Source: Mobula hypostoma
Lineage: Eukaryota
Direction of reading: 5' to 3'
Assembly (NCBI RefSeq): GCF_963921235.1
Contig: NC_086101.1
Span: 30,008,001 to 30,072,000 of the forward strand
Length of the DNA stretch: 64,000 nucleotides
The translations under genes and the position numbers were made by a program. Below the pieces are notes generated by a model, which was given only the letters and a program-made list of their open reading frames with translations, did not search any database and was not told the origin of the DNA. This document shows, one piece after another, positions 1 to 64,000 of this stretch. Positions within the stretch are counted from its first letter, which is position 1; the number at the start of each line of letters is the position of its first letter.

Positions 1-659
1 GCTTCTTTAATTAACAAAACAAGGTACAGCAGGCATCATATGGAGATGGTTTTGGGGAAAGGTCTGCTGGCCCAACACGGGGCTCCATATTTTATGTACT
101 AAAAGTCAAAGGACAACTCCATATTTACAATGTATGAACAATGCTTTCGGTTTGCACCTACCTTCAAATTCACACCTCCTGATTCACATCGACACTACAG
201 ACATCCAAATGAAGTTTAATCAACGTTGTCTGGACTGGGATTCATAGCTTTTCAAAACCCATTGTTCAGAGCTGCAGTCCCAATTAAATGCACAACACAT
301 TTTTAGATGTTAGACTGGTAGACAAAGTCAATTGTTAAACGTGTATGTACTAAACGCAAAAAATCACTCTAATAACCATATAAAAAGTTTTGTTTTCAGC
401 TATATAAAGTGTAAAAGAGAGACAAAAGTGAATATTTGACCACTGTAAAACGACCCTAGAGAGATAGTACTGGGATGAAAGAAATGGTGGGTGAACTTAA
501 TGACTGCTTTCACTTATGGAAACCATGTTGACTTTGGCCTATTTTATCATATGTGTCCAAATATACAAGAGCATATACTTAACAATCAACTCGGGCATCT
601 TCCCAACCACCAAATTCAGGTTAAATTTCCTGTTATCTGCCTCACTCCCTTTTTGAAGA

Positions 660-1740
660 TTAGAATGACATTTGCAATTTTACAGTCCTCATGAGCCATG
701 CCAAAATCTGTTATTTCTAGAAAGATCATTGAGAATGCCTCCATAATCCCTTCCGAAACTTCATTCAGAACTCTGAGGTCTAGTCCATCTGGTCCAAGTG
801 ACCTTCAGACCTTTGAACTTCCTAAGTACCTTCTGCCTAGTAATAACAGTTGTGCTTACTCCTGCCCCTGACAATCGGGAACATATGATACACTGCTGGT
901 GTCTTGTACAGTGAAGACGGATGCAAAATCCATATTCTGTTTTGCCGTCGTTTCCTTGAAACCCATTATTATCTCTCCAGAGTTATTTTCCATCGGTCCA
1001 ATATCTGTTCTTACATCTCTTTTACCCTTTATATATCAGGAAAAACTCTTTTAATATGCTCTTTGATATAATTAGCTTGCTTGCCTTCATACTTCGCCTT
1101 TTCCCACCTTTTGGCTTTTTTTTTGCTTCCTATTGGTTTTAAAAAGTTTCCAAGTCCTTCAGTATTTACCCTCTCTTTTGCTTCTGTGCTGTTTTTGCCT
1201 TCCCTTGCGAGTCACAGTTGTGTCAACTTGCCTTTAGAATTCTCCTTCTTCGGGATGTATCTGTCTAGTACCGTACGAATTTCTTCCAGAAACTGCAGCC
1301 ATTGCCGTTCTGCCGTCATCCCTCAAAGTGTCCCATTCAAGTCAACTTTGGCCAATTCCTCCAACGTGCCTCTATAATTCCCTTTACCCTATTGTAATAC
1401 TAGTACATTTGAGTTTAGCTTCTCCCTCCCATACTGAGGGGTAAACATCATATGATGATCACTACCACCTTAATCTCCTTAATCTATTTCAGTTCATTAC
1501 ACAAAACCCATTCCAAAATAGACTTTCCCCTAACTGGCTCAACCACAAGTTGTTCTAAAAGGGCATCTTGTGGGCATTCTACAAATTCTCTACTTCGGAT
1601 CCAGCACCGATCTGATTTTCCCAATCTACCTGCACATTGAAATGCCTATTTATGATTGTACCATTGCCTCTTTGACATGCCTTTTCCATCTCCCATTGTA
1701 ACTTGAAACCTATATCCTGACTACAGTTTGGAGGCCTGAA
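660..1740 (-). mobile_element. Degraded CR1 LINE fragment (ORF2 endonuclease-RT linker region)
   Basis: The minus strand reads as a decayed version of the CR1 linker seen intact at 2018-3364 (EELAKVD, QWLQF, DRYIPKK). ORF 1081-1377 is its antisense shadow. Boundaries approximate. Confidence 0.7.
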
Positions 1741-1978
1741 TATAACTGCAATCAGGGTCTTTTTACATTTTTTATCTTAAATCCTTGTGCAAGGATTGTA
1801 CATTTTTTCAACATATGTTTTCTCTTTCCAAGGATTTGAATTCATTTTGTTTTACCATCAGACCCTCCCCAAGACCTCTGTCTACCTGCCTCTGCTTTCA
1901 ATAAATTAAGAAACATAGAAACATAAAAAATCTACTGCACAGTACAGGCCCTTCGGCCCATAAAGTTGTGCCGAATAT

Positions 1979-4757
1979 TGTGCATGTCTCTGGGAGCTGA
2001 ACGTCCAAGGATACACAGTGTATCGGAAGGATAGGAAGGTAGGCAGAGGGGAAGGCGCGGCTTTATTGGTAAGAAATGATATTCAATCATTAGAAAGAGG
2101 TGATATAGGATCAGAAGGTGCAGAATCTTTATGGGTTGAGCTAAGAAATAGCAGGGGTAAAAGGACCCTGATGGTAGTTATCTATAGGCCTCCAAAGAGT
2201 TGCAGGGATGTGGACTACAAATTACTACTGGAAATAGAAAAGGCTTGTCAGAAGGGCAGTGTTATGATAATTGTGGGGGATTTTAACATGCGAGTAGATT
2301 GGGAAAATCAAGTCAGCTTGGATCTCGGGAGAGAATTTGTAGAATGTCTGCGAGATGGCTTTTTAGAACAGCTTGTTGTTGAGCCTACTAGGGGATCGGC
2401 TGTACTGGATTGGATATTGTGTAATGAACCGAAGATGATTGGAGAGATTGAGGTGAAGGAACTCTTAGGAGACAGTGATCATAACATGACTGAGTTCACT
2501 ATGAAATTAGAAAAAGTGAAGCCGAAATCTGATGTGTCGGTATTTCAGTGGAGTAAAGGAAATTACAGTGGAATGAGAGAGGAACTGGCCAAAGTTGACT
2601 GGAAAGAGACACTGGCGGGAAAGACAGCAGAGCAGCAGTGGCTGGAGTTTATGCGAGAAATGAGGAATGTGCAAGACAGGTATATTCCAAAAAAGAAGAA
2701 ATTTTCGAGTGGAAAATGGATGCAACCGTGGTTGACAAGAGAAGTCAAAGCCAAAGTTAAAGCAAAAGCGAGGGCATACAAGGAAGCAAAAATTAGTGGG
2801 AAGAGAGGGGATTGGGAAGTTTTTAAAACCTTACAAACGGAAACCAAGAAGGTCATTAAGAGAGAAAAGATTAACTATGAAAGGAAGCTAGCAAATAATA
2901 TCGAAGAGGATACTAAAAGCGTTTTCAAGTATATAAAGAGTAAAAGACAGGTGAGAGTAGATATAGGACTGATAGAAAATGATGCTGGAGAAATTGTAAT
3001 AAGAGATGAGGAGATGGCAGAGGAACTGAACGAGTATTTTGCATCAGTCTTCACTGAGGAAGACAGCAGTATACCGGATACTCAAGGGTGGCAGAGAAGA
3101 GAAGTGTGTGCAGTCACAATTACGACAGAGAAAGTACTCAGGAAGCTGAATAGGCTAAAGTTAGATAAATCTCCTGGACCAGATGGAATGCATCCTCGTG
3201 TTCTGAAGGAAGTAGCTGTGGAGATTGCGGAGGCATTAGCGATGATCTTTCAAAAGTCGATAGATTCTGGCATGGTTCCGGAAGACTGGAAGATTGCAAA
3301 TGTCACTCCGCTATTTGAGAAAGGGCAAGGAAGCAAAAAGGAAATTATAGACCTGTTAGCTTGACATCTGTGGTTGGGAAGTTGTTGGAGTCGATTGTCA
3401 AGGATGAGGTTACAGAGTACCAGGTGGCATATGACAAGATAGGCAGAACCCAGCATGGATTCCTTAAAGGAAAATCCTGCCTGACTAACCTATTACAATT
3501 TTTTCAGGAAATTACCAGTAGGCTAGACAAGGGAGATGCAGTGGATGTTGTATATTTGGATTTTCAGAAGGCCTTTGACAAGGTGCCAGACATGAGGCTA
3601 CTTAACAAGATAAGAGCCCATGGAATTACGGGAAAGTTACATACGTGGATAGAGCGTTGGCTAATTGGCAGGAAACAGAGAGTGGGAATAAAGGGATCCT
3701 ATTCTGGTTGGCTGCCGTTTACCAGTGATGTTCCGTAGGGATCAGTGTTGGGGCCGCTTCTTTTTACATTGTACATCAACGATTTAGATTATGGAATAGA
3801 TGGTTTTGTGGCTAAGTTTGCTGACGATACGAAGATAGGTGGAGGGGCCGCTAGTGCTGAGGAAATGGAGAGTCTGCAGAGAAACTTGGCTAGATTGGAA
3901 GAATGGGCAGAGAAGTGGCAAATGAAGTACAATGTTGGAAAGTGTATGGTTATGCACTTTGGCAGAAACAATAAACGGGCAGGCTATTATTTAAATGGGG
4001 AAAGAATTCAAAGTTCTGAGATGCAACGGGACTTGGGAGTCCTCGTACAGGATACCCTTAAAGTTAACCTCCAGGTTGAGTCGGTAGTGAAGAAGGCGAA
4101 TGCAATGTTGGCATTCATTTCTGGAGGAATAGAGTATAGGAGCAGGGATGTGTTGTTGAGGCTCTATAAGGCGCTGGTGAGACCTCACTTGGAGTACTGT
4201 GGGCAGTTTTGGTCTCCTTATTTAAGAAAGGATGTGCTGATGTTGGAGAGGGTACAGAGAAGATTCACTCGAATGATTCCCGGAATGAGAGGGTTAACAT
4301 ATGAGAAACGTTTGTCCGCTTTTGGACTGTATTCCTTGGAGTTTAGAAGAATGAGGGGAGACCTCATAGAAACATTTCGAATGTTGAAAGGCATGGACAG
4401 AGTGGATGTGGCAAACTTGTTTCCCGTGGTGGGGGAGTCTAGTACGAGAGGGCATGACTTAAGGATTGAAGGGCGCCCTTTCAGAACAGATATGCGAAGA
4501 CATTTTTTTCGTCAGAGGGTGGAAAATCTATGGAATTTGTTGCCACGAGCAGCAGTGGAGGCCAAGTCATTGGGTGTATTTAAGGCAGCGATTAATAGGT
4601 ATCTGAGTAGCCAGGGCATCAAAGGTTATGGTGAGAAGGCAGGGGAGTGGGACTAAATAGGAGAAAATGGATCAGCTAATGATAAAATGGCGGAGCAGGC
4701 TCGATGGGCCGAATGGCCTACTTCTGCTCCTTTGTCTTATGGCCTTATCGTCTCATG
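1979..4757 (+). mobile_element. 5'-truncated CR1 LINE, ORF2 (APE endonuclease + RT) broken by a frameshift near 3360 and a stop at 3736-3738
   Basis: ORFs 2018-3364, 3361-3738 and 3745-4656 carry GDFN, SDHN, KSPGPDG, DFQKAFDKVP, KFADDTK and RPHLEYC. 3' tail is degenerate CTTATGG repeats. 6-bp TSD GAATAT at 1973-1978 and 4758-4763. Confidence 0.95.
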
Positions 4758-4763
4758 GAATAT

Positions 4764-5470
4764 ATCCTTACCTTAGAAATTTGTAGGCTTACCCATAGCC
4801 CTCTATTTTTCTAAGCTCCATGTACCTATCCAAACGTCTCTTAAATGACCCTATCGTACCCGTTTCCACTACTATTGCCGGCAGCCCATTGCAGGCACTC
4901 ACTACTCTCCGCGTAAAAAAACTTACCCCTGACATCTTTTCTGTACCTACTCCCCAGCACCTTAAACCTGTGTCCTTTTGTGGCAACCATTTCAGCCCTG
5001 GGAAAAAGCCTCTGACTATCCACACGATCAATGCCTCTCATTACTTTATGCACCTCTATCTGGTCGCCTCTCATACTCCGTCGATCCAAGGAGAAAAGGC
5101 TGAGTTCACTCAACCATCTTCATGAGGCAGGCTCCCCAATCCAGGCAACATCCTTGTAAATCTGCTCTGCACCCTTTCTATGGTTTCCATCACTTTCCTG
5201 TAGTGAGGCGACCAGAACTGAGCACAGTACTCCAATTGAGGTTTGACCAGAGTCCTATGTAGCTGCAACATTACCTCTTGGCTCCTAATTTCAGTTCCAC
5301 GATTGATGGAGGCTAATACAGTATGCCTCCTTAACCACATATGCGACCTGTGCAGCTGCTTTGAGCGTCCTATGGACACGGACTCCAAGATCCCTCTGAT
5401 CCTCCACACTGTCAGAGTCTTACTATTAATACTATATTCTGCCATCATATTTGATCTACCAAAATGAACC
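4764..5470 (-). mobile_element. 3' part of an older CR1; its extreme 3' tail lies at about 1909-1978, split off by the 1979-4757 insertion
   Basis: ORFs 5110-5472 and 4841-5113 (QLEYCAQFWSPH, RRSMRGDQIEV). The AGAAACAT tail repeats at about 1911-1925 join it once the insert is removed. Confidence 0.85.
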
Positions 5471-5479
5471 ACCTCATGC

Positions 5480-5730
5480 AGGGCTGGAGAAAGGAAAATC
5501 TAATAGGAGAGGGCAGAAGACCATAGAAGAAAGAAAAGGGGGAGGAGCAACAGAGAAAGGTAATGAGCAGGCAAGGAGATAAAGTAAGAAATGGACAAGG
5601 GGCTGGGGGATGGTAAAGTAGAGTGGGGTGGGGGACATCAATGAATGTTCGAGAAATTGATGTTCATGCCAGCAGGTGGAGACTACCAGATGGAATATAA
5701 GGTGTTGTTCCTCTAACCTGATTATGGCTT
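5480..5730 (-). mobile_element. Penelope-like element 3' fragment (end of GIY-YIG domain + purine-rich 3' region)
   Basis: LEEQHLIFHL motif, matching the intact GIY-YIG C-terminus at 63530-64000. Confidence 0.7.
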
Positions 5731-5899
5731 CATTTAGTTCTACTTTCATTGCTATTTTAGATTTTGTTCACTTGTTACACTGCAACTCATCTCCCTGATT
5801 GCAAATTTGCCCTGTAAGCTCACTTTCTTTCCTGACAGTATCACTGCACATTGAATCCAGTTGTATACCAGATGCAACATTCTTAGCTCTATAATTCTG

Positions 5900-6950
5900 G
5901 TTCCCATTCCTCTACCAATTTAGTTTAAAAATTGCCCAATAGCACCACGAAACCTGCCCACCCCCATCCCTCATCCCAGGGTTCAGGTATAACCAGTACC
6001 CTTTGTGAAGGCAGGTCATTCCTTCCTCAGAAGAGATCATAATGATCCAGGGTTCCAAAGCCCTATTTCTTGTACCAGTTACTCATCCACACATTCATCT
6101 GCCAAGTTTTCTTATTATTTCCCTCACTGGCACGTGGCGTAGGCAGCAATCCAAAAATTACTACTCTGGAGTTCTTCTTTTTCAATTTTGTACCTAATTC
6201 CCAAAATTTTATTTTCAGGATATCCTCCCTTTTCCTACCTATGTCATTGCTGCCAATATATACTGATATTGCTGGATGCTCACCCTGCCCCCCTAGAATA
6301 CCGTAGACCAGATCTGAGACATCAATTTCCCTGGCATCTAGGAGGCAATGTACCAATAGGCCTCTTTCACGTCTACATAATCTCGTGACTGCTACTCGAA
6401 CTATTACTGCTACAGTCCACTTCTTCCCCCTCCTCTTTGAGCCGCAGCGCTAGACTCAGTGCCTGAGAGCCAGTAGCTGTGCACTCTCCCCATCCCCGGT
6501 AGATCACCGCCCAATAATATCCATACTTATTGTTGGGATGATGGCCACAGGTGTGGTCTGCACTGGCTGCCCACTTCCATTTTCTCTCCTGACAGTCACA
6601 CAGGTACGTGCCAGGTTAGGGATGACAACCTCCATACAGCTCTTATCTGTCACTTCCTCAGTTTCCCGTGTGGTCCAAAGGTCAAGAAGTTGCAGTACTA
6701 GTCCCTCAATGAGTTCTCTGAGGACCTGCAGCTCTGTCCCCCTATGTAGATTGTTTGGTTAGGAGACCGGAGAATTCCGATCTCTCACACAAATACTTAA
6801 CACAGCCCCGGGAGCCATTCCCACTGCAGTAACTATACACTAACAGATGAAGAATGACGAGGAACAGACTGACTAGAAACTTACCTCAACCAAACCTGTT
6901 CACACTCTAACACTGGTCCACTCACACAATGACCTCTCTGCTTGGCCCTA
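5900..6950 (-). mobile_element. Degraded CR1 5' region/ORF1 (SGNH esterase-like)
   Basis: ORF 6063-6356: VYIGSNDIGRK, LLPTPRAS, MNVWM, parallel to ORF1 at 60904-61728. Confidence 0.75.
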
Positions 6951-6989
6951 CATTATCTTTAATTGCCATTGCTCATGAATCGTGATTTC

Positions 6990-8590
6990 AGTGGGCCATC
7001 GGAAACAGTCGAAAGCCTGCAAACTCTACTTTTTAAAATCTCTCTTCCAGACCCTGATAAACCTTCTGGAATTCTTTGAGTATATAACAAGCAGGCTAGG
7101 CAAAGAGGAATCGGTGAACGTTGTGTACTTGGATTTTGAGAACGCCTTTGAAAGGTGCCGCACATGAAACTGCCTAATAAGATAATATGTCGTGGTATTA
7201 CAGGAAAGATATTATCCCGGATAAAGGACTGACTTATTGGCAGAAGGCAAAGAGTAAGAATATACCGGTTGACTCGAGGTCTGTTTTGGGGCTGCTGCTT
7301 TTTACCTTATATTCCAATGAATTGGAAGAAAGAATTGATGGTTTTGTGCCCAGGTTTGTGGATCATACGAAGGTCGGTAGATGGTGAAAGAGTGTTCAGG
7401 AACCAGGGAGGATGCAGAAGGAATTAGAATAATGGGCAAAGAAGGGGTGATGGAATATCGTGTCAGGAAGTGTATGATCATGAACGTTGATGGAAGGGGA
7501 AAAAAAGCATAGACTACTTCTAAAAGGCAGAAAATTCGAAAATGTGCAGGATTCTCTGAAGGTTGTCTTGCAGGTTGAGTCGGTGGTAAGAAAAGAAAAT
7601 GTCATGCTATCACTTATTTGGAGAGGGTTAGAATAAGAAAGCAAGGCTGTAACGTTGAAACTTTATAAGACATTATTGAGACCGTACTTCAAGCATTGAA
7701 AGCTGTTTTTGGGCCCCTTATCTAAAGAACGGATGTGCTGGCGTTAGAAAATAGAACATAGAATAGTACAGCACATTACAGGCCTTTTGGCCCACAATGT
7801 TGTGCCGACCCTCAAACCCTGTCTCCCATATAAGCCCCCACCTAAAATTCCTGCATATACCTTTAAATTCCTCCATATACCTGTCTAGAAGCCTCTTAAA
7901 CTTCACTAGTGTATCTGCCTCCACCACTGACTCAGGCAGTGCATTCCACGAACCAACCACTCTCTGAGTAAAAAACCTTCCTCTAATATCCCCCTTGAAC
8001 TTCCCACCCCTTACCTTAAAGCCATGTCCTCTTGTATTGAGCAGTGGTGCCCTGGGGAAGAGGCGCTGGCTATCCACTCTATCTATTCCTCTTATTAGAG
8101 ATGGTGGAAAGGAGATTCACGAGAATGATCCGGGATATGGAAGGGTTAACGTATGAGAAGCATTTTATAGCTCTGGGCCCGTATTCACCGGAGTTTAAAA
8201 GAATGAGAGGAGATGTCATTGAAGCTGAGCGGTTACTGAAATACCTAGATTGAGTGGTAATGTAGCGAACGTTTTCTACAGTGTCGAAGTCTAGGACCGG
8301 AGGGCACAGCTTCAGAATACAGAGACAAACTTTTTGCAGAAAAATGAGGAAGAAGTTCTTTAGCAAGCGGGTGGGGAATCTGTAGAATTCATTGCCACAA
8401 TCAGCTATGGAGGCTAATTCATTTGTTAAATTTAAATCGGTGGTTGATAGTTTCTTCATTATAGCAAGGGCATCAAAGCTTGTGAGAAGAAGTCGGGAGA
8501 ATGGGGTTGAGAGTGATAGTAAATCAGCCATGATGGAATGGAGGAGCAGACTCGATATGTCGAGAAACTTAATTTACTCCCATATCTTCT
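6990..8590 (+). mobile_element. Old CR1 RT-3' end, interrupted by a younger CR1 tail
   Basis: NLLEFFE, VVYLDFENAF, RFVDHTK and ERRFTRMI fragments; CR1-type 3' end near 8500-8590. Confidence 0.75.
7749..8094 (-). mobile_element. Short 5'-truncated CR1 3' end
   Basis: ORF 7718-8077 (RLFPRA, FFTQRVVGSWNALP), AGAACAT tail, and probable 5-bp TSD TTAGA at 7744-7748 and 8095-8099. Confidence 0.8.
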
Positions 8591-9375
8591 TCTCTTATGA
8601 TTTTTACAACTGATCAAAACTGCACACAGTAATAATTTTAAATTTTTATATCCCCACATAGTTTAAGATTCTTTTAATTTAATGGGCTCGTCGGGATAAG
8701 TAAACGTTAGGCATGATAAGGTTCAATAATTTCAACATTGCTAATTTTTTCGGTTTAAAAAAGTAGACACTTTTGGTTAATTCCGCAAACAAAGATATCG
8801 TTAATGCTTAGTCATGATTGTGAGAAGATGTTCGAATATGCTAATCGCCTGAGCAACTGTTTTGTTCTTCTTGTTTAGTAATCAGCATTTTCCAGCAGGC
8901 TGTGGAGGAGCACAGAACGGAAACTGCGGATGAGGGGTAAACCATGAAACATGGAATAAAATGAGGTTATTGACAGAACTATAACTGCGCACTGAATAGC
9001 TCTCGAAGTTTGTTGTGCTGTGCAGATCATCACAGAAAGAAGTTCAGGGCAGTTGACAATACGCAGCACGCTGGGAGAGCTTTCTTCTGTCGTCATTTCA
9101 TGAAGTAAATTACATCTATTTATTTCCACTTCCTTTGTGTACGATCTATTAACACAGTTAACAATTTTAAACATTCGCTTTCTCTAGAGCAGCTCACGTC
9201 TACATTTGTTTTTACTTGCATTTCATTTCACCCTACTGGCAAAGCAAAGGCTAGATGGAGATCTGTTGTCTGAGATGCGTCATGCTATTTATTTTTAGCA
9301 GCAGATGTGACTCGGGATTTCTGGTTCATTGTTTCTTTGCTTAAAAATTCCGCAGTAATGGCACAGTTCATGTGT

Positions 9376-9383
9376 TATAAATA
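9376..9383 (+). promoter_or_regulatory. Candidate TATA box of GPCR gene 1
   Basis: TATAAATA starts 76 bp before the ATG at 9452. The identical octamer starts 73 bp before the paralog's ATG. Confidence 0.6.
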
Positions 9384-9451
9384 GGACACAATTTCTAAAG
9401 CAAAGGACTGTGGTTTGGCCAAGTTACAATCAATACAGAGTGCATCTAAAT

Positions 9452-12050
9452 ATGGGACTGCCAGTAATCTTACAGGTAGAGAACGTATTCTATCCTTTTC
9501 TCGCAGTCATTGGGGTTCCCGGTAAGACGTTTAAACAAACCTAGCGCGTTTCTTTCTTTAGGAACTTTAGATGTTTCCATTTTAACTTGGTGTGTTTTAT
9601 TTGCAAACAATATTATCTAGTTTTAGTGCGTTCAGAACGTTCCAAATTTCTACCAATATTAAAAATAACAGTCTCAGAGCTATGCAGAGAAAATTAAGTA
9701 GAGGCTGAGCTTATTTAGTGCAATTGTCACGGACAAATACTTTTCTAAAATTTTAGGTAATATGCATTTTGGCATTGTAACACAACCGCAGATGACAGTG
9801 TTTTTAGTTTTACCGATACAAGGTTAATGGGAACAAATGAAAATAATAAAATGTTTGTCGGCATCTCGTTTAACCAGTGCTATGTGATTGTCTAAATTAA
9901 TTTAAGGTCACCCACGCAAACCTCTGATTACCTTGTAGTAATGAAATCCCTCCGACCCAGTCGGCATGAAGCTTTCTGCTAAACAGAAGCTTTTAATATA
10001 CAACCTAATGTGATTGATCCGGGAATAGTGCGACTGCTGCTACTTACGTTGCAAACCGCGGAATAAATTGGAGCTTTAACTCATATGTTTTGATCATGTC
10101 CTTTGTTGAAAAAATATTAGAAAGATATTTTTCATATTCTCTCAACTGTTTTGAATATTGACTTACAACCTCACGCAATTACTGCCATTTTTGGGTTACC
10201 AATGATAGAATCAAGTGATTTGCACTTTTAAGGTCGCTTTCTAGACAAGAATGCATGAAGGGCCTAATAGAACTCGAGAAGTAGTTATTGAGATACTGTG
10301 AATGTCTATTTCTATTTTCTACGCTTCTTCTGTAAGGTGCTACCTGGGATTCCAACGCAAAATTACAGTCTATAGTATTGGCTGAAATATATAGTATTTC
10401 AACATTTTGAAGATTCAGAGAATCTGTAAGACTTTGCTTTGGAGGAATATGAGACTAGTTCAAAGAATCAATTCAGACATTACTGAATAGCAGACCAGGA
10501 ATAAAAGGTGGAATGGCCTCTTCGTGTTCAATTTTGCACGTTTTTCGGCAAAATAAAACAGAATCCAATGCCACAATACAGGAAAGATAGAGTAAACCCG
10601 GCATCTTCAAGGAATCTCCGTTAGTGAGAGTCACGTAGCAGCCTACCATTTTACTGTCCTCGAAATGAGTTTCCCAGAGATAATTCGACAATGCAGGGTT
10701 CAGTTGCGTATTCTGCAATGGGCTATGTTTACTATTTTCCCTATTACTTGAGCTGTAATTATTCCCAATTGCACGTATGTAATATTGGGCAGATCCTAAC
10801 ATTGTCTATCATTAAGGATGGATTCGCCAGGGTAGCTTTGATTAGTTTCTCGTGAAATTCAGTGATGAGGTGTCAGTGCCTGCATGCTTCATTTTCATTA
10901 CGTAAAGCTCACCGCCCACCGGAAAACGCAAACCATAAACCAGTAGAACGCTGCCAAGCAAAGACTCAACTGTTTTAAAATAATTACTTGAATCAACGAA
11001 ACATTAATTTTCATTTCCACTCAACATCAACTGGATTGTGTCAGAGAGCAAGTGCAATGGAGTAGGAAAGTAAAAATAGCAATTTTAAGCAAAAACAAAC
11101 GTAAGTAAATATTAATTTGCTTTAATCTTTTCATAGCTAATTTGCTCGCAATCATCATTTTCTCCCGTGGAAACTGTGGTCTCTCGAAATGCATCACTCG
11201 TTACCTGGTGGGCATGGCGATGGGCGATCTAATGGTCCTGATAACTGAAGTAATTCTTTATGAGATTGTAGACGGCTACTTCCCATATTCCGTTTTCAAT
11301 CATACTCCGTTTTGCAGATGGAATCTTGTCGTGCACTTCATCTCAATTGACTGCTCTGTCTGGTTGACCGTGGCTTTTACCTTTGATCGATTTGCTGCTA
11401 TTTGTTACGAGTCGCTGAGAACGAATTACTGCACTGAAAGGACAGCAGCTATTGTGATAGCGGTCGTGTGTTCCTTGAGTATTTTGGAAAATGCTCCATT
11501 CTATCTTATATATGAACCACGAGAAATAATTGACAACATACAGTGGTCCTGCTATGTAAAATCAAGTTTTTACACTTCGCCCATATGGGTGGCATTTTTG
11601 TGGTTAGAAACTCTCATGACAACAATTTCCCCTTTTGTGCTAATCTTGCTGCTGAATTCTTTAACTATCAGACATATTATCCAGGCAAACAGACTCAGGA
11701 GTGGACTTCGTGGAAATAATCAGTTTAAGAAGGACACTGATTCGGAGGTGGACAACCGAAGAAAATCAATAATTTTGCTTCTCGCTATTTCAGGCACTTT
11801 TATTCTCTTATGGATGGTCATTTTCATATGTTACCTATATGTGCAATTTAGTGACACACAATTTCTAGAAGCAAGTTACAACGATCCTTTCACTATAGCG
11901 GAGCAAAGTGGGTATATGCTGAGGTGTTTGAGTTGTTGCACGAACACTTTTATATATGCAGTGTCCCAGAGGAAATTTAGAGAAGAATTAAAAGATTTGA
12001 TTATGACTCCCTTCCGTCTTATTTCCAACATTATCAGAGAATATAAATAG
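9452..12050 (+). CDS. GPR139-like class A GPCR, gene 1; exons 9452-9521 and 11137-12050; 327 aa
   Basis: Exon 1 MGLPVILQVENVFYPFLAVIGVP ends CCCG|GTAAG. Phase-1 intron ends TTTTCATAG|CTAAT and restores GVPANLL. Seven hydrophobic segments, TM2 Asp, C3.25, FDRF, ECL2 Cys, NTFIY, helix-8 RKFREEL. No frameshifts or stops. Confidence 0.93.
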
Positions 12051-12249
12051 CTTCTTAAAATAAAATACTGTCATCTAAAAGTGAGAGAATTTGTTGAAAT
12101 AAATTCTGAACTTCGGAATTCTCAAATTGTACTGGTTAGACATTATTCATGATAGAAGTGAAGCCCCCTGTCTTAGTGCACTTTAATTGTAAATTAAACC
12201 TATTCTATTCTCTTGGCGTTTCCATCAGCTCTTTCTGCAGACCCTAGTA

Positions 12250-12400
12250 ATCATCAACACAAGAGGATCCTTTAGCCAATTCACCTTTTACCGTTCTTGT
12301 AATTTGGTAGAAAACACCACAGCATGCAGGGAAACCCATGCAGTCACAGAAAGAAAGGAAGTGCTACACAGATCGCATCAGACGTCAGGATTGAAACGAG
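12250..12400 (-). mobile_element. Degraded V-SINE/HE1-type SINE fragment
   Basis: Resembles the V-domain core from memory (ttagccaatt...gggaaacccatgcagtcacag...ggattgaa). Confidence 0.45.
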
Positions 12401-12959
12401 GTGGTTGAAAGATAAATAACCTAAAACATCTCCCGTTGTTCATGATGCACTCAAGCCATGTGGTCTCTATAAATGAAGTCAAATTTGTTTAAGGGATATT
12501 AATTAAATATTGAGCGAATCTGTCATTGTTCAAAGTTATAATTGGGGGAAAATGCAGGTAACCATTTGAATATTAGCTGAAATTAACATTCATTAACTTC
12601 ATGCGTTTCCACTTAACGAACTGAAGGGTAATCTGCAGGTGAACTGAAATGACCCTACTTGGCTTCTGAATTGTATTTTTAATATTCTAAAATAATATTG
12701 CAAATGTTTTGTTACAATGTATTAGGCATCTATGATAACAATGTTTCTATGTGTTTCTTAATATACACGAGCATGGATCGCCATTCGCCCAAAATGTTTA
12801 TGCACCACTTCACTTGCTTGTAATAATACATTTTGTAAAAGGCGAAGTATTAGATTTAGACTTTATATTGATTTAAGGTAAAGTGAAAGATTTGATTTAC
12901 TTTTCGATCAAGCATTCAAGAAGTCTGATCCTTTTGAAAGTCTTTGACTGAAAAGTGAT

Positions 12960-14502
12960 GAGGCTTGTCTAAACTAAACATCTTGGAGCAGAAGGGAGAG
13001 CATCCAGATGTTTTGGTACATATTGGTACCAATGGCATAGGAGGGAATAGTGAAGAGGTCCTGAAGAGAAATTTTAAAGAGCTAGGCAGAAAGCTGAGGA
13101 GCAGAACACCCGGGGTAATAATTTACTGATTGCTCCAGTGAGGGTAGTAGCAGGATGATTTATCAAATTAATGTGTGGTTGAGAATCTGGTGCACAGGAC
13201 AGGGCTTCGTGTTCTTGCATCATTAGGTTGTAGCCTGGGGCAGCTATGACCTGCTCAAAAGTGACTGGTTGCACCTGAACCCAAAGGGAACCAGTATTCT
13301 CCCGCAGCACACATCAAAGTTGCTGGTGAACGCAGCAAGCCAGGCAGCATCTCTAGGAAGAGGTACAGTCGATGTTTCGGGCCGAGACCCTTCGTCAGGA
13401 CTAGAAGGGTTGCGTTCACCAGCAACTTTGATGTGTGTTGCTTGAATTTCCAGCATCTGCAGAATTCCTCGTGTTTGCAGTATTCTCCCGAGCAGGTTTG
13501 TTAGAGCTGTTGAGGTGGGGGCGTTAAACTAATTTGGCAGGGGAGCGTGAACCGCAGTGAAGAGACTCTGAACAGGACAGATGGTAAAAAAGCAAAGATA
13601 GTGTGCAATTAGACTGTCAGTAGGGGCAGGTAGATGACAGGACATAATTGCAGCTAACAGGTTGAGTATCATATAACCATGTAACAATCACAGCACAGAA
13701 ACAGGCCATCTCGGCCTTTCTAGTCCGTGCCGAACGCTTACTCTCGCCTAGTCCCATCTACCTGCACTCAGCCCATAACTCTCCATTCCCTTCCTGGCCA
13801 TATACCAATCCAATTTTTGTACATTAGGGATGCAAAATCAAAAATTGTAGCAAATGCAACACTCAAAAAGTTAAATCTCAATGCACGGAGTATATGAAAT
13901 AAGGTGGATCATCTTGTTGCACCATTACAGATTGTCGGGTATGATATTATGGCCATCAATGAATCGTGGCTGAACGATGATTGCAGTTGGAAAGCGAACG
14001 TCCAAGGCTACACGTTGTATCAAAGGGATAGGAAGGTAGATAACGGGGATGTTGTGTCTCTGCAGGTAAAAAATAGCATCAAATCATTAAAAAATGATGC
14101 AGCATAGAATCGGAAGATGTTGAATTGGATTGAGTTAAGAAACTGAAAGGGTAAAGGGACCCTGATGGCAGTTATATACAGGCATACAAACAGCAGCTGC
14201 GATATGGACCACACATTACAGCAGGAAATAGAAAAGGCGTGTTAAAAGGGCAATGTTATGAACGACATGGGAGACTGTAACATACAAGTCGATTGGAAAA
14301 ATAAGGTTGGAAATCGATGACAAGACAGTGAGTTTGTTCAATACCTATGAGGTGTTTTTTTTTTCAGAGCAGTTTGTCGTTGAACCTGCCAGAGGCTAAG
14401 CTATTCTGGATTGAGTGTTGTGTAATGAATCGGAAATGATTAAGGAGCTTAAGGGAGAGAGCCCCGAGGAACCACTGATCAGAATATGATTGAGTTCAAC
14501 TT
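12960..14502 (+). mobile_element. Degraded CR1 5' half (ORF1 esterase end + ORF2 endonuclease), with nested small insertions
   Basis: HIGTNGIG-like ORF1 segment. ORF 13904-14107 YDIMAINESWL...YTLYQRDRK. Ends after a DQNMIEFNL (SDHN-type) motif near 14476-14502. Confidence 0.75.
13305..13477. mobile_element. Mini Penelope insertion: inverted pLTR fragment + pLTR 3' end with tail
   Basis: 13-bp TSD CAGTATTCTCCCG at 13292-13304 and 13478-13490. About 26-bp inverted arms. Hammerhead core on the minus strand at 13367-13402. Confidence 0.85.
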
Positions 14503-14509
14503 GAGGCCC

Positions 14510-17324
14510 TAACCCGTCAGCCTAGGGGTGCCGCGGATAAAAGGTGGTACAAGCAGCAGTAATCAGATTGTTCAAAATATGAAGAAAGAACAGGAAATAG
14601 TTATTTAGATTGTCTGATCGATATCGGTCCCACCAAATCCTCTGTCCACCACCACCACCACCATCACCCCCCATCCCGCGGACATCTTCGTGAATGATAA
14701 TAACTCCTGACACCATTGGAATAGCCAGTATTTCCATGACAGAGCCTATCTCCACACCAGCCTCTGTACAGGTGGAGATAGGTTTTCAACAGGCACCTTA
14801 ATTATATCTTAAACAGCCCCGCTTCCCCTACCGGGTCGACGGACCATTTGAAAATTAGGACAATACTGATAGTACGGCTGAAATCTCCCCAAATTAGCGC
14901 CCCACGGATGCTACAATTAATCAACGGGCCAGAAAAGGTAAGAAGAAACACCGCCCATATTATACGTTGGCAACCAGTTGGCAATCCCTTATGCTTGGCA
15001 GTTCGAGAAAATGTATGACACATTGATAGGACAAGCCAACCTCTGTAAGCAATATTTGCAATATTTGATTACTACCAGCCGAGGAAAGAAGAAGCTGCAC
15101 TGCACGGTACTTTGCAAACTGACCCGCTCCATGATCAAGCTGTACTCCCTTAACTGCATGATAAAGAAAAGCTGAAGGCAACACCATATGCGTATTTTGG
15201 TACTGAGAGATTGGAGGTCCTGGTGGACTTAGTGGAAATCAGGAAGAAAGATTCCGACTAGGGGACTCCTCAGTGCTCCATTTGACAGTGTCCGTAAAAC
15301 CACCAGCAAAAGGTAAAGATATCGGGACGATGATAAAGCGATTGGTGAAAGAAACGAAGACTGTTTGTGTGATAACACTGCCCGTATTGGGACAAGAAGT
15401 GCGAATAGAATTATTTAATGAGAGGAAGTGGAAGATTATGCTAAAGTCCGAGATCTGGGAAACAACCTTCTAAAATCAACATCCACCAGTAACAGATCCT
15501 TTATTTCTCCCTGGAGCTTTAGCGCGGGTAGCAGCTAATTTACGGGCACAAAATTAATACCTGCTCCGGAGCATAAAGTTACTCTAAAAAAGAATGTGCC
15601 ACAGCCCTGCATTAAACAGTAGTGTATAGCTACTGAAGCGGAAAAGGTATCGTTCCAGTAATGGACTCATTATTGCAGCAAGGGAGGCTGGTGAAGACAC
15701 AAAGCCTGTGTAGCACCCCTACATTACGTATCTAAAAAGCAGGCCGAGACAATGAGTGGCGTTTTGTGCAGGACCTGAGAGTCATTCTAAATTAGTCCTG
15801 CCTATCGCTCAGCTTGTGCCTGACACCAACATTATACTTAGTTCTATGAACTTGCTGGGGCAGCCAAACTTCTCCATAAGTAGCAGCAGAGAAGGCTTGT
15901 GGAAGATCATGGAGAAGTTTGGCTGCCCCAGCAAGTTCATCACAATCGTCCGGCAGTTCCACGACGGTATGATGGTGAAAGTTCTGGATGACGGCGACGA
16001 GTCGGAGGCCTTCCCAGTGACAAATGGCGTCAAACAAGGCTGCGTTCTTGCCCCGACTCTGTTCAGTATGGTATTCTCTGCCATGCTGACAGATGCCTTC
16101 CGTAACTACGAAGAAGGAATCCACGTCAGGTACAGGACTGACGGCAGGTTGTTCAACCTTAGGCGCCTGCAGGCAGCTACAAAGGTGCAAGAGACTGTCA
16201 TCAGAGACTTCTTGTTTGCTGATGACTGCGCACTCAACGCCAGCACAGAGCATGAGATGCAGCGTGAAATGGACTGCTTCTCACAAGCCTGCGACAGCTT
16301 CGGTCTCACTATCAGCACCAAAAAGACCGTAGTTATGTACCAGCCTGCCCCAGGAAAGCGATACCAGGAGCCGCGCATCATGGTGAAGGGCCAGAACCTC
16401 CAGGCAGTCGACAACTTCACCTACCTGGGCAGCATACTCTCTCGCGCAGTGAACATAGACGCTGAAGTCAACAACAGGATTGCCAAAGCCAGCGCTGCCT
16501 TTGGGAGACTCCGTGAGAACGTCTGGGAGCGGAGAGGACTCAGCCTTACCACCAAGCTGAAGGTCTACTGTGCAGTGGTCCTTACCACCCTCCTTTACGC
16601 CAGCGAGACCTGGACTGTCTACAGCGGACACGCCAAACAGCTCAACCACTTTCACCTGAGCTGTCTCCGCAGACTCCTCCACATCAGGTGGCAGGACAAA
16701 GTCCCCGACATGGAAATCCTGGAACGAGCAGGGCTCTGCAGCGTCTACACCCTCCTGCTGAAAGCCCAAGCCAGGTGGGCTTGACCTGTGGTCAGAATGC
16801 CAGACAGCCGATTGCCTAAGCAGCTGCTTTACGGAGAACTGTGTCAGGCAAGCGCTCAGTCGGGGGCAGAAGAAACGTTACAAAGACTGCCTCAAAGCGT
16901 CCCTCAAATGCCTGGGTGTCGACATCAACACGTGGGAGACGCTTGCCCTCGACCGTCCAGCTTGGCGCAGCAAGATCACCACAGGAGCCCGTGCTGCTGA
17001 AGTCAGGCGCATCATCGAGGCGCAACGAAAGCGTGCTGTGCGCAAGGCCCGAGCAGCATCCACTGCCACGACAGCACCCACCCACTTGTGTCCCACATGT
17101 GGGCGAGCCTTCAGGGCCCGGATTGGCCTCATCAGTCACCTCCGGACCCACAGACACCATTTGACTTTGAAGCCATGGTCATCTTCGACTACGAAGGACG
17201 AACAGCAGCAGCAACTTAGTTCTATACCTATGGAAGCTAGTAAGAAGCTAGTTATCGATCTGAGTTCAGCACTTCCCGCGTTCTGCTGCCGAAGCAGAGC
17301 CAGTATTTATTTGCATTTACTTAT
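14510..17324 (+). pseudogene. Endogenous retrovirus pol fragment (class I, epsilon/gamma-like): protease, candidate 2H domain, RT N-terminus; split by the RTE insertion; no LTRs seen
   Basis: CLIDIGPTKSSV (decayed DTGA) at 14611-14646. RT reads EAEK(G)IVPVMDSLLQQG..TP..KAGRDNEWRFVQDLR..LVPDTNIILSS, and after the RTE continues IPMEASKKLVIDLSSA..SQYLFAFTY to 17324. Many stops and frameshifts. Confidence 0.88.
15848..17213 (+). mobile_element. 5'-truncated RTE (BovB-like) LINE with RT C-terminal half and C2H2 zinc finger
   Basis: GVKQGCVLAPTLF, LFADD, YLGS, CPTCGRAFRARIGLISHLRTH. 3' stem-loop CTTCG-ACTA-CGAAG and (CAG)n tail. 12-bp TSD ACTTAGTTCTAT at 15836-15847 and 17214-17225. One stop (16782-16784) and one frameshift near 16848. 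Confidence 0.95.
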
Positions 17325-17525
17325 ACCACAATCAGCTGTGGAGGCCAGGTCGTACGGTGTATTTAAATCAGAGCTTGATAGGTTTTTGATTGGACACCGC
17401 ATCAAAAGTTATGGGGAGAAGGCGGGGAAGTGGGGTTGAGGAAAGGAAAGAAAAAGATCAGCCATAATTGAATAGCGCGGCAGATTCGATGGACCAAATG
17501 GCCTAATTCTGCTCCTATGTCTTAA
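17325..17525 (+). mobile_element. CR1 3' end fragment
   Basis: PQSAVEARSYGVFKSELDRFL..GEKAGKWG followed by a CR1-type 3'UTR. Confidence 0.8.
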
Positions 17526-17852
17526 AGCATTTGCTTCATAGCACAGGATTATTCAACATTTGATGTTAGCAATTTAGTCTCTTGACCTAATACTAGTTGG
17601 ATTGCAGAGGTACACAGCAGTTATCAACGAAGGTAGAAAAGGTGAAAAAACCACATCATTGTCGTCACTACATACTTAAGGATGTTTGGTTACACGGGAC
17701 AACAACGATTTTGTTCCTGAATACCTTTAGGTGTATCTTCTGAATTTTAGGTTACTGATCATGAAAATCACTATGAAATTTCCCTACCACGCACCATTTT
17801 TGAAATAAACTTATATTTATTATTTCAATTCATAATTCAAGCCAATTAAAAT

Positions 17853-18003
17853 TCTCACAAAATGCTGGTGGAACGCAGAAGGCCAGACAGCATCTATAGG
17901 AAGAAGTACAGTCGACGTTTCGGGCCGAGACCCTTCGTCTGACACCAGTATTTTGTGTGTGTTACTTGAATTTCCAGCATCTGCAGATTTTCTCGCGTTT
18001 GCG
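17853..18003. mobile_element. Mini Penelope insertion (inverted pLTR fragment + tail)
   Basis: 10-bp TSD CAATTAAAAT at 17843-17852 and 18004-18013. Hammerhead core mutated (CAGACGA). Confidence 0.8.
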
Positions 18004-18159
18004 CAATTAAAATATTGCCAACAACGTAAGCTGGAAACTTTCCTATCTTGTCCATCCATGCTTGGGCATGCTGAGGCTGCGCGGCTGTTGCATGGCAGGA
18101 CAGGCCTTAGTAATAATTATTGGGTTCAGGACTGTAAGGATGGAAGTTTCTATCACCAG

Positions 18160-21100
18160 GCACAAAAATTTCTATGAAGGATTTTGATATTAGAGACACA
18201 TGCTCCCCAGAGTAACTGATGGCAAGATTAAGGAAAGCATGTTTGTTGGTCCACAAATCAAACAGGTCGTCAATGACAGTCAATTTGAAGATATTGTAGT
18301 GGGGTTGAAGAAAATCACATGGAAGGTATTCAATAGAAAATAGGTGCAGGAGTAGGCCATTCGGCCCTTCGAGCCGGCAACGCCATTCACTGTGATCATG
18401 GCTGATCATCCACAATCAGTACCCCGTTCCTGCCTTCTCCCCATATCCCTTGACTACGCTACCATTAAGAACTCTATCTAACTCTTTCTTGAAGCATCCA
18501 GAGAATTAGCCTCCACTGCGTTCTGAGGCAGAGCATTTCACAGATCCACAACTTTGTGGGTGAAAAATCTTTTTCTCAGCTCCGTTCCTAGTGGCCTACC
18601 CATTATTCTCAAATTGTGGCCTCTGCCTCTGGACTCCCCCAAAATCGGGAACATGTTTCCTGCCTCTAGCGTGTCCAATCCCTTAATAATCTTATACTTT
18701 TGAATCAGATCCCCTCTCATCCTTCTAAATTTCAGTGTATACAACCCCAGTCGCTCCAATCTTTCAACATATGAGAGTCCCGCCATCCCCAGAATTAACT
18801 CGTGAACCTACGCTGCACTCCCACAATAGCAAGAATGTCCTTCCTCAAATTTGGAGACCAAAACTCTACACAATCCTCCAGGTGTGGTCTCACCAGGGCC
18901 CTGTGCAACTGCAGAAGGACCTCTTTGCTCCTATACTCAACTCCCCTTGTTATGAAGACCAACATGCCATTAGTTTTCTTCACTGCCTGCTGTACCTGCA
19001 TGCTTACTTTCAGTGACTGATGAACAAGGACACCAAAATCTCGTTGTACTTCCCCTTTTCCTAACTTGACACCATTCATGTAGCAATCTGCTTTCCTGTT
19101 CTTGGACCAAAGTGGATAACTTCACATTTATCCACATTAAACTGCATCTCCCATATATCTGCCCACTAGCCCTACCTGTCCAAGTCATCCTGCATTTTCT
19201 CAACATCCTCCGCACATTTTACACTGCCACCCAGCTTTGTGTCATCTGCAAATTTGCTAATCTTACTTTTAATCCCTTCATCTAAATCATTAATATATAT
19301 TATAAATAGCTGAGATCCCAGCACCGAGTCTTGCGGTACCCCACTAGTCACCGCCTGCCATTCTGAAAGGGACCCGTTAATCCCTACTCTTTGTTTTCTG
19401 TCTGCCAACCAATTTTCTATCCATGTCAGTACCCTACCCCAAATACCATGTGCTCTAATTTTGCCCACTGATCTCCTATGTGGGACCTTATCAAAGGCTT
19501 TCTGGAAGTCCAGGTACACTACATCCACTGGCTCTTCCTCGTCCATTTTCATAGTTACATCCTCAAAAAATTCCAGAATATTAGTCAAGCATGATTTCCC
19601 CTTTGTAAATCCATGTTGATTCGGACCGATCCTGTTACTGCTATCCAAATATGCCGCCATTTCATCCTTTATAATTGACTCCAGTATCTTCCCCACCACT
19701 GATGTCAGACTAACTGGACTATAACTTCATTTTTTCTCTCTCCCTCCTTTCTTATAAAGTGGGATAACATTAGCTACCCTCCAGTCCTCAGGAACTGATC
19801 CTGAATCTATAGAACATTGGAAAATAATTACGAATGCGTCCACGATTTCTAGAGCCACCTCCTTAAGTACTCTGGGGTGCAGACCATCAGGCCCTGGGAA
19901 TTTATCAGCCTTTAGTCCCATCAGTCTATCTAACACCATTTTCTGCCTAATGTGAATCTCCTTCGTTACCCTAGGTCCTCTGGGCACCATTCCATCTGGG
20001 AGACTGTTTGTGTCTTACCTAGTGAAGACAGATCCAAAATACCTGTCCAACTTGTCTGCCATTTCCTTGTTCCCCATAATAAATTCACCCGTTTCTGTCT
20101 TCAAGGGCCCAACTTTGGTCTTAACTATTTTTTCCCTCTTCACAAACATAAAGAAGCTTTTACTATCTTCCTTTATAATCTTGGTTAGCTTGTCTTTGTA
20201 TCTTACCTTTTCTCTCCTTATTACCTTTTTAGTTGTTGCTCTTTAAAAGTTTCCCAGTCCTCTGGCTTCCTGTTCATCTTTGCTATGTTATACTTCTCTT
20301 TTATTTTTATACTATCCTTGACTTCTCTTGTCAGCCACGGTAGCCCCTTACTCCCCTTAGAATCTTTCTTCCTCTTTGGAAAGAACTGATCCTGCATCTT
20401 CTGTACTATTCCCAGAAATACCTGCCATTGTTTTCCACTGTCATCCCTGCTAGGGTATCTTTACAGTCAACTTTGGCCAGCTCCTCCCTCATGGCTCCAT
20501 AGTTCCCTTTGTTCAACTGCAATACTGACACTTCCAATTTTCCCTTCTCCCTCTCAAATTGTAGTTTAAAACTTAGCATATTATGGTCACGAACTCCTAA
20601 TTGCTCCTTTACCTCGAGTTCCCTTATCAAATCCGGTTCGTTACACAAAACTGAATCCAGAATTGCCTTCTCCCTGGTTGGTTCCCCTATAAGCTGCTCT
20701 AAGAATCCATCTCGGAGGCAGTCCACAAACTCCCTTTCTCGGGGTCCAGTACCAACCTGATTTTCCCAGTCTAGGTGCATGTTAAAATCCCCCATAACAA
20801 CCGTAGTATTGCCTTTGCGACATGCCAATTTCAACTCTTGATTCAACTTGCACCCTATATCCAGGCTACTGTTTGGGGGCCTGTAGATAACTCCCATTAG
20901 GGTCTTTTTGCCCTTACAATTTCTCAGTTCTATCCATGCCGACTCTACATTATATGTCGCCCCTCGCAAGGGACTGAATTTTATTCCTCACCAACAGAGC
21001 CACCCCACCCCCTCTGCCCACTTGTCTGTCCTTTAGATTGGAAGTATACCCTTGAATATTTATTTCCCAGCCCTGGTCCTCTTGCAGCCATGTCTCTGTT

Positions 21101-22501
21101 ATTCCTAAAACATCATGCCAATTTCCAACTGAGCCTCAAGCTCATCCACTTTATTTCTTATACTTCGTGCATTCATATATAATACTCTTAATCCATTACT
21201 CCCCTCACCTTTCACATCGATTCCTATTGCAGGTGGCCACACTCTCTGATCCCTTGCTGAGCTTTCTGCCCCGTTAATTCTGTTGTCTTTCTTAACTTTC
21301 CTTTTTCCCTCTTTCCCTTTAACTCCATCCTTATATTTCCTCTCCTCCCCCCTCCCACCACTACTTAGTTTAAACACCCTGTGTAGCAGTGGCAAACCTG
21401 CCTGCCAGAATGCTGGTCCCCCGCCTGTTAAGGTGCAACCGTCCCTTTTGCACAATTCATCCTTGCCCCAGAAGAGATCCCAGTGGTCTAAGAATCTAAA
21501 TCCCTGCTTCCCGCACCAGCTCTTCAGGCACACATTCAGATCCCCTATCTCTTGTTCCTGCCCTCACCAGCACGAGGAACTGGAAGCAAACCGGAGATAA
21601 CCACCTTGGAAGTCCTGCTTTTCAGCCTTCTTCCGAGTTCTCTGAGGTCACGCTGTAGAATGTCTTTCCTCTTCTTCACCACGTCATTTGTGCCGACATG
21701 CAACACCACTTCTGGCTGCTCACCTGCACCCTTGAGGATGCCCTACAATCGGTCCGTGACGTCCTTGATCCTGGCACCAGGGAGGCAACACACCATCCCT
21801 AAATCCCGCCTGTTGCCGCAGAAACCTCTTTCTGTACCTCTCACTATGAAGTCCCCTACTATCACGGCTCTGCCTGACGTCTGTCTCCTCGGCTTTGCTT
21901 CAGCGCCAATTTTTGACTCACAGACCTGTCTGCGTCTCAGACAGGCAGTGCCTTCTATCCCGACAGCTTCCAAGAGGATGAACCTGTTTTCAAGGAAGTT
22001 GTTGAATTTTTCTCGGCAGCTATAGAGCACCAAACATGCAGTTTGTTGAAAACATGCTTCAACCATATAAAACCATGAAATGCAACATGTCACTAAAGAT
22101 TCATTTTCTGCATTCCCATTTAGACTCCTTCCCTGCAAATCCTTGGTGCTGTTAGTGACGAGCATGGTGAAAGGTTTCACCAGGACATTGCGGTCATGGA
22201 GAAAAGATACCAGGGTAAATGGCGAATTATTGTTGGACATTTAGCGAGAAGACTCAGACACTGAGTAGAAATGAAAATCATTAACAAAATATTTTTAACT
22301 TAGTTGAACTATTGCAAAGCATCGGCACTATTATGCAATTAAACATCTTATATCCAATAAAAGTTAATTTGTTGTTTCTCCAAATTCTTAAGTGATACAA
22401 GTAGTCTGAAATTATATTTGTGTTCATCTTCAAGCAATCTATCATAAACACAAAAAATTCTGAGGAAGCAACTTTTTTTTTAAAAAAAGTGTTGTCCAGT
22501 G
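18160..22501 (+). mobile_element. Chapaev-3-type (CMC) DNA transposon, 3' part of transposase to right terminus, split by a CR1
   Basis: KIKESMFVGPQIKQVVNDSQFE..WKVFK | EVV..FLGSYRAPN..CNMSLKIHFLHSHLDSFPAN.GAVSDEHGERFHQDIAVMEKRYQGKW. Terminus CCAGTG at 22496-22501 followed by TTA. Left terminus not found; start approximate. Confidence 0.8.
18334..21988 (-). mobile_element. CR1 LINE truncated inside ORF1; ORF2 disrupted
   Basis: ORFs 20406-20969 (EN), 19727-19990, 19172-19699 (RT, KFADDTK) and 21105-21533 (ORF1). 5-bp TSD TTCAA at 18329-18333 and 21989-21993. Confidence 0.93.
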
Positions 22502-24169
22502 TTATTTGCCCCATTACGACAGATAGAAGGACGGTGTCCGAACTACTTATGCAAAATTTGTTTGTTTGGTCTATAAATAACACAGAAGCACTGACCCTCA
22601 TAGGTGATCCCAGAACAGACTATTTGTGTTTACCGTAGCGGGAAATTACCTCGTTTGTCGTCTGTTAATGGCAAAATCATCAAGCACTAACGGATATCGT
22701 GGAATCAAGGAAAACGTGCATTAAAACAACAATTATATATTATTTTTAAGTAGAGGCCACGCTTCAAGGAAGTAATAGTTTAGAAATTTAGAACAGCGAT
22801 CCCCCCCCCCACCCCCGCGTTATTCATCTACATCCAAAGTACTTAAATTTATTTTGCAATTGGTCAGTTGGTAATTATCCTCACATAGCCCTTGAAAGAG
22901 TGCTGACTGGGATGCAGGTATCCACGCCAACATCGTGGTGTGGAAATCCAGAGTTGCTGTCAGTTTCTCGGAGCAATGACTGCAAGTTTCTCTTACAGTG
23001 CTACTGGATATATCCGGGCCAGATGGTAGTTTGTGATTCTACCTTAACTGCCTCAATAACCTAGACCAGTCATTTCTGTCGAAATGGATTTCTTTGTTGA
23101 AAGCAGCTGGACATTCTACTACATCTCGCAATTTTTGGATCATAGAAAATATCTGTTATTTCTTTTTTTCTTGGAGTATTGTCTTCTGTCACGAAGATTG
23201 TTGTACGTATTAATAACCCCGGATGCAGTTCTGTAGTCCATAAGCAAAGTATCTTCGTGATCTCTGATCACACACTTTTCTCTGCCCGCAGAGTAGTGTT
23301 GATTATCTTTGGGATATCCACGTTAGCTTTCTCTAATATTCTTGTTTTATCCCTCTTATTTAGTTACTTTTACTCCCTTATGAACTTACAGGAACCCCGA
23401 TGGTTCTTATTTGTGCCTCTTGCATGTGTTGAGTTTGCTCTTATAATGTTCTGGATCCGGAGTTTTCTAGCTGTACATGAAATATCTTCCTTTATATTTC
23501 TTTCCAATGAGGTTCAAAATTACTGAGACCAGATCTGTTTCTGTTCCTTCTCCAATGGGTTGATATTACAAGGAAGTCGTCGATACTCGTTGCCGTAGCT
23601 ATTTAGTGAAGTCCTTCTGCAACGTTCAAAAGTAAATTAACTTCAAGTGTTATCTGTAGCGAGATAATAGAGATAACAACATTAATTTCTATTGAATAGC
23701 TTTTAGCATGTTTTGTAAAAATAAAAATAAAACAAATTTCCATTATAGAAAGGGGAAGTGTGGAAAAAAGCAAAGTCAATTTATTGGAATGAATGAAGAA
23801 CGGTAGAACGATTGTCTGTCGAAAAGGGGTGGTAAAGGTAGCGGATATATAGAAAGGAATGATGCCTCTCGAGAAGATGAAAGATAAAACTCTCTCATGA
23901 CGCAAATAGAACGTTCTACATATAATACTATAGTACTGTGGCGACATTTATACCTACTGTAAGATCAATTTAACCCGATCCTCCACATTCCCTCTATTTT
24001 CTATCATCTACGTTCGTAGAAGAACAAAGAGTCCCTTAAATGCCCCGAATGTATCTGTTTGCACCAACAGTTGGTGCGGTTGTAACAAAACCCAATTTCC
24101 CTCGGGATCATTAAAGTATATCTATCTATCTATACATACATGGCTGTGCGTTCTATGCAGCCATCAGTC

Positions 24170-24830
24170 TGTGAAGAAAAATACCTCCTCTACTCACTGA
24201 TATATTCCTCAACAGTTTCTCCTTCGGCTTCTCGCACTTTCTCCAGGCTGAGGAGAAGAAATGGGTACCCGCATGAATACCAGCTACGCCTGCCTTTTCA
24301 TTGGCTACACAGAACAGCCCATGTTCCAGGCCTTCCATGGTCTGGTAATGCTCCCCAACACTTTCCGCGCTGCACTAACGACTGCATTGGTACTGCATTA
24401 GCATGCATACTGAGCTCGTCAATTTCAACAATTTTGCCTGCAACTTTCACCTTACCCTTGAATCCATATGATGCATTTCTGACACTTCTGACCCCTTCTC
24501 GGACTCGCTTCATTCATCTCTGTAGACAAACTATCTACCGATATCTGCGGCTATCTGAATTATACCTCTCTTCACCCTGTATAATGTAAAAACGCTCTTT
24601 CCTCAGTTCCTTTGTCTGTGCCACGACCGTTGACAGGAGGAGTGTTCCTTTCTAGAACATTAGAAATATCCTCCTTCTTTAAAGAACGGGGTTTCCCTTC
24701 CTCCTCTATTGATGCTACCCTCGCACGCAGCTCCTCGATTTCCAGGACCTCTGTTCTCATCTCATCTCTCCTCCGGTTTAACAGGGATAAGGTTACTCTT
24801 GTCTTTACCTACCACCCCATGAAGCCCTGC
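24170..24830 (+). mobile_element. Degraded Penelope RT fragment
   Basis: NSFSFG.SHFLQ..MGTRM..SYACLFIGY.EQPMFQAF..NAPQHF.R.TNDCIG (decayed YIDD) and later LVFTYHP. Confidence 0.75.
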
Positions 24831-25144
24831 ATACGCCATGGAAGAAAAGTCTCTGTCTTCTGACTCGATCTATGTATCTTACCAGCTTGTACCTCTATCA
24901 AGTCATCTCTCCTTCTGCTTTGCGCCAAAATGGAAAGTCTTAGCTTTCTCAAGGTTACCGCTTAGGACATACTCTCTAGTCCATGCAGCATCCTAGTGAA
25001 TTTCGTCTGCACAATGTGTAAATCTTGCACATCTTACCACTATAATGAGGTCAGCGGAGCTGAAGGCAATATTTCAAATGTAGTCAAACCAGGGTTCTCT
25101 TTAGTTGCAACATTTCTTCGCAGCTCTTGAAGCCAATCAAGTTC

Positions 25145-25416
25145 AAGATGGCGCCGCATACAGCGGCCGTGTAGGGAGCTCCATTCCAGCTGTACAGTAA
25201 TCTGTTACTTTCTGAAATTTCCTTCACATTTCTTGTTCAAGTAGCTGATGATCACCTCAGATACGATAGACTGATGTTATATTGAATATATTGTTGTACA
25301 TACTATTAATTATAAATTTCTATAAATTGCAGATTGCACATTTAGGCGGAGACATAACGTAAAGATTTTACTCCTCAAGTATATGAAGGATGTAAGTCAC
25401 AAATTCAATTCAATTC
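25145..25416 (+). mobile_element. Short non-autonomous LINE-derived element (Rex1/Babar-like ends)
   Basis: Starts AAGATGGCGCCG and ends in a (CAATT)n tail. Its 3' block recurs at about 51230-51340. Family assignment is from memory. Confidence 0.5.
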
Positions 25417-26869
25417 AGTTTGCCGACTTAAAAAGTCAACATAATATACATTTTCGCCAACAACATTCTGAACTTAGGCGACATCTTTGATGGATCTCTG
25501 GAGGTGGATCCCAAGGTCCTTCTGTTTCTCCACACTGCTAAGGTTCCTACCATTCTCTCTTCAAATCAGACTTTAGAAGATGAAACACATAACGTTTTTT
25601 GGACCTCTTCTCAGACCAGCTCTGCATCCTAGCAACTTTCCATTCTAACCCTCGACATACTTCAAATAGTTCAAGTTTTCCTAAAAATTGTGGCAATATA
25701 ATATTGCTGAAGGGGCTAACAAAACTTTTGAACGTTTTGATGACGTCATTTGTTTTGGTATGTAGGTTTTTTTTTTGTTGGCTCTACGACCATCCATTCT
25801 GTTCGTGCAGTGTTAAATGTTCGGATAATTCTGTCTGGAAAATCAGCTTCGTCATCAGCATTCTGTGGAGTTTGTACAGCGTTGTTGTTGCTGTTACCAT
25901 CAGTTGTGGAGAAGTTGTTGAAGTAATTCCATTTTCATCGGAGCTTCCAGATTTGGCATCTTCATTATTTTATTCTGTATCATCGTTGTGTTCTTTAGAT
26001 TGGGTTCCTTCTAGCTCCTGTGGAACTTCTATTTTGTTTGGTTTAACATGCGTATAGGGATTTGGTTATGTTTTATCACAACTCCAGCTTGATCTGCTAT
26101 TGATTGTGCATTATTATGCATTAAGCAATATTGTGTCATAAACACTGCTGATGAAGGTTGACCCTGTACCTGTCATATCAGTCTCCAGTTCTCTTATTTG
26201 ATCTTAAGCAGGCATTATGAACGTATTTACTATTTCACGCGACTCGACCTTCTCATAGCTGCTTGAGTCCTGTCAGTTGTAAGTGGACTGCTCTTCTGAG
26301 AAACACAAAAATCGCAGCCTGTGGTGCTCGTGTGCGACTTTGAATGCTTGTTGCATCTTTTTTCAGACCTTATGGTCCCTGCGTGTCTATTAGCAGAGCA
26401 CCATAGTGATTCGTTTACTGTCACGCCCGGCGCCAGTTTCAGGCAAGCCCCAGCAATCGACAGGCAGCGATCGTATTACTGCGTTACGTAAACGTCTGTC
26501 AATACCTAAATTGAAAGGGAAGAGGTTCTTACACCTACAGCCAAGGTTTGCTTCCAGCCGCCCCTAACATCGAGAGCAGACGCTGATCAGAACATCGCCC
26601 AGTCTGGTTTCAGACTTCCTGAATTTGTGTCTGTTTTGCTCTGGGATGATATTTTATTTCTCACATGCCAAGAATATATGAAAAACAGTCCCCTGACCTG
26701 GGAACCAGCGGGGTGGGGACAGAACCCCTTCGAATATTATTATTATTACTATTATTATTATATTTTCATTTTACCTCAGCCCAAGCTGGCAAAACCTGAA
26801 GCAAGCACAATCAGTCCTCAATTACTAGTAAATTTCGGACTATTCTAGTGGTGGTTAGTATTGTAGGTC

Positions 26870-28780
26870 AAAAGCATGGACAGTAAGGGTGCAGAGAGCC
26901 AGCTTTCGATAACTAAGGAACTAAAAGAAGACATCAAACTAAAAGCTGCTACGCACACAGTCGCCATGAGTAGTGGGAGACCGGAAGATTGGGATGACTT
27001 TGAAAAGCAATAAAGAACAACTAAGTGAGCAATAAAGAAAGGGAAGATAAATGATGAAAATAAACTGGCACAAAATATAAAAACGGTAGTAAAATATTTT
27101 TATAGTTATATAAACCGGAAAGTATTGGCGAAAGTGAGCGTAGGACCCTTGGCGGATAAGAAGGGGAATTGTCATTGAGTAATGAGAAAATTGCGGAATG
27201 ACTATTTTGTGTCGGTCTTCACTGTGGAGGACACGTCCAACTTGTCAAAGAGAGACGTTATGGATGCAATAGGAGATGAAGGCCTCGATGCAGTAACTAT
27301 CACTAAAGAGGTAGTGCTGTACCAACCTGTAGGTCTGAAGATAGATAAGTCCCATTGTCCTGATGGAATGCATCGCAGGGTACAGAAAAAAATGGCTGAA
27401 GTTATAGTAAAGGTTATGATGATAATTTACGAAAATTCTCTGGGCTCTGGGCAGGTCCCGGCGGAGTGGAAGACGGCTAATGTCACGCCACTGTTCCAAA
27501 ACTATAGACCAGTTGGTTTAACACCTGTAGTTGGGAAAATGTTTGAAGCTATCAATAAAAAAGGTCTAACGAGGGATCTGAAAAGAAATGGATCAATCAG
27601 GAACAGGCAGCATGGATTCAACAAAGGCCAGTACTGTTTTACAAACTTGCTGGAGCCCAGTGAGGATATAATGAGAGCAGTATATTGAGGGGAACAGCTG
27701 GATGTTATTTACTTGGATTTCAAGGAGGTGTTCAATAAAATACTTACCATAAGACAAAGATGCACAAAGTTAGTGTTGATGTATTAGCGTGGATAGAGGA
27801 TTAGTAAACTAATAGAAAGCATAGAGTTCGGATACATGGCTTTTACTCTGGTTGCTAATCAGTGGTGAGCGGTGTGCTGCAGGTGTCGGTGCTGGGCCTG
27901 CAACGATTCACGATATACATTAACGATCCAGAATAGGAGACCGTGTGTAACGTATCTAAGTTGCTGATGATACTAAATTTAATGGAAAAGCAAATTATGC
28001 AGAAGATACGGAGAGTCTGCAGAGAGATATAGTTAGGCTCAGTGAGTGGGCAAGGTCTGGCAGATGGAATACATTGTTGTTAAATGTGAGGTTGTCCACT
28101 ATAGTGGTGTGGAAGAGCAAACTATTATTTAAATGATAAAGATTTGCAGCATTCTGCTGTGCAGTGGGACCGCATGAATCACAAAAGGTTGCTTTGTAGG
28201 TGCAGCAGGCTATCAAGAAGGGAAATGGGATGTTGGCCTTCATTGTTAGAGGGATCGAATTTAAGTGCTGGGAGGTTACGCTGCGATGCAGGAGAGGTCT
28301 ACCAGATTGTTTCAAGAAATGACGGGGTTAGACTATGAGGAGGGATTAAGTCGTCCCAGGCTATGCTCACTGGAATTCGGAAGAATGAGTGGTGACGTTT
28401 ACGGACATATAACATTATTAAAGGGATAGATAAGGTTGAGGCAGGATAAATGAGACTAGAACTATGTTACACAGCCTCAACAATCGTGGGAGTAGATTTA
28501 GGACGGAGATGAGGAGGATCAAATTTTCCCACACTGTGGTGAAACTGTGGAATTCTCTGCCCAGTGAAGCATTGAAAGCTATCTCATTAAATATATGTAG
28601 GACAAGGTTGGATCAATTTTGCATTGTTGTGAAATTAAGGGTTATGAAGAAAGGGCACGTAGATGGAGGAATGAACCTATGGCCATATCAACAATGACAT
28701 TATTGAGTGGCGGAGCAGGTTAGTCGGACCAGATGGCCTACTCTTGCTCCTATTTCTTCTGTTCTCATGTTCTTAGGTTT
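26870..28780 (+). mobile_element. Old, internally deleted CR1 ORF2 to 3' end
   Basis: ORF 27182-27688 KSHCPDGMH..NYRPVGLT..QHGF; downstream FSHTVVKLWNSLP. Confidence 0.8.
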
Positions 28781-29049
28781 CTGATGATTTACATAAATAT
28801 TGCTGCAAGGGCGTAACAGTGTAATGCTATTGTGTAGTAACACAGTGGTGATACCAGTTGTAGACATTGCTTTGAGACAATGTATACTCTATTCATTTTC
28901 CATAGTCTTTCAATTTATTCTTTGAAGTCAGCATATTTCTGGCGCATTTCACTCACTGATTTCTGTCTATTGTTTGTGTTTGGAATGGCTATATATATTC
29001 AGCAATTTATTCTTGCTTCTTTAAATTTAACTCTAAACCTGCATCAGGT

Positions 29050-30330
29050 TACTAATTACGAACATTTGGAGAGGCATAATATGGTTAGGAATAGTCAGCA
29101 TGTCTTTGTTAAAGGCAGGTCGTGCCTTACAAAACTGATTGAAATTTTTGAGGATGTGACTATACACATTGATGAAGGTAGAGCAGTAGATGTAGTGTAT
29201 ATGGATTTCAGCAAGGCATTTGATAGGGTACCCATGCAAGGCTTATTGAGAAAGTAAAGAGGCATGGAATCCAAGACAACCTTGCTTTCTGGATCCCGAA
29301 TTGATTTGCCCACGGAAGGCAGAGTGGTTGTAGATGGGTTGTATTCTTCATGGAAGTTGGTGGCCAGGGATGTGCCTCAGGGATCTGTTCTGGGACTCCT
29401 ATTCTTTGTGATTTTTATAAATGACCTGCATGAGGAAGTGAAGGGATGGGTTAGTAAATTTGCTGATGACACAAAGGTTGGTGGAATTGTGGATAGTGTG
29501 GAGGGCTGTCAAAGGTTACAGCGGGACATCTATATGATGCAAAACTGGGCTGAGAAGTGGCAGATGGAGGTCGACCCAAATAAGTGTGACGTGGTTCATT
29601 TTGAAAGGTCAATCATGATGGCAGAATATAGTATTAATGGTAAGACTCTTGGCAGTGTGGAGGATTAGAGGGATCTTGGGGTCCTAGTCCATAGGGCACT
29701 CAGATCTTTTGCGCAGGATGACTCTATGGTTAAGAAGGGATATGGTGCATTGGCCTTCATGAACCGTGGGATTGAGTTTAAGAGCCGAGAGGTAATGTTA
29801 CAGCTTTATAGAATCCTGGTCAGACACCACTTGGCGTACTGTGCGCAGTTCTGGTCACTTCAGTACAGGAAGGATGTGGAAATATTAAAAAGGGGGCAGA
29901 AGTGATTTAGAAGGATATTGCCTGGATTTGGGAGCATGCCCGATGAGAATAGGTGGAGTGAACTTGGCCTTTTGTCCTTGGAGCGACGGAGGATGAGAGA
30001 TAACCTGATAGATGTGTATAAGAATTTGAAAGACGTTGATTGTGTGGATAGTCAGAAGCGTTTTTCCCAGAGCTGAAATGGCAAGCATGAGAGGGCACAG
30101 CTTTTAAGGTGCTTGCAAGTAGGTACAGAGGAGATGTCAGTTGTAAGTGTTTTAGGCAGAGTGGTGAGTGCGTGGAATGGGCTTTCAGTGACGGTGTTAG
30201 AGGCAGATATGATAGGGTCTTTTAAGAGACTCCTGGATAGGTACATAGAGCTTCGAAAAATAGAGGGCTATGGGTAAGCCTAGGTAGTTCTAAGATAAAG
30301 ACATGCTCGGCACAGCTTTTTGGACCAAAG
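29050..30330 (+). mobile_element. CR1 RT-3' half
   Basis: QHVFVKGRSCLT, DFSKAFD, VPQGSVLG, KFADDTK, 3'UTR near 30270-30330. Confidence 0.85.
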
Positions 30331-30339
30331 TACAGTACC

Positions 30340-30772
30340 ATCAACTTAACAAAAGCATTGTAGAATTTATAGAGAGATACACTGAAACAAAAGGATGGTG
30401 CATTTAAAAAGACTAAATAGAAATATGAATTGCACCTGACGAAGACATCACAGTTATCAGTTCAGGAACAATGGAAAAAGTTTATACAGGACATCGAAAC
30501 TAAATTCGACGCACCAAAATATCCCCGACCCGAGCAAAGAATTTCAAACATACACAGTGATGAGCAAATTTTGGCCCAATATCAAGAAGCAAGTTGGATA
30601 AGGGAGAGAAGATCCCACTCACACAATTGAAGGCATCCAACCATATGAAGTTACAATGGACATGCTAAAAGTTGTTAGGAAAAAAATTACCGCAACTGGA
30701 AAAGTATCTGCAGTGATAATATGCATAATTATTGGTATAAGAAATTTACTTGGGCTGAGAATAATAAAACAG
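30340..30772 (+). mobile_element. Probable R4/Dong-clade non-LTR retrotransposon fragment (region just upstream of RT)
   Basis: NWKSICSDNMHNYWYKKF near 30694-30748 resembles NWKSPGxDxIHNYWxKKF. Upstream KFWPNI..EASWIRE. Confidence 0.55.
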
Positions 30773-31359
30773 CAATAATAATAAATAAGATTGAGAACAT
30801 CAATTGCAGTTTGTGAGTATATAGGTTGTGGAATCAGTTCAGTGCTCGGCGTGTGAACATGAGCTCAGAGTATATTACCAACTTTCCCGTGTGAATGGCT
30901 GTTGTGATTGGGCGAGAGACTCAGTGTGGGGAACAGGTACCTTCGTCTACGGTTCATTGTCGATACTAAGTCATGTTGATACTAAGTGAGATGACACTGC
31001 CCCAGCAAAATGAACTGTATTTGACGATGTTTGCGATGGAATGCAAAGTAGAGATCCACCGACAGGTTGCTGGAAGTCAGGTTTTGCATCCGGCAGCTCT
31101 TGTTCCATCTCTCCCAACCTGACAGTTTTCTACTAGCTTCCCCCGTCTTTCTTTCGCGTCCTGATTAACGGTTTTAACTAACTGTCTGTCGCTATAGAGC
31201 AATTTTAAGAAGTTCACGGCATCTTAACAGATCAGTTAACGTATTCAACCAGAGCAATACAAACAAAATGCTGGAGGAACTCAGTAGGTCAAGCAGCATC
31301 TATGGAAATGAGTAAAAAGTCGATGTTACGGGCCGAGGCCCTTTGAAGATCTATTGGAG

Positions 31360-33050
31360 CAACAGGCAAAATGCACAGCGTCCATGTCCTTGCATAGGCA
31401 GGATTTGATTCCAGCCATGGCTCACCTTTCAATGCATTTCATCACTGGACATGAGTGCCACTGGGTGATTGACTTTGAGGTAGCTCAAGCTACTTTTCTT
31501 GCTTTCGGTATGATTTTCGCCCTTTTCAAGTACCGACTGCAGCGGTGGGAGGTGGGCGATGTCCTTGAACGCTCCCGCCAGTTGGTTGCCACAGGTTTCC
31601 AATGCGCCGTCAAGTACACGATCCGGGCCTGACTCTGTCCGGTGGTTGAAAGGTGCTCTCCGACCGAGATCAAGGTTTCACCGGATGCTGCAGGGATTCG
31701 CACAGATGTAATGTTATTCTCCCTTTCAAGCGTGTATAAAAGACATTGTGATCACGTAGGAGTTAAACATAACTGCCATTCATGATGTTAAGTTTCGCTC
31801 TGTGGGAAGTAACGGCTAGCAAACGCGTCCAGAACTAAACTGAATTCGATTCCGTCTCTAACCTCAACAGGAATTATTTTGACGCTCTGAGGATAGCCTC
31901 CAAAGGTCACACCTGAACTTCCTGCATATTTTTGGATAACCGGTCTTGAATTCCACAGTTCTAGCCTTCAATAGATGGCAAACCTCCAGTTCCAACCACA
32001 AATATTGTTTTGCGTATGTCCGGTATATCTTCGTAGGCTCACACTCATTCACAGAGATTTTGATGAAGTCGATGGCAACTGTGGCGTATTCATTCAGACT
32101 CGAAGATGAATCCCTGAACATTGTCCTATTCACCAACTCAAAGCAATCCTGTAACCCCTCTTATGCCTTCTTTGACCATACATTCTTCGTCATCACCTCT
32201 AGTGCTTCGGTCTGTAGTCTCTGCCTATATGCTGGGGGGGAGAGATACAACCAGGTAACCGGATTTTCCAAAGAGTGGCTGCGGGATGGCATAATAAGCG
32301 CTCTTGATGGTGGTATAACAGTGAGTAAGTGGCGTTGGTTCTTCTGGTTCCACAGGTGATATCTTAGTGGTAGTTGTTTAGAAACCTCTGCATGCTGGCC
32401 TGCTTAAAACCACCCACAACGATAGGGAGATCCTTAGGGTGTGCAGTTTTGTGATTCTAATTACGTTCTGTAGCTTCTCCTGAGTTTGCCTGACATTGGC
32501 CAGAGGGTGAATATACACTGCTTACCAGGATGATGGGGCAAACATCCTCGGTATATAAAATGTACGACATTTGACCGCTAGATGTTCCAGGTAGTTTGAG
32601 CAGGATTAACACAGAACCCCCACGTTTATGCACAATGCTGTTAATCAGAAAGCATACACCACATCCTCTGTTTCAAAAGACAAAGCTGACCTTTCTTTAC
32701 AGAGAATGGTGCAGCCACCAAGCTGCAGCACTTCATCATTCGAAATACCATGACTGAGCCATGTTTCTATGAAGCAACGTACATAACAGACCCTGATTTC
32801 CCTCTGATACAGGAATCGGGCTCTGAGGTCTTCAGATTTATTTTCCATAGACTGTGCATTCGCCAACAGGATAGTTTGGAGTGGAAGTCTAAATCCTCTG
32901 AATTTAAATCGAACTTGGAGACCAGCGTGACGTCGAAGCTTCCATTTCCTTAAGAGCAAGATGCACTCAGGATCCGAGTCCACATTCCGAGGTCTGTCAG
33001 TTTTGCATATGGATAGATGTTTCATACATCTTAAAACTATGCTACTTGCT
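31360..33050 (-). mobile_element. Degraded Rex1/Babar LINE (EN + RT start)
   Basis: LANAQSMENK.EDLRAR..CFIETWL; EYATVAIDFIK; SGPD..ETCGNQLAGAFKDI..PVAL...MKCIER. Confidence 0.75.
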
Positions 33051-34329
33051 TAAGTACCCATGGCTGTGAGTATGGATTTCAGCTGCACTTGTCCGAAACT
33101 GGAATGTATGATTATTGCAATCGGAACTGCGCGCAAATAGTAACCACTTAATGGCGTCTTATGGAAAAGATGCTGATATGAAGAAAACGCAGCATCTCTT
33201 TAGACAGTAATCACTTAAATGCCTGTAGGAATTAATAGGTCCTGTACCGGAGTCAAAAGACATTAATGGTTATACAGTTCATTCAGTCAAATGTAGTTTA
33301 GAAATTCGTTTGTGATTTTAAAAGATCAGTATTTTCGACTGAATTTTGAAGTTAAATATGTGCATTCGTGAGTACATATGGACACAAACGTTAGGAATTC
33401 TCCATGGTGATGCCTTCAGGTCTTTTTTTTGCACTGTAAATATAAAGAGTCAGTTATATATGCAATAGTTGCCATCTATATTATGTTCCATAGATATTGG
33501 AAGAGTTCGGAAAAATTGTAGTGGCGCACATGCTTTCACATTACTTAAGAAGAAGAAGGATGAAGAACAGCGGAAAGCTACGTATTAATTAACCTAATAT
33601 TAGTAGCAGGGATGTAATACAGGCTATTATGAAGACTGTGATAATAAATTGGCAATGCATTTTGAAAATATTAGCGTTGCGAATTCAGAAGCGAATCATC
33701 CGGCAGAATTATGTGCAGGGTTGACAGGAAGCATGCTAATGTTGCGCAACGAGAACTTCAGTGAGAGTGGTCATGTGTTTTGAATCTTATAGAAAGTATA
33801 AGACAATGTGCCCTGAACGAATTTGTTCAATTATCACACTGTCATCAATTTTCGCTGAGGGATTGTTATGATAGGGAGCGCAACCGGATATGTTCTTCTT
33901 AATCTACAGGCATCTTGCAAACCAATTGAATAATCTTTGTAGACAGATTTTGTGCTTGAGTAATTCCGGTTACTCAAATGATATTTCTTGGCAGCTTTTT
34001 TTTCATCTCGCCTCCTGTTTTTGCTTATTCGTTAAACGCAAAGTCTGAAGGACTTTAACACCGTGATTCCCTCCGGCTGAAAGAATAATTACACACTTGC
34101 TTACCGCAATTATCAAGGCGAAAGTTCAGTTCAGGAATAAACAGTATAGAGAGAACCCTTTGCCACGATCCCCACAACAAATTCACCATTTTATTTTCTC
34201 CACATTCCAATAAATCTATTCTCTCACAGTTAACTTCATGTTGATTGTCACGATTGTACATATATACAACCAAACCAAACAATGTTCCTCCGGACCACGT
34301 GCAACCAGAATGCAAATGTACAGAACGCA

Positions 34330-35040
34330 TAAAAAAAAAACAAAATATTGCCAGAAATAAGTTAATGATGTATAATTCGAAATGCGTGTAAGGAGCATCA
34401 AAGGTAAACAGTAAACAGGAAATAGTTCGCTGTCCTGGTGATGCGCCCCCGTTGGTGACTGGATATTTATTTGTCTCACAGTCTGTGGAAATAATCTGTT
34501 ATCCAGTCTGGCAGTCCTAGTACTCAAGCTCCTGTTCCTCCTTCCTGACGCCAGTGGATCTACAATGCTTCGGACTTTTCTAAAATAACGCTCCTGTTAA
34601 ATGTCACACTGATCCTCTCGGCGATTTTTGTTTTACTATGCTCTGTAGGGTCTTAGGCTTTCATCAGGTTTGCGGCTTCCGTAGCGCACAATGATGCCGC
34701 CAAATAGAGCACTATGGTCCATTCTAACAACTCTTTACAGGAGCACCCGATAGTGCTGCTGTGGGGAGTTAGAATGGGGGCATGGGGCCTTGCATACTCC
34801 AATCTCCTCATAAAGTTATAACGCTGATGTGCCTTCTTGACTAATGAGGAGGAGTTGTGGTTCCAGGTCAGTTGGTCCGTAATGTGTACAACAAGGAATT
34901 TGTGCGCTCGATTCTCTCCAGGGGAGAGCCATTGATATGCAAAGGAGAGTGGGCGACCTGCGCCTTTCTGGTTCACAACCATCTCTTTTGTCTGGTTTAC
35001 GTTAAGAATGAGGTGCTGTCGTAACATTTGACAAACCTAC
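34330..35040 (-). mobile_element. Rex1/Babar LINE 3' part
   Basis: LNVNQTKEMVV, KFLVVHITDQLTW, VKKAHQR, TRTARLDNRLFPQTVR. Confidence 0.75.
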
Positions 35041-37247
35041 CTACATCCTCCAAGGCAAAAGGAGTTCAGTCACATCAGTGAGCAAAGTCGGGGTGTGGCT
35101 TTGTCGCGTGCCAGAACTAACGGACAAGGAAACTAATATTGTTGTCACTCTGAAACGCAGTTAACCACACAGTTACTGTCTGATCTGATGAGTATTCTGG
35201 CACCTTCCTCTTCTGTACTTGGGATTAAATATGTCGTTGCACTGAGCTGAAAGTCTATACCTACAAACAGAGAGAATTAAAGTACACTATTAACCATGGA
35301 ACAAGCTGTCAGTTTTAAACGTCTCTGCTCACGCCTCTGCTTGGGCACAAAAGCCTTCACCTTACAGATCCACCTTAGCAATCAGAGAACCACAATGCAC
35401 TGACTAAACATGTTAACATGAATCTCAATCCATTGAAGACTAAGAAAAGGAGACTTTAATGACACAAAGCAAAATCTCAACAGAGGACCGGGGGTAGCTA
35501 TAATCTGACGAAAGCTACAAAACCAAAAACTTTAATTACACATATGAAGTTGCAGTGCGCACTTCGGTTGTATTGTTGAAAGTCTATTTTTGCAAGGCAT
35601 TTCCCCAAGATGTGACAGATCCAATTCATCAGCGACCATCAAGCACACTAAGCTTGTACCAACCCTATTTTATTCTCTTTACGTTTGCCTCAGCTCCACC
35701 ACCACGCAGATTTTACTCTGTGCCGCCTTTATGCTTTTGCCACTTAACTGGCCGTAGCACCGATGGCGAAGTTAACTAACTTTCTCTTTGAACGTCAATG
35801 CATCTTACACCTGTGCTGGCCCAGCTCTATAAAGAATCATAAGAATTGTGTGTTAACCGTACTTCCGAGGCGAATGGTTCATATATACATCATAGAATCA
35901 AGCCACCAATTCCACACCAAATTTTCACTTACACAAATATTAACCTTTTTATATTCTTCCCACATTCCCATCAATACCTAGTTTTACCACGCCCTCAAAC
36001 CCGAGTACCCGTGAAAGACACGTCTGATCACAGTAAGAACATGAAAGCTCCACATAATTATACCGGAGGTCAGTATCGAACAACACCCTTGAGCTGTAAG
36101 GCAGTATTCTCAGAGCTGTGTTATTGTGCCATCATTATATCTGTAAATATAACAAATCAGACTCAAAGTTCAGGCACACCATTGAATCACCACGTGGAAC
36201 GGCTTTAAAACCGCAATTGCTATCAATCAAGGATCATCTTGGAGGAACATGTGTAAAGAATCAACTTAACTTAATATTTACATGTATTAGGAATTTTCTG
36301 TGCTGTGTTTGTAGTGGCGTGACATGTAGCCAACAAAAAATACAACATTATATAATTATAAAGGATTATAGTATTTAAACATGAAGAATTTAAATGGCGT
36401 ATGTGAATAAAATTTGCACGTATTTACGATGTAAACAACGTACTAATAACTGGGTTAAAGTATCTACAGAGTATTGTACTGATGGAGTAATGGGGAGGTG
36501 GGTGATGGTAACTAGAGTAGCTTATCGAATTCACGAGAGATTCTGCAGATGCTGAAAATGGTTGTAATTTCATTGGCTTTTCAGTCGGCCTTGGATCACC
36601 TGAACAATAGTAATGTTTATGTCAAGCTGTTTTTTTTTACTAAATACAGCTCAGCGTTCAACGCAATTATATCCTCAGTTTGAACCTATACTCTCCAAAC
36701 ACTGGACCTCGGTACCTCCCTCTGCAACTGGAACTTTTACTTCCTCATTGGGAGACCAATTCCTGTGCGAATCAGAAAAAATGTTTCCTCCTCGCGGACA
36801 ATTAACACTGGCAATCAACGATGTGTGCTTAGATAACTGTTCTACTCTCTCCACGGCCAGAAGTGTATGACTAGGGACTGCTGAAACGCCATCTATAAAT
36901 TTACCAAGGACACGACAATCCAGAATTTTCAACTTTGAGTAGGAGGCATAAAGGAGGGAGCTAGATCAGCTGGTTGAGTGGTGTTGCAGCAACAACGTTG
37001 TACTCAATGTCAGTAAGACTTAGGAATTGATTACAGACATAAGGAAGGGAAAGTTGAGGGTGCACAGACCAGGCCTCATTGAGGGTACCATGATCCGGTC
37101 CGTGAAACCGCATTTTGGTTCACGGTCCGGTCCATCGATCCTTATTCCAGGTTTTCCGGTTTTTCCCGGTTCTATTGAGACAACTGATTCTCGTTTTGGG
37201 CTGGACGTAAATACTTCTGCAAAGCAGGGATTGGATATTGAACTGTT

Positions 37248-37252
<5 letters not shown>

Positions 37253-37307
<55 letters not shown>
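37253..37307. repeat. (CT)n/(AG)n microsatellite
   Basis: Directly visible; about 27 units. Confidence 0.97.
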
Positions 37308-37310
<3 letters not shown>

Positions 37311-37724
37311 CCCTCTCCCCTTCCATCCGAATCCCTGTCTCCCTGTCTGAAACCTCGCTTGCAACCTCGCCTGAAAACTTTATCTGCAACTTTGTCAGTA
37401 TCCCCGTCAAGTTCAACCGCCGGAGTGAGACAGGAGCCTTGCCACGACAAGAAAAGGAACCGTCTATTGTTGAGTTTGCAACTGTCTCTTTGTGTCCCCG
37501 TGTTTAATGTCCGTATCAAAGAAAAGTCCTGGCCCTAGGTCATGTACCCAAGGGGGGTTCTGACTCTGTATAAAGCCCTGGCCCTAAGTCCTGTTCCCAA
37601 GGAGAGGTCCTGGCTCCCTGTTCTGTGTATGACTCCTGGCCCTACGTCTTCTTTCTAATGAGGGGTCCTGACTCTGCGTGGAGACCCGATCCTAAGTCCC
37701 GTTCCCAAGAGAGGATCCCGGCTC

Positions 37725-37870
37725 TGTGTTCTGTTTTCCTGTGCTCGGATCCAAGCTCCGTGTTCCTGTGCTCAAGTCCAAGGCTCTGTGTTCCTGTGCT
37801 CGTCCAAGGTTCTATGTTCTTGTGTTCAAGTCCTCGGCTCTGTGTTCCTGTGCTATAAGACCAAGTCCAG
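37725..37870 (+). repeat. Imperfect tandem repeat, about 27-29 bp unit (TGTGTTCCTGTGCTCAAGTCCAAGGCTC), about 5 copies
   Basis: Directly visible inside the LTR. Confidence 0.8.
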
Positions 37871-38862
37871 GCGTCGTGTTCCAGCCCTGCCCAAGTCTGA
37901 GCTTCGTGTGCTCATTCAGTTCTGGTGCTTCGCCCAGCCTAGGGTTTCCTGGCCCAGCCCGGTGTTGGAGATTCCTCGTCCTGTGCTGGGGTGCCTCGTC
38001 CTGTCCTGTAGCCACGTCCTGTCCTTGCCAAGATCCTAGTCCCCAGTCCTAGCCTAGACCCCGGTTCCGGTTCCGTGTCAAGACCCAAGTTCCGAGTCCC
38101 AACCAAGAGCCAGGTTCCGGGTCCTTGTTCAGGCTCTGGTTCCGGAGTTCCATGTTCCTAGTCCAGGCACTTTGTTCCTAGTTCCACGTCTGGGTCCCAT
38201 GTTTCTAGTCCAAGTCCTTGCCCAGGCCCTGAATCCTAGTCTCGTCCAGGGCCTGTATCCCTGTCCAGCGTCATTTCTTCCTGATTCACTTTGCTATCTC
38301 GATAACCGTAGTCCAGTTCCTAGTACTTCAGTGTCTGTGTCTTGCATTTGGGTCCGCCATCAACACCCACCGTATAGCAGAAGGATCTGAAGTGGACAGA
38401 CTGAGCTGTTACAAGTTCTTGCGTGTCAACAACTTTGAGGGTCATTCCTAGGTACAACATATTGATGCAATTACAAATAATGTATGGCAGCGGCGTTTTT
38501 CACTCGGCGAATTGGTATATCGCCAAAGACAAACGCAAATTTCTTCAGATATACTGTGGAAAACATTCTAACTTGTTGTATCGCCTCCTAGTATGGAAGC
38601 GCCACTTCGCAGATTGAAAAAAAAAACGGCTGTAGGAACTTATAATCTCAGCTAGTTCCATCATGGGAACTACAGTATCCCTAGCATCCCTTTGAATATT
38701 CGCGTTGGCTGTGGAAAATAACAATAAATATTGTCAGTACGGTCCCTAGAAAGCACCAGACTTTGGAAGATTAGCAATAATCTATATTTAATCTATTTCC
38801 AAACAAGGGTAACTAAAGACAATCATTACATAATCTTCCTGTTTTAACGAAGACTTTTCAGG

Positions 38863-38870
38863 TATAAATA
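38863..38870 (+). promoter_or_regulatory. Candidate TATA box of GPCR gene 2
   Basis: TATAAATA starts 73 bp before the ATG at 38936; position matches the paralog. Confidence 0.6.
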
Positions 38871-38935
38871 ATGTTAGCTTGATGCAGTAGATTGGCATCC
38901 GGACGGCAATCAAGTAACGTTGTTTCTCTACCAAC

Positions 38936-40419
38936 ATGGGAGGACCGGTAATCGTACAGATAGAAAACATTTATTACCCTATTCTTGCGGTGATTGGTGT
39001 TCCCGGTAAGTACCTAAAATTAAGAATGTGTAGTTTTGATTGAATTGTCCGTTCCGTTCGCATTTGCAGATGACAATTTATCGAGTCGAATAGAAAACAT
39101 ATGACATTCTTAAAAAAGATTAATTTACAAAATTCTCCATAAATCAAGCTGCTAATCATTCTGAATAGCGCATGCTTAACACTAAGCACAACCTGACGTG
39201 ATGTACCTCATTGATGGTAGATCGTCAGTGCGGTGTGAGCTGCCATTGCCTGTCTGATTCGTTTTCATGTGGTAAAACTCCCACCACCCATCGTAAAAGA
39301 CTAGTCACAATCTAGTAGCAATTTTGTAAGTGAAGGCAAACCATTATTTTTTGAAACAAATCAGAATGGTTTTTCAACTTAACTCAAGGCTAAGTTTCCC
39401 TTGCTACTGAACATCGTCTGGATCGCCAGAGCGAGGAAGTGCAATGGTGTAAGAAAATCAGATCAAGTTTAAACAAATAGAAAAAAACATTAAATCGCTT
39501 TAATCCTTTTGCAGCTAACTTTCTGGCGATCATCATTTTCACTCGTGGAAACTGTGGTCTCTCGAAATGCATCACTCGTTACCTGGTGGGAATTGCCGTG
39601 GCCGACTTATTGCTGTTGATAACTGAAGTAATTCTCTATGAGATTGTAGATGGATACTTTCCATTTTCCATTTTTAATCATACACAGTTTTGCAGATGGA
39701 ATCTAGCTGCGCATTTTATCGCCATCGACTGCTCTGTTTGGCTGACTGTAGCTTTTGCCTTCGATCGTTTTGCGGCTATCTGTTATCAGTCGCTGAGAAT
39801 GACATATTGCACAGGAAGGACCGCAACTATTGTGATAGCAGTGGTGTGTTCCGTGAGCATTTTGGAAAATGCTCCATTCTATTTTATATACGAACCGCGG
39901 AAAATAATTGACAACATACAGTGGTCTTGCAACGTAAAATCAAGTTTTTACACTTCACTCATCTGGGTGGCATTTTTGTGGTTGGAAACCGTCTTGACAA
40001 CAACTTTCCCCTTTGTGTTTATCTTGCTGCTGAACTCTTTAACGATCAGATGCATTGTCCTAGCAAATAGAGTAAGGAACGGACTTCGGGGAAGTAAGCA
40101 GTCAGAGAAGGACACTGATCCGGAGATAAAGAACCGAAGGAAATCTATAATTTTGCTTCTCGCTGTTTCTGGCACGTTTATTCTTTTCTGGATAGTAATT
40201 TCCGCATGTTATATATATGTACAATTTACTGACACCCAATTTTTGGAGGAAAGTTACAGCGACACATTCACCATAGTGGAACAAACAGGATATATGCTGA
40301 GGAGCTTGAGTTGTTGTACTAACACTTTTATTTATGCAGTGTCGCAGAGGAAATTTAGAGAGGAATTGAAGAATATCATTAAGGCTCCCTTCATTCTCAT
40401 TACCAATGCGCTCATGTAA
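38936..40419 (+). CDS. GPR139-like class A GPCR, gene 2; exons 38936-39005 and 39515-40419; 324 aa
   Basis: Exon 1 MGGPVIVQIENIYYPILAVIGVP ends CCCG|GTAAG. Acceptor TTTTGCAG|CTAAC. Same phase-1 intron position and motifs as gene 1 (FDRF, NTFIY). Intact frame, no indels versus gene 1. Confidence 0.93.
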
Positions 40420-41571
40420 GCTGAATAACTTCAAAACCTACTGTTATTAAAAAGAATAGAAGTTGTTTAAATAGCTTGTATACTTGGATGTTCAAAGTGA
40501 AAAGAGCTGATAGAATTCATCATAGAAACTGTCCCTTTGTCCTACCGTACACGAATTCGCAACTACACACATTCCATGCTCCTGGTATCCTCACCACCGC
40601 CCCTTCTCCCCACACCATGACCACTGCAAACTTCATTATTTCATCTAAACAATTTAACTTTTACCGAAATTGCAGATATGGACATAGCATAAGCAGAAGG
40701 GGTTCGTTTATAGAGGCGATTAATTACTGTGTTGGGTATCTGCCGTAACCGATCATGATGTGCCCTATGCGGGTGGAATTTTACAGTGAAAAAGCCGTTG
40801 CACTGAGGCTATTCGTCTCTCACGCCCTCAAAAGTATTGGTCCACTGGTGCGAAAAATCGTCACAACTGGCAACTTCCTCGACTGCAATGGATAGTCTTG
40901 ACTTCTTCTTTGCCTTGTCATGCCCTTCGCTCTCCATGAAGCGTGGCAGCACGCCTTTCTTGGCGGTTGGATCTTTAGTAAATCGCATCCACCCAGTCCG
41001 CCGGAACTGGCCTGGCATTCCGGGGTAGGCATATTCCTATATCACCGGGTTTGGATTTTCCCGGTTGCCCTTATTTGGTTTAGATCGCCTGTCGAAGCGG
41101 TGTACCGAGATGTGCACATTATCGTATACATACAGTTACTAGCTTAATAAGTTTGGCGCAACACTGTGGGTGATGAACCTGTGGTCTGTTCTATTGTTAT
41201 GCATTCTATGTTCTATGAGATGTTACCAAATGTACCATCAGATAGAAACAGAAATAACACCACAGGGAATTTGAATGAAAGAGCTCTATTTCCCCATTTA
41301 CTCGTAAGGCTGACTCTGTTGATTGTGCGGAGTATGGGGCAAAGAGCTTAGTGTTGGAGACAGAGTACTGCGAACTGTGGAAAATAGTCCCCTAGTCGCT
41401 TGGGAGAGGTACTGAGATTCAGGCTAGTATGTAAGCCAGAGGTAGATAGAACAGCAGACTGGCAGTACGGAGTCATAATCCACTGTCGCTGATCAGGGTA
41501 CACGATGACCGAGAAGGACACCACTTTAACTGGGAAACTGCAGAGGTTCTGGCACCGGCAAAGATTAAGCA

Positions 41572-41795
41572 ACACACATCAAAGTTGCTGGTGAACGCAG
41601 CAGGTCAGGCAGCATCTCTAGGAAGAGGTGCAGTCGACGTTTCAGGCCGAGACACTTCGAAGGGTCTTGGCCTGAAACGTCGACTGTACCTCTTCCTAAA
41701 GATACTGCCTGACCTGCTGCGTTCACCAGCAACTTTGATGTGTGTTGCTTGAATTTCCAGCATCTGCAGAATTCCTCTTGTTTGCGTTTTAAAAC
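41572..41795. mobile_element. Mini Penelope insertion forming a 92-bp-arm hairpin centred on TTC|GAA (41658/41659)
   Basis: 41567-41658 is the reverse complement of 41659-41750 with about 5 mismatches, followed by the pLTR tail. Probable 8-bp TSD ATTAAGCA at 41564-41571 and 41796-41803. Confidence 0.85.
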
Positions 41796-42669
41796 ATTAA
41801 GCAGCACGAGTTTTTTTAGAAGTATGGTTCTCTTCAGATAACTCAGTAGACAAACATATCGAAATAGACGCCATCGACGAACCCCTAAGAGCAAATGAGG
41901 CGCGAGCCAATAGACTTCAAGAGTCAACAGAAGGGGTAACCAACAATCGTGGCCGAGACAAGCGAATGGTGGTGCGGGGGGTGGGGGTGGGGGTCTAAAT
42001 AAAAGCGAGCACTTCCCGAGAGAAACACCAACTGCGCACTGAGAAGGTCACCTCAACTAGTGATAGAACTTTTGCAAACACCACAAATTCGGCGAAAACC
42101 GCAACATCAGATGCCTCAACCCGAGTTCCCAATATTCGCCATCATCCTAAAGAGTAGCAAACGTTCGAAGGAATGCGGAGGTGAATGAGCCTGAATTTGA
42201 GGACCAAGGGAGCCGGCGCAATGGAGTGCAGTAGGAAGAATAGGGAGATGATGAATAAAAGAAACTGATGAGGGAGAGGGTGAAGTGATGAAGAGAAATG
42301 GGACAAATGATCAGAAGGACAAAAGTAAGGACGGTGAAGGAGGTGGATGGACAAGTAGGAAAATCAGCGTTCAAAGTTCAAAAGAAATTTATTATCAAAG
42401 TGCATATATGTCACAATATACAACCCTGTTATGTTTTCTTGTATGCATCCTCAGCAAATCCAAGAAACACAATAGAGTCAGTGAAAGACCACACCCAACT
42501 AGGCAAGAAATCACTTTACAAAAAACAACAAATCAAGCAAAGGCAAAAAGAGAAACTATAATAAAAAATAAATAAGCAATAAATATCGAGCACATGAGAT
42601 GGAAAGTCCATGAAAGGGGGTCCAAATATTCAAGGAACAACTTAGTGATGAAGTGAGTGCCGTTATCCC

Positions 42670-43203
42670 CATTACTGAGGCTGCATCGCTGTCTGGTATG
42701 GAGGTGCTACTGCACAGGACCGAAAGAAGCAGCAGATGGTTATGAATCTAGCCAGCTCCATCTTGGACACTAGCCTACAAGTACCCAGAACATTTTTAGG
42801 GAGCAGTGTCTGAGAAAGACAGCATTCCTTATTAAAGACCTCCAGCACCCAGGGCATGCCCTTTTCTCACTGTCACCATCAAGTAGGAGACACAGAAGCC
42901 TGAAGGCACAGACTCACCGATTCAGGAACAGCTTCTTCCCCTTGGCCATTCAATTCCTAAATGGACTCTGAAGCTTTGAAACTTTTTTTTAATATACAGT
43001 AATCTTATTTTTGCACATTTTTAATAATCTACTCACTATACGTAATTGATTTACTTGCTTATTTATTATTCTGTTTTATTTTATTTATTATTATGTTTTC
43101 TCTCTGTGCTAGATTATGCATTGCATTGAACTGCTGCTGCTAAGTTACAAATTTCACGTCATTTGCCAATGAAAAAAAACTAATTCTGATTCTGATTCTG
43201 ATT
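42670..43203 (+). mobile_element. Rex1/Babar-type LINE 3' end with (ATTCTG)n tail
   Basis: CIAVWYGG..HPGHALFSLSPS.RR.RSL..RFRNSFFP; tail repeats at 43184-43203. Confidence 0.75.
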
Positions 43204-44700
43204 TTGCAAGAACCTGATGGTTGAGAAGAAACAACTAATCTCAAACCTGGAGGTGTGGATCTTTAGGTTCCTATACCGTTTTCCTAATGGTGGCAATGAG
43301 AAGAGAGCATGTGAAGAGGTGGTTGGGGTCCTTGATGATTGATGCTGTTTACCAGCAATGACGTTCTGTGTGGATGTGCACAATGCTGGGAAGAGCTTTA
43401 CCGTGATGGACTGGGCCATATCCATTATTTTTTTTATAGGATTTTCCTTACAAGTGCATTGGTGTTTCCATACCAGGCTTTGATGAAACCAGTAAATATG
43501 CTCTCCACCATGTATCTATAGAAGTCTGTCAAACCTTTGGATATCATGCTGAATCATTGCAAACTTCTTAAGAAGTAGAAGGGCTGTGTGCTTTGTTCAT
43601 AATTGCACTTATGTACTGAACCAAAGACAGATCCTCTGAAATTGTAACACCGAGGAATTTAAAGTTGCTGACCTTTTCCATCTCTGATCCCCCAATAAGA
43701 ACCGGTTCCTGGACATCTGATTTCCTCCTCGTGTAATCAATTATCATCTCCTTGTCTTGCTGACACTGAGTGAGTGTCTGCTAGATTGTCACTCTCCCTT
43801 GTGTATGATGATTCATCAACACCTTTGATTCAGCCAAAAACAGTGGTGTCATCAGCAAACTTAACTGTGGTGTTGGAGATGTACTTAGCCTCACATTCAT
43901 AAGTATAAAGTGAGTTTATTTGGGAGCTAAGCACACAGCCTGTAGTGCACATATGCTGATGGAGATTGTGGAGGAAATGCTGTTGCCAGTCTGAAATGAC
44001 TGAGGTCTGCAAGTCAGGAAAGCGATTTTCCAGTTCCACAAGGTGGTATTGAGAACAGGGTCTTGAAGGTTATTGATTAGTTTTCAGGAGATGATAGTAT
44101 TGAATACTGAGCTGTGGTTGATAAAGAGGAGCCTGGTGTATACACCTTTGCTGTCCAGATGTTCCAGGATTGCGTGAAGGGGCAATGAAATGGCATCTAC
44201 TTTAACTGGAATGGTATGTAAATTAGAATGGGTCAAAGTTGTTTCTCAGGCAGGAGATGATATGTTTCATCACCATCCACTGAAAGCACTTCATTACGGT
44301 ATGCTTTCTGTGGCTTCACCTTCCTGAAGAATGTTCTCACACTAGCCTCAGAGACTGAAATTACAAGGTCCTTAGGGGCTGTAGGTGCTCATGAAAGTTC
44401 CTTCCTGTTTGATGGTTATTCTGAGCATAGAATGCATTGACCTCTACTCAGTGCAACACCCTGATGTCATCCATGTTGCTTGGTTTCACTTTGTAAGAGG
44501 TAACAGAATTCAAGCCTTGCCAAAACTGTGTATCCTTTATTGATTCATGTTTAGTCTGAATTCCCACTTTGCCTGTGTGATTGCTTTCCAAAGATTATAC
44601 CTGGATCTCTTGTAACTTTTTTGGTCACCAGACTTGACTGCCATTGATTCGGTCCTCAGAAGATATGCAGACCTAATGGTTCATCCAGGGCCTTTGGCTG
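43204..44700 (-). mobile_element. Rex1/Babar LINE RT-3' part, tail-to-tail with the previous element
   Basis: GCVLS..LYTYEC..KFADDTT (43830-44039) and HALFSLPPLGKRYRNL (43180-43425). Confidence 0.75.
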
Positions 44701-45379
44701 GGGAGGACTCTGAGTAATTTTATGGGGTGGGAAGATCTGAGGGAAGGCTTTACATAATGGGTGTGCATTGACTTTCTTAGACGTCTGAGGATATTTGGCA
44801 TGTCCAAGAGGATTTTCCCAAGTTCCTGTCAATTCAACATTTCTTTTTGCACTACTTCAGTTTGCAACACAGTCTTTACACCATTCTGTTGCTCTGCACT
44901 CATCCTATTTGTTGGTGTATTTAGTAGTACCATGTACTCTGTTTATTCTGTAAGCTTAATGTGAACAAGAAACACCTTTGTACCCTGGTGTACATGACAA
45001 TAAACCAATTTGAATCTGTGCAAGGTTTTTTTCGGTCTGTGTATGTGGTACTTGTGCAGATATATTATTGTACAGATCTCTACATTATCCATAACTCCAT
45101 CAATCATCGCATCATCTACAAACTTACTAAACCACACAGCTACATTTTTATCCAGGTCATTTATATACATCACAAATCTCCAACTAGATCTCACCTGTAG
45201 CAAGAGACAGCATGACATCAAGACCCCAGCAATCTCAACTCTTGCCTCTTTCAATGATTTGAGATATATCTCATCAGGTCATGGGTTTTTTTCCTATACA
45301 GACTAAGTGGACGAGGCCTCCGTCACGTTCCCTCAAGTGCAGTTGTTACATTTTCACTGATTAGTAGTGCAAGTTTGAG

Positions 45380-46470
45380 GAAATAACAAGCAAGATAGAC
45401 TAAGGAGAGTTAATGGACTTCTTTTATTTGGATTTTAGGAAGGCCTTTGACAGGGTGCTGTACACAAGGCTACTTATCAAGCTAAGTGCCCATGGCATTA
45501 CAGGAAAGCTACCAGTGCCGATAGAAGATTAGCTGACTGGCAGGACGCCAAGAAAGGGAATAAAGGGGTCCTATTTTGGTTGGATGATGGTGAATTGTGA
45601 TGTTCTGCAGGGGTCAGTATTGGGACCAATTCTTTTCAGTTTATATATCAACAATTTGAATGGTTCTATGACCATGTTTGCAGATGATACTAAGATACTT
45701 TGAAGGTGTAAGATTGTGTTGAGGATGCAGGGCATTTGCAGAAGGACATAGACAGATTGGGACTATGGGCAAAGAAGTGGAAGATGGAATACAATATAGG
45801 GAAGTGTATAGTCAAGCACTTTTTTTGAAGGAATAAGTGTGTAGACTATTTTCTAAACAGTCTAGAATATAAGAGAAAGGATGTGATGCTGCAGCTTTAT
45901 AAGACATTGATCAGACTGCACTTGGAGAATTGTGAGCAGTTTTGGGTACTTCACATAAAAAAAGATGTGCTGGCATTGGAGAGGGCCCACAGGTGTTTCA
46001 TGAGAATGATTCCTGGACTGAAATCATTAATGTATGAGGAATGCTTGATGGCTCTGGGCCTATACATACTGGAGTTCAGAAGAATGAGAGGGGATCTCAT
46101 TGAGACCTATTAAGTTTTGAAAGGCTGAAATAGACTGGATGTAGAGAGCATGCTTCCTATGATGGGTGTGTCTAGGACCAGAGGATAAATCCTCAAAATA
46201 GGAGGACATCAATTTAGAAGAGAGCGGAGGAGGAATGTCTTTAGCCAGATGGTCGTGAAACTATGGAATTAATTGCCATTGATTGCTGTGGAGGCCAATC
46301 CTTAAAACAGAATTTTTTTTATGTTCTTGAATAGTCAGGGTCCCAAAGGTTATGGGGAAAAGGCAGGAGAATGGGGTTAAAAGGGCAAATAATTCAGCCA
46401 TGATGGAATGATGGAGCAGACTAGCTGGGTTAATCACCTAAGTTTGCTCCTATGTCTTATGGTCTTACGG
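45380..46470 (+). mobile_element. Old CR1 RT-3' end
   Basis: DFRKAFD, MFADDTK, LQLYKTLIRLHLENCEQFW, FRRMRGDLIE. Confidence 0.8.
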
Positions 46471-47649
46471 TCTAACTCCACCCACCAACTATTACCAAAC
46501 TCTCTATCTTTTCTAAAGCATCAAAATCGTGATATATTTAGCATCTGTTCCTGTTGCTCTCTCAGGAAAGTTCATGTAATGGTCACAACATGATATTCTG
46601 TGTGATGATCGATGCACTAAGTTCATCACCTTTACCCATAATACTCCTGTATTAAGATACACTGTCTTTAAACCATCTATTTCATTGTATCTAGTACTTT
46701 ACTCTTGTCTGTATTTCAATAAATTACTGCTTTACAGGTTCAGTTCTTCCTCTTTATCTCTGTTCTAAAAGGTTGCTTCTTGATTTTAATGTAGTGCTCT
46801 CTAGATCTGGATACCCCTCCATGAGAAACATCCTTTCCCCATCCACCTTATCTAGTCTTTTCAACATTCGGTAGGTTTCAATGAGATCCTCTCGAATTCT
46901 TCTAATTTCTAGTGAGTACAGGACCAAAGCTACCAAATTCTCCTCATATGTTAACCTCTTCATTCACAGAATAATCCTTGTGAACTTCCTCTAGTCTCTC
47001 TCCAATGACAACACCTCTTTTCTGAGATAGGGATTGGTGGACGTACCTTATGAAAATAGGTTGAGACTAATAGGCCTTTTCTCCTTAGATTGTAAGGAGC
47101 ATGAGGAGTGACCTGATAGAGGTGTTTCAGATGATGACGGGCATTGTTCATGTGGAAAACAGAGGCTTTTTTTCCAGGGCTGAAATGGTGAACACAAGGG
47201 GGCACAGTTTTAAGGTGCTTGGAAATATGTGCTGAGGGGATGTCAGGGGTCAGTTTTTTACACAGAGAGTGGTGGGTGCATGGAATGCACTGCCGGTGAT
47301 GGTGGTGGAAGCCAATACAATAGGGTCTTTGAAGAGCCTCTTAGATAGGTACATGGAGCTGAGAAATATAGAGAAATACGCATGAGGGAAATTCTAGGCA
47401 GTCTTTAGAGTAGGTTACATGGTCGGTACAACATTGTGGGCTGTAAATTTCTAAGTTCTATGTTGTATGTATTCCAGAACCTCATTCTAAATAATAAACT
47501 ACAACACTTTGCCAACCGCTGAAGTTAGGTTAACTGGCCTATAATTTCCTTTCTTTTCACTTCCTCCCTTCTTAATCAGTGGACTGACATTTGCAAATTT
47601 CCAGTCCTCTGGGACCATGCCAGAATCAAATGATTCTTCATTGATCATG

Positions 47650-50430
47650 ACTTCGAGCTCTGATGCTGTGGCCATTACAGAGACTTGGATGGTGCAGGGG
47701 CAGGAATGGCTACTTCAAGTGCCAGGCTTTAGATGTTTCAGAAGGGATAGGGAGGGCGGCAAAAGAGGTGGGGGCGTGACACTGTTGATCAGAGATAATT
47801 TTATGGCTCCAGAAAAGGAGGAAGTCGTGGAGGGGTTGGCTACAGAGTCTCTGTGGGTGGAAGTTAGGAATAAGAAGGGGTCAATAACTCTACTGGGTGT
47901 TTTTAATACACCACCCAGTAGTATCAGGGACATCGAGGAGCAGATGGGGAGACAGATTCTGGAAAGGAGTAATAACAACAGAGTTGTTGTAGTGGGAAAT
48001 TTTAATTTCCCAAATATTGATTGGTGTCTTCCTAGAGTGAGGTGTTCAGATGGGATAGAGTTTGTTAGGTGTGTTCCGGAAGGTTTTTTGACACAATATG
48101 TAGATAAGCCTGCAAGAGGAGAGGCTGTACTTCATTTGGTATTGGGAAATGAACCTGGTCAGGTGTCAGGTCTCTCAGTGGGAGAGCATTTTGGAGATAG
48201 TGATCACAATTCCATCTCCTTTACCATAGCATTAGAGAGAGATAGGAACAGACAAGTTGGGGAGACATTTAATTGGAGTAAGAGGAACTATGGGTCTATC
48301 AGGCAGGAACTTGGAAGCATAAATTGGAAACAGATGTTCTCAGGGAAATGTACTGAAGAAATCTGCAAATGTACAGGGGATATTTGCGTGGGGTTCTGAC
48401 TAGTTACGTTCCAATGAGACATGGAAAGGATGGTAGGGTACAAGTTCTGTGCTGCACAAAGGCTGTTTAAATCTAGTCAAGAAAAGGGAAGCTTACGAAA
48501 GGTTGCAGAAAACTAGGTGATGATATGAATCCAGAAGATTATAAGGCTAACAGGAAGGAGCTTAACAATGAAATTAGGAGAGCCAGAAGGGGCCATGAGA
48601 AGGCCTTGGCAGACAGATTTAAGGAAAACCTGAATGCATTCAGCAAGTATGTGAAGAACAAGAGGTTAAGACGTGAGAGAAGAGCACCAATCAAGTGTGA
48701 AAATGGAAAAGCGTGTATGGAACCGGAGGAAATAGCGGAGGTACTTAATGAATACTTTACTTCAGTATTCACTGCAGAGAAGGATCTTGGCGATTGTAAG
48801 GATGACTTGCAGTGGACTGATAAAGTTTGAGGATGTTGATATTAAGAAAAAGGATGTGCTGGAGCTTTTGGAAAGCATCAAGTTGGATAAGTCACCAGGA
48901 CCCTATGGGATGTACCCCAGGCAAATGTGGGAATCAAGGGGGGAGATTGCTAAGCCACTGGCAATTATTTTTGCATCATCAGTGTGGATGGAAGAGGTTC
49001 CAGAGGATTGGAGGGTTGCGGATTTTGTTCCCTGATTCAAGTAAGGGATTAGAGATAGCCCAGGAAATTATAGGCCAGTGAGTCTTACTTCTGTGATTGG
49101 TAAGTTGATGGAGAAAATCCTGAGAGGCACTTATAAGCATTTGGAGAAGCATAACATGATTAGAAATAGTCAGCATAGATTTGTCAAAGGCAGGTCGAGC
49201 CTTATGAGCCTAACTGAATTTTTGAGGATGTGACTTAACACTTTGATGAAGGTAGAGCCATAGATGTTGTGTCTATGGATTTTAGCAAGGCATTTGAAAA
49301 GGTACCCCATGCAAGGCTTATTGAGAAAGTAAGGAGGCATGGGATCCAATGGGCATTCCTTTGTGGATCCAGAACTGGCTTGCCCATAGAAGGCAAAGAG
49401 TGGTTGTAGACGGGTCATGTTCTGCATGGAAACCGGTTACCAGTGGTGTGCCTCAGGGATCTGGTCTGGGACCCTTACTCTTTGTGATTTTTATAAATGA
49501 CCTGGATGGGGAAGTGGAGGCATGGGTTAGTAAATCTGCTGATGACACAAAGGTTGGGGGTGTTGTGGATCATGTGGAGGGCTGTCAGAGGTTACAACGG
49601 GACATTGATAGGATGCAAAACTGGGCTGAGAAGTGGTAGATGGAGTTCCACTCAGATAAGTGTGAGGTGGTTCATTTTGGTAGGTCAAATATGTTGGCAA
49701 AATATAGTATTAATGGTAAGACTCTTGGCAGTGTGGAGGATCAGAGGGATCTTGTGATCTGAGTCCATAGGATACTGAAAGCTGCTATGCAGGTTGACTC
49801 TGTGGTTCAGAATGCATTCGGTGCATTGGCCTTCATCAATCATGGGATTGAGTTTCAGAGCCAGGAGGTAATGTTGCAGCTATATAGGACCCTGGTCAGA
49901 CCCCACTTGGAGTACTGTGCTCAGTTCTGGTCACCTCACTATAAAAAGAATGTGGAAACCATGGAATGAGTACAGAGGAGATTTCCAAGGATGTTGCCTG
50001 GATTAGGGAGCATGCCTTATGTGAACAGGTTGACTGAACTCGGCCTTTTCTCCTTGGATTGACAGAGGACGAGAGTTGACTTAATAGAAGTGTACAAGAT
50101 AATGAGAGACATTGATCGTGTGTATAGTCAGAGGCTTTTCCCCAGGGCTGAAGTGGCTAACACAAGAAGGCATAGTTTTAAGGTGCTTGGAAGTAGGTAC
50201 AAAGGAGATGTCAGGAATACGTTTTTTATGAAGAGAGTGTTGAGTGCATGGAATGGGCGGCCGGTGGCAGTGGAGGCGGAAATGATACGGTCTTTTAAGA
50301 GACTCCTGTATGGCTACACGGAGCTTAGAAATATAGAGGGTTATGGGTAAAGTCTAGGTAGTTCGAAGGTAGGGATATGTTCGGCACGGCTTTGTGGGCC
50401 GAAGGGCCTGTATTGTGCTGTATGTTTTCT
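47650..50430 (+). mobile_element. CR1 ORF2 (EN to 3' end), multiply disrupted
   Basis: [51 protein letters not shown]. Confidence 0.9.
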
Positions 50431-51344
50431 CTGTTTCTAATGCATTCGTTATCTATTCTGCAACCTCTGTCAGAACCCTGGCAGGTAGTGCATCTGGTCT
50501 AGATGACAAATCGATCTTGAGACATTTCAGTTTGCCAAGCACTTTATTCTTTGTAATAGCAATGGAACTTACTCCTGTTCCCTAATACTCACGGACCTCA
50601 GACACACTGCTGGTGTGTTCCACAGTGAAGTCTAATGAGAAGTAACCATTAAGTTCATCTGTTATTTCTTTATCCCCCATTACTACGTCAGCAGCATCTT
50701 TTTTCATTTGTCCAAAATCAACTCAGCTTTCTTTCACTCCTTGCATAACTTAAAAAACACCTTTTTTGTATCCTGCTTTATATCCTGCTTCAAATGCAAC
50801 TGTTGTCCCTTTTATATGATTCTACTTCAAGATGTCTTATATGGATAATCTGTGTAGTGTGGCTCTCTGATTGGCTGATATGTCAGCTTGGGCCCATTCT
50901 ACTCAAGCAAACACTTGAGAACAAAATCTTAAACTGCAGAGCTGATACCACATCTGGGAGCTTGCATTATTTCTCTCTGTTTGCAACTACTTACTGAGCT
51001 CAGTGCAATGAATGCAGCAGAGTACTCTCAATCCCAAGAATATAAGCAGAAGATGCCTTAATTATTCAGCATGTGAGGCATCAACTGTGGGGTTAACTCT
51101 GGTTTAGGGTGCCAAATGTTGGTGCTTTAATGTCTGTTAGTCTGGCACGTGTTTGAGTTGACCCATTGATTAGCTGAATGACATGTCTGAATACCCTAGG
51201 TTTGATTTGTAAGATCTGCACAATAGATGTTATATTGACTGTTCTGTTGTACATACTATTTCTAACAAATTACTGTAAATTACGCATTGCATATTTAGAT
51301 GGAGACACAGCATAAAGATTTTTACCTCTCATGCATCTGAACAC

Positions 51345-51540
51345 AGTTTGTAGAACCTCTGCTTCATTGCTCCAGGGTCTTGACTTTGATCCTGATCCTT
51401 CAATATGTTTGGAGTATTTATGTTTTCATTGTGACCATGTGGATTTCACACAGATTCTCTGATTCCCTCTCACATCCGAAAGAGTTATGTGTTATTAGGT
51501 TAACTGGCCTCTGTAAACTGCCCTAACTATGATGGAGTGG
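51345..51540 (+). mobile_element. Degraded V-SINE/HE1-type SINE
   Basis: Resembles the V-domain core from memory (tgtgaccatgtggatttc...cacatccgaaaga...aggttaactggcctctgtaaactgccct). Confidence 0.5.
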
Positions 51541-52029
51541 CAGAATCTGAAATTGATGGGAAAGTGAGGAGAACACTTTGAGAACACTTTGTGCAAACGG
51601 TGAGTGTTAGCTGCCTGTCCTTTGATTACTCTGCTACCAGAGAGGGTAGAACCTACCGTAGTGCCCAGAGAGTGTTGCCCAGGTTTTCTGTGTTTTAGAT
51701 GTGAACTTGGAATATAGACATTTTTTTCAGTCATATAGTTTTTATATTCTATGTTTTTGCCATATCTTTGCACTTTTTTATGGGGGAGGGAGATGGATTT
51801 GGGGGTTGGATGAGCCTGTTCCATTTTTGCTTGATTTGTTATTGAGTGGGGAGGGGGGATTAGAGGACTGATGTTTGTACTCCCTTTAATTTCTTTCTTG
51901 GGTTTATGGCTACCCACAGAAGAAGAATAGAAGAATTTCAGAGTTGTATACTTCAATAATAGATAAACCTTTGAACCTCTGAATAATGATAATGTTAATG
52001 AGAGCAACGCACACAATGGGGAATGGTGA

Positions 52030-52630
52030 AGTTGATGAATGAGGGGCATTACTGGACGTTTGAGAAATCGATGTTCATGCCATTAGGCAAGAGGCTTATC
52101 AGATGGAATATAAAGTGTTGCTCCTCCAAAATGAGTGTGGCCTCATTACAACAGTAGAGGAGATCATGGGCAGACATGTTGGAATGGGAATGGGAAGTGG
52201 AATTAAAATGTGTGGCCAGTGAGGCAGAGGGTCTGGCCTCACCTTCACCATTCGCCATTCCTATTTCCCTCTCTCACCTTATCACCTCCTACCGGTGCTC
52301 CTCCCCTTTTTCTTTCTTCCATAGCCTGCTGTCTTTTCCTTTTAGACTTTCCTTTCTCTAGCCCTGTATCTCTTTCCCAGCTCTTGACTTCAGCCCACCC
52401 CACCACACCCTCCTCACCCCAGCATTTCACCTATCACCTTTTGGTTTTTCCTCCCCTTCCCCCACTTCTTACTCTGACACCTCATCTTTGTTTCTGAGTC
52501 CTGATGAAGGGTCTCAGTTTGAAACACCAAATGTACTTTTTTCCATACACGCTGTCTGGCCTGCTGAGTTCCTCCAGTATTTTGTGCGCATTGCTTGGAT
52601 TTCCAGCATCTGCAGATATTCTCTTGAATG
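52030..52630. mobile_element. Penelope insertion with inversion: GIY-YIG end on minus strand, pLTR with degenerate hammerhead on plus strand
   Basis: ATHFNSTSHSH..LEEQHFIF..GMNIDFSN (minus, 52049-52258). CTGATGAAGGGTCTCAGTTTGAAAC at about 52501-52525, followed by the pLTR tail. Confidence 0.75.
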
Positions 52631-53189
52631 TAAATGTGGATTTGCTGAGTCAAAGGGACTGTTTCTGTGCGATATCTCAAAAATTAGGAAGCTCGCAAGG
52701 CAGCATTTTTATGGTGGTGTGATAAGTCAGGGGAAATGCTGTAATTAGCTGCGGGGCTCATTATTCCTTCATCAGGGGCGTGTCGCATTGATGGCAATTG
52801 GAGTTTGTATAAGAAAACACTGGATGGCTGTTGACAGCATGCATGCCAGTAGGAGGCATAAATCACTTGGAGGTCACCGCTGCTATATGGCCTTCCTGCT
52901 CAACCTTCAAGCTCAGCCGGGGATTTCCTGTACAGATCAGGCTCAGGGGAAGCATACACTAGGCAACTGATAATGCAACTTCTCTAGAGGGCCCATTCAT
53001 TTGGATTACTGATTGTGATGCAAGTGGACAACAAAGTGCTCGGTTTGATATTCACTCTTCAGCGAAGTTACATGAATTAAATTTCTTGCAAAATAAGTAG
53101 ATTTATTTTTATTCTGAAAGGTAAAATTTGTTTTCTAAACTATATGTATCTCAACTATTTATAGCCATAGAGTTATAGAGTCATAGAAA

Positions 53190-54420
53190 ACTAACCAGAG
53201 AAACAGGAACTTTGTCCTATCTATTCTGCGCTGAACCATTTAAACTGCCTAGTCCCATTAAACTGCTCCAAAACCATAGCCTTCCATATCCCTCCCATCC
53301 ATGAACCTATCCAAAATTCTCTTAAACTTCGAAAATGAAATTGCATCCAGCACTTGTGCTAGCAGCTTGTTCCACATTCTCATCCCCCTCTGAGTGAAGA
53401 GGTTTTCCCTCATGTTCCCTGTAAACATTTCACCTTTGACCCATACCCCTTGACCTCTAGTTGCAATCTCACCCAAAATTCAATGGAAACACCTGCTAGC
53501 ATTTATCTTATCTATTCTCTCAAAATTCTGTATACTCCTATCAAATCTCCCTCAATCTTTTACATTCTAGGGAGTAAAGTTCTAATTTATTCAATCTTTC
53601 CTTACAACTCAGTCCAAATCAGTCTGGCAACAACTTTGTAAATTTTTGCTGTAATCTTATTTACATCTTCCCTAAATGTAGGTGACCAAAGTTGGCTACA
53701 GTACTCTAAATTAGTCCCCATCAATATCTCTATAACTTCAGCATAACATCCCAACACCTGTACTCAGTACTTTGATCCATGAGGCCAATGTGTCAAAAGC
53801 TCTGTTTACAGCCATAATCTACCTGCGATACAACTTTCAGTGATTTTTTTTTGTGCCCTTCTCTGCCAGAGCCTCGGCGACCACTTTTCAGGTGGTTGTC
53901 TTGGAGGGAAGATTCTGTGAGTGGTCCCCCATGTCCTTCTCCCAGTGCATTTATTTTTTTTTTACGAGGCCAAGTTTTGAGCTTGACACTTAACAAGGCA
54001 CAGATGGAAAGTATGCCCAGGAGCAGCCCAACTGGGTTCAGACTCGGGAACCTTTGCTCCAGGACTCTGCTCTGATGTCACTGTGCCACCAGCCGGCCTT
54101 CAGTGAATTATGGGCCTGTATTCACAGATCCTTTTGTTCAGGTGCACGCCACATTTCTCTACAACTCACTGTGTAAGATCAACTATGGTTGTGCTTCACA
54201 AGGGATCTACACCTCACAATTGTATGCATTAAGTTCCATCTTCCATTATTCAGACTATACTTCCAACTGGTCAGATCCCAATGCAAGCTTTGAGGTTTGT
54301 CCTAACTGTCTACTACACCCCAAATCTTGATGTCATTTTCAAATTTGCTGATGCAGTTAATCACATTATCATACCCAGATCATTGATATAGATGACAAAC
54401 AATAACAAACATAGCAATGA
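53190..54420 (-). mobile_element. CR1 RT-3' end, interrupted by a SINE
   Basis: ENLFTQRGMRMWNKL (53258-53476) and CR1 RT-like sequence to about 54420. Confidence 0.7.
53844..54098 (-). mobile_element. tRNA-derived SINE with poly(A) tail
   Basis: Minus strand starts GGCCGGCTGGTGGCACAGTG (A-box-like), then GGTTCCCGAGTCTGAACC (B-box-like), and ends in an A-run. 8-bp TSD TTCAGTGA at 53836-53843 and 54099-54106. Confidence 0.8.
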
Positions 54421-55845
54421 TCCCTGAGACACTGCACTAGTCACAGGCCTCCAATCAAAATTGGCCTTTTTCTCCAATTTAGAATCTCAACCTGTGGACC
54501 AGACCTATCTTTATGCATATTTACTTTGAAACTAATGGCAGTGTGGTCACTGGATGCAACGTGTTCTCCTACACAGTCTTAAGTCACCTGTCCTGTCTCA
54601 TTCCCTAATAGCAGATCCAGTACTGCATTCTCTCTTGTTGGGATTTCTACGTACTGAACTTTCCCGAATACAGTACATTTGTCAAACTCTATCCCATATA
54701 TTGCTTTTACAGTATGGGATTCCCAGTGAATATGTAGAAAGTTAAAAACACTGACTATAGCAACCTTATGTTTGTTGCAAAAGTCTGTGATCGCTTTACA
54801 AATTTGTTCCCCTAAATCCCTAGGATGGTTGGATGATCCATAATATAGCCCTATTAATTTGGTCCTAACTTTCTTATTTCTAAGTTCTACTCATAAAGCC
54901 TCACTAGTCAAGTTCTTCAGTCTGTCGTGATGGATCACTGCCATGACCATTTCTCTGACTAATAACACCACCTCTCCTCCCTTAATCCCTCCCACTCTGT
55001 CACATCTGAAACAACACAACCCCGGAACACTGAGCAGCCCGCCCTACCCCTCCTGAAAACCAAGTCCCACTAATGGCTACAATGTTATTATTCCAGATGC
55101 TCATCCATGCCCCACGCTCCTCCGCCTTTCCTGTGATACTTTTTGCATTGAAATATATGCAGCTCTGGATACGGGTTGCACCATGCACAACATTTTGATT
55201 CCTGACTTTGTCTGAGGTCTTACCAATATCTGCTTCCACAACCTCTCCACTAACTTCTGACACTCTGATTCCCATCCCCCTGCAACTTTCATTTAAGGCC
55301 CACTGGGCAGCATGAACAAACTTTCCCACTGCAATATGAGTTCTCCTGCAGGTCAGGTGAAAACCTTCTCATCTGTACAGGTCCCACCTTCCTTAGAAAA
55401 GAGCACAATGATCCCACCCTTCTTGCTTGTAATCTTTCCCAGCACAATAGTTGCTTGGTACGCACTGCCAATGTTTGTGGCTCAGTTGACTCTTGGCTGA
55501 AGACAACCATCAGCATCATGAAATCCACTGTGCTCTGAAAAGAGAATGTGAGAAAATTACAGCAGAAAATAGTGCACAACTATCCCGATCCTTTTTTTTT
55601 AAGTTTATTCAGCTCTGAATTCAATCAGTTCACTAACAAAAGGCTTAGAGTATCTGAATTGTGTGCATTCCCAATGCTCCAGCACTGCTCATTGATAATG
55701 CAAGAGCTCTTGCTTTACAAGGCAGAAAATATGTAAACACTTCTATTCATGGGCTGGTGACAGAATACATTAACAATGAAGAATCAATCCAGGGCCTGAT
55801 TCTAGGTCCTTGATCTTTGAATGACTTCACCTGAAGCCCAGTTAC

Positions 55846-55889
55846 CTGTGTGAGGGATTCCAGAGAGGCAACAGACGATGATTCGCAGT
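55846..55889 (-). other. Possible 44-nt exon of an unidentified minus-strand transcript
   Basis: CCTGTTGCAG|ACTG...ACAG|GTAACT in non-repeat-like sequence; weak pyrimidine tract. Confidence 0.3.
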
Positions 55890-56827
55890 CTGCAACAGGA
55901 CTAGCATGCTCACTTCTGATGGACAATGATAAAGGTTTGTGTTAACTTCTCAGACTTCACATAATCCAATGCTTCATTGGCATGTTGAAAATCCACTGCA
56001 ATGTTAGAGGAACAGTATTGCAGGATAACCATTATAAAAGAGGAGAGACTGTAGCTGTGCTGAACATGTTTGGAATTGGAATTGGAATTGGTTTATTATT
56101 GTCCACTGTATTGAGGTACAGTTAAAAGCTTGCCCCATACAAATGAGATTGTTACATTGTGCATTGAGGCAGAATAAGCAAGAACAATAACAGTACAGAA
56201 TAAAGTGTAACGGCTACAGAAAAATTGCAGTGCAGGTAAACAGTAAGTTGGAAGAACATAACCAGTTAGATTGATACAAAAAGATTCAAAGATTTGAAGT
56301 ATAGTTTTTATCTAGGTATGCATGCAGCATACAACCCTGAGATTCATCTTCCCCACTGACAGCCCTGAAACAAATAAAACCATGGAACCTGGTCAAAGAA
56401 AGACATCCACCTCCTGCCTCCCCCATGTACAAAACTATCAAATGTGCAAATGGCAGATAAAGAGCATGTATATAAAACACAAATTTGAAAGAGCCAGTGT
56501 AGCTTATCTGCAGGCCACTCCAATCCAAAATAGCGTAAAATAGCAAGAACAAAAAAAATGCGACTGGAAGCCAGAAACACAAATAAATGTGACCTACAGA
56601 GCCCAATCCACAAACCATGTCAATTAAACCTTGATCGAGATCCAGAACTCTGGCACTATTCTCCAACAGCACAGAGGTAGAGAGTGATCATTCAAAAGCA
56701 GGGACATTTCTTCAGAAGTAGTGGGTGAGAGGGAGGGAGAGACCATCACATGCAGACACCTTCCTCAGGCAGCAGCAAGTTGAGGCTTGTAGATGATAGA
56801 GAACACCCGTTCAGCTTCTACACTCAC

Positions 56828-57060
56828 CTTGAAAGTATCAATCTTTCTCAATGCTTTAGTTGGTGAAATTGGTGAGAAATGGGAGTTGATCATGGGCTCA
56901 CACCCTATCTCCAGACTTCTTGGCTTCGAGGCCACACTCTTCCCTCAATGCATCACAGAAGACCCTCGAAGACAGATAACAAAGTATCAGATTAGTCGAT
57001 CAGTTGAAATATATGTCACCAAAGCATAGATCACAGGCTCCAGCAGTAGCAGAACCAAAT
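56828..57060 (-). other. Probable 233-nt exon of an unidentified minus-strand transcript; possible start ATG at 56893 (MINSHFSPISPTKALRKIDTFK)
   Basis: Strong acceptor TCTTTCACTTCTTTTACATCTTCTTTTTCTTTCAG|A and consensus donor AAG|GTGAGT. All three frames have stops, so the exon is non-coding or 5'UTR plus start. Confidence 0.55.
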
Positions 57061-57801
57061 CTGAAAGAAAAAGAAGATGTAAAAGAAGTGAAAGAAGCAG
57101 TTTTGTCAGCTGTCTTGTGGGTGTCACCCTTGGTCAGGTTGTTCGCTGGCACCATCTTTTTCTGATAAGATGGACTCTTGATAATGAGCTCAAGAGCCCA
57201 TCTCATCATACCAGGGATTTACTTAATAGGTTTATAATAGTACAGGATTAGTATTGCAGGAGTGCCTCACTACTGAAGAATACATAAATTTCAAATTATT
57301 GAGAGAGCTCTGATCATTTAGAGGAGCAGTGTTGAAAGAATGCCAGAACACCAAAGGAAATACGTAATGCAGGTGCTGAAGGCTTCAGAGGATCAGTAAT
57401 GCAGGGCATCAAAGAATACTGGAGGAGTATAATGCTGGTGGAGGTGTGCATTCTCAGTGGAGTGATTCTGAATGGGTGTGCTGGATAAACACTGCAGAAA
57501 TATCATTCTGACAGAATGGCAGTGTTGAGAGAATTCCACTTGTACATGGAGGTTCTCTCAAATTTCTACAGATGCATATTAGAAACTATTCTGATGTATT
57601 ACATTTCTGCCAATGGAACATGTCAAAGGTTTTAAACATAACACAACCCATTGCAGTTTCATTACTTCCTCTGTCTATCCAGCTTCAAAGAAGTATCATC
57701 AAAGGAACCTGCCACCTTGCACATTCCCTTTTCTCCCTTCTACCTTCTGGTAGAACAGACGAGAGCCTAAAAGCCAGAATGACCAGATTTAGGAACAGCT
57801 T

Positions 57802-60800
57802 ATAACCGTATAATGATTACAGCATGGAAACCGGCCATCTCAGCCCTTCTAGTCCATGTCGAACTCCTACTCTCACCTAGTCCCACCGACCTGCACTCAG
57901 CTCATAACCCTTCTTTCCTTTCCTGTCCATATAGATGTCCAGTGTAACTTCAAATGACATCGAACCTGCTTCAACCACTTCTGCTGGAAGCTCATTCCAC
58001 ACAGCAACCACTCTCTGAGTAAAGAAGTTTCCCCTCATGTTACCCCTAAACTTTTGCCCTCTTACTCTCAACTCATGTCCTCTTGTTTGAATATCCCCCA
58101 CTCTCAATGGAAAAAGCCTATCCACGACAACAGTATCTATTCCCCCTCATAATTTCAAATCCCTTTATCAAGTCCCCCCTCAACCTTCTACGTTCCAAAG
58201 AATAAAGATCCAACCTGTTCAACCTTTCTCTGTAACTTAGGTGATGAAACCCAGGTAACATTCTAGTAAATCTTCTCTGTACTCTCTCTATTTTGTTGAC
58301 ATCTTTCCTATAATTCAGTGACCAAACCTGTACACATAACTCCAAATCTGACCTCACCAATGCCTTGTACAATTTCAACATTACATTCCAACTCCTATAC
58401 TCCATGCTCTGATTTATAAAGGCCAGCATACCAAAAGCTTTCTTCACATGAGATTCCACTTTCGGGGAACAATGCACCATTATTCTTAGATCCCTCTGTT
58501 CTATTGCATTCTTCAATGCCCTACCATTTACCATGTATGTCCTATTTTGATTAGTCCTACCAAAATGTAGCACCTCACATTTATCAGCATTAAACTCCAT
58601 CCGACATCTTTCAGCCCACTCTTCTAACTGGCCTAAATCTCTCTGCAAGCTTTGAAAACCTACTTCATTATCCACAGCTCCACGTAGCTTAGCATAATCT
58701 GCATTCTTACTCATCCAATTTACCACCCCATCATCCAGATCATTAATGTATATGACAAACAACATTGGACCCAGTACAGATCCCTGAGGCACACCACTAG
58801 TCACCAGCCTCCAATCTGACAAACAGTTATGCACCACTACTCTCTGGCGTCTCCCATCCAGCCACTGCTGAATCTATTTTACTACTTCAATATTAATACC
58901 TAACGATTGAACCTTCCTAACCAACCTTCCATGGTGAACCTTGTCAATGGCCTTACTGAAGTCCATATAGACAGCATCCACCGCTTTACCCTTATCAACT
59001 TTCCTAGGAACCTCTTCAAAAAATTCATTAAGATATTTCAAACATGACCTTCCACGCACAAACCTATGTTGACTGTTCCAACTCAGACCCTATCTATCCA
59101 GATAATTATATACACCATCTCTGAGAATACCTTCCATCAATTTACCCACTACTGATGTCAAACTCACAAGCCGATAATTGCTAGGTTTACTCTTAGAACT
59201 ATTCTTTTACAATGGAACACCATGAGCAATATGCCAATCCTCTGACACCATTGACGTTTCTAATGACATTTGAAATATTCCTGTAAGAGCCCCTGCTATT
59301 TCCAGACTAACTTCTGCCAAGGTCCAAGGTAATATCCTGTCAGGACCCGGAGACTTATCCACTTTTATATTCCTTAAAAGCTCCAGTGTGCCCTCTTCTT
59401 TAATCATCATAGATTCCATAACTTCCCTACCTGTTTCCCTTATTTTACACAATTCAATATCCTTCTCCTTAGTGAATACCGAATAAAAGAAATTGATCAG
59501 AATCTCCCCCATCCCTTTTTGCTCCACACATAGCTGTCCACTCTGATTCACTAAGGACCAATTTTATTCCTCACTATCCTTTTGCTATTGATATAACAGT
59601 AGAATCCCTTGGGATTTATTTTCACCTTACTTGCCAAAGCAACCTCATACCTTCTTTGAGCTTTTCTAATTTCTTTCTTAAGATTCTTTTTCACATTCTT
59701 TATATTCCTCGAGCACCTTATTTACCCCATGCTGCCTATATTTATTGTAGATATCTCTCTTTTTCCAAACCAAGTTTCCAATATCCCTTGAAAACCATGG
59801 CTTTCTCAAACTTTTAACCTTTCCTTTCAACCTAACAGGAACATAAAGATTCTGTACTCTCAAAATTTCACCTTTAAATGACTTCCATTTCTCTATTATA
59901 TTCTTCCCATAAAACAAATTGTCCCAACCCACTCCTTCTAAATCCTTTCACATCTCCTCAAAGTTAGCCTTTCTCCAATCAAAAATCATAACCCTGGGTC
60001 TAGACCTATCCTTCTCTATAATTATATTGAAACTAATAGCATTGTGATTACTGGACCTGAAGTGCCCCACAACACAAACCTCTGTCACCTGACCTATCTC
60101 ATTCCTAACAGGAGATCCAACACTGCCCCTTCTCTAGTTAGTACCTCTATGTATTGCTGTAAAAAACTATTCTGCACACATTTTACAAACTCCAAACCAT
60201 CCATCCCTTTTATGGTATGTGCTTCCCAGTCTATGTGTGGAAAATTAAAATCTCCCACAATCACAACCTTGTGCTTACTACAGATATCTGCTATCTCCTT
60301 ACAAATTTGCTCCTCCAATTCTCGCTCCCCATTGATGGTCTATAATACACCCACAAAAGTGTTACTTCACCTTTTCCATTCCTCAATTCCACCCAAATAG
60401 CCTCCCTAGATGAGCCCTCTAATCTATCCTGCCGGAGCACCGCTGTAATATTTTCTCTGACAAGCAATGCAACACCACCCCTTCTTGTCCCTCCAATTCT
60501 ATCACACCTGAAGCAATTAAATCCAGGAATATTTAGTTGCCAATCACATCCGTCCTGTAACCATGTTTCACTAATAGCTACCACATCATACTTCCAGGTA
60601 TCAATCCATGCTTTAAGCTCATCCACCTTTCTTATAATGCTCCTAGCATTAAAATAAATGCATTTAAGAAATTTTCCACCTCTTACTCTCTGTTTATCAC
60701 TAACTGTGCAAATAACTTTACTAATTTCTTTTCTTCGTTCTCCCCTACATCTGTTCTTGCACTCTGGTTCCCTTTCCCCCTCGTATCTAGTTTAAATCCA

Positions 60801-61939
60801 CCGGAGCCTCTCCAGCAAACCTATCTACAAGAATATTTGTCCCCCTCCAGTTCAGGTGTAAACTGTCCTGTCGGAACAGGTCCCACCTTCCCTGGAAAAC
60901 TGCCTAATTATCTATAAATCTGAAGCTCTCCCTCCTGCACCATGTCTTCAGCCACATGTTGATCTGTGCTATCTTACTATTTCTCAACCCACCTGCACGT
61001 GGCACTGGTAGCAATCCTGAGATTGCTATCCTGGAGGTCCTGGTCTTTAACTTGGTGCCTAACTCCCTAAACTCACCTTTCAGGACCTTCTCACTCTTCC
61101 TTCCCATGTCATTGGTCCCTACATGGAGCACAACATCCGGCTGCTCACCCTCCTTCTTTAGAATACCGAGAATTCGATCCGAGATATCGCGGACCTTGGC
61201 ACCAGGGAGGCAAGAGACCATCCGGGATTCTCGATCTCTTCCACAGAACCTCTTATCTGTCCCCCTAGCTATCGATTCCCCTATCACCACTGCTCTCCTC
61301 TTTTCCCTTCCTCCCTTCTGAGTTGAGGGTCCCATCTCGGTGCCAGAGATGCAACCACTGCAACTTGTCCTTGGTAGATCATCCCCATCAACAGTATCCA
61401 AAATGATGTACTTATTATTGGTGGGAACAGCCACAGGGGTGCTCTGCTCATTCTGTCTATTCCCCTTCCCTCTCCTGACAGTCACCCAGCTACCTGTCTC
61501 CTGACTCTTAGGGGTAACTATCTCCCTGTAACTCCTCTCTATTTCTGCCTCTGCCTCCCGAATGATCTGAAGTCCATCCAGCTCCAGCTCCAGTTCCCTA
61601 ACTCGGTTTGTCAGGAGCTGCAGCTGGATGCACCTTTTGCAGGTGTAGTTATCAGGGACGATTGTGTTCGCCCTGACTTCCCACATCCTGCAAACGGAGC
61701 ACTCGACTGCCCTAACTGCTGCCTCCATTACCTACTCCTAAGGTAATTAGATTTATTAAAGGAACTTACCCGGCCTTACCTCACTTGGAGTGAATCTCTT
61801 CCTCAGCCTCTGCTCGCCAAAGTCTCAGGAGCCAAAGCCTTCCTACTCTGTCTCCCTCTACTCCATCACCCACTGCAACATCACCTGCTCTGTTAATCTG
61901 TTCTATTTTAAACACCTCCGCTGCATCACAGCCCGACTT
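57802..61939 (-). mobile_element. Apparently full-length CR1 (5'UTR, ORF1, disrupted ORF2, 3' tail) inserted in a Rex1-type 3' end
   Basis: 7-bp TSD ACAGCTT at 57795-57801 and 61940-61946. ORF2 pieces 60291-60626, 60094-60318, 59207-59551, 58874-59059, 58118-58837, 57877-58125. Confidence 0.9.
60904..61728 (-). CDS. CR1 ORF1 protein (Cys zinc-binding motif, coiled coil, SGNH/GDSL esterase-like domain); probably cut short by a stop
   Basis: CSVCRMWE..CKRC, LELELDGL heptads, AVVIGESI, VSCLPGA, VVLHVGTND. Confidence 0.85.
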   Translation of the reverse strand: MEAAVRAVECSVCRMWEVRANTIVPDNYTCKRCIQLQLLTNRVRELELELDGLQIIREAEAEIERSYREIVTPKSQETGSWVTVRRGKGNRQNEQSTPVAVPTNNKYIILDTVDGDDLPRTSCSGCISGTEMGPSTQKGGREKRRAVVIGESIARGTDKRFCGRDRESRMVSCLPGAKVRDISDRILGILKKEGEQPDVVLHVGTNDMGRKSEKVLKGEFRELGTKLKTRTSRIAISGLLPVPRAGGLRNSKIAQINMWLKTWCRRESFRFIDN

Positions 61940-62086
61940 ACAGCTTCTGTCAGACTTCTTAAACAATCACCTCTTGTGCAACCACGTTGTTCGACTTACA
62001 ATTCTCTTGCGGTTGTTAATTCTGTTGCCATCATGCTAGCTATTTACATTTTGCAGCACTTCAGATTGCACTACTATTTTTTCACA

Positions 62087-62267
62087 CATAAAAGTCGCTG
62101 GTGAATGCAGCAGGCCAGGCAGCATCTCTAGGAAGAGGCGCAGTTGAAGTCTCGGCCCGAAACATCGACTGTACCTCTTCCTGGAGATGCTGCCTGGCCT
62201 GCTGCATTCACCCACAACTTTCATGTGTGTTGCTTGAAATTCCAGCATCTGCAGATTTCCCCGTGTT
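62087..62267. mobile_element. Mini Penelope hairpin insertion
   Basis: 15-bp TSD TACTATTTTTTCACA at 62072-62086 and 62268-62282; inverted arms plus tail. Confidence 0.85.
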
Positions 62268-62389
62268 TACTATTTTTTCACAATTTGGTTGTTTTCAACT
62301 CATTTCTGTATTTATTGTTGTATTTAATATGATCCGGAACATCGTTTATTCTATGAGCATCATGCAAACAAACAATTTCTTTGCACTTT

Positions 62390-63100
62390 GATGTATATAG
62401 GAGGCAGGGGTTAGTAACTAGACTGATAAGACTGATGATGTGGCAGTTGATATACAGGCAGATGCAGTGTGTAGTGAGACTGCAAGGAAAGGCAGATGAT
62501 TGGGCATAATTGCAGTCAGTGGGATGAGTTGCAGTGTAACATGGTGACAAAATCAAAAAGTGTGATGAAGGCAGGACTGAGGGTGTTATATTTGAATGAA
62601 CAGAGTATACAGAATAAGATAGATGGTCTTGTGCAGTTAGAGATTGGCAGGTATGAAGTTGTGGGCATCAAAGCATCATAACTGAAAGAAGATTATAGTT
62701 GGGAGCTTAACATCCAAGAATACACATTGTGTAAGGGGACAGGCAGGGGTGGAGGTGGCTCTATCGGTAAAAAAATAAAATCAAATTCCAAGAGAAAGGT
62801 AACAGAAGATCAGATGATTTAGAATCTGAATAGATAGAGTTCAGACAACAGAAAGAGTTAAAAGATGCTGATGGGAATTATATACAGGCCCCCAAACAGT
62901 AACCTGGATGTGGGCTACAAATTACAATGGGAGAAAGAAAAGACATGTCAAAAAGACAATGTTCCAAAAGTCATGGCGATTTTGTTATGCAAGTAGATTG
63001 GGAAAATCAGATTGGTGCTGGATCTAACAGAAAGAATTCATAGAATACCCCTGAGGTGGCTTTTTAGTGCAGCTTATGCTGGAGCCCATAAGGGGAAAGG
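62390..63100 (+). mobile_element. Old CR1 fragment (ORF1 end/endonuclease)
   Basis: LRVLYLNEQSIQNKID..GRYEVVGI; GIIYRPPNS-like segment near 62875-62900. Confidence 0.7.
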
Positions 63101-63102
63101 CT

Positions 63103-64000
63103 GTCAACAGGAATTCTGCAGATGCTGGAAATTCAAGCAACATACATCAAAGCTGCTGGTGAACGCAGCAGGCCAAGCAGCATCTATAGAAAGAGGTGCA
63201 GTCGACGTTTCAGGCCAAGACCCTTCGTCAGGACTAACTGAAGGAAGAGTGAGTAAGGGATTTGAAAGTTGGAGGGGGAGGGGGAGATGCAAAATGATAG
63301 GAGAAGACAGGAGGGGAGGGATAGAGCCGAGAGCTGGACAGGTGATAGGCAAAAGGGGATACGAGAGGATCATGGGACAGGAGGTCCGGGAAGAAAGACA
63401 AGGGGGGGGGTGACCCAGAGGATGGGCAAGAGTTATATTCAGAGGGACAGAGGGAGAAAAAGGAGAGTGAGAGAAAGAATGTGTGCATAAAAATGAGTAA
63501 CAGATGGGGTACGAGGGGGAGGTGGGGCCTTAGCGGAAGTTAGAGAAGTCAATGTTCATGCCATCAGGTTGGAGGCTACCCAGACGGAATATAAGGTGTT
63601 GTTCCTCCAACCTGAGTGTGGCTTCGTCTTTACAGTAGAGGAGGCCGTGGATAGACATGTCAGAATTGGAATGGGACGTGGAATTAAAATGTGTGGCCAC
63701 TGGGAGATCCTGCTTTCTCTGGCGGACAGAGCGTAGATGTTCAGCAAAGAGGTCTCCCAGTCTGCGTCGGGTCTCACCAATATATAAAAGGCCACATCGG
63801 GAGCACCGGATGCAGTATATCACCCCAGTCGACTCACAGGTGAAGTGATGCCTCACCTGGAAGGACTGTATGGGGCCCTGAATGGTGGTAAGGGAGGAAG
63901 TGTAAGGGCATGTGTAGCACTTGTTCTGCTTACACGGATAAGTGCCAGGAGGGAGATCAGTGGGGAGGGATGGATTCCACCTCCAACGGGATCCCACCAC
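63103..64000 (-). mobile_element. Penelope-like element 3' part: GIY-YIG endonuclease + pLTR; runs off the window end
   Basis: CxxxxCxxC, VIYCIRCSRCGLLYIGETRRRL, EHL, VATHFN, LEEQ, GMN (63530-64000). pLTR and tail at 63103-63240. Confidence 0.93.
63200..63235 (-). ncRNA. Minimal type I hammerhead ribozyme motif in the Penelope pLTR
   Basis: AGUC CUGACGA A GGG-UCUUGG-CCU GAAA C GUC GACU: stem I AGUC/GACU, core CUGANGA/GAAA, loop-less palindromic stem III ACGU, cleavage triplet GUC. Confidence 0.75.

What the first reader, a model, noticed from the sequence alone, without database searches (positions are those of the whole stretch)
9376..40451. Tandem GPR139-like GPCR pair: candidate lineage-expanded receptor repertoire of unknown function
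Seen: two intact, same-strand paralogs 29.5 kb apart with an identical intron position, about 69 substitutions over 324 aligned aa (manual count) and no indels, kept intact among decayed repeats. They have a very short N-terminus, lack the TM6 proline and have NTFIY in place of NPxxY. Known: mammalian GPR139 responds to L-Trp/L-Phe, and from memory shark and ray annotations list many 'probable GPR139' models without functional data. Inference: small clustered, diverging 7TM genes resemble chemosensory or immune receptor arrays, so this may be part of an uncharacterised sensing family.
Basis: partly seen in the sequence, partly recalled or inferred. Interest (0 to 1): 0.72.

Follow-up and report, generated by a model that had tools for sequence, protein, structure and literature searches.

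The report
Cartilaginous-fish orphan receptor gene pair
Two intact neighbouring genes encode receptors from a very large, unstudied receptor family found only in sharks, rays and chimaeras, which may be sensory receptors that have been overlooked in animals known to have few classical smell receptors.

Summary
Two same-strand, two-exon genes (A 9452-12050, 327 aa; B 38936-40419, 324 aa) differ by 69 substitutions. They share a phase-1 intron in TM1, a TATAAAT about 75 nt upstream of the ATG, and a poly(A) signal just after the stop. dN/dS is 0.16 and dS 0.66, so this is an old duplicate kept by purifying selection among decayed LINE fragments.

They are class A GPCRs but not GPR139 orthologues: a single sequence scores only 27 bits against human GPR139. 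They belong to a family seen here only in cartilaginous fishes, with roughly 2,000 database proteins. At least 66 come from horn shark, and at least 5 from Callorhinchus. Species-specific clades point to birth-and-death evolution. The nearest outgroup, at about 30% identity, is a conserved single-copy orphan of non-mammalian jawed vertebrates. That orphan links the family to GPR139.

Family-wide traits are no P6.50, NTxxY, W3.41 and acidic residues at pocket positions. Variation is concentrated in the extracellular half.

The expanded-repertoire reading is supported. A sensory role remains an inference, because no expression or ligand data could be reached. I found no publication on the family.

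The parts
9376..9382 (+). TATAAAT, putative TATA box of copy A, 76 nt upstream of the ATG
   Evidence: The same heptamer lies 73 nt upstream of copy B's ATG. Promoter function is inferred, not shown.
9452..9521 (+). Copy A coding exon 1: Met1 to the first base of codon 24 (short N-terminus and first half of TM1)
   Evidence: GT donor at 9522. tblastn hit. 77% nucleotide identity to B exon 1.
9522..11136 (+). Copy A intron, 1615 bp, phase 1, GT..AG
11137..12050 (+). Copy A coding exon 2, from N1.50 to the stop (TM1 second half to helix 8)
   Evidence: Pfam 7tm_1 E 5e-23. AF2 model pLDDT 92.7.
12059..12064 (+). AATAAA, candidate poly(A) signal of copy A (a second one at 12098)
   Evidence: motif only.
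38863..38869 (+). TATAAAT, putative TATA box of copy B, 73 nt upstream of the ATG
38936..39005 (+). Copy B coding exon 1
39006..39514 (+). Copy B intron, 509 bp, phase 1, GT..AG, same position as in A
39515..40419 (+). Copy B coding exon 2, to the stop
   Evidence: Pfam 7tm_1 E 5e-22.
40446..40451 (+). ATTAAA, candidate poly(A) signal of copy B
   Evidence: motif only.

Best explanation
A and B are two functional tandem paralogues. They belong to a very large class A GPCR family found here only in cartilaginous fishes; public annotation pipelines label its members 'probable GPR139'.

Each gene is a compact two-exon unit: a TATA-like motif, a 70-nt first coding exon, a phase-1 intron inside TM1, and a second exon carrying the rest of the receptor.

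The proteins keep the parts needed to fold and couple to G proteins. These are N1.50, D2.50, the C3.25-ECL2 disulphide, D-R-F, P5.50, F6.44, W6.48, N7.49, Y7.53 and helix 8. They lack both the TM6 and the TM7 prolines.

The family grew by repeated local duplication (birth-and-death). Its intracellular half is strongly conserved, and its extracellular half and pocket positions vary. It therefore most likely acts as an array of receptors that share one signalling output and differ in ligand.

Acidic residues are conserved at pocket positions. From this I infer small cationic ligands such as amines, polyamines or basic amino acids or peptides. I also infer deployment as external or internal chemosensors.

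Shown: gene structure, intactness, purifying selection, family size, taxonomic range and relationships. Inferred: G-protein signalling, ligand class and sensory deployment.
For: Intact genes with canonical splice sites, matching TATA-like and poly(A) motifs.

Purifying selection: dN 0.106, dS 0.665, omega 0.16. Omega is 0.10-0.14 against a third genomic relative, L002.

Fold: Pfam 7tm_1. The AF2 model has seven helices plus H8 and an ECL2 hairpin, with pLDDT 92.7 and pTM 0.89. Foldseek matches active peptide-type class A receptors at TM about 0.75.

Family size and range: 2282 and 2144 hits. All named top hits are chondrichthyan. At least 66 distinct proteins come from Heterodontus on many scaffolds, 41 from Heptranchias, and 5 from Callorhinchus.

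Birth-and-death pattern: single-species clades of up to 12 genes. A and B are sisters with 100% support.

Outgroup chain: family versus the conserved orphan group, hhalign E 2e-51 at 27% identity. That group versus GPR139, 98 bits, against 61 for the next hit. The intron site, W3.41 and the missing P6.50 and P7.50 are shared.

Variability, as mean column entropy: pocket positions 1.86 bits, extracellular-half non-pocket positions 1.47 bits (p 0.011), intracellular half 0.91 bits.

Acidic pocket positions across 102 family sequences: D/E3.37 in 99, E/D5.42 in 84, E/D2.57 in 75, E/D7.35 in 80.
Against: There is no expression, ligand or signalling evidence of any kind. The Logan contigs examined are genomic, not transcripts.

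Pocket enrichment of variability weakens among close paralogues (p 0.09). All GPCR families vary more on the extracellular side, so this pattern is not specific.

Pocket positions were assigned by counting from motif anchors, not from model coordinates.

The pairwise omega of 0.16 gives no sign of positive selection. Only 3 of the 63 A/B differences within exon 2 fall on the pocket positions used.

Loss of P6.50 and P7.50 could alter or weaken canonical activation.

Family counts come from 90%-identity clusters that include isoforms, fragments and some outgroup proteins. Only two top-120 lists were inspected.
Confidence: 0.6

Rival explanations
1. They are receptors for internal signals, such as neuropeptides, amino-acid metabolites or neuromodulators. 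On this view they are expressed in brain or endocrine tissue as GPR139 and GPR142 are, and the expansion follows an internal ligand family rather than environmental chemicals.
For: The nearest characterised relative, GPR139, is a CNS receptor, and GPR142 is a pancreas and gut receptor for L-Trp and L-Phe (PMC7318219). The ECL2 beta-hairpin and the Foldseek neighbours are typical of peptide receptors. Strong purifying selection, omega 0.16.
Against: Internal-ligand receptors usually stay as 1:1 orthologues. The sister orphan group behaves that way, at 55-66% identity from shark to reptile. This family instead shows dozens of copies per species and species-specific clades. GPR139 contact residues H5.43x, R6.51 and N7.38x are replaced.
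Confidence: 0.22
2. They are sensors in non-neuronal tissue, for example immune cells, skin, gill or gut. They would resemble formyl-peptide, MRGPR or chemokine-type expansions that respond to microbial or tissue-damage cues.
For: Clustered, fast-duplicating class A receptors also occur in immune and itch systems (established knowledge). Chemokine receptors appear among profile and fold matches, though not at the top.
Against: No specific sequence link to those families was found. GPR139 and peptide receptors rank higher. No expression data exist.
Confidence: 0.1
3. They are ordinary orthologues of GPR139 or GPR142, as the database names suggest.
For: Public models of close relatives are named 'probable G-protein coupled receptor 139'. 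GPR139 also has two exons (PMC7318219).
Against: Human and zebrafish GPR139 are 70% identical. Here a single sequence scores 27.5 bits against GPR139, below the V2 receptor at 29.5 bits. Sharks carry a separate conserved GPR139-like orphan (P0277, P0284) that sits outside this family with 100% support. There are dozens of copies per genome.
Confidence: 0.01
4. They are relics: recently inactivated or non-functional duplicates whose reading frames are open by chance.
For: They sit in repeat-rich DNA. No transcript evidence was found.
Against: dS of 0.66 with dN of 0.11 over 321 codons, and no stop or frameshift in either copy, cannot be neutral decay. Splice sites and flanking motifs are kept in both copies.
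Confidence: 0.03

Closest known systems
GPR139 and GPR142 (aromatic amino-acid-responsive orphan class A GPCRs)
   Same: GPR139 is the best solved-structure match for the family profile (63 bits). Both share the TM1 motif G-x-P-A-N, W3.41, F3.33, W6.48, absence of P7.50 (NFFLY versus NTFIY) and the helix-8 motif K/R-F-R (alignment). GPR139 also has two exons (PMC7318219).
   Different: Identity is only about 20%. A single sequence does not separate GPR139 from V2R. GPR139 keeps P6.50, whereas this family has V/T/L there. GPR139 agonist contacts H5.43x, R6.51 and N7.38x are E, I and Y here. GPR139 is single-copy and highly conserved, while this family has dozens of copies per genome.
Conserved unnamed orphan of non-mammalian jawed vertebrates (P0233 Latimeria, P0277 Scyliorhinus, P0278 sturgeon, P0279 newt; labelled 'probable GPR139', sometimes fused to TMEM183A models)
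   Same: It is the nearest outgroup: about 30% identity, hhalign E 2e-51. Shared traits are the intron site before N1.50, a very similar exon 1 (FYP-LA-IG-P), W3.41, no P6.50, no P7.50 and the helix-8 motif TQxKFRxEL.
   Different: It behaves as a 1:1 orthologue, 55-66% identical across gnathostomes. It has E-R-F rather than D-R-F, lacks W6.48 (S/C), and has R6.51 and D7.42 where the shark family is variable or has R/Q.
Vertebrate chemosensory class A families (OR, TAAR)
   Same: The resemblance is by analogy only. Shared patterns are large copy number, tandem arrangement, species-specific clades, a conserved intracellular half with a variable extracellular half, and acidic pocket residues that recall amine recognition by TAARs through D3.32 and D5.42 (TAAR point from established knowledge, not tested here).
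   Different: No specific homology was found. Pfam reports only 7tm_1, with no olfactory-receptor model hit at E<=0.01. These genes contain an intron, whereas OR and TAAR coding regions are typically single-exon (established knowledge, not tested here). Expression in sensory neurons is unknown.

Membership tests
Class A (rhodopsin-like) GPCR | Match to Pfam PF00001 (7tm_1) above the gathering score | tested here: met
   82.3 and 79 bits against a cut-off of 30.5.
Class A (rhodopsin-like) GPCR | Seven-helix bundle with helix 8 | tested here: met
   AF2 pLDDT 92.7, pTM 0.89. The first half of TM1 is missing from the modelled exon-2 product. Foldseek TM 0.70-0.76 to class A receptors.
Class A (rhodopsin-like) GPCR | Core residues N1.50, D2.50, C3.25-C45.50, D/E-R-Y/F, P5.50, W6.48, N7.49, Y7.53 | tested here: met
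   All are present in A and B, and in 88 (N1.50; 11 further rows have a gap there) to 102 of the 102 family sequences.
Class A (rhodopsin-like) GPCR | Prolines of CWxP (P6.50) and NPxxY (P7.50) | tested here: not met
   6.50 is V in A and B; across the family it is V 66, T 17, L 8, P 4. 7.50 is T in 98 of 102. These are common but not obligatory class A features.
GPR139 / GPR142 orthologue | High identity to GPR139 (human-zebrafish 70%, PMC7318219) | tested here: not met
   27.5 bits, E 1.6e-5 against human GPR139, below V2R.
GPR139 / GPR142 orthologue | Agonist-pocket residues F3.33, H5.43x, W6.48, R6.51, N7.38x (PMC5430874) | tested here: not met
   F3.33 and W6.48 are kept. The other three positions are E, I and Y in A and B. 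Equivalences were made by counting from anchors.
GPR139 / GPR142 orthologue | Two-exon gene | tested here: met
   Two coding exons in A and B. GPR139 is reported to have two exons. The exact GPR139 intron site was not checked here.
GPR139 / GPR142 orthologue | Activation by L-Trp or L-Phe | not testable with these tools
   Needs a cell assay.
GPR139-related superfamily (broad sense) | GPR139 is the best characterised relative by profile comparison | tested here: met
   Family profile: GPR139 63.4 bits, TRHR 52.6. Bridge group profile: GPR139 98 bits, NTSR1 61. Family versus bridge group: E 2e-51.
Chondrichthyan expanded 'probable GPR139' family (unnamed) | Nested inside the chondrichthyan clade, separate from the conserved orphan group | tested here: met
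   100% SH-aLRT split in both trees. A and B fall inside a 37-46-gene clade with 98% support.
Chondrichthyan expanded 'probable GPR139' family (unnamed) | Signature residues: ICL1 C-G-L-S-x-C, D3.37, W3.41, D-R-F, W6.48 without P6.50, N-T-x-x-Y, and an N-terminus of about 10 residues | tested here: met
Chondrichthyan expanded 'probable GPR139' family (unnamed) | Phase-1 intron immediately before N1.50 | tested here: met
   A and B. Acceptor sites at the same place in genomic contigs L001 and L002.
Chemosensory receptor multigene family (functional category) | Many copies, genomic clustering and species-specific clades | tested here: met
   The A/B pair is 29.5 kb apart, and many members share chromosomes (for example the 74.47-Mb Heterodontus record).
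Chemosensory receptor multigene family (functional category) | Sequence variation concentrated at ligand-contact positions | tested here: inconclusive
   Pocket versus extracellular non-pocket positions: p 0.011 for all 102 sequences, p 0.09 for the closest 74.
Chemosensory receptor multigene family (functional category) | Sparse, receptor-selective expression in sensory cells | not testable with these tools
   No transcript data could be reached.

The most novel reading that the evidence does not exclude
This family is a seventh major vertebrate chemoreceptor family, so far unrecognised. It would be specific to cartilaginous fishes and supply the ligand diversity that their very small OR, TAAR and ORA repertoires lack. 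Its acidic binding pocket would be tuned to amines or other cationic odorants or tastants, and each sensory cell would express one receptor.
Probability: 0.25. Interest if true: 0.85.

Novelty: new member of a known kind. Interest (0 to 1): 0.55.

Why it matters
Catshark olfactory repertoires are reported to be dominated by V2Rs, with only 5-8 genes in each of OR, ORA and TAAR (PMC6368271). A later paper describes the shark nose as a de facto vomeronasal organ (PMC10116579, title). Surveys of vertebrate chemoreceptors consider six GPCR families (PMC10869828 abstract).

A class A family with tens to probably more than a hundred genes per elasmobranch genome lies outside those six. It has birth-and-death dynamics and is named only by automated annotation. 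That makes it an obvious candidate for part of the missing chemosensory capacity, or otherwise for a large unexplored signalling system.

The idea is directly testable with existing shark and skate tissue RNA-seq and with simple cell assays.

The family also offers natural examples of class A receptors that work without the TM6 and TM7 prolines. In addition, it exposes a conserved non-mammalian orphan related to GPR139.

Tried and rejected
1. True GPR139 orthology was rejected.

2. I searched for a third copy or pseudogene in the window and found none.

3. I looked for duplicated flanks. Homology stops about 130 bp upstream of exon 2 and about 50 bp after the stop. The shared block at 13304-13478 / 41569-41785 is a dispersed repeat with copies elsewhere in the window, not part of the duplication.

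4. I looked for expression evidence. The Logan contigs carrying relatives (L001, L002) contain intron acceptor sequence, and the N-termini of the other Logan-derived models run through intron-derived residues in the same way, so they are genomic rather than transcripts. The catshark sensory atlas paper has no held supplements, and its text mentions no such GPCRs.

5. I tried to see neighbouring genes in Heterodontus, but no DNA was available.

6. Foldseek against the PDB did not discriminate. It returned generic peptide-type class A receptors, and GPR139 was not among the 50 matches listed.

7. Literature searches found nothing on this family.

8. I could not place true GPR139 or GPR142 in a tree, because no tool gave their sequences as usable ids and I did not type sequences. 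That relationship rests on profile scores only.

Pocket residues were therefore assigned by generic numbering rather than by geometry.


Full report
**1. What is in the sequence**

Open frames on the + strand show two long GPCR-like exons, each with a short upstream exon.
- Copy A: ATG at 9452, GT donor after 9521, AG acceptor before 11137, stop ending at 12050. Product 327 aa.
- Copy B: ATG at 38936, donor after 39005, acceptor before 39515, stop ending at 40419. Product 324 aa.
- In both, the intron is phase 1 and splits the codon that precedes N1.50 (GVP|AN). Intron lengths are 1615 and 509 bp.

The proteins align without internal gaps: 255 identities, 69 substitutions and a 3-residue C-terminal length difference.

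Both genes have TATAAAT at 76 and 73 nt upstream of the ATG. Both have a poly(A) hexamer 9-27 nt after the stop.

tblastn finds no further copy or remnant in the 64 kb.

Nucleotide similarity between the two loci covers only exon 1 and exon 2, plus about 130 bp of intron and 50 bp of 3' flank. A shared block about 1.2 kb downstream of each gene is a dispersed repeat that also occurs at 17.9 kb and 62-63 kb. The rest of the window is decayed LINE material: endonuclease, reverse transcriptase and an esterase-like ORF1.

**2. Are the genes alive?**

Nei-Gojobori estimates over 321 codons give dN 0.106, dS 0.665 and omega 0.16. The highest local omega, 0.42, falls in the third intracellular loop. 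Comparisons with a third genomic relative (L002, 82% identical to A in an ungapped comparison of the exon-2 product) give omega 0.10-0.14.

This is an old duplication with both copies under purifying selection. It is not decay.

**3. What kind of protein**

Both products match Pfam 7tm_1. An AlphaFold2 model of A's exon-2 product, built with a 108-sequence alignment, has pLDDT 92.7 and pTM 0.89. It shows the helices, an ECL2 beta-hairpin and helix 8. Foldseek returns generic peptide-type class A receptors such as CCK1R, ghrelin, somatostatin and galanin receptors, at TM about 0.75.

Residues present: N1.50, D2.50, C3.25 with the ECL2 cysteine, D-R-F, P5.50, F6.44, W6.48, N7.49, Y7.53 and F8.50. 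Residues absent: P6.50 and P7.50. The N-terminus before TM1 is only about 8-10 residues. About 60% of family members carry an N-x-S/T sequon in ECL1, just before C3.25.

**4. The family**

A search with A's exon 2 gave 2282 proteins at E<=1e-5. The best 120 are 46-80% identical. All that carry a name are from sharks, rays and skates, mostly labelled 'probable G-protein coupled receptor 139'. Some have other automatic names such as sex peptide receptor-like, V2R-like or FMRFamide receptor-like.

An exhaustive search of 50%-identity representatives gave 109 clusters at E<1e-30. The representatives I looked up are again elasmobranch, plus Callorhinchus milii.

A search from the Callorhinchus member gave 2144 proteins at E<=1e-20. 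In just two top-120 lists I counted 66 distinct Heterodontus francisci proteins on many different scaffolds, 41 from Heptranchias, 20 from Pristiophorus, 18 from Rhinoraja and 5 from Callorhinchus. These totals include isoforms, fragments and some outgroup proteins, so they indicate scale rather than a census.

Trees of 97 and 192 sequences show the following:
- The chondrichthyan genes split from the outgroup with 100% support.
- There are many single-species clades: up to 12 genes in Heterodontus, 9 in Pristiophorus and 8 in Heptranchias.
- The five Callorhinchus genes form one clade nested inside the family.
- A and B are sisters (100%), with skate genes as their nearest neighbours, though with weak support.

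This is birth-and-death evolution.

**5. Relationship to GPR139**

A single sequence against all PDB chains scores 29.5 bits with the V2 receptor and 27.5 bits with GPR139. Orthology is therefore excluded, since true GPR139 is 70% identical between human and zebrafish (PMC7318219).

A 26-sequence family profile puts GPR139 first, at 63.4 bits against 52.6 for TRHR.

The next tier in the representative search, at about 30% identity, is a group from coelacanth, salamanders and teleosts. Searching from the coelacanth member shows a conserved gene, apparently single-copy, in sharks, sturgeon, teleosts, amphibians, turtles and squamates. Members are 55-66% identical to one another.

That group's profile hits GPR139 at 98 bits, with NTSR1 next at 61. 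It aligns with the shark family at hhalign E 2e-51.

The group shares several traits with the window genes: exon 1 (FYP-LA-IG-P), W3.41, no P6.50, no P7.50 and the helix-8 motif. Genomic single-exon ORF calls of that group diverge upstream of exactly the residue before N1.50. This indicates the same intron site.

So 'GPR139-like' holds in a broad sense: GPR139 / conserved orphan / chondrichthyan expansion. I could not add true GPR139 or GPR142 to a tree, so the branching order is not established.

**6. Hints about mechanism**

Column entropy across 102 family members averages 0.91 bits in the intracellular halves of the helices. It averages 1.47 bits in extracellular-half non-pocket positions and 1.86 bits at 31 canonical class A pocket positions. 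Pocket versus extracellular non-pocket gives p 0.011. Among the closest 74 sequences this weakens to p 0.09.

This fits a shared signalling interface with diversified ligand recognition. The same trend exists in most GPCR families, so it is only suggestive.

GPR139 mutagenesis identified F3.33, H5.43x, W6.48 and N7.38x as important, and modelling added R6.51 as a ligand contact (its mutants lost surface expression) (PMC5430874). A and B keep F3.33 and W6.48 but have E, I and Y at the other three positions.

Across the family, pocket positions are notably acidic: D/E3.37 in 99 of 102, E/D5.42 in 84, E/D2.57 in 75 and E/D7.35 in 80. From this I infer a preference for cationic ligands. These positions were assigned by counting from motif anchors, not from coordinates.

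**7. What is not known**

I found no expression, ligand or signalling data. The Logan contigs I inspected are genomic. The catshark sensory atlas text does not mention these genes, and its supplements are not held.

Ten literature searches found no description of the family. The library does not cover most subscription journals, so this is absence in what could be searched, not proof of absence.

**8. Verdict**

The genes are new members of a class A GPCR family seen here only in cartilaginous fishes. That family is very large, present in public annotation and, as far as I could search, uncharacterised.

The expanded-repertoire interpretation is supported. The sensory role is plausible and testable but not shown.

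I rate the pair itself as a new member of a known kind. The family behind it deserves attention because the classical olfactory repertoires of cartilaginous fishes are small (PMC6368271).

Noticed in passing
window 2018-4656 (+), 15756-16784 (+), 19172-20969 (-), 47617-48399 (+), 58118-58837 (-), 60904-61728 (-): Decayed non-LTR retrotransposon fragments: AP-endonuclease and reverse-transcriptase domains, plus one GDSL/esterase-like ORF of the kind seen in some LINE ORF1s. Apart from the two receptor genes, no ORF of at least 130 aa that was scanned looks like a host gene; smaller exons were not searched for.
   Followed up: partly
window 13304-13478, 17863-18002, 41569-41785, 62083-62268, 63109-63236: A dispersed repeat of about 170-220 bp that matches itself in both orientations, like a MITE or SINE with internal inverted repeats. 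By chance it lies about 1.2 kb downstream of both receptor genes.
   Followed up: partly
window 4762-5476 versus 30304-29587: Inverted pair of repeats about 720 bp long at 78% identity, presumably two copies of one transposable element.
   Followed up: no
window 37248-37317, 37730-37854, 38021-38128: A (TC)n microsatellite and two minisatellites with 28/54-bp and 50-bp units, lying 0.8-1.7 kb upstream of copy B's first exon.
   Followed up: no
window 11137-12050 and 39515-40419 (residue 5.47, exon-2 position 162); L002: A, B and the Logan relative L002 have T at 5.47, where 94 of 102 family members have a second TM5 proline (consensus L-T-P-x-x-P). This marks a small subclade with a different TM5.
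   Followed up: partly
proteins P0233, P0277-P0394 (not in the window): A conserved orphan GPCR, apparently single-copy, occurs from sharks to reptiles; none of the hits listed is from a mammal or bird. It is annotated as 'probable GPR139' or 'GPR142', or fused to TMEM183A models. It lacks W6.48, P6.50 and P7.50, and it appears to have no name of its own.
   Followed up: partly
L002 (Logan SRR33849666), L001 (Logan SRR17051963): These genomic read assemblies from unidentified samples carry close relatives. P0005, encoded on L002, is 80% identical to A and is the closest hit found. The window's own species seems absent from the annotated protein set, and its nearest tree neighbours are skate genes.
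   Followed up: partly

What the first reader, a model, noticed from the sequence alone, without database searches (positions are those of the whole stretch)
14978..15473. Endogenous retrovirus with a candidate 2H-phosphoesterase domain between protease and RT
Seen: about 700 bp separates the end of the protease-like region (about 14860) from the RT start (about 15580). It carries two HxT motifs in 2H-like context, LHCTV (His codon 15098) and FRLGDSSVLHLTVSV..KDIGTMIK (His codon 15279), about 60 codons apart across frameshifts. Known: paired HxT/S motifs define the 2H superfamily, and viral members (coronavirus NS2, rotavirus VP3 C-terminus) destroy 2-5A to block OAS-RNase L. From memory, a 2H insert has been noted in some fish retroviral Pol proteins. 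Inference: a chondrichthyan retroviral lineage with a Pol-embedded nuclease against oligonucleotide second messengers or cyclic phosphates.
Basis: partly seen in the sequence, partly recalled or inferred. Interest (0 to 1): 0.75.

Follow-up and report, generated by a model that had tools for sequence, protein, structure and literature searches.

The report
CNPase-like domain in fish retrovirus Pol
A broken fragment of an ancient retrovirus in a fish genome carries, between its protease and reverse transcriptase, a conserved domain predicted to fold like the host enzyme CNPase, which likely trimmed cyclic-phosphate RNA ends; such domains are already reported in fish retroviruses, and I found no test of what they do.

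Summary
Observation confirmed. Both HxT motifs lie where stated, in different frames, in a ~1.5-kb dead ERV fragment (gag end, protease, spacer, RT start) split by a LINE. The motif pair alone is weak (10 of 182 window tiles have one), but the spacer is a real domain. It has a natural sawshark homologue (E 1e-20), occurs in at least seven ERV lineages of this genome, keeps His/Thr in 22-27 of 26-30 loci, and shows dN/dS below 1. A model of the homologue matches CNPase/RICH (Z 10.8-12) and fungal tRNA-ligase CPDase (7.8) far better than the 2-5A enzymes VP3 (5.7), NS2 (4.5) and AKAP7 (4.0-4.3). So the 2H call holds, but the 2-5A analogy is the wrong branch. Best reading: a virion-packaged 2',3'-cyclic-phosphate phosphodiesterase acting on RNA ends (function inferred, about 0.5). 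Two CNPase pocket residues differ, so a changed substrate stays open. Not new: reviews cite 2H/CNPase domains in fish retroviruses, and this scan noted the same thing five times on other DNA.

The parts
14506..14525 (+). Last codons of gag with the TAG that precedes pro-pol (read-through junction inferred from recalled gamma/epsilon-retrovirus layout)
   Evidence: Homology to other copies starts at 14506; TAG 14523-14525; a longer copy has a CCHC zinc knuckle just upstream (L021, E 4e-4)
14526..14900 (+). Decayed retroviral protease; active-site triad reads DIG here (14620-14628), DTG in another copy
   Evidence: the equivalent position in a second ERV lineage hits Pfam RVP, E 5e-9
14908..15490 (+). 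CNPase-like 2H phosphoesterase domain, broken by frameshifts and stops (end approximate)
   Evidence: Aligned span 14908-15443 to copy L002; homologue P0002 E 1.1e-20; fold matches
15098..15109 (+). First HxT motif (HCTV)
   Evidence: host CNP has LHCTT
15279..15290 (+). Second HxT motif (HLTV)
   Evidence: aligns to host CNP SHITL (weak: probability 19%, E 0.0012)
15491..15847 (+). Linker and N-terminal part of reverse transcriptase, broken
   Evidence: RT of the homologue is closest to MLV-type RTs, E 1e-51
15848..17225 (+). 5'-truncated LINE inserted into RT, with 12-bp target-site duplication (15836-15847, 17214-17225) and a 32-bp inverted 5' piece; RTE type is my recalled label
   Evidence: RVT_1 E 1e-15; C2H2 finger E 6e-4
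17226..17340 (+). Remainder of the retroviral RT after the LINE; the element ends here
   Evidence: Matches in 7 of 8 long copies

Best explanation
The spacer is the broken remnant of a two-histidine phosphoesterase domain predicted to have the CNPase fold, which in the ancestral virus likely opened 2',3'-cyclic phosphates on RNA ends. Shown: the domain lies between protease and RT of an LTR-gag-pol-env retrovirus family, is shared by several ERV lineages and was kept under selection. Predicted: CNPase fold, including the helix after the second motif. Inferred: it was made as part of Gag-Pol, cut out by the viral protease, packaged with RT, and hydrolysed 2',3'-cyclic phosphate to 2'-phosphate plus 3'-OH, as CNPase and the tRNA-ligase CPDase do. 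The likely benefit is healing or de-marking RNA ends left by host endoribonucleases (primer tRNA, nicked genomic RNA). It was probably captured long ago from a CNP-like host gene. This copy is dead. My odds: 2H/CNPase fold 0.95; cyclic-phosphate hydrolysis as main activity 0.65; RNA-end healing as the role about 0.45.
For: Fold: the Atlas model of P0002 90-280 matches CNPase best (TM 0.72, 175 aligned; next-best 0.57). My AlphaFold2 model (20-row alignment without CNPase, pLDDT 65, pTM 0.60) gives only CNPase/RICH entries among the Foldseek rows shown for ranks 1-50 (best E 7.5e-7); VIA Z 10.8, rmsd 4.0, 175 aligned against 5.7 for the next of 48,161 chains; RICH Z 12.0 and fungal RNA kinase/CPDase 6u05 Z 7.8. 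Helix 138-155 starts 11 residues after the second His, where CNPase has its family-specific helix alpha7 (PMC4643303 passages). Conservation in the top 30 of 72 similarity-picked loci: His 22/27, Thr 23/26, His 27/30, Thr 27/30, aromatic at the Phe235-equivalent site 24/27, median column 20%; Gly at the Gly324-equivalent site 19/27. Selection: window copy vs L002 dN/dS 0.40 in frame, 0.94 and 0.92 in shifted frames; between sub-lineages of a younger family 0.17-0.26. Rat CNPase can replace the Trl1 phosphodiesterase in yeast (as stated in PMC3290555).
Against: No activity was measured. The folded protein is the sawshark homologue (37-38% identical to family copy L002), not the window copy; L002 folded alone failed (pLDDT 31). 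Sequence profiles do not see CNPase: 0 of 20 rows hit PF05881, while 4 of 20 weakly hit Acb1 (best E 0.0014) and 1 hit 2_5_RNA_ligase2; phmmer and a profile search found nothing in the PDB. Pocket differences: Lys (23/29) at the Val321 position, no Arg307 equivalent, Tyr168 register unclear. In shifted-frame controls of three other copies dN/dS was 0.64-0.88 against 0.50-0.55 in frame, a smaller gap, and the RT control in this family was noisy (0.43-2.2). Whether RT can extend a 2'-phosphorylated 3'-OH end is unknown to me. The host has OAS genes, so 2-5A exists as a possible target.
Confidence: 0.5

Rival explanations
1. A CNPase-derived domain retargeted to destroy an immune second messenger (2'3'-cGAMP or another cyclic dinucleotide), delivered with the incoming core.
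For: Weak Acb1 profile hits in 4 of 20 rows, all below cut-off where shown; conserved Lys where CNPase has base-stacking Val321 could bind a second phosphate (inference); 2H enzymes of this kind exist in poxvirus and phage (PDB titles 9bkq, 7t27); cGAS-STING in all jawed fish and DNA made by RT as its trigger (recalled).
Against: Structural scores to the penguinpox cGAMP PDE (Z 4.3) and Acb1 (3.9-4.9) are far below CNPase (10.8-12); helix alpha7 is proposed to limit substrate size (PMC4643303).
Confidence: 0.17
2. A 2',5'-phosphodiesterase that degrades 2-5A and blocks OAS-RNase L, like NS2 and VP3.
For: Host OAS cluster present (11 matches, three gene-like groups on C78); the pathway functions in a chimaera (PMC10400998); rotavirus VP3 is the second hit of the wide search (Z 5.7).
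Against: Known viral 2-5A PDEs descend from AKAP7-like genes (PMC10835031 abstract; no mention of retrovirus or CNP in its text); NS2 Z 4.5, AKAP18 Z 4.0-4.3; walleye retroviruses carry a matching fold although ray-finned fish lost OAS-RNase L.
Confidence: 0.12
3. A non-enzymatic decoy or binding module that offsets host CNP, an interferon-induced blocker of retroviral assembly, or binds RNA or tubulin.
For: CNP1 blocks HIV-1 particle assembly through Gag (PMC10761555 passages).
Against: That activity maps to Asp72 in the N-terminal domain and to C-terminal prenylation, parts the viral domain lacks; catalytic His/Thr are among the best-kept columns.
Confidence: 0.08
4. Appr>p (ADP-ribose 1'',2''-cyclic phosphate) hydrolase working in ADP-ribose turnover, as plant CPDase does.
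For: Some fish ERVs also carry macro domains (PMC4977317); 2H enzymes are discussed in this role (PMC9503650).
Against: Arabidopsis CPDase scores Z 4.2-4.5; alpha7 is said to separate CNPases from such enzymes; no macro domain among 39 scanned stretches.
Confidence: 0.08
5. The spacer is a meaningless linker and the motifs are chance.
For: 10 of 182 window tiles hold a loose motif pair; no Pfam hit for the window pieces.
Against: Conserved across lineages at about 11-36% identity; two independent models give one fold; dN/dS below 1.
Confidence: 0.02

Closest known systems
Vertebrate CNPase / fish RICH catalytic domain (PDB 2xmi, 1woj, 2i3e; Pfam PF05881)
   Same: Predicted fold over about 175 residues; two HxT motifs; aromatic five residues after the first His; helix after the second motif; Gly fifteen residues after the second His.
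   Different: 14-19% identity; below Pfam detection; motif spacing 61-63 residues in most uninterrupted rows versus 79 (His230-His309); Lys for Val321, no Arg307; no N-terminal kinase-like domain or prenylation tail; embedded in Pol.
2H/CNPase domains of fish retroviruses (Mazumder et al. 2002 and Basta et al. 2009, neither held; seen only as cited in PMC9503650 section 21 and PMC4977317)
   Same: A 2H or CNPase domain in epsilon-like fish retroviruses; my model's three hits with E<0.001 in BFVD are WEHV1 Q9WHI8, WDSV A4GTG3 and Q2VF30.
   Different: Host is a cartilaginous fish (inferred). The two walleye hits are labelled Envelope polyprotein, whereas here the domain is between protease and RT. 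[quoted passage not shown]
Fungal tRNA ligase Trl1 cyclic phosphodiesterase (PDB 6u05; Pfam PF08302)
   Same: Second-best structural family (Z 7.8, 152 aligned); top Atlas feature hits carry PF08302 (scores 0.85-0.86, leads only); heals RNA>p ends.
   Different: No ligase or kinase partner in the virus.
Viral 2',5'-phosphodiesterases NS2, NS4b, rotavirus VP3-CTD (AKAP7-derived)
   Same: 2H superfamily, paired HxT motifs, captured host enzyme in an animal virus.
   Different: Different branch; Z 4.5-5.7 versus 10.8.

Membership tests
2H phosphoesterase superfamily | Two HxT/S motifs, each followed by a hydrophobic strand | tested here: met
   (all four residues in 12 of 20 family copies)
2H phosphoesterase superfamily | Bilobed 2H fold | tested here: met
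   On the natural homologue P0002; the window copy itself was not folded
2H phosphoesterase superfamily | Phosphoesterase activity | not testable with these tools
   No assay
CNPase clade | Best structural match is CNPase, well above other 2H families | tested here: met
   Z 10.8 vs 5.7; TM 0.72
CNPase clade | Helix alpha7 after the beta5 loop | tested here: met
   Model helix 138-155, starting 11 residues after His127; block pLDDT 52-72, so moderate; feature defined in PMC4643303
CNPase clade | Base-stacking aromatic at Phe235 | tested here: met
   Tyr in 24 of 27 loci; Phe in lineage G and host CNP; register by offset from the His
CNPase clade | Val321 and Arg307 in the pocket | tested here: not met
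   Lys in 23 of 29 at His+12; Arg in 0 of 30 at His-2; host CNP has both
CNPase clade | Tyr168 under the ribose | tested here: inconclusive
   An invariant Tyr (18 of 18) is nearby, but the aligned range (model 18 = chain 167) would put it one residue off if ungapped
CNPase clade | Pfam PF05881 match | tested here: not met
   0 of 20 rows; the genome scan found only the host gene, 6 matches on C91
AKAP7-derived viral 2',5'-PDE (NS2/VP3) | Closest relative is AKAP7/eukaryotic LigT type | tested here: not met
   Listed but far lower: VP3 Z 5.7, NS2 4.5, AKAP18 4.0-4.3 vs CNPase 10.8
AKAP7-derived viral 2',5'-PDE (NS2/VP3) | Cleaves 2-5A | not testable with these tools
   No assay
Class I (gamma/epsilon-like) endogenous retrovirus | LTR-gag-pro-pol-env layout | tested here: met
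   In other copies of the family: TG..CA LTR pair, zf-CCHC, RVT_1, RNase_H, rve, TLV_coat; the window holds only a fragment
Class I (gamma/epsilon-like) endogenous retrovirus | RT closest to MLV-type RT | tested here: met
   P0002: E 1e-51 to MLV-type, 3e-32 to foamy-type, 1e-12 to HIV-1
Epsilonretrovirus-like clade | RT groups with WDSV/SSSV/ZFERV on a tree | not tested
   No named fish retrovirus sequences were retrievable; the tree holds only this genome's copies and P0002

The most novel reading that the evidence does not exclude
Fish retroviruses captured the CNPase catalytic domain, remodelled its pocket (Lys for Val321, no Arg307) and package it in the virion, in Pol in some lineages and in Env in others, to destroy a nucleotide immune messenger such as cGAMP or 2-5A: a retrovirus-encoded second-messenger nuclease, evolved apart from the AKAP7-derived and Acb1-like ones.
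Probability: 0.25. Interest if true: 0.75.

Novelty: new member of a known kind. Interest (0 to 1): 0.33.

Why it matters
Retroviral Pol rarely carries extra enzymes. A CNPase-like domain kept by many fish retroviral lineages points to a step in retroviral replication or host conflict that is not understood. The physiological substrate of CNPase itself is still open (PMC3290555 abstract), so a viral version is an independent handle on it. This locus adds little by itself: it is a broken fragment, the domain class is in print, and the scan has noted it five times.

Tried and rejected
Pfam scans of window pieces, single copies and P0002 gave no 2H family. Two word-index protein searches with ERV pieces found nothing and a third found only P0002 itself; the full HMMER library gave 1 hit. 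No related locus in viral contigs. No PDB sequence match. Single-sequence fold of copy L002 failed. RNase L: PF06479 gave 2 exons that read like IRE1 by my recall, so its presence in this genome is unresolved. RT and domain trees recover the same shallow lineages but leave deep nodes open, so they do not show single origin or co-descent. Rows of alignment A1 were partly chosen for having both motifs, so motif counts were taken instead from similarity-picked loci. An LHCT string in the protease end of many copies is not part of the domain; the homologue reads IYCT there. Literature: ten full-text searches, six of them aimed at retroviral 2H/CNPase, found only the two reviews and no functional test; the primary papers (Mazumder 2002, Basta 2009, Schwer 2008 and a 2024 poxvirus PDE paper) are not held, and no supplements were read, so a prior description in sharks or an assay may exist unseen.

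Full report
Observation. Both motifs are present at the stated codons, 181 nt apart and in different frames. They lie in a retroviral fragment that starts at 14506 with the last gag codons and a TAG, runs through a decayed protease, the spacer and about 100 codons of RT, is interrupted at 15848-17225 by a LINE with a 12-bp target-site duplication, and ends near 17340. Upstream lies a decayed LINE endonuclease piece. No other part of this ERV family was found in the window against 8 long copies. The motif pair alone is weak evidence: 19 of 2000 shuffles and 10 of 182 window tiles have a loose pair.

The family. A DNA search of the own genome gave 51 matches from 40 scored of 56 candidates, at 70-83% identity apart from the window itself and one 39-bp piece (a lower bound). 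Among the top 20 loci the first His is kept in 17, the first Thr in 15, the second His in 18, the second Thr in 19, and all four in 12; such close copies keep most residues anyway, so this is not evidence of selection. Longer copies show an LTR pair (308 of 378 aligned bases identical), a zinc knuckle, RT, RNase H, integrase and an Env TM match, so this is a true, old retrovirus. The RT of the homologue is closest to MLV-type RTs, which makes it class I; epsilon-like placement was not tested.

Homologues. A full HMMER search with one copy's spacer returned a single protein, P0002 (E 1.1e-20, 38% identity), named by its source as an uncharacterized sawshark protein. It has protease end, spacer and RT in one frame, with motifs HCT and HLT. 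Searches of the own genome with this domain and with a second lineage gave 72 and 73 matches that fall, by identity and tree, into at least seven lineages, about 11-36% identical between lineages for long rows. In a younger lineage the order protease, domain, RT is seen in one reading frame. In the top 30 of the 72 loci the motif residues are kept in 22 of 27, 23 of 26, 27 of 30 and 27 of 30, against a median of 20% over 142 columns (the median is lowered by out-of-frame stretches, and loci were picked by similarity). dN/dS was 0.40 for the window copy against L002 (0.94 and 0.92 in shifted frames), 0.37-0.70 for 19 family copies, 0.17-0.26 between sub-lineages of the younger family (RT 0.10-0.13) and 0.23-0.38 between sub-lineages of a third. 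Controls were weaker for three other copies (0.64-0.88 shifted), and the RT control in the window's family was noisy.

Fold. The Atlas model of P0002 90-280 matches CNPase best (TM 0.72). My model from a 20-row alignment holding no CNPase (pLDDT 65) gives CNPase/RICH in every Foldseek row shown for ranks 1-50. In the wide search CNPase scores Z 10.8 (rmsd 4.0, 175 aligned), then rotavirus VP3 5.7, NS2 4.5, penguinpox cGAMP PDE 4.3, AKAP18 4.0-4.3, plant CPDase 4.2, Acb1 3.9. The second look gives RICH 12.0 and fungal RNA kinase/CPDase 7.8. Against viral models the three hits with E<0.001 are WEHV1 and WDSV proteins labelled Envelope polyprotein and Q2VF30; the matched range was not shown. Against this: no row hits the Pfam CNPase model, 4 of 20 weakly hit Acb1, and a single-sequence fold failed.

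Pocket. In CNPase the base sits between Phe235 and Val321, Tyr168 contacts the ribose, Arg307 tunes the loop, and helix alpha7 is specific to the clade (PMC4643303 and PMC3290555, passages). By offset from the histidines, the viral domain keeps an aromatic at the Phe235 site (24 of 27), the Gly324 site (19 of 27) and a helix at the alpha7 position, but has Lys at the Val321 site (23 of 29) and no Arg307 (0 of 30). The host CNP gene keeps Phe, Val and Arg. So it works like a CNPase-branch enzyme but is not a plain CNPase.

Mechanism. Most likely (about 0.5 overall) the domain was made in Gag-Pol, released by the protease, carried in the virion, and opened 2',3'-cyclic phosphates on RNA ends left by host nucleases; these steps are inferred. 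CNPase can do this job in yeast tRNA splicing (as stated in PMC3290555). The 2-5A idea is weaker: known viral 2-5A enzymes are AKAP7-derived (PMC10835031, abstract), and walleye viruses carry the fold although ray-finned fish lost OAS-RNase L (PMC10400998, passages). It is not excluded here, because this host has OAS genes; RNase L was not identified. A cGAMP-type target rests on the weak Acb1 hits and the changed pocket. A decoy role against antiviral CNP fits poorly, as that activity needs parts the virus lacks (PMC10761555, passages).

Prior knowledge. PMC9503650 section 21 (read whole) lists 2H domains in a fish retrovirus and WDSV, citing Mazumder 2002. PMC4977317 (passages) reports CNPase ORFs in epsilon-like ERVs of ray-finned fish, citing Basta 2009. 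Neither primary paper is held. The elephant-shark ERV paper PMC4422223 has no mention of such a domain in a term search. Six targeted searches found no functional test. This scan holds five earlier notes with the same reading, two in this genome; I saw them after the Atlas result of the same turn and before my own fold, and they are not independent support. They call the host a ray, which I did not test.

Verdict. A real, conserved CNPase-like domain in a dead ERV fragment; new member of a known kind; function untested. Interest 0.33.

Noticed in passing
BFVD hits Q9WHI8 and A4GTG3: The walleye-virus proteins that match the domain model are labelled Envelope polyprotein, so the domain may sit in Env there and in Pol here. 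If so, the common need may be packaging inside the virion. Matched range not shown.
   Followed up: no
L003, L005, L010, L013, L018; L022, L023, L025: 5 of 10 aligned family copies share one identical frame-breaking deletion between the motifs, and several LTR-bounded copies of about 6.8 kb have a short gag side. This suggests a defective subfamily that spread in trans, or repeated slippage at a short repeat.
   Followed up: partly
L105-L112 (G000 C96, C67, C40, C91, C12, C50, C75, C18): A second, younger and distant ERV lineage (YVDD-type RT, domain 11-23% identical to the others) has the same protease-2H-RT order.
   Followed up: partly
window 15836-17225: LINE inserted in the ERV RT, with a 12-bp target-site duplication and a 32-bp inverted 5' piece typical of twin priming (label recalled); its RT frame is open for over 300 codons.
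   Followed up: yes
L029-L034 (G000 C91): The host CNP gene appears twice within about 190 kb with near-identical exons, and in one set the exon order differs; a local duplication or an assembly artefact.
   Followed up: no
L097-L104 (G000 C78): A cluster of three OAS-like genes; RNase L not identified by the Pfam scan.
   Followed up: partly
window 11109-12050: Intronless 313-codon ORF with a rhodopsin-family 7TM match (E 3e-23), 2.5 kb upstream; no link to the ERV seen.
   Followed up: no
L025:1520-1799: A second, near-identical copy of part of the spacer lies 2.86 kb upstream, outside the 5' LTR of that provirus.
   Followed up: no
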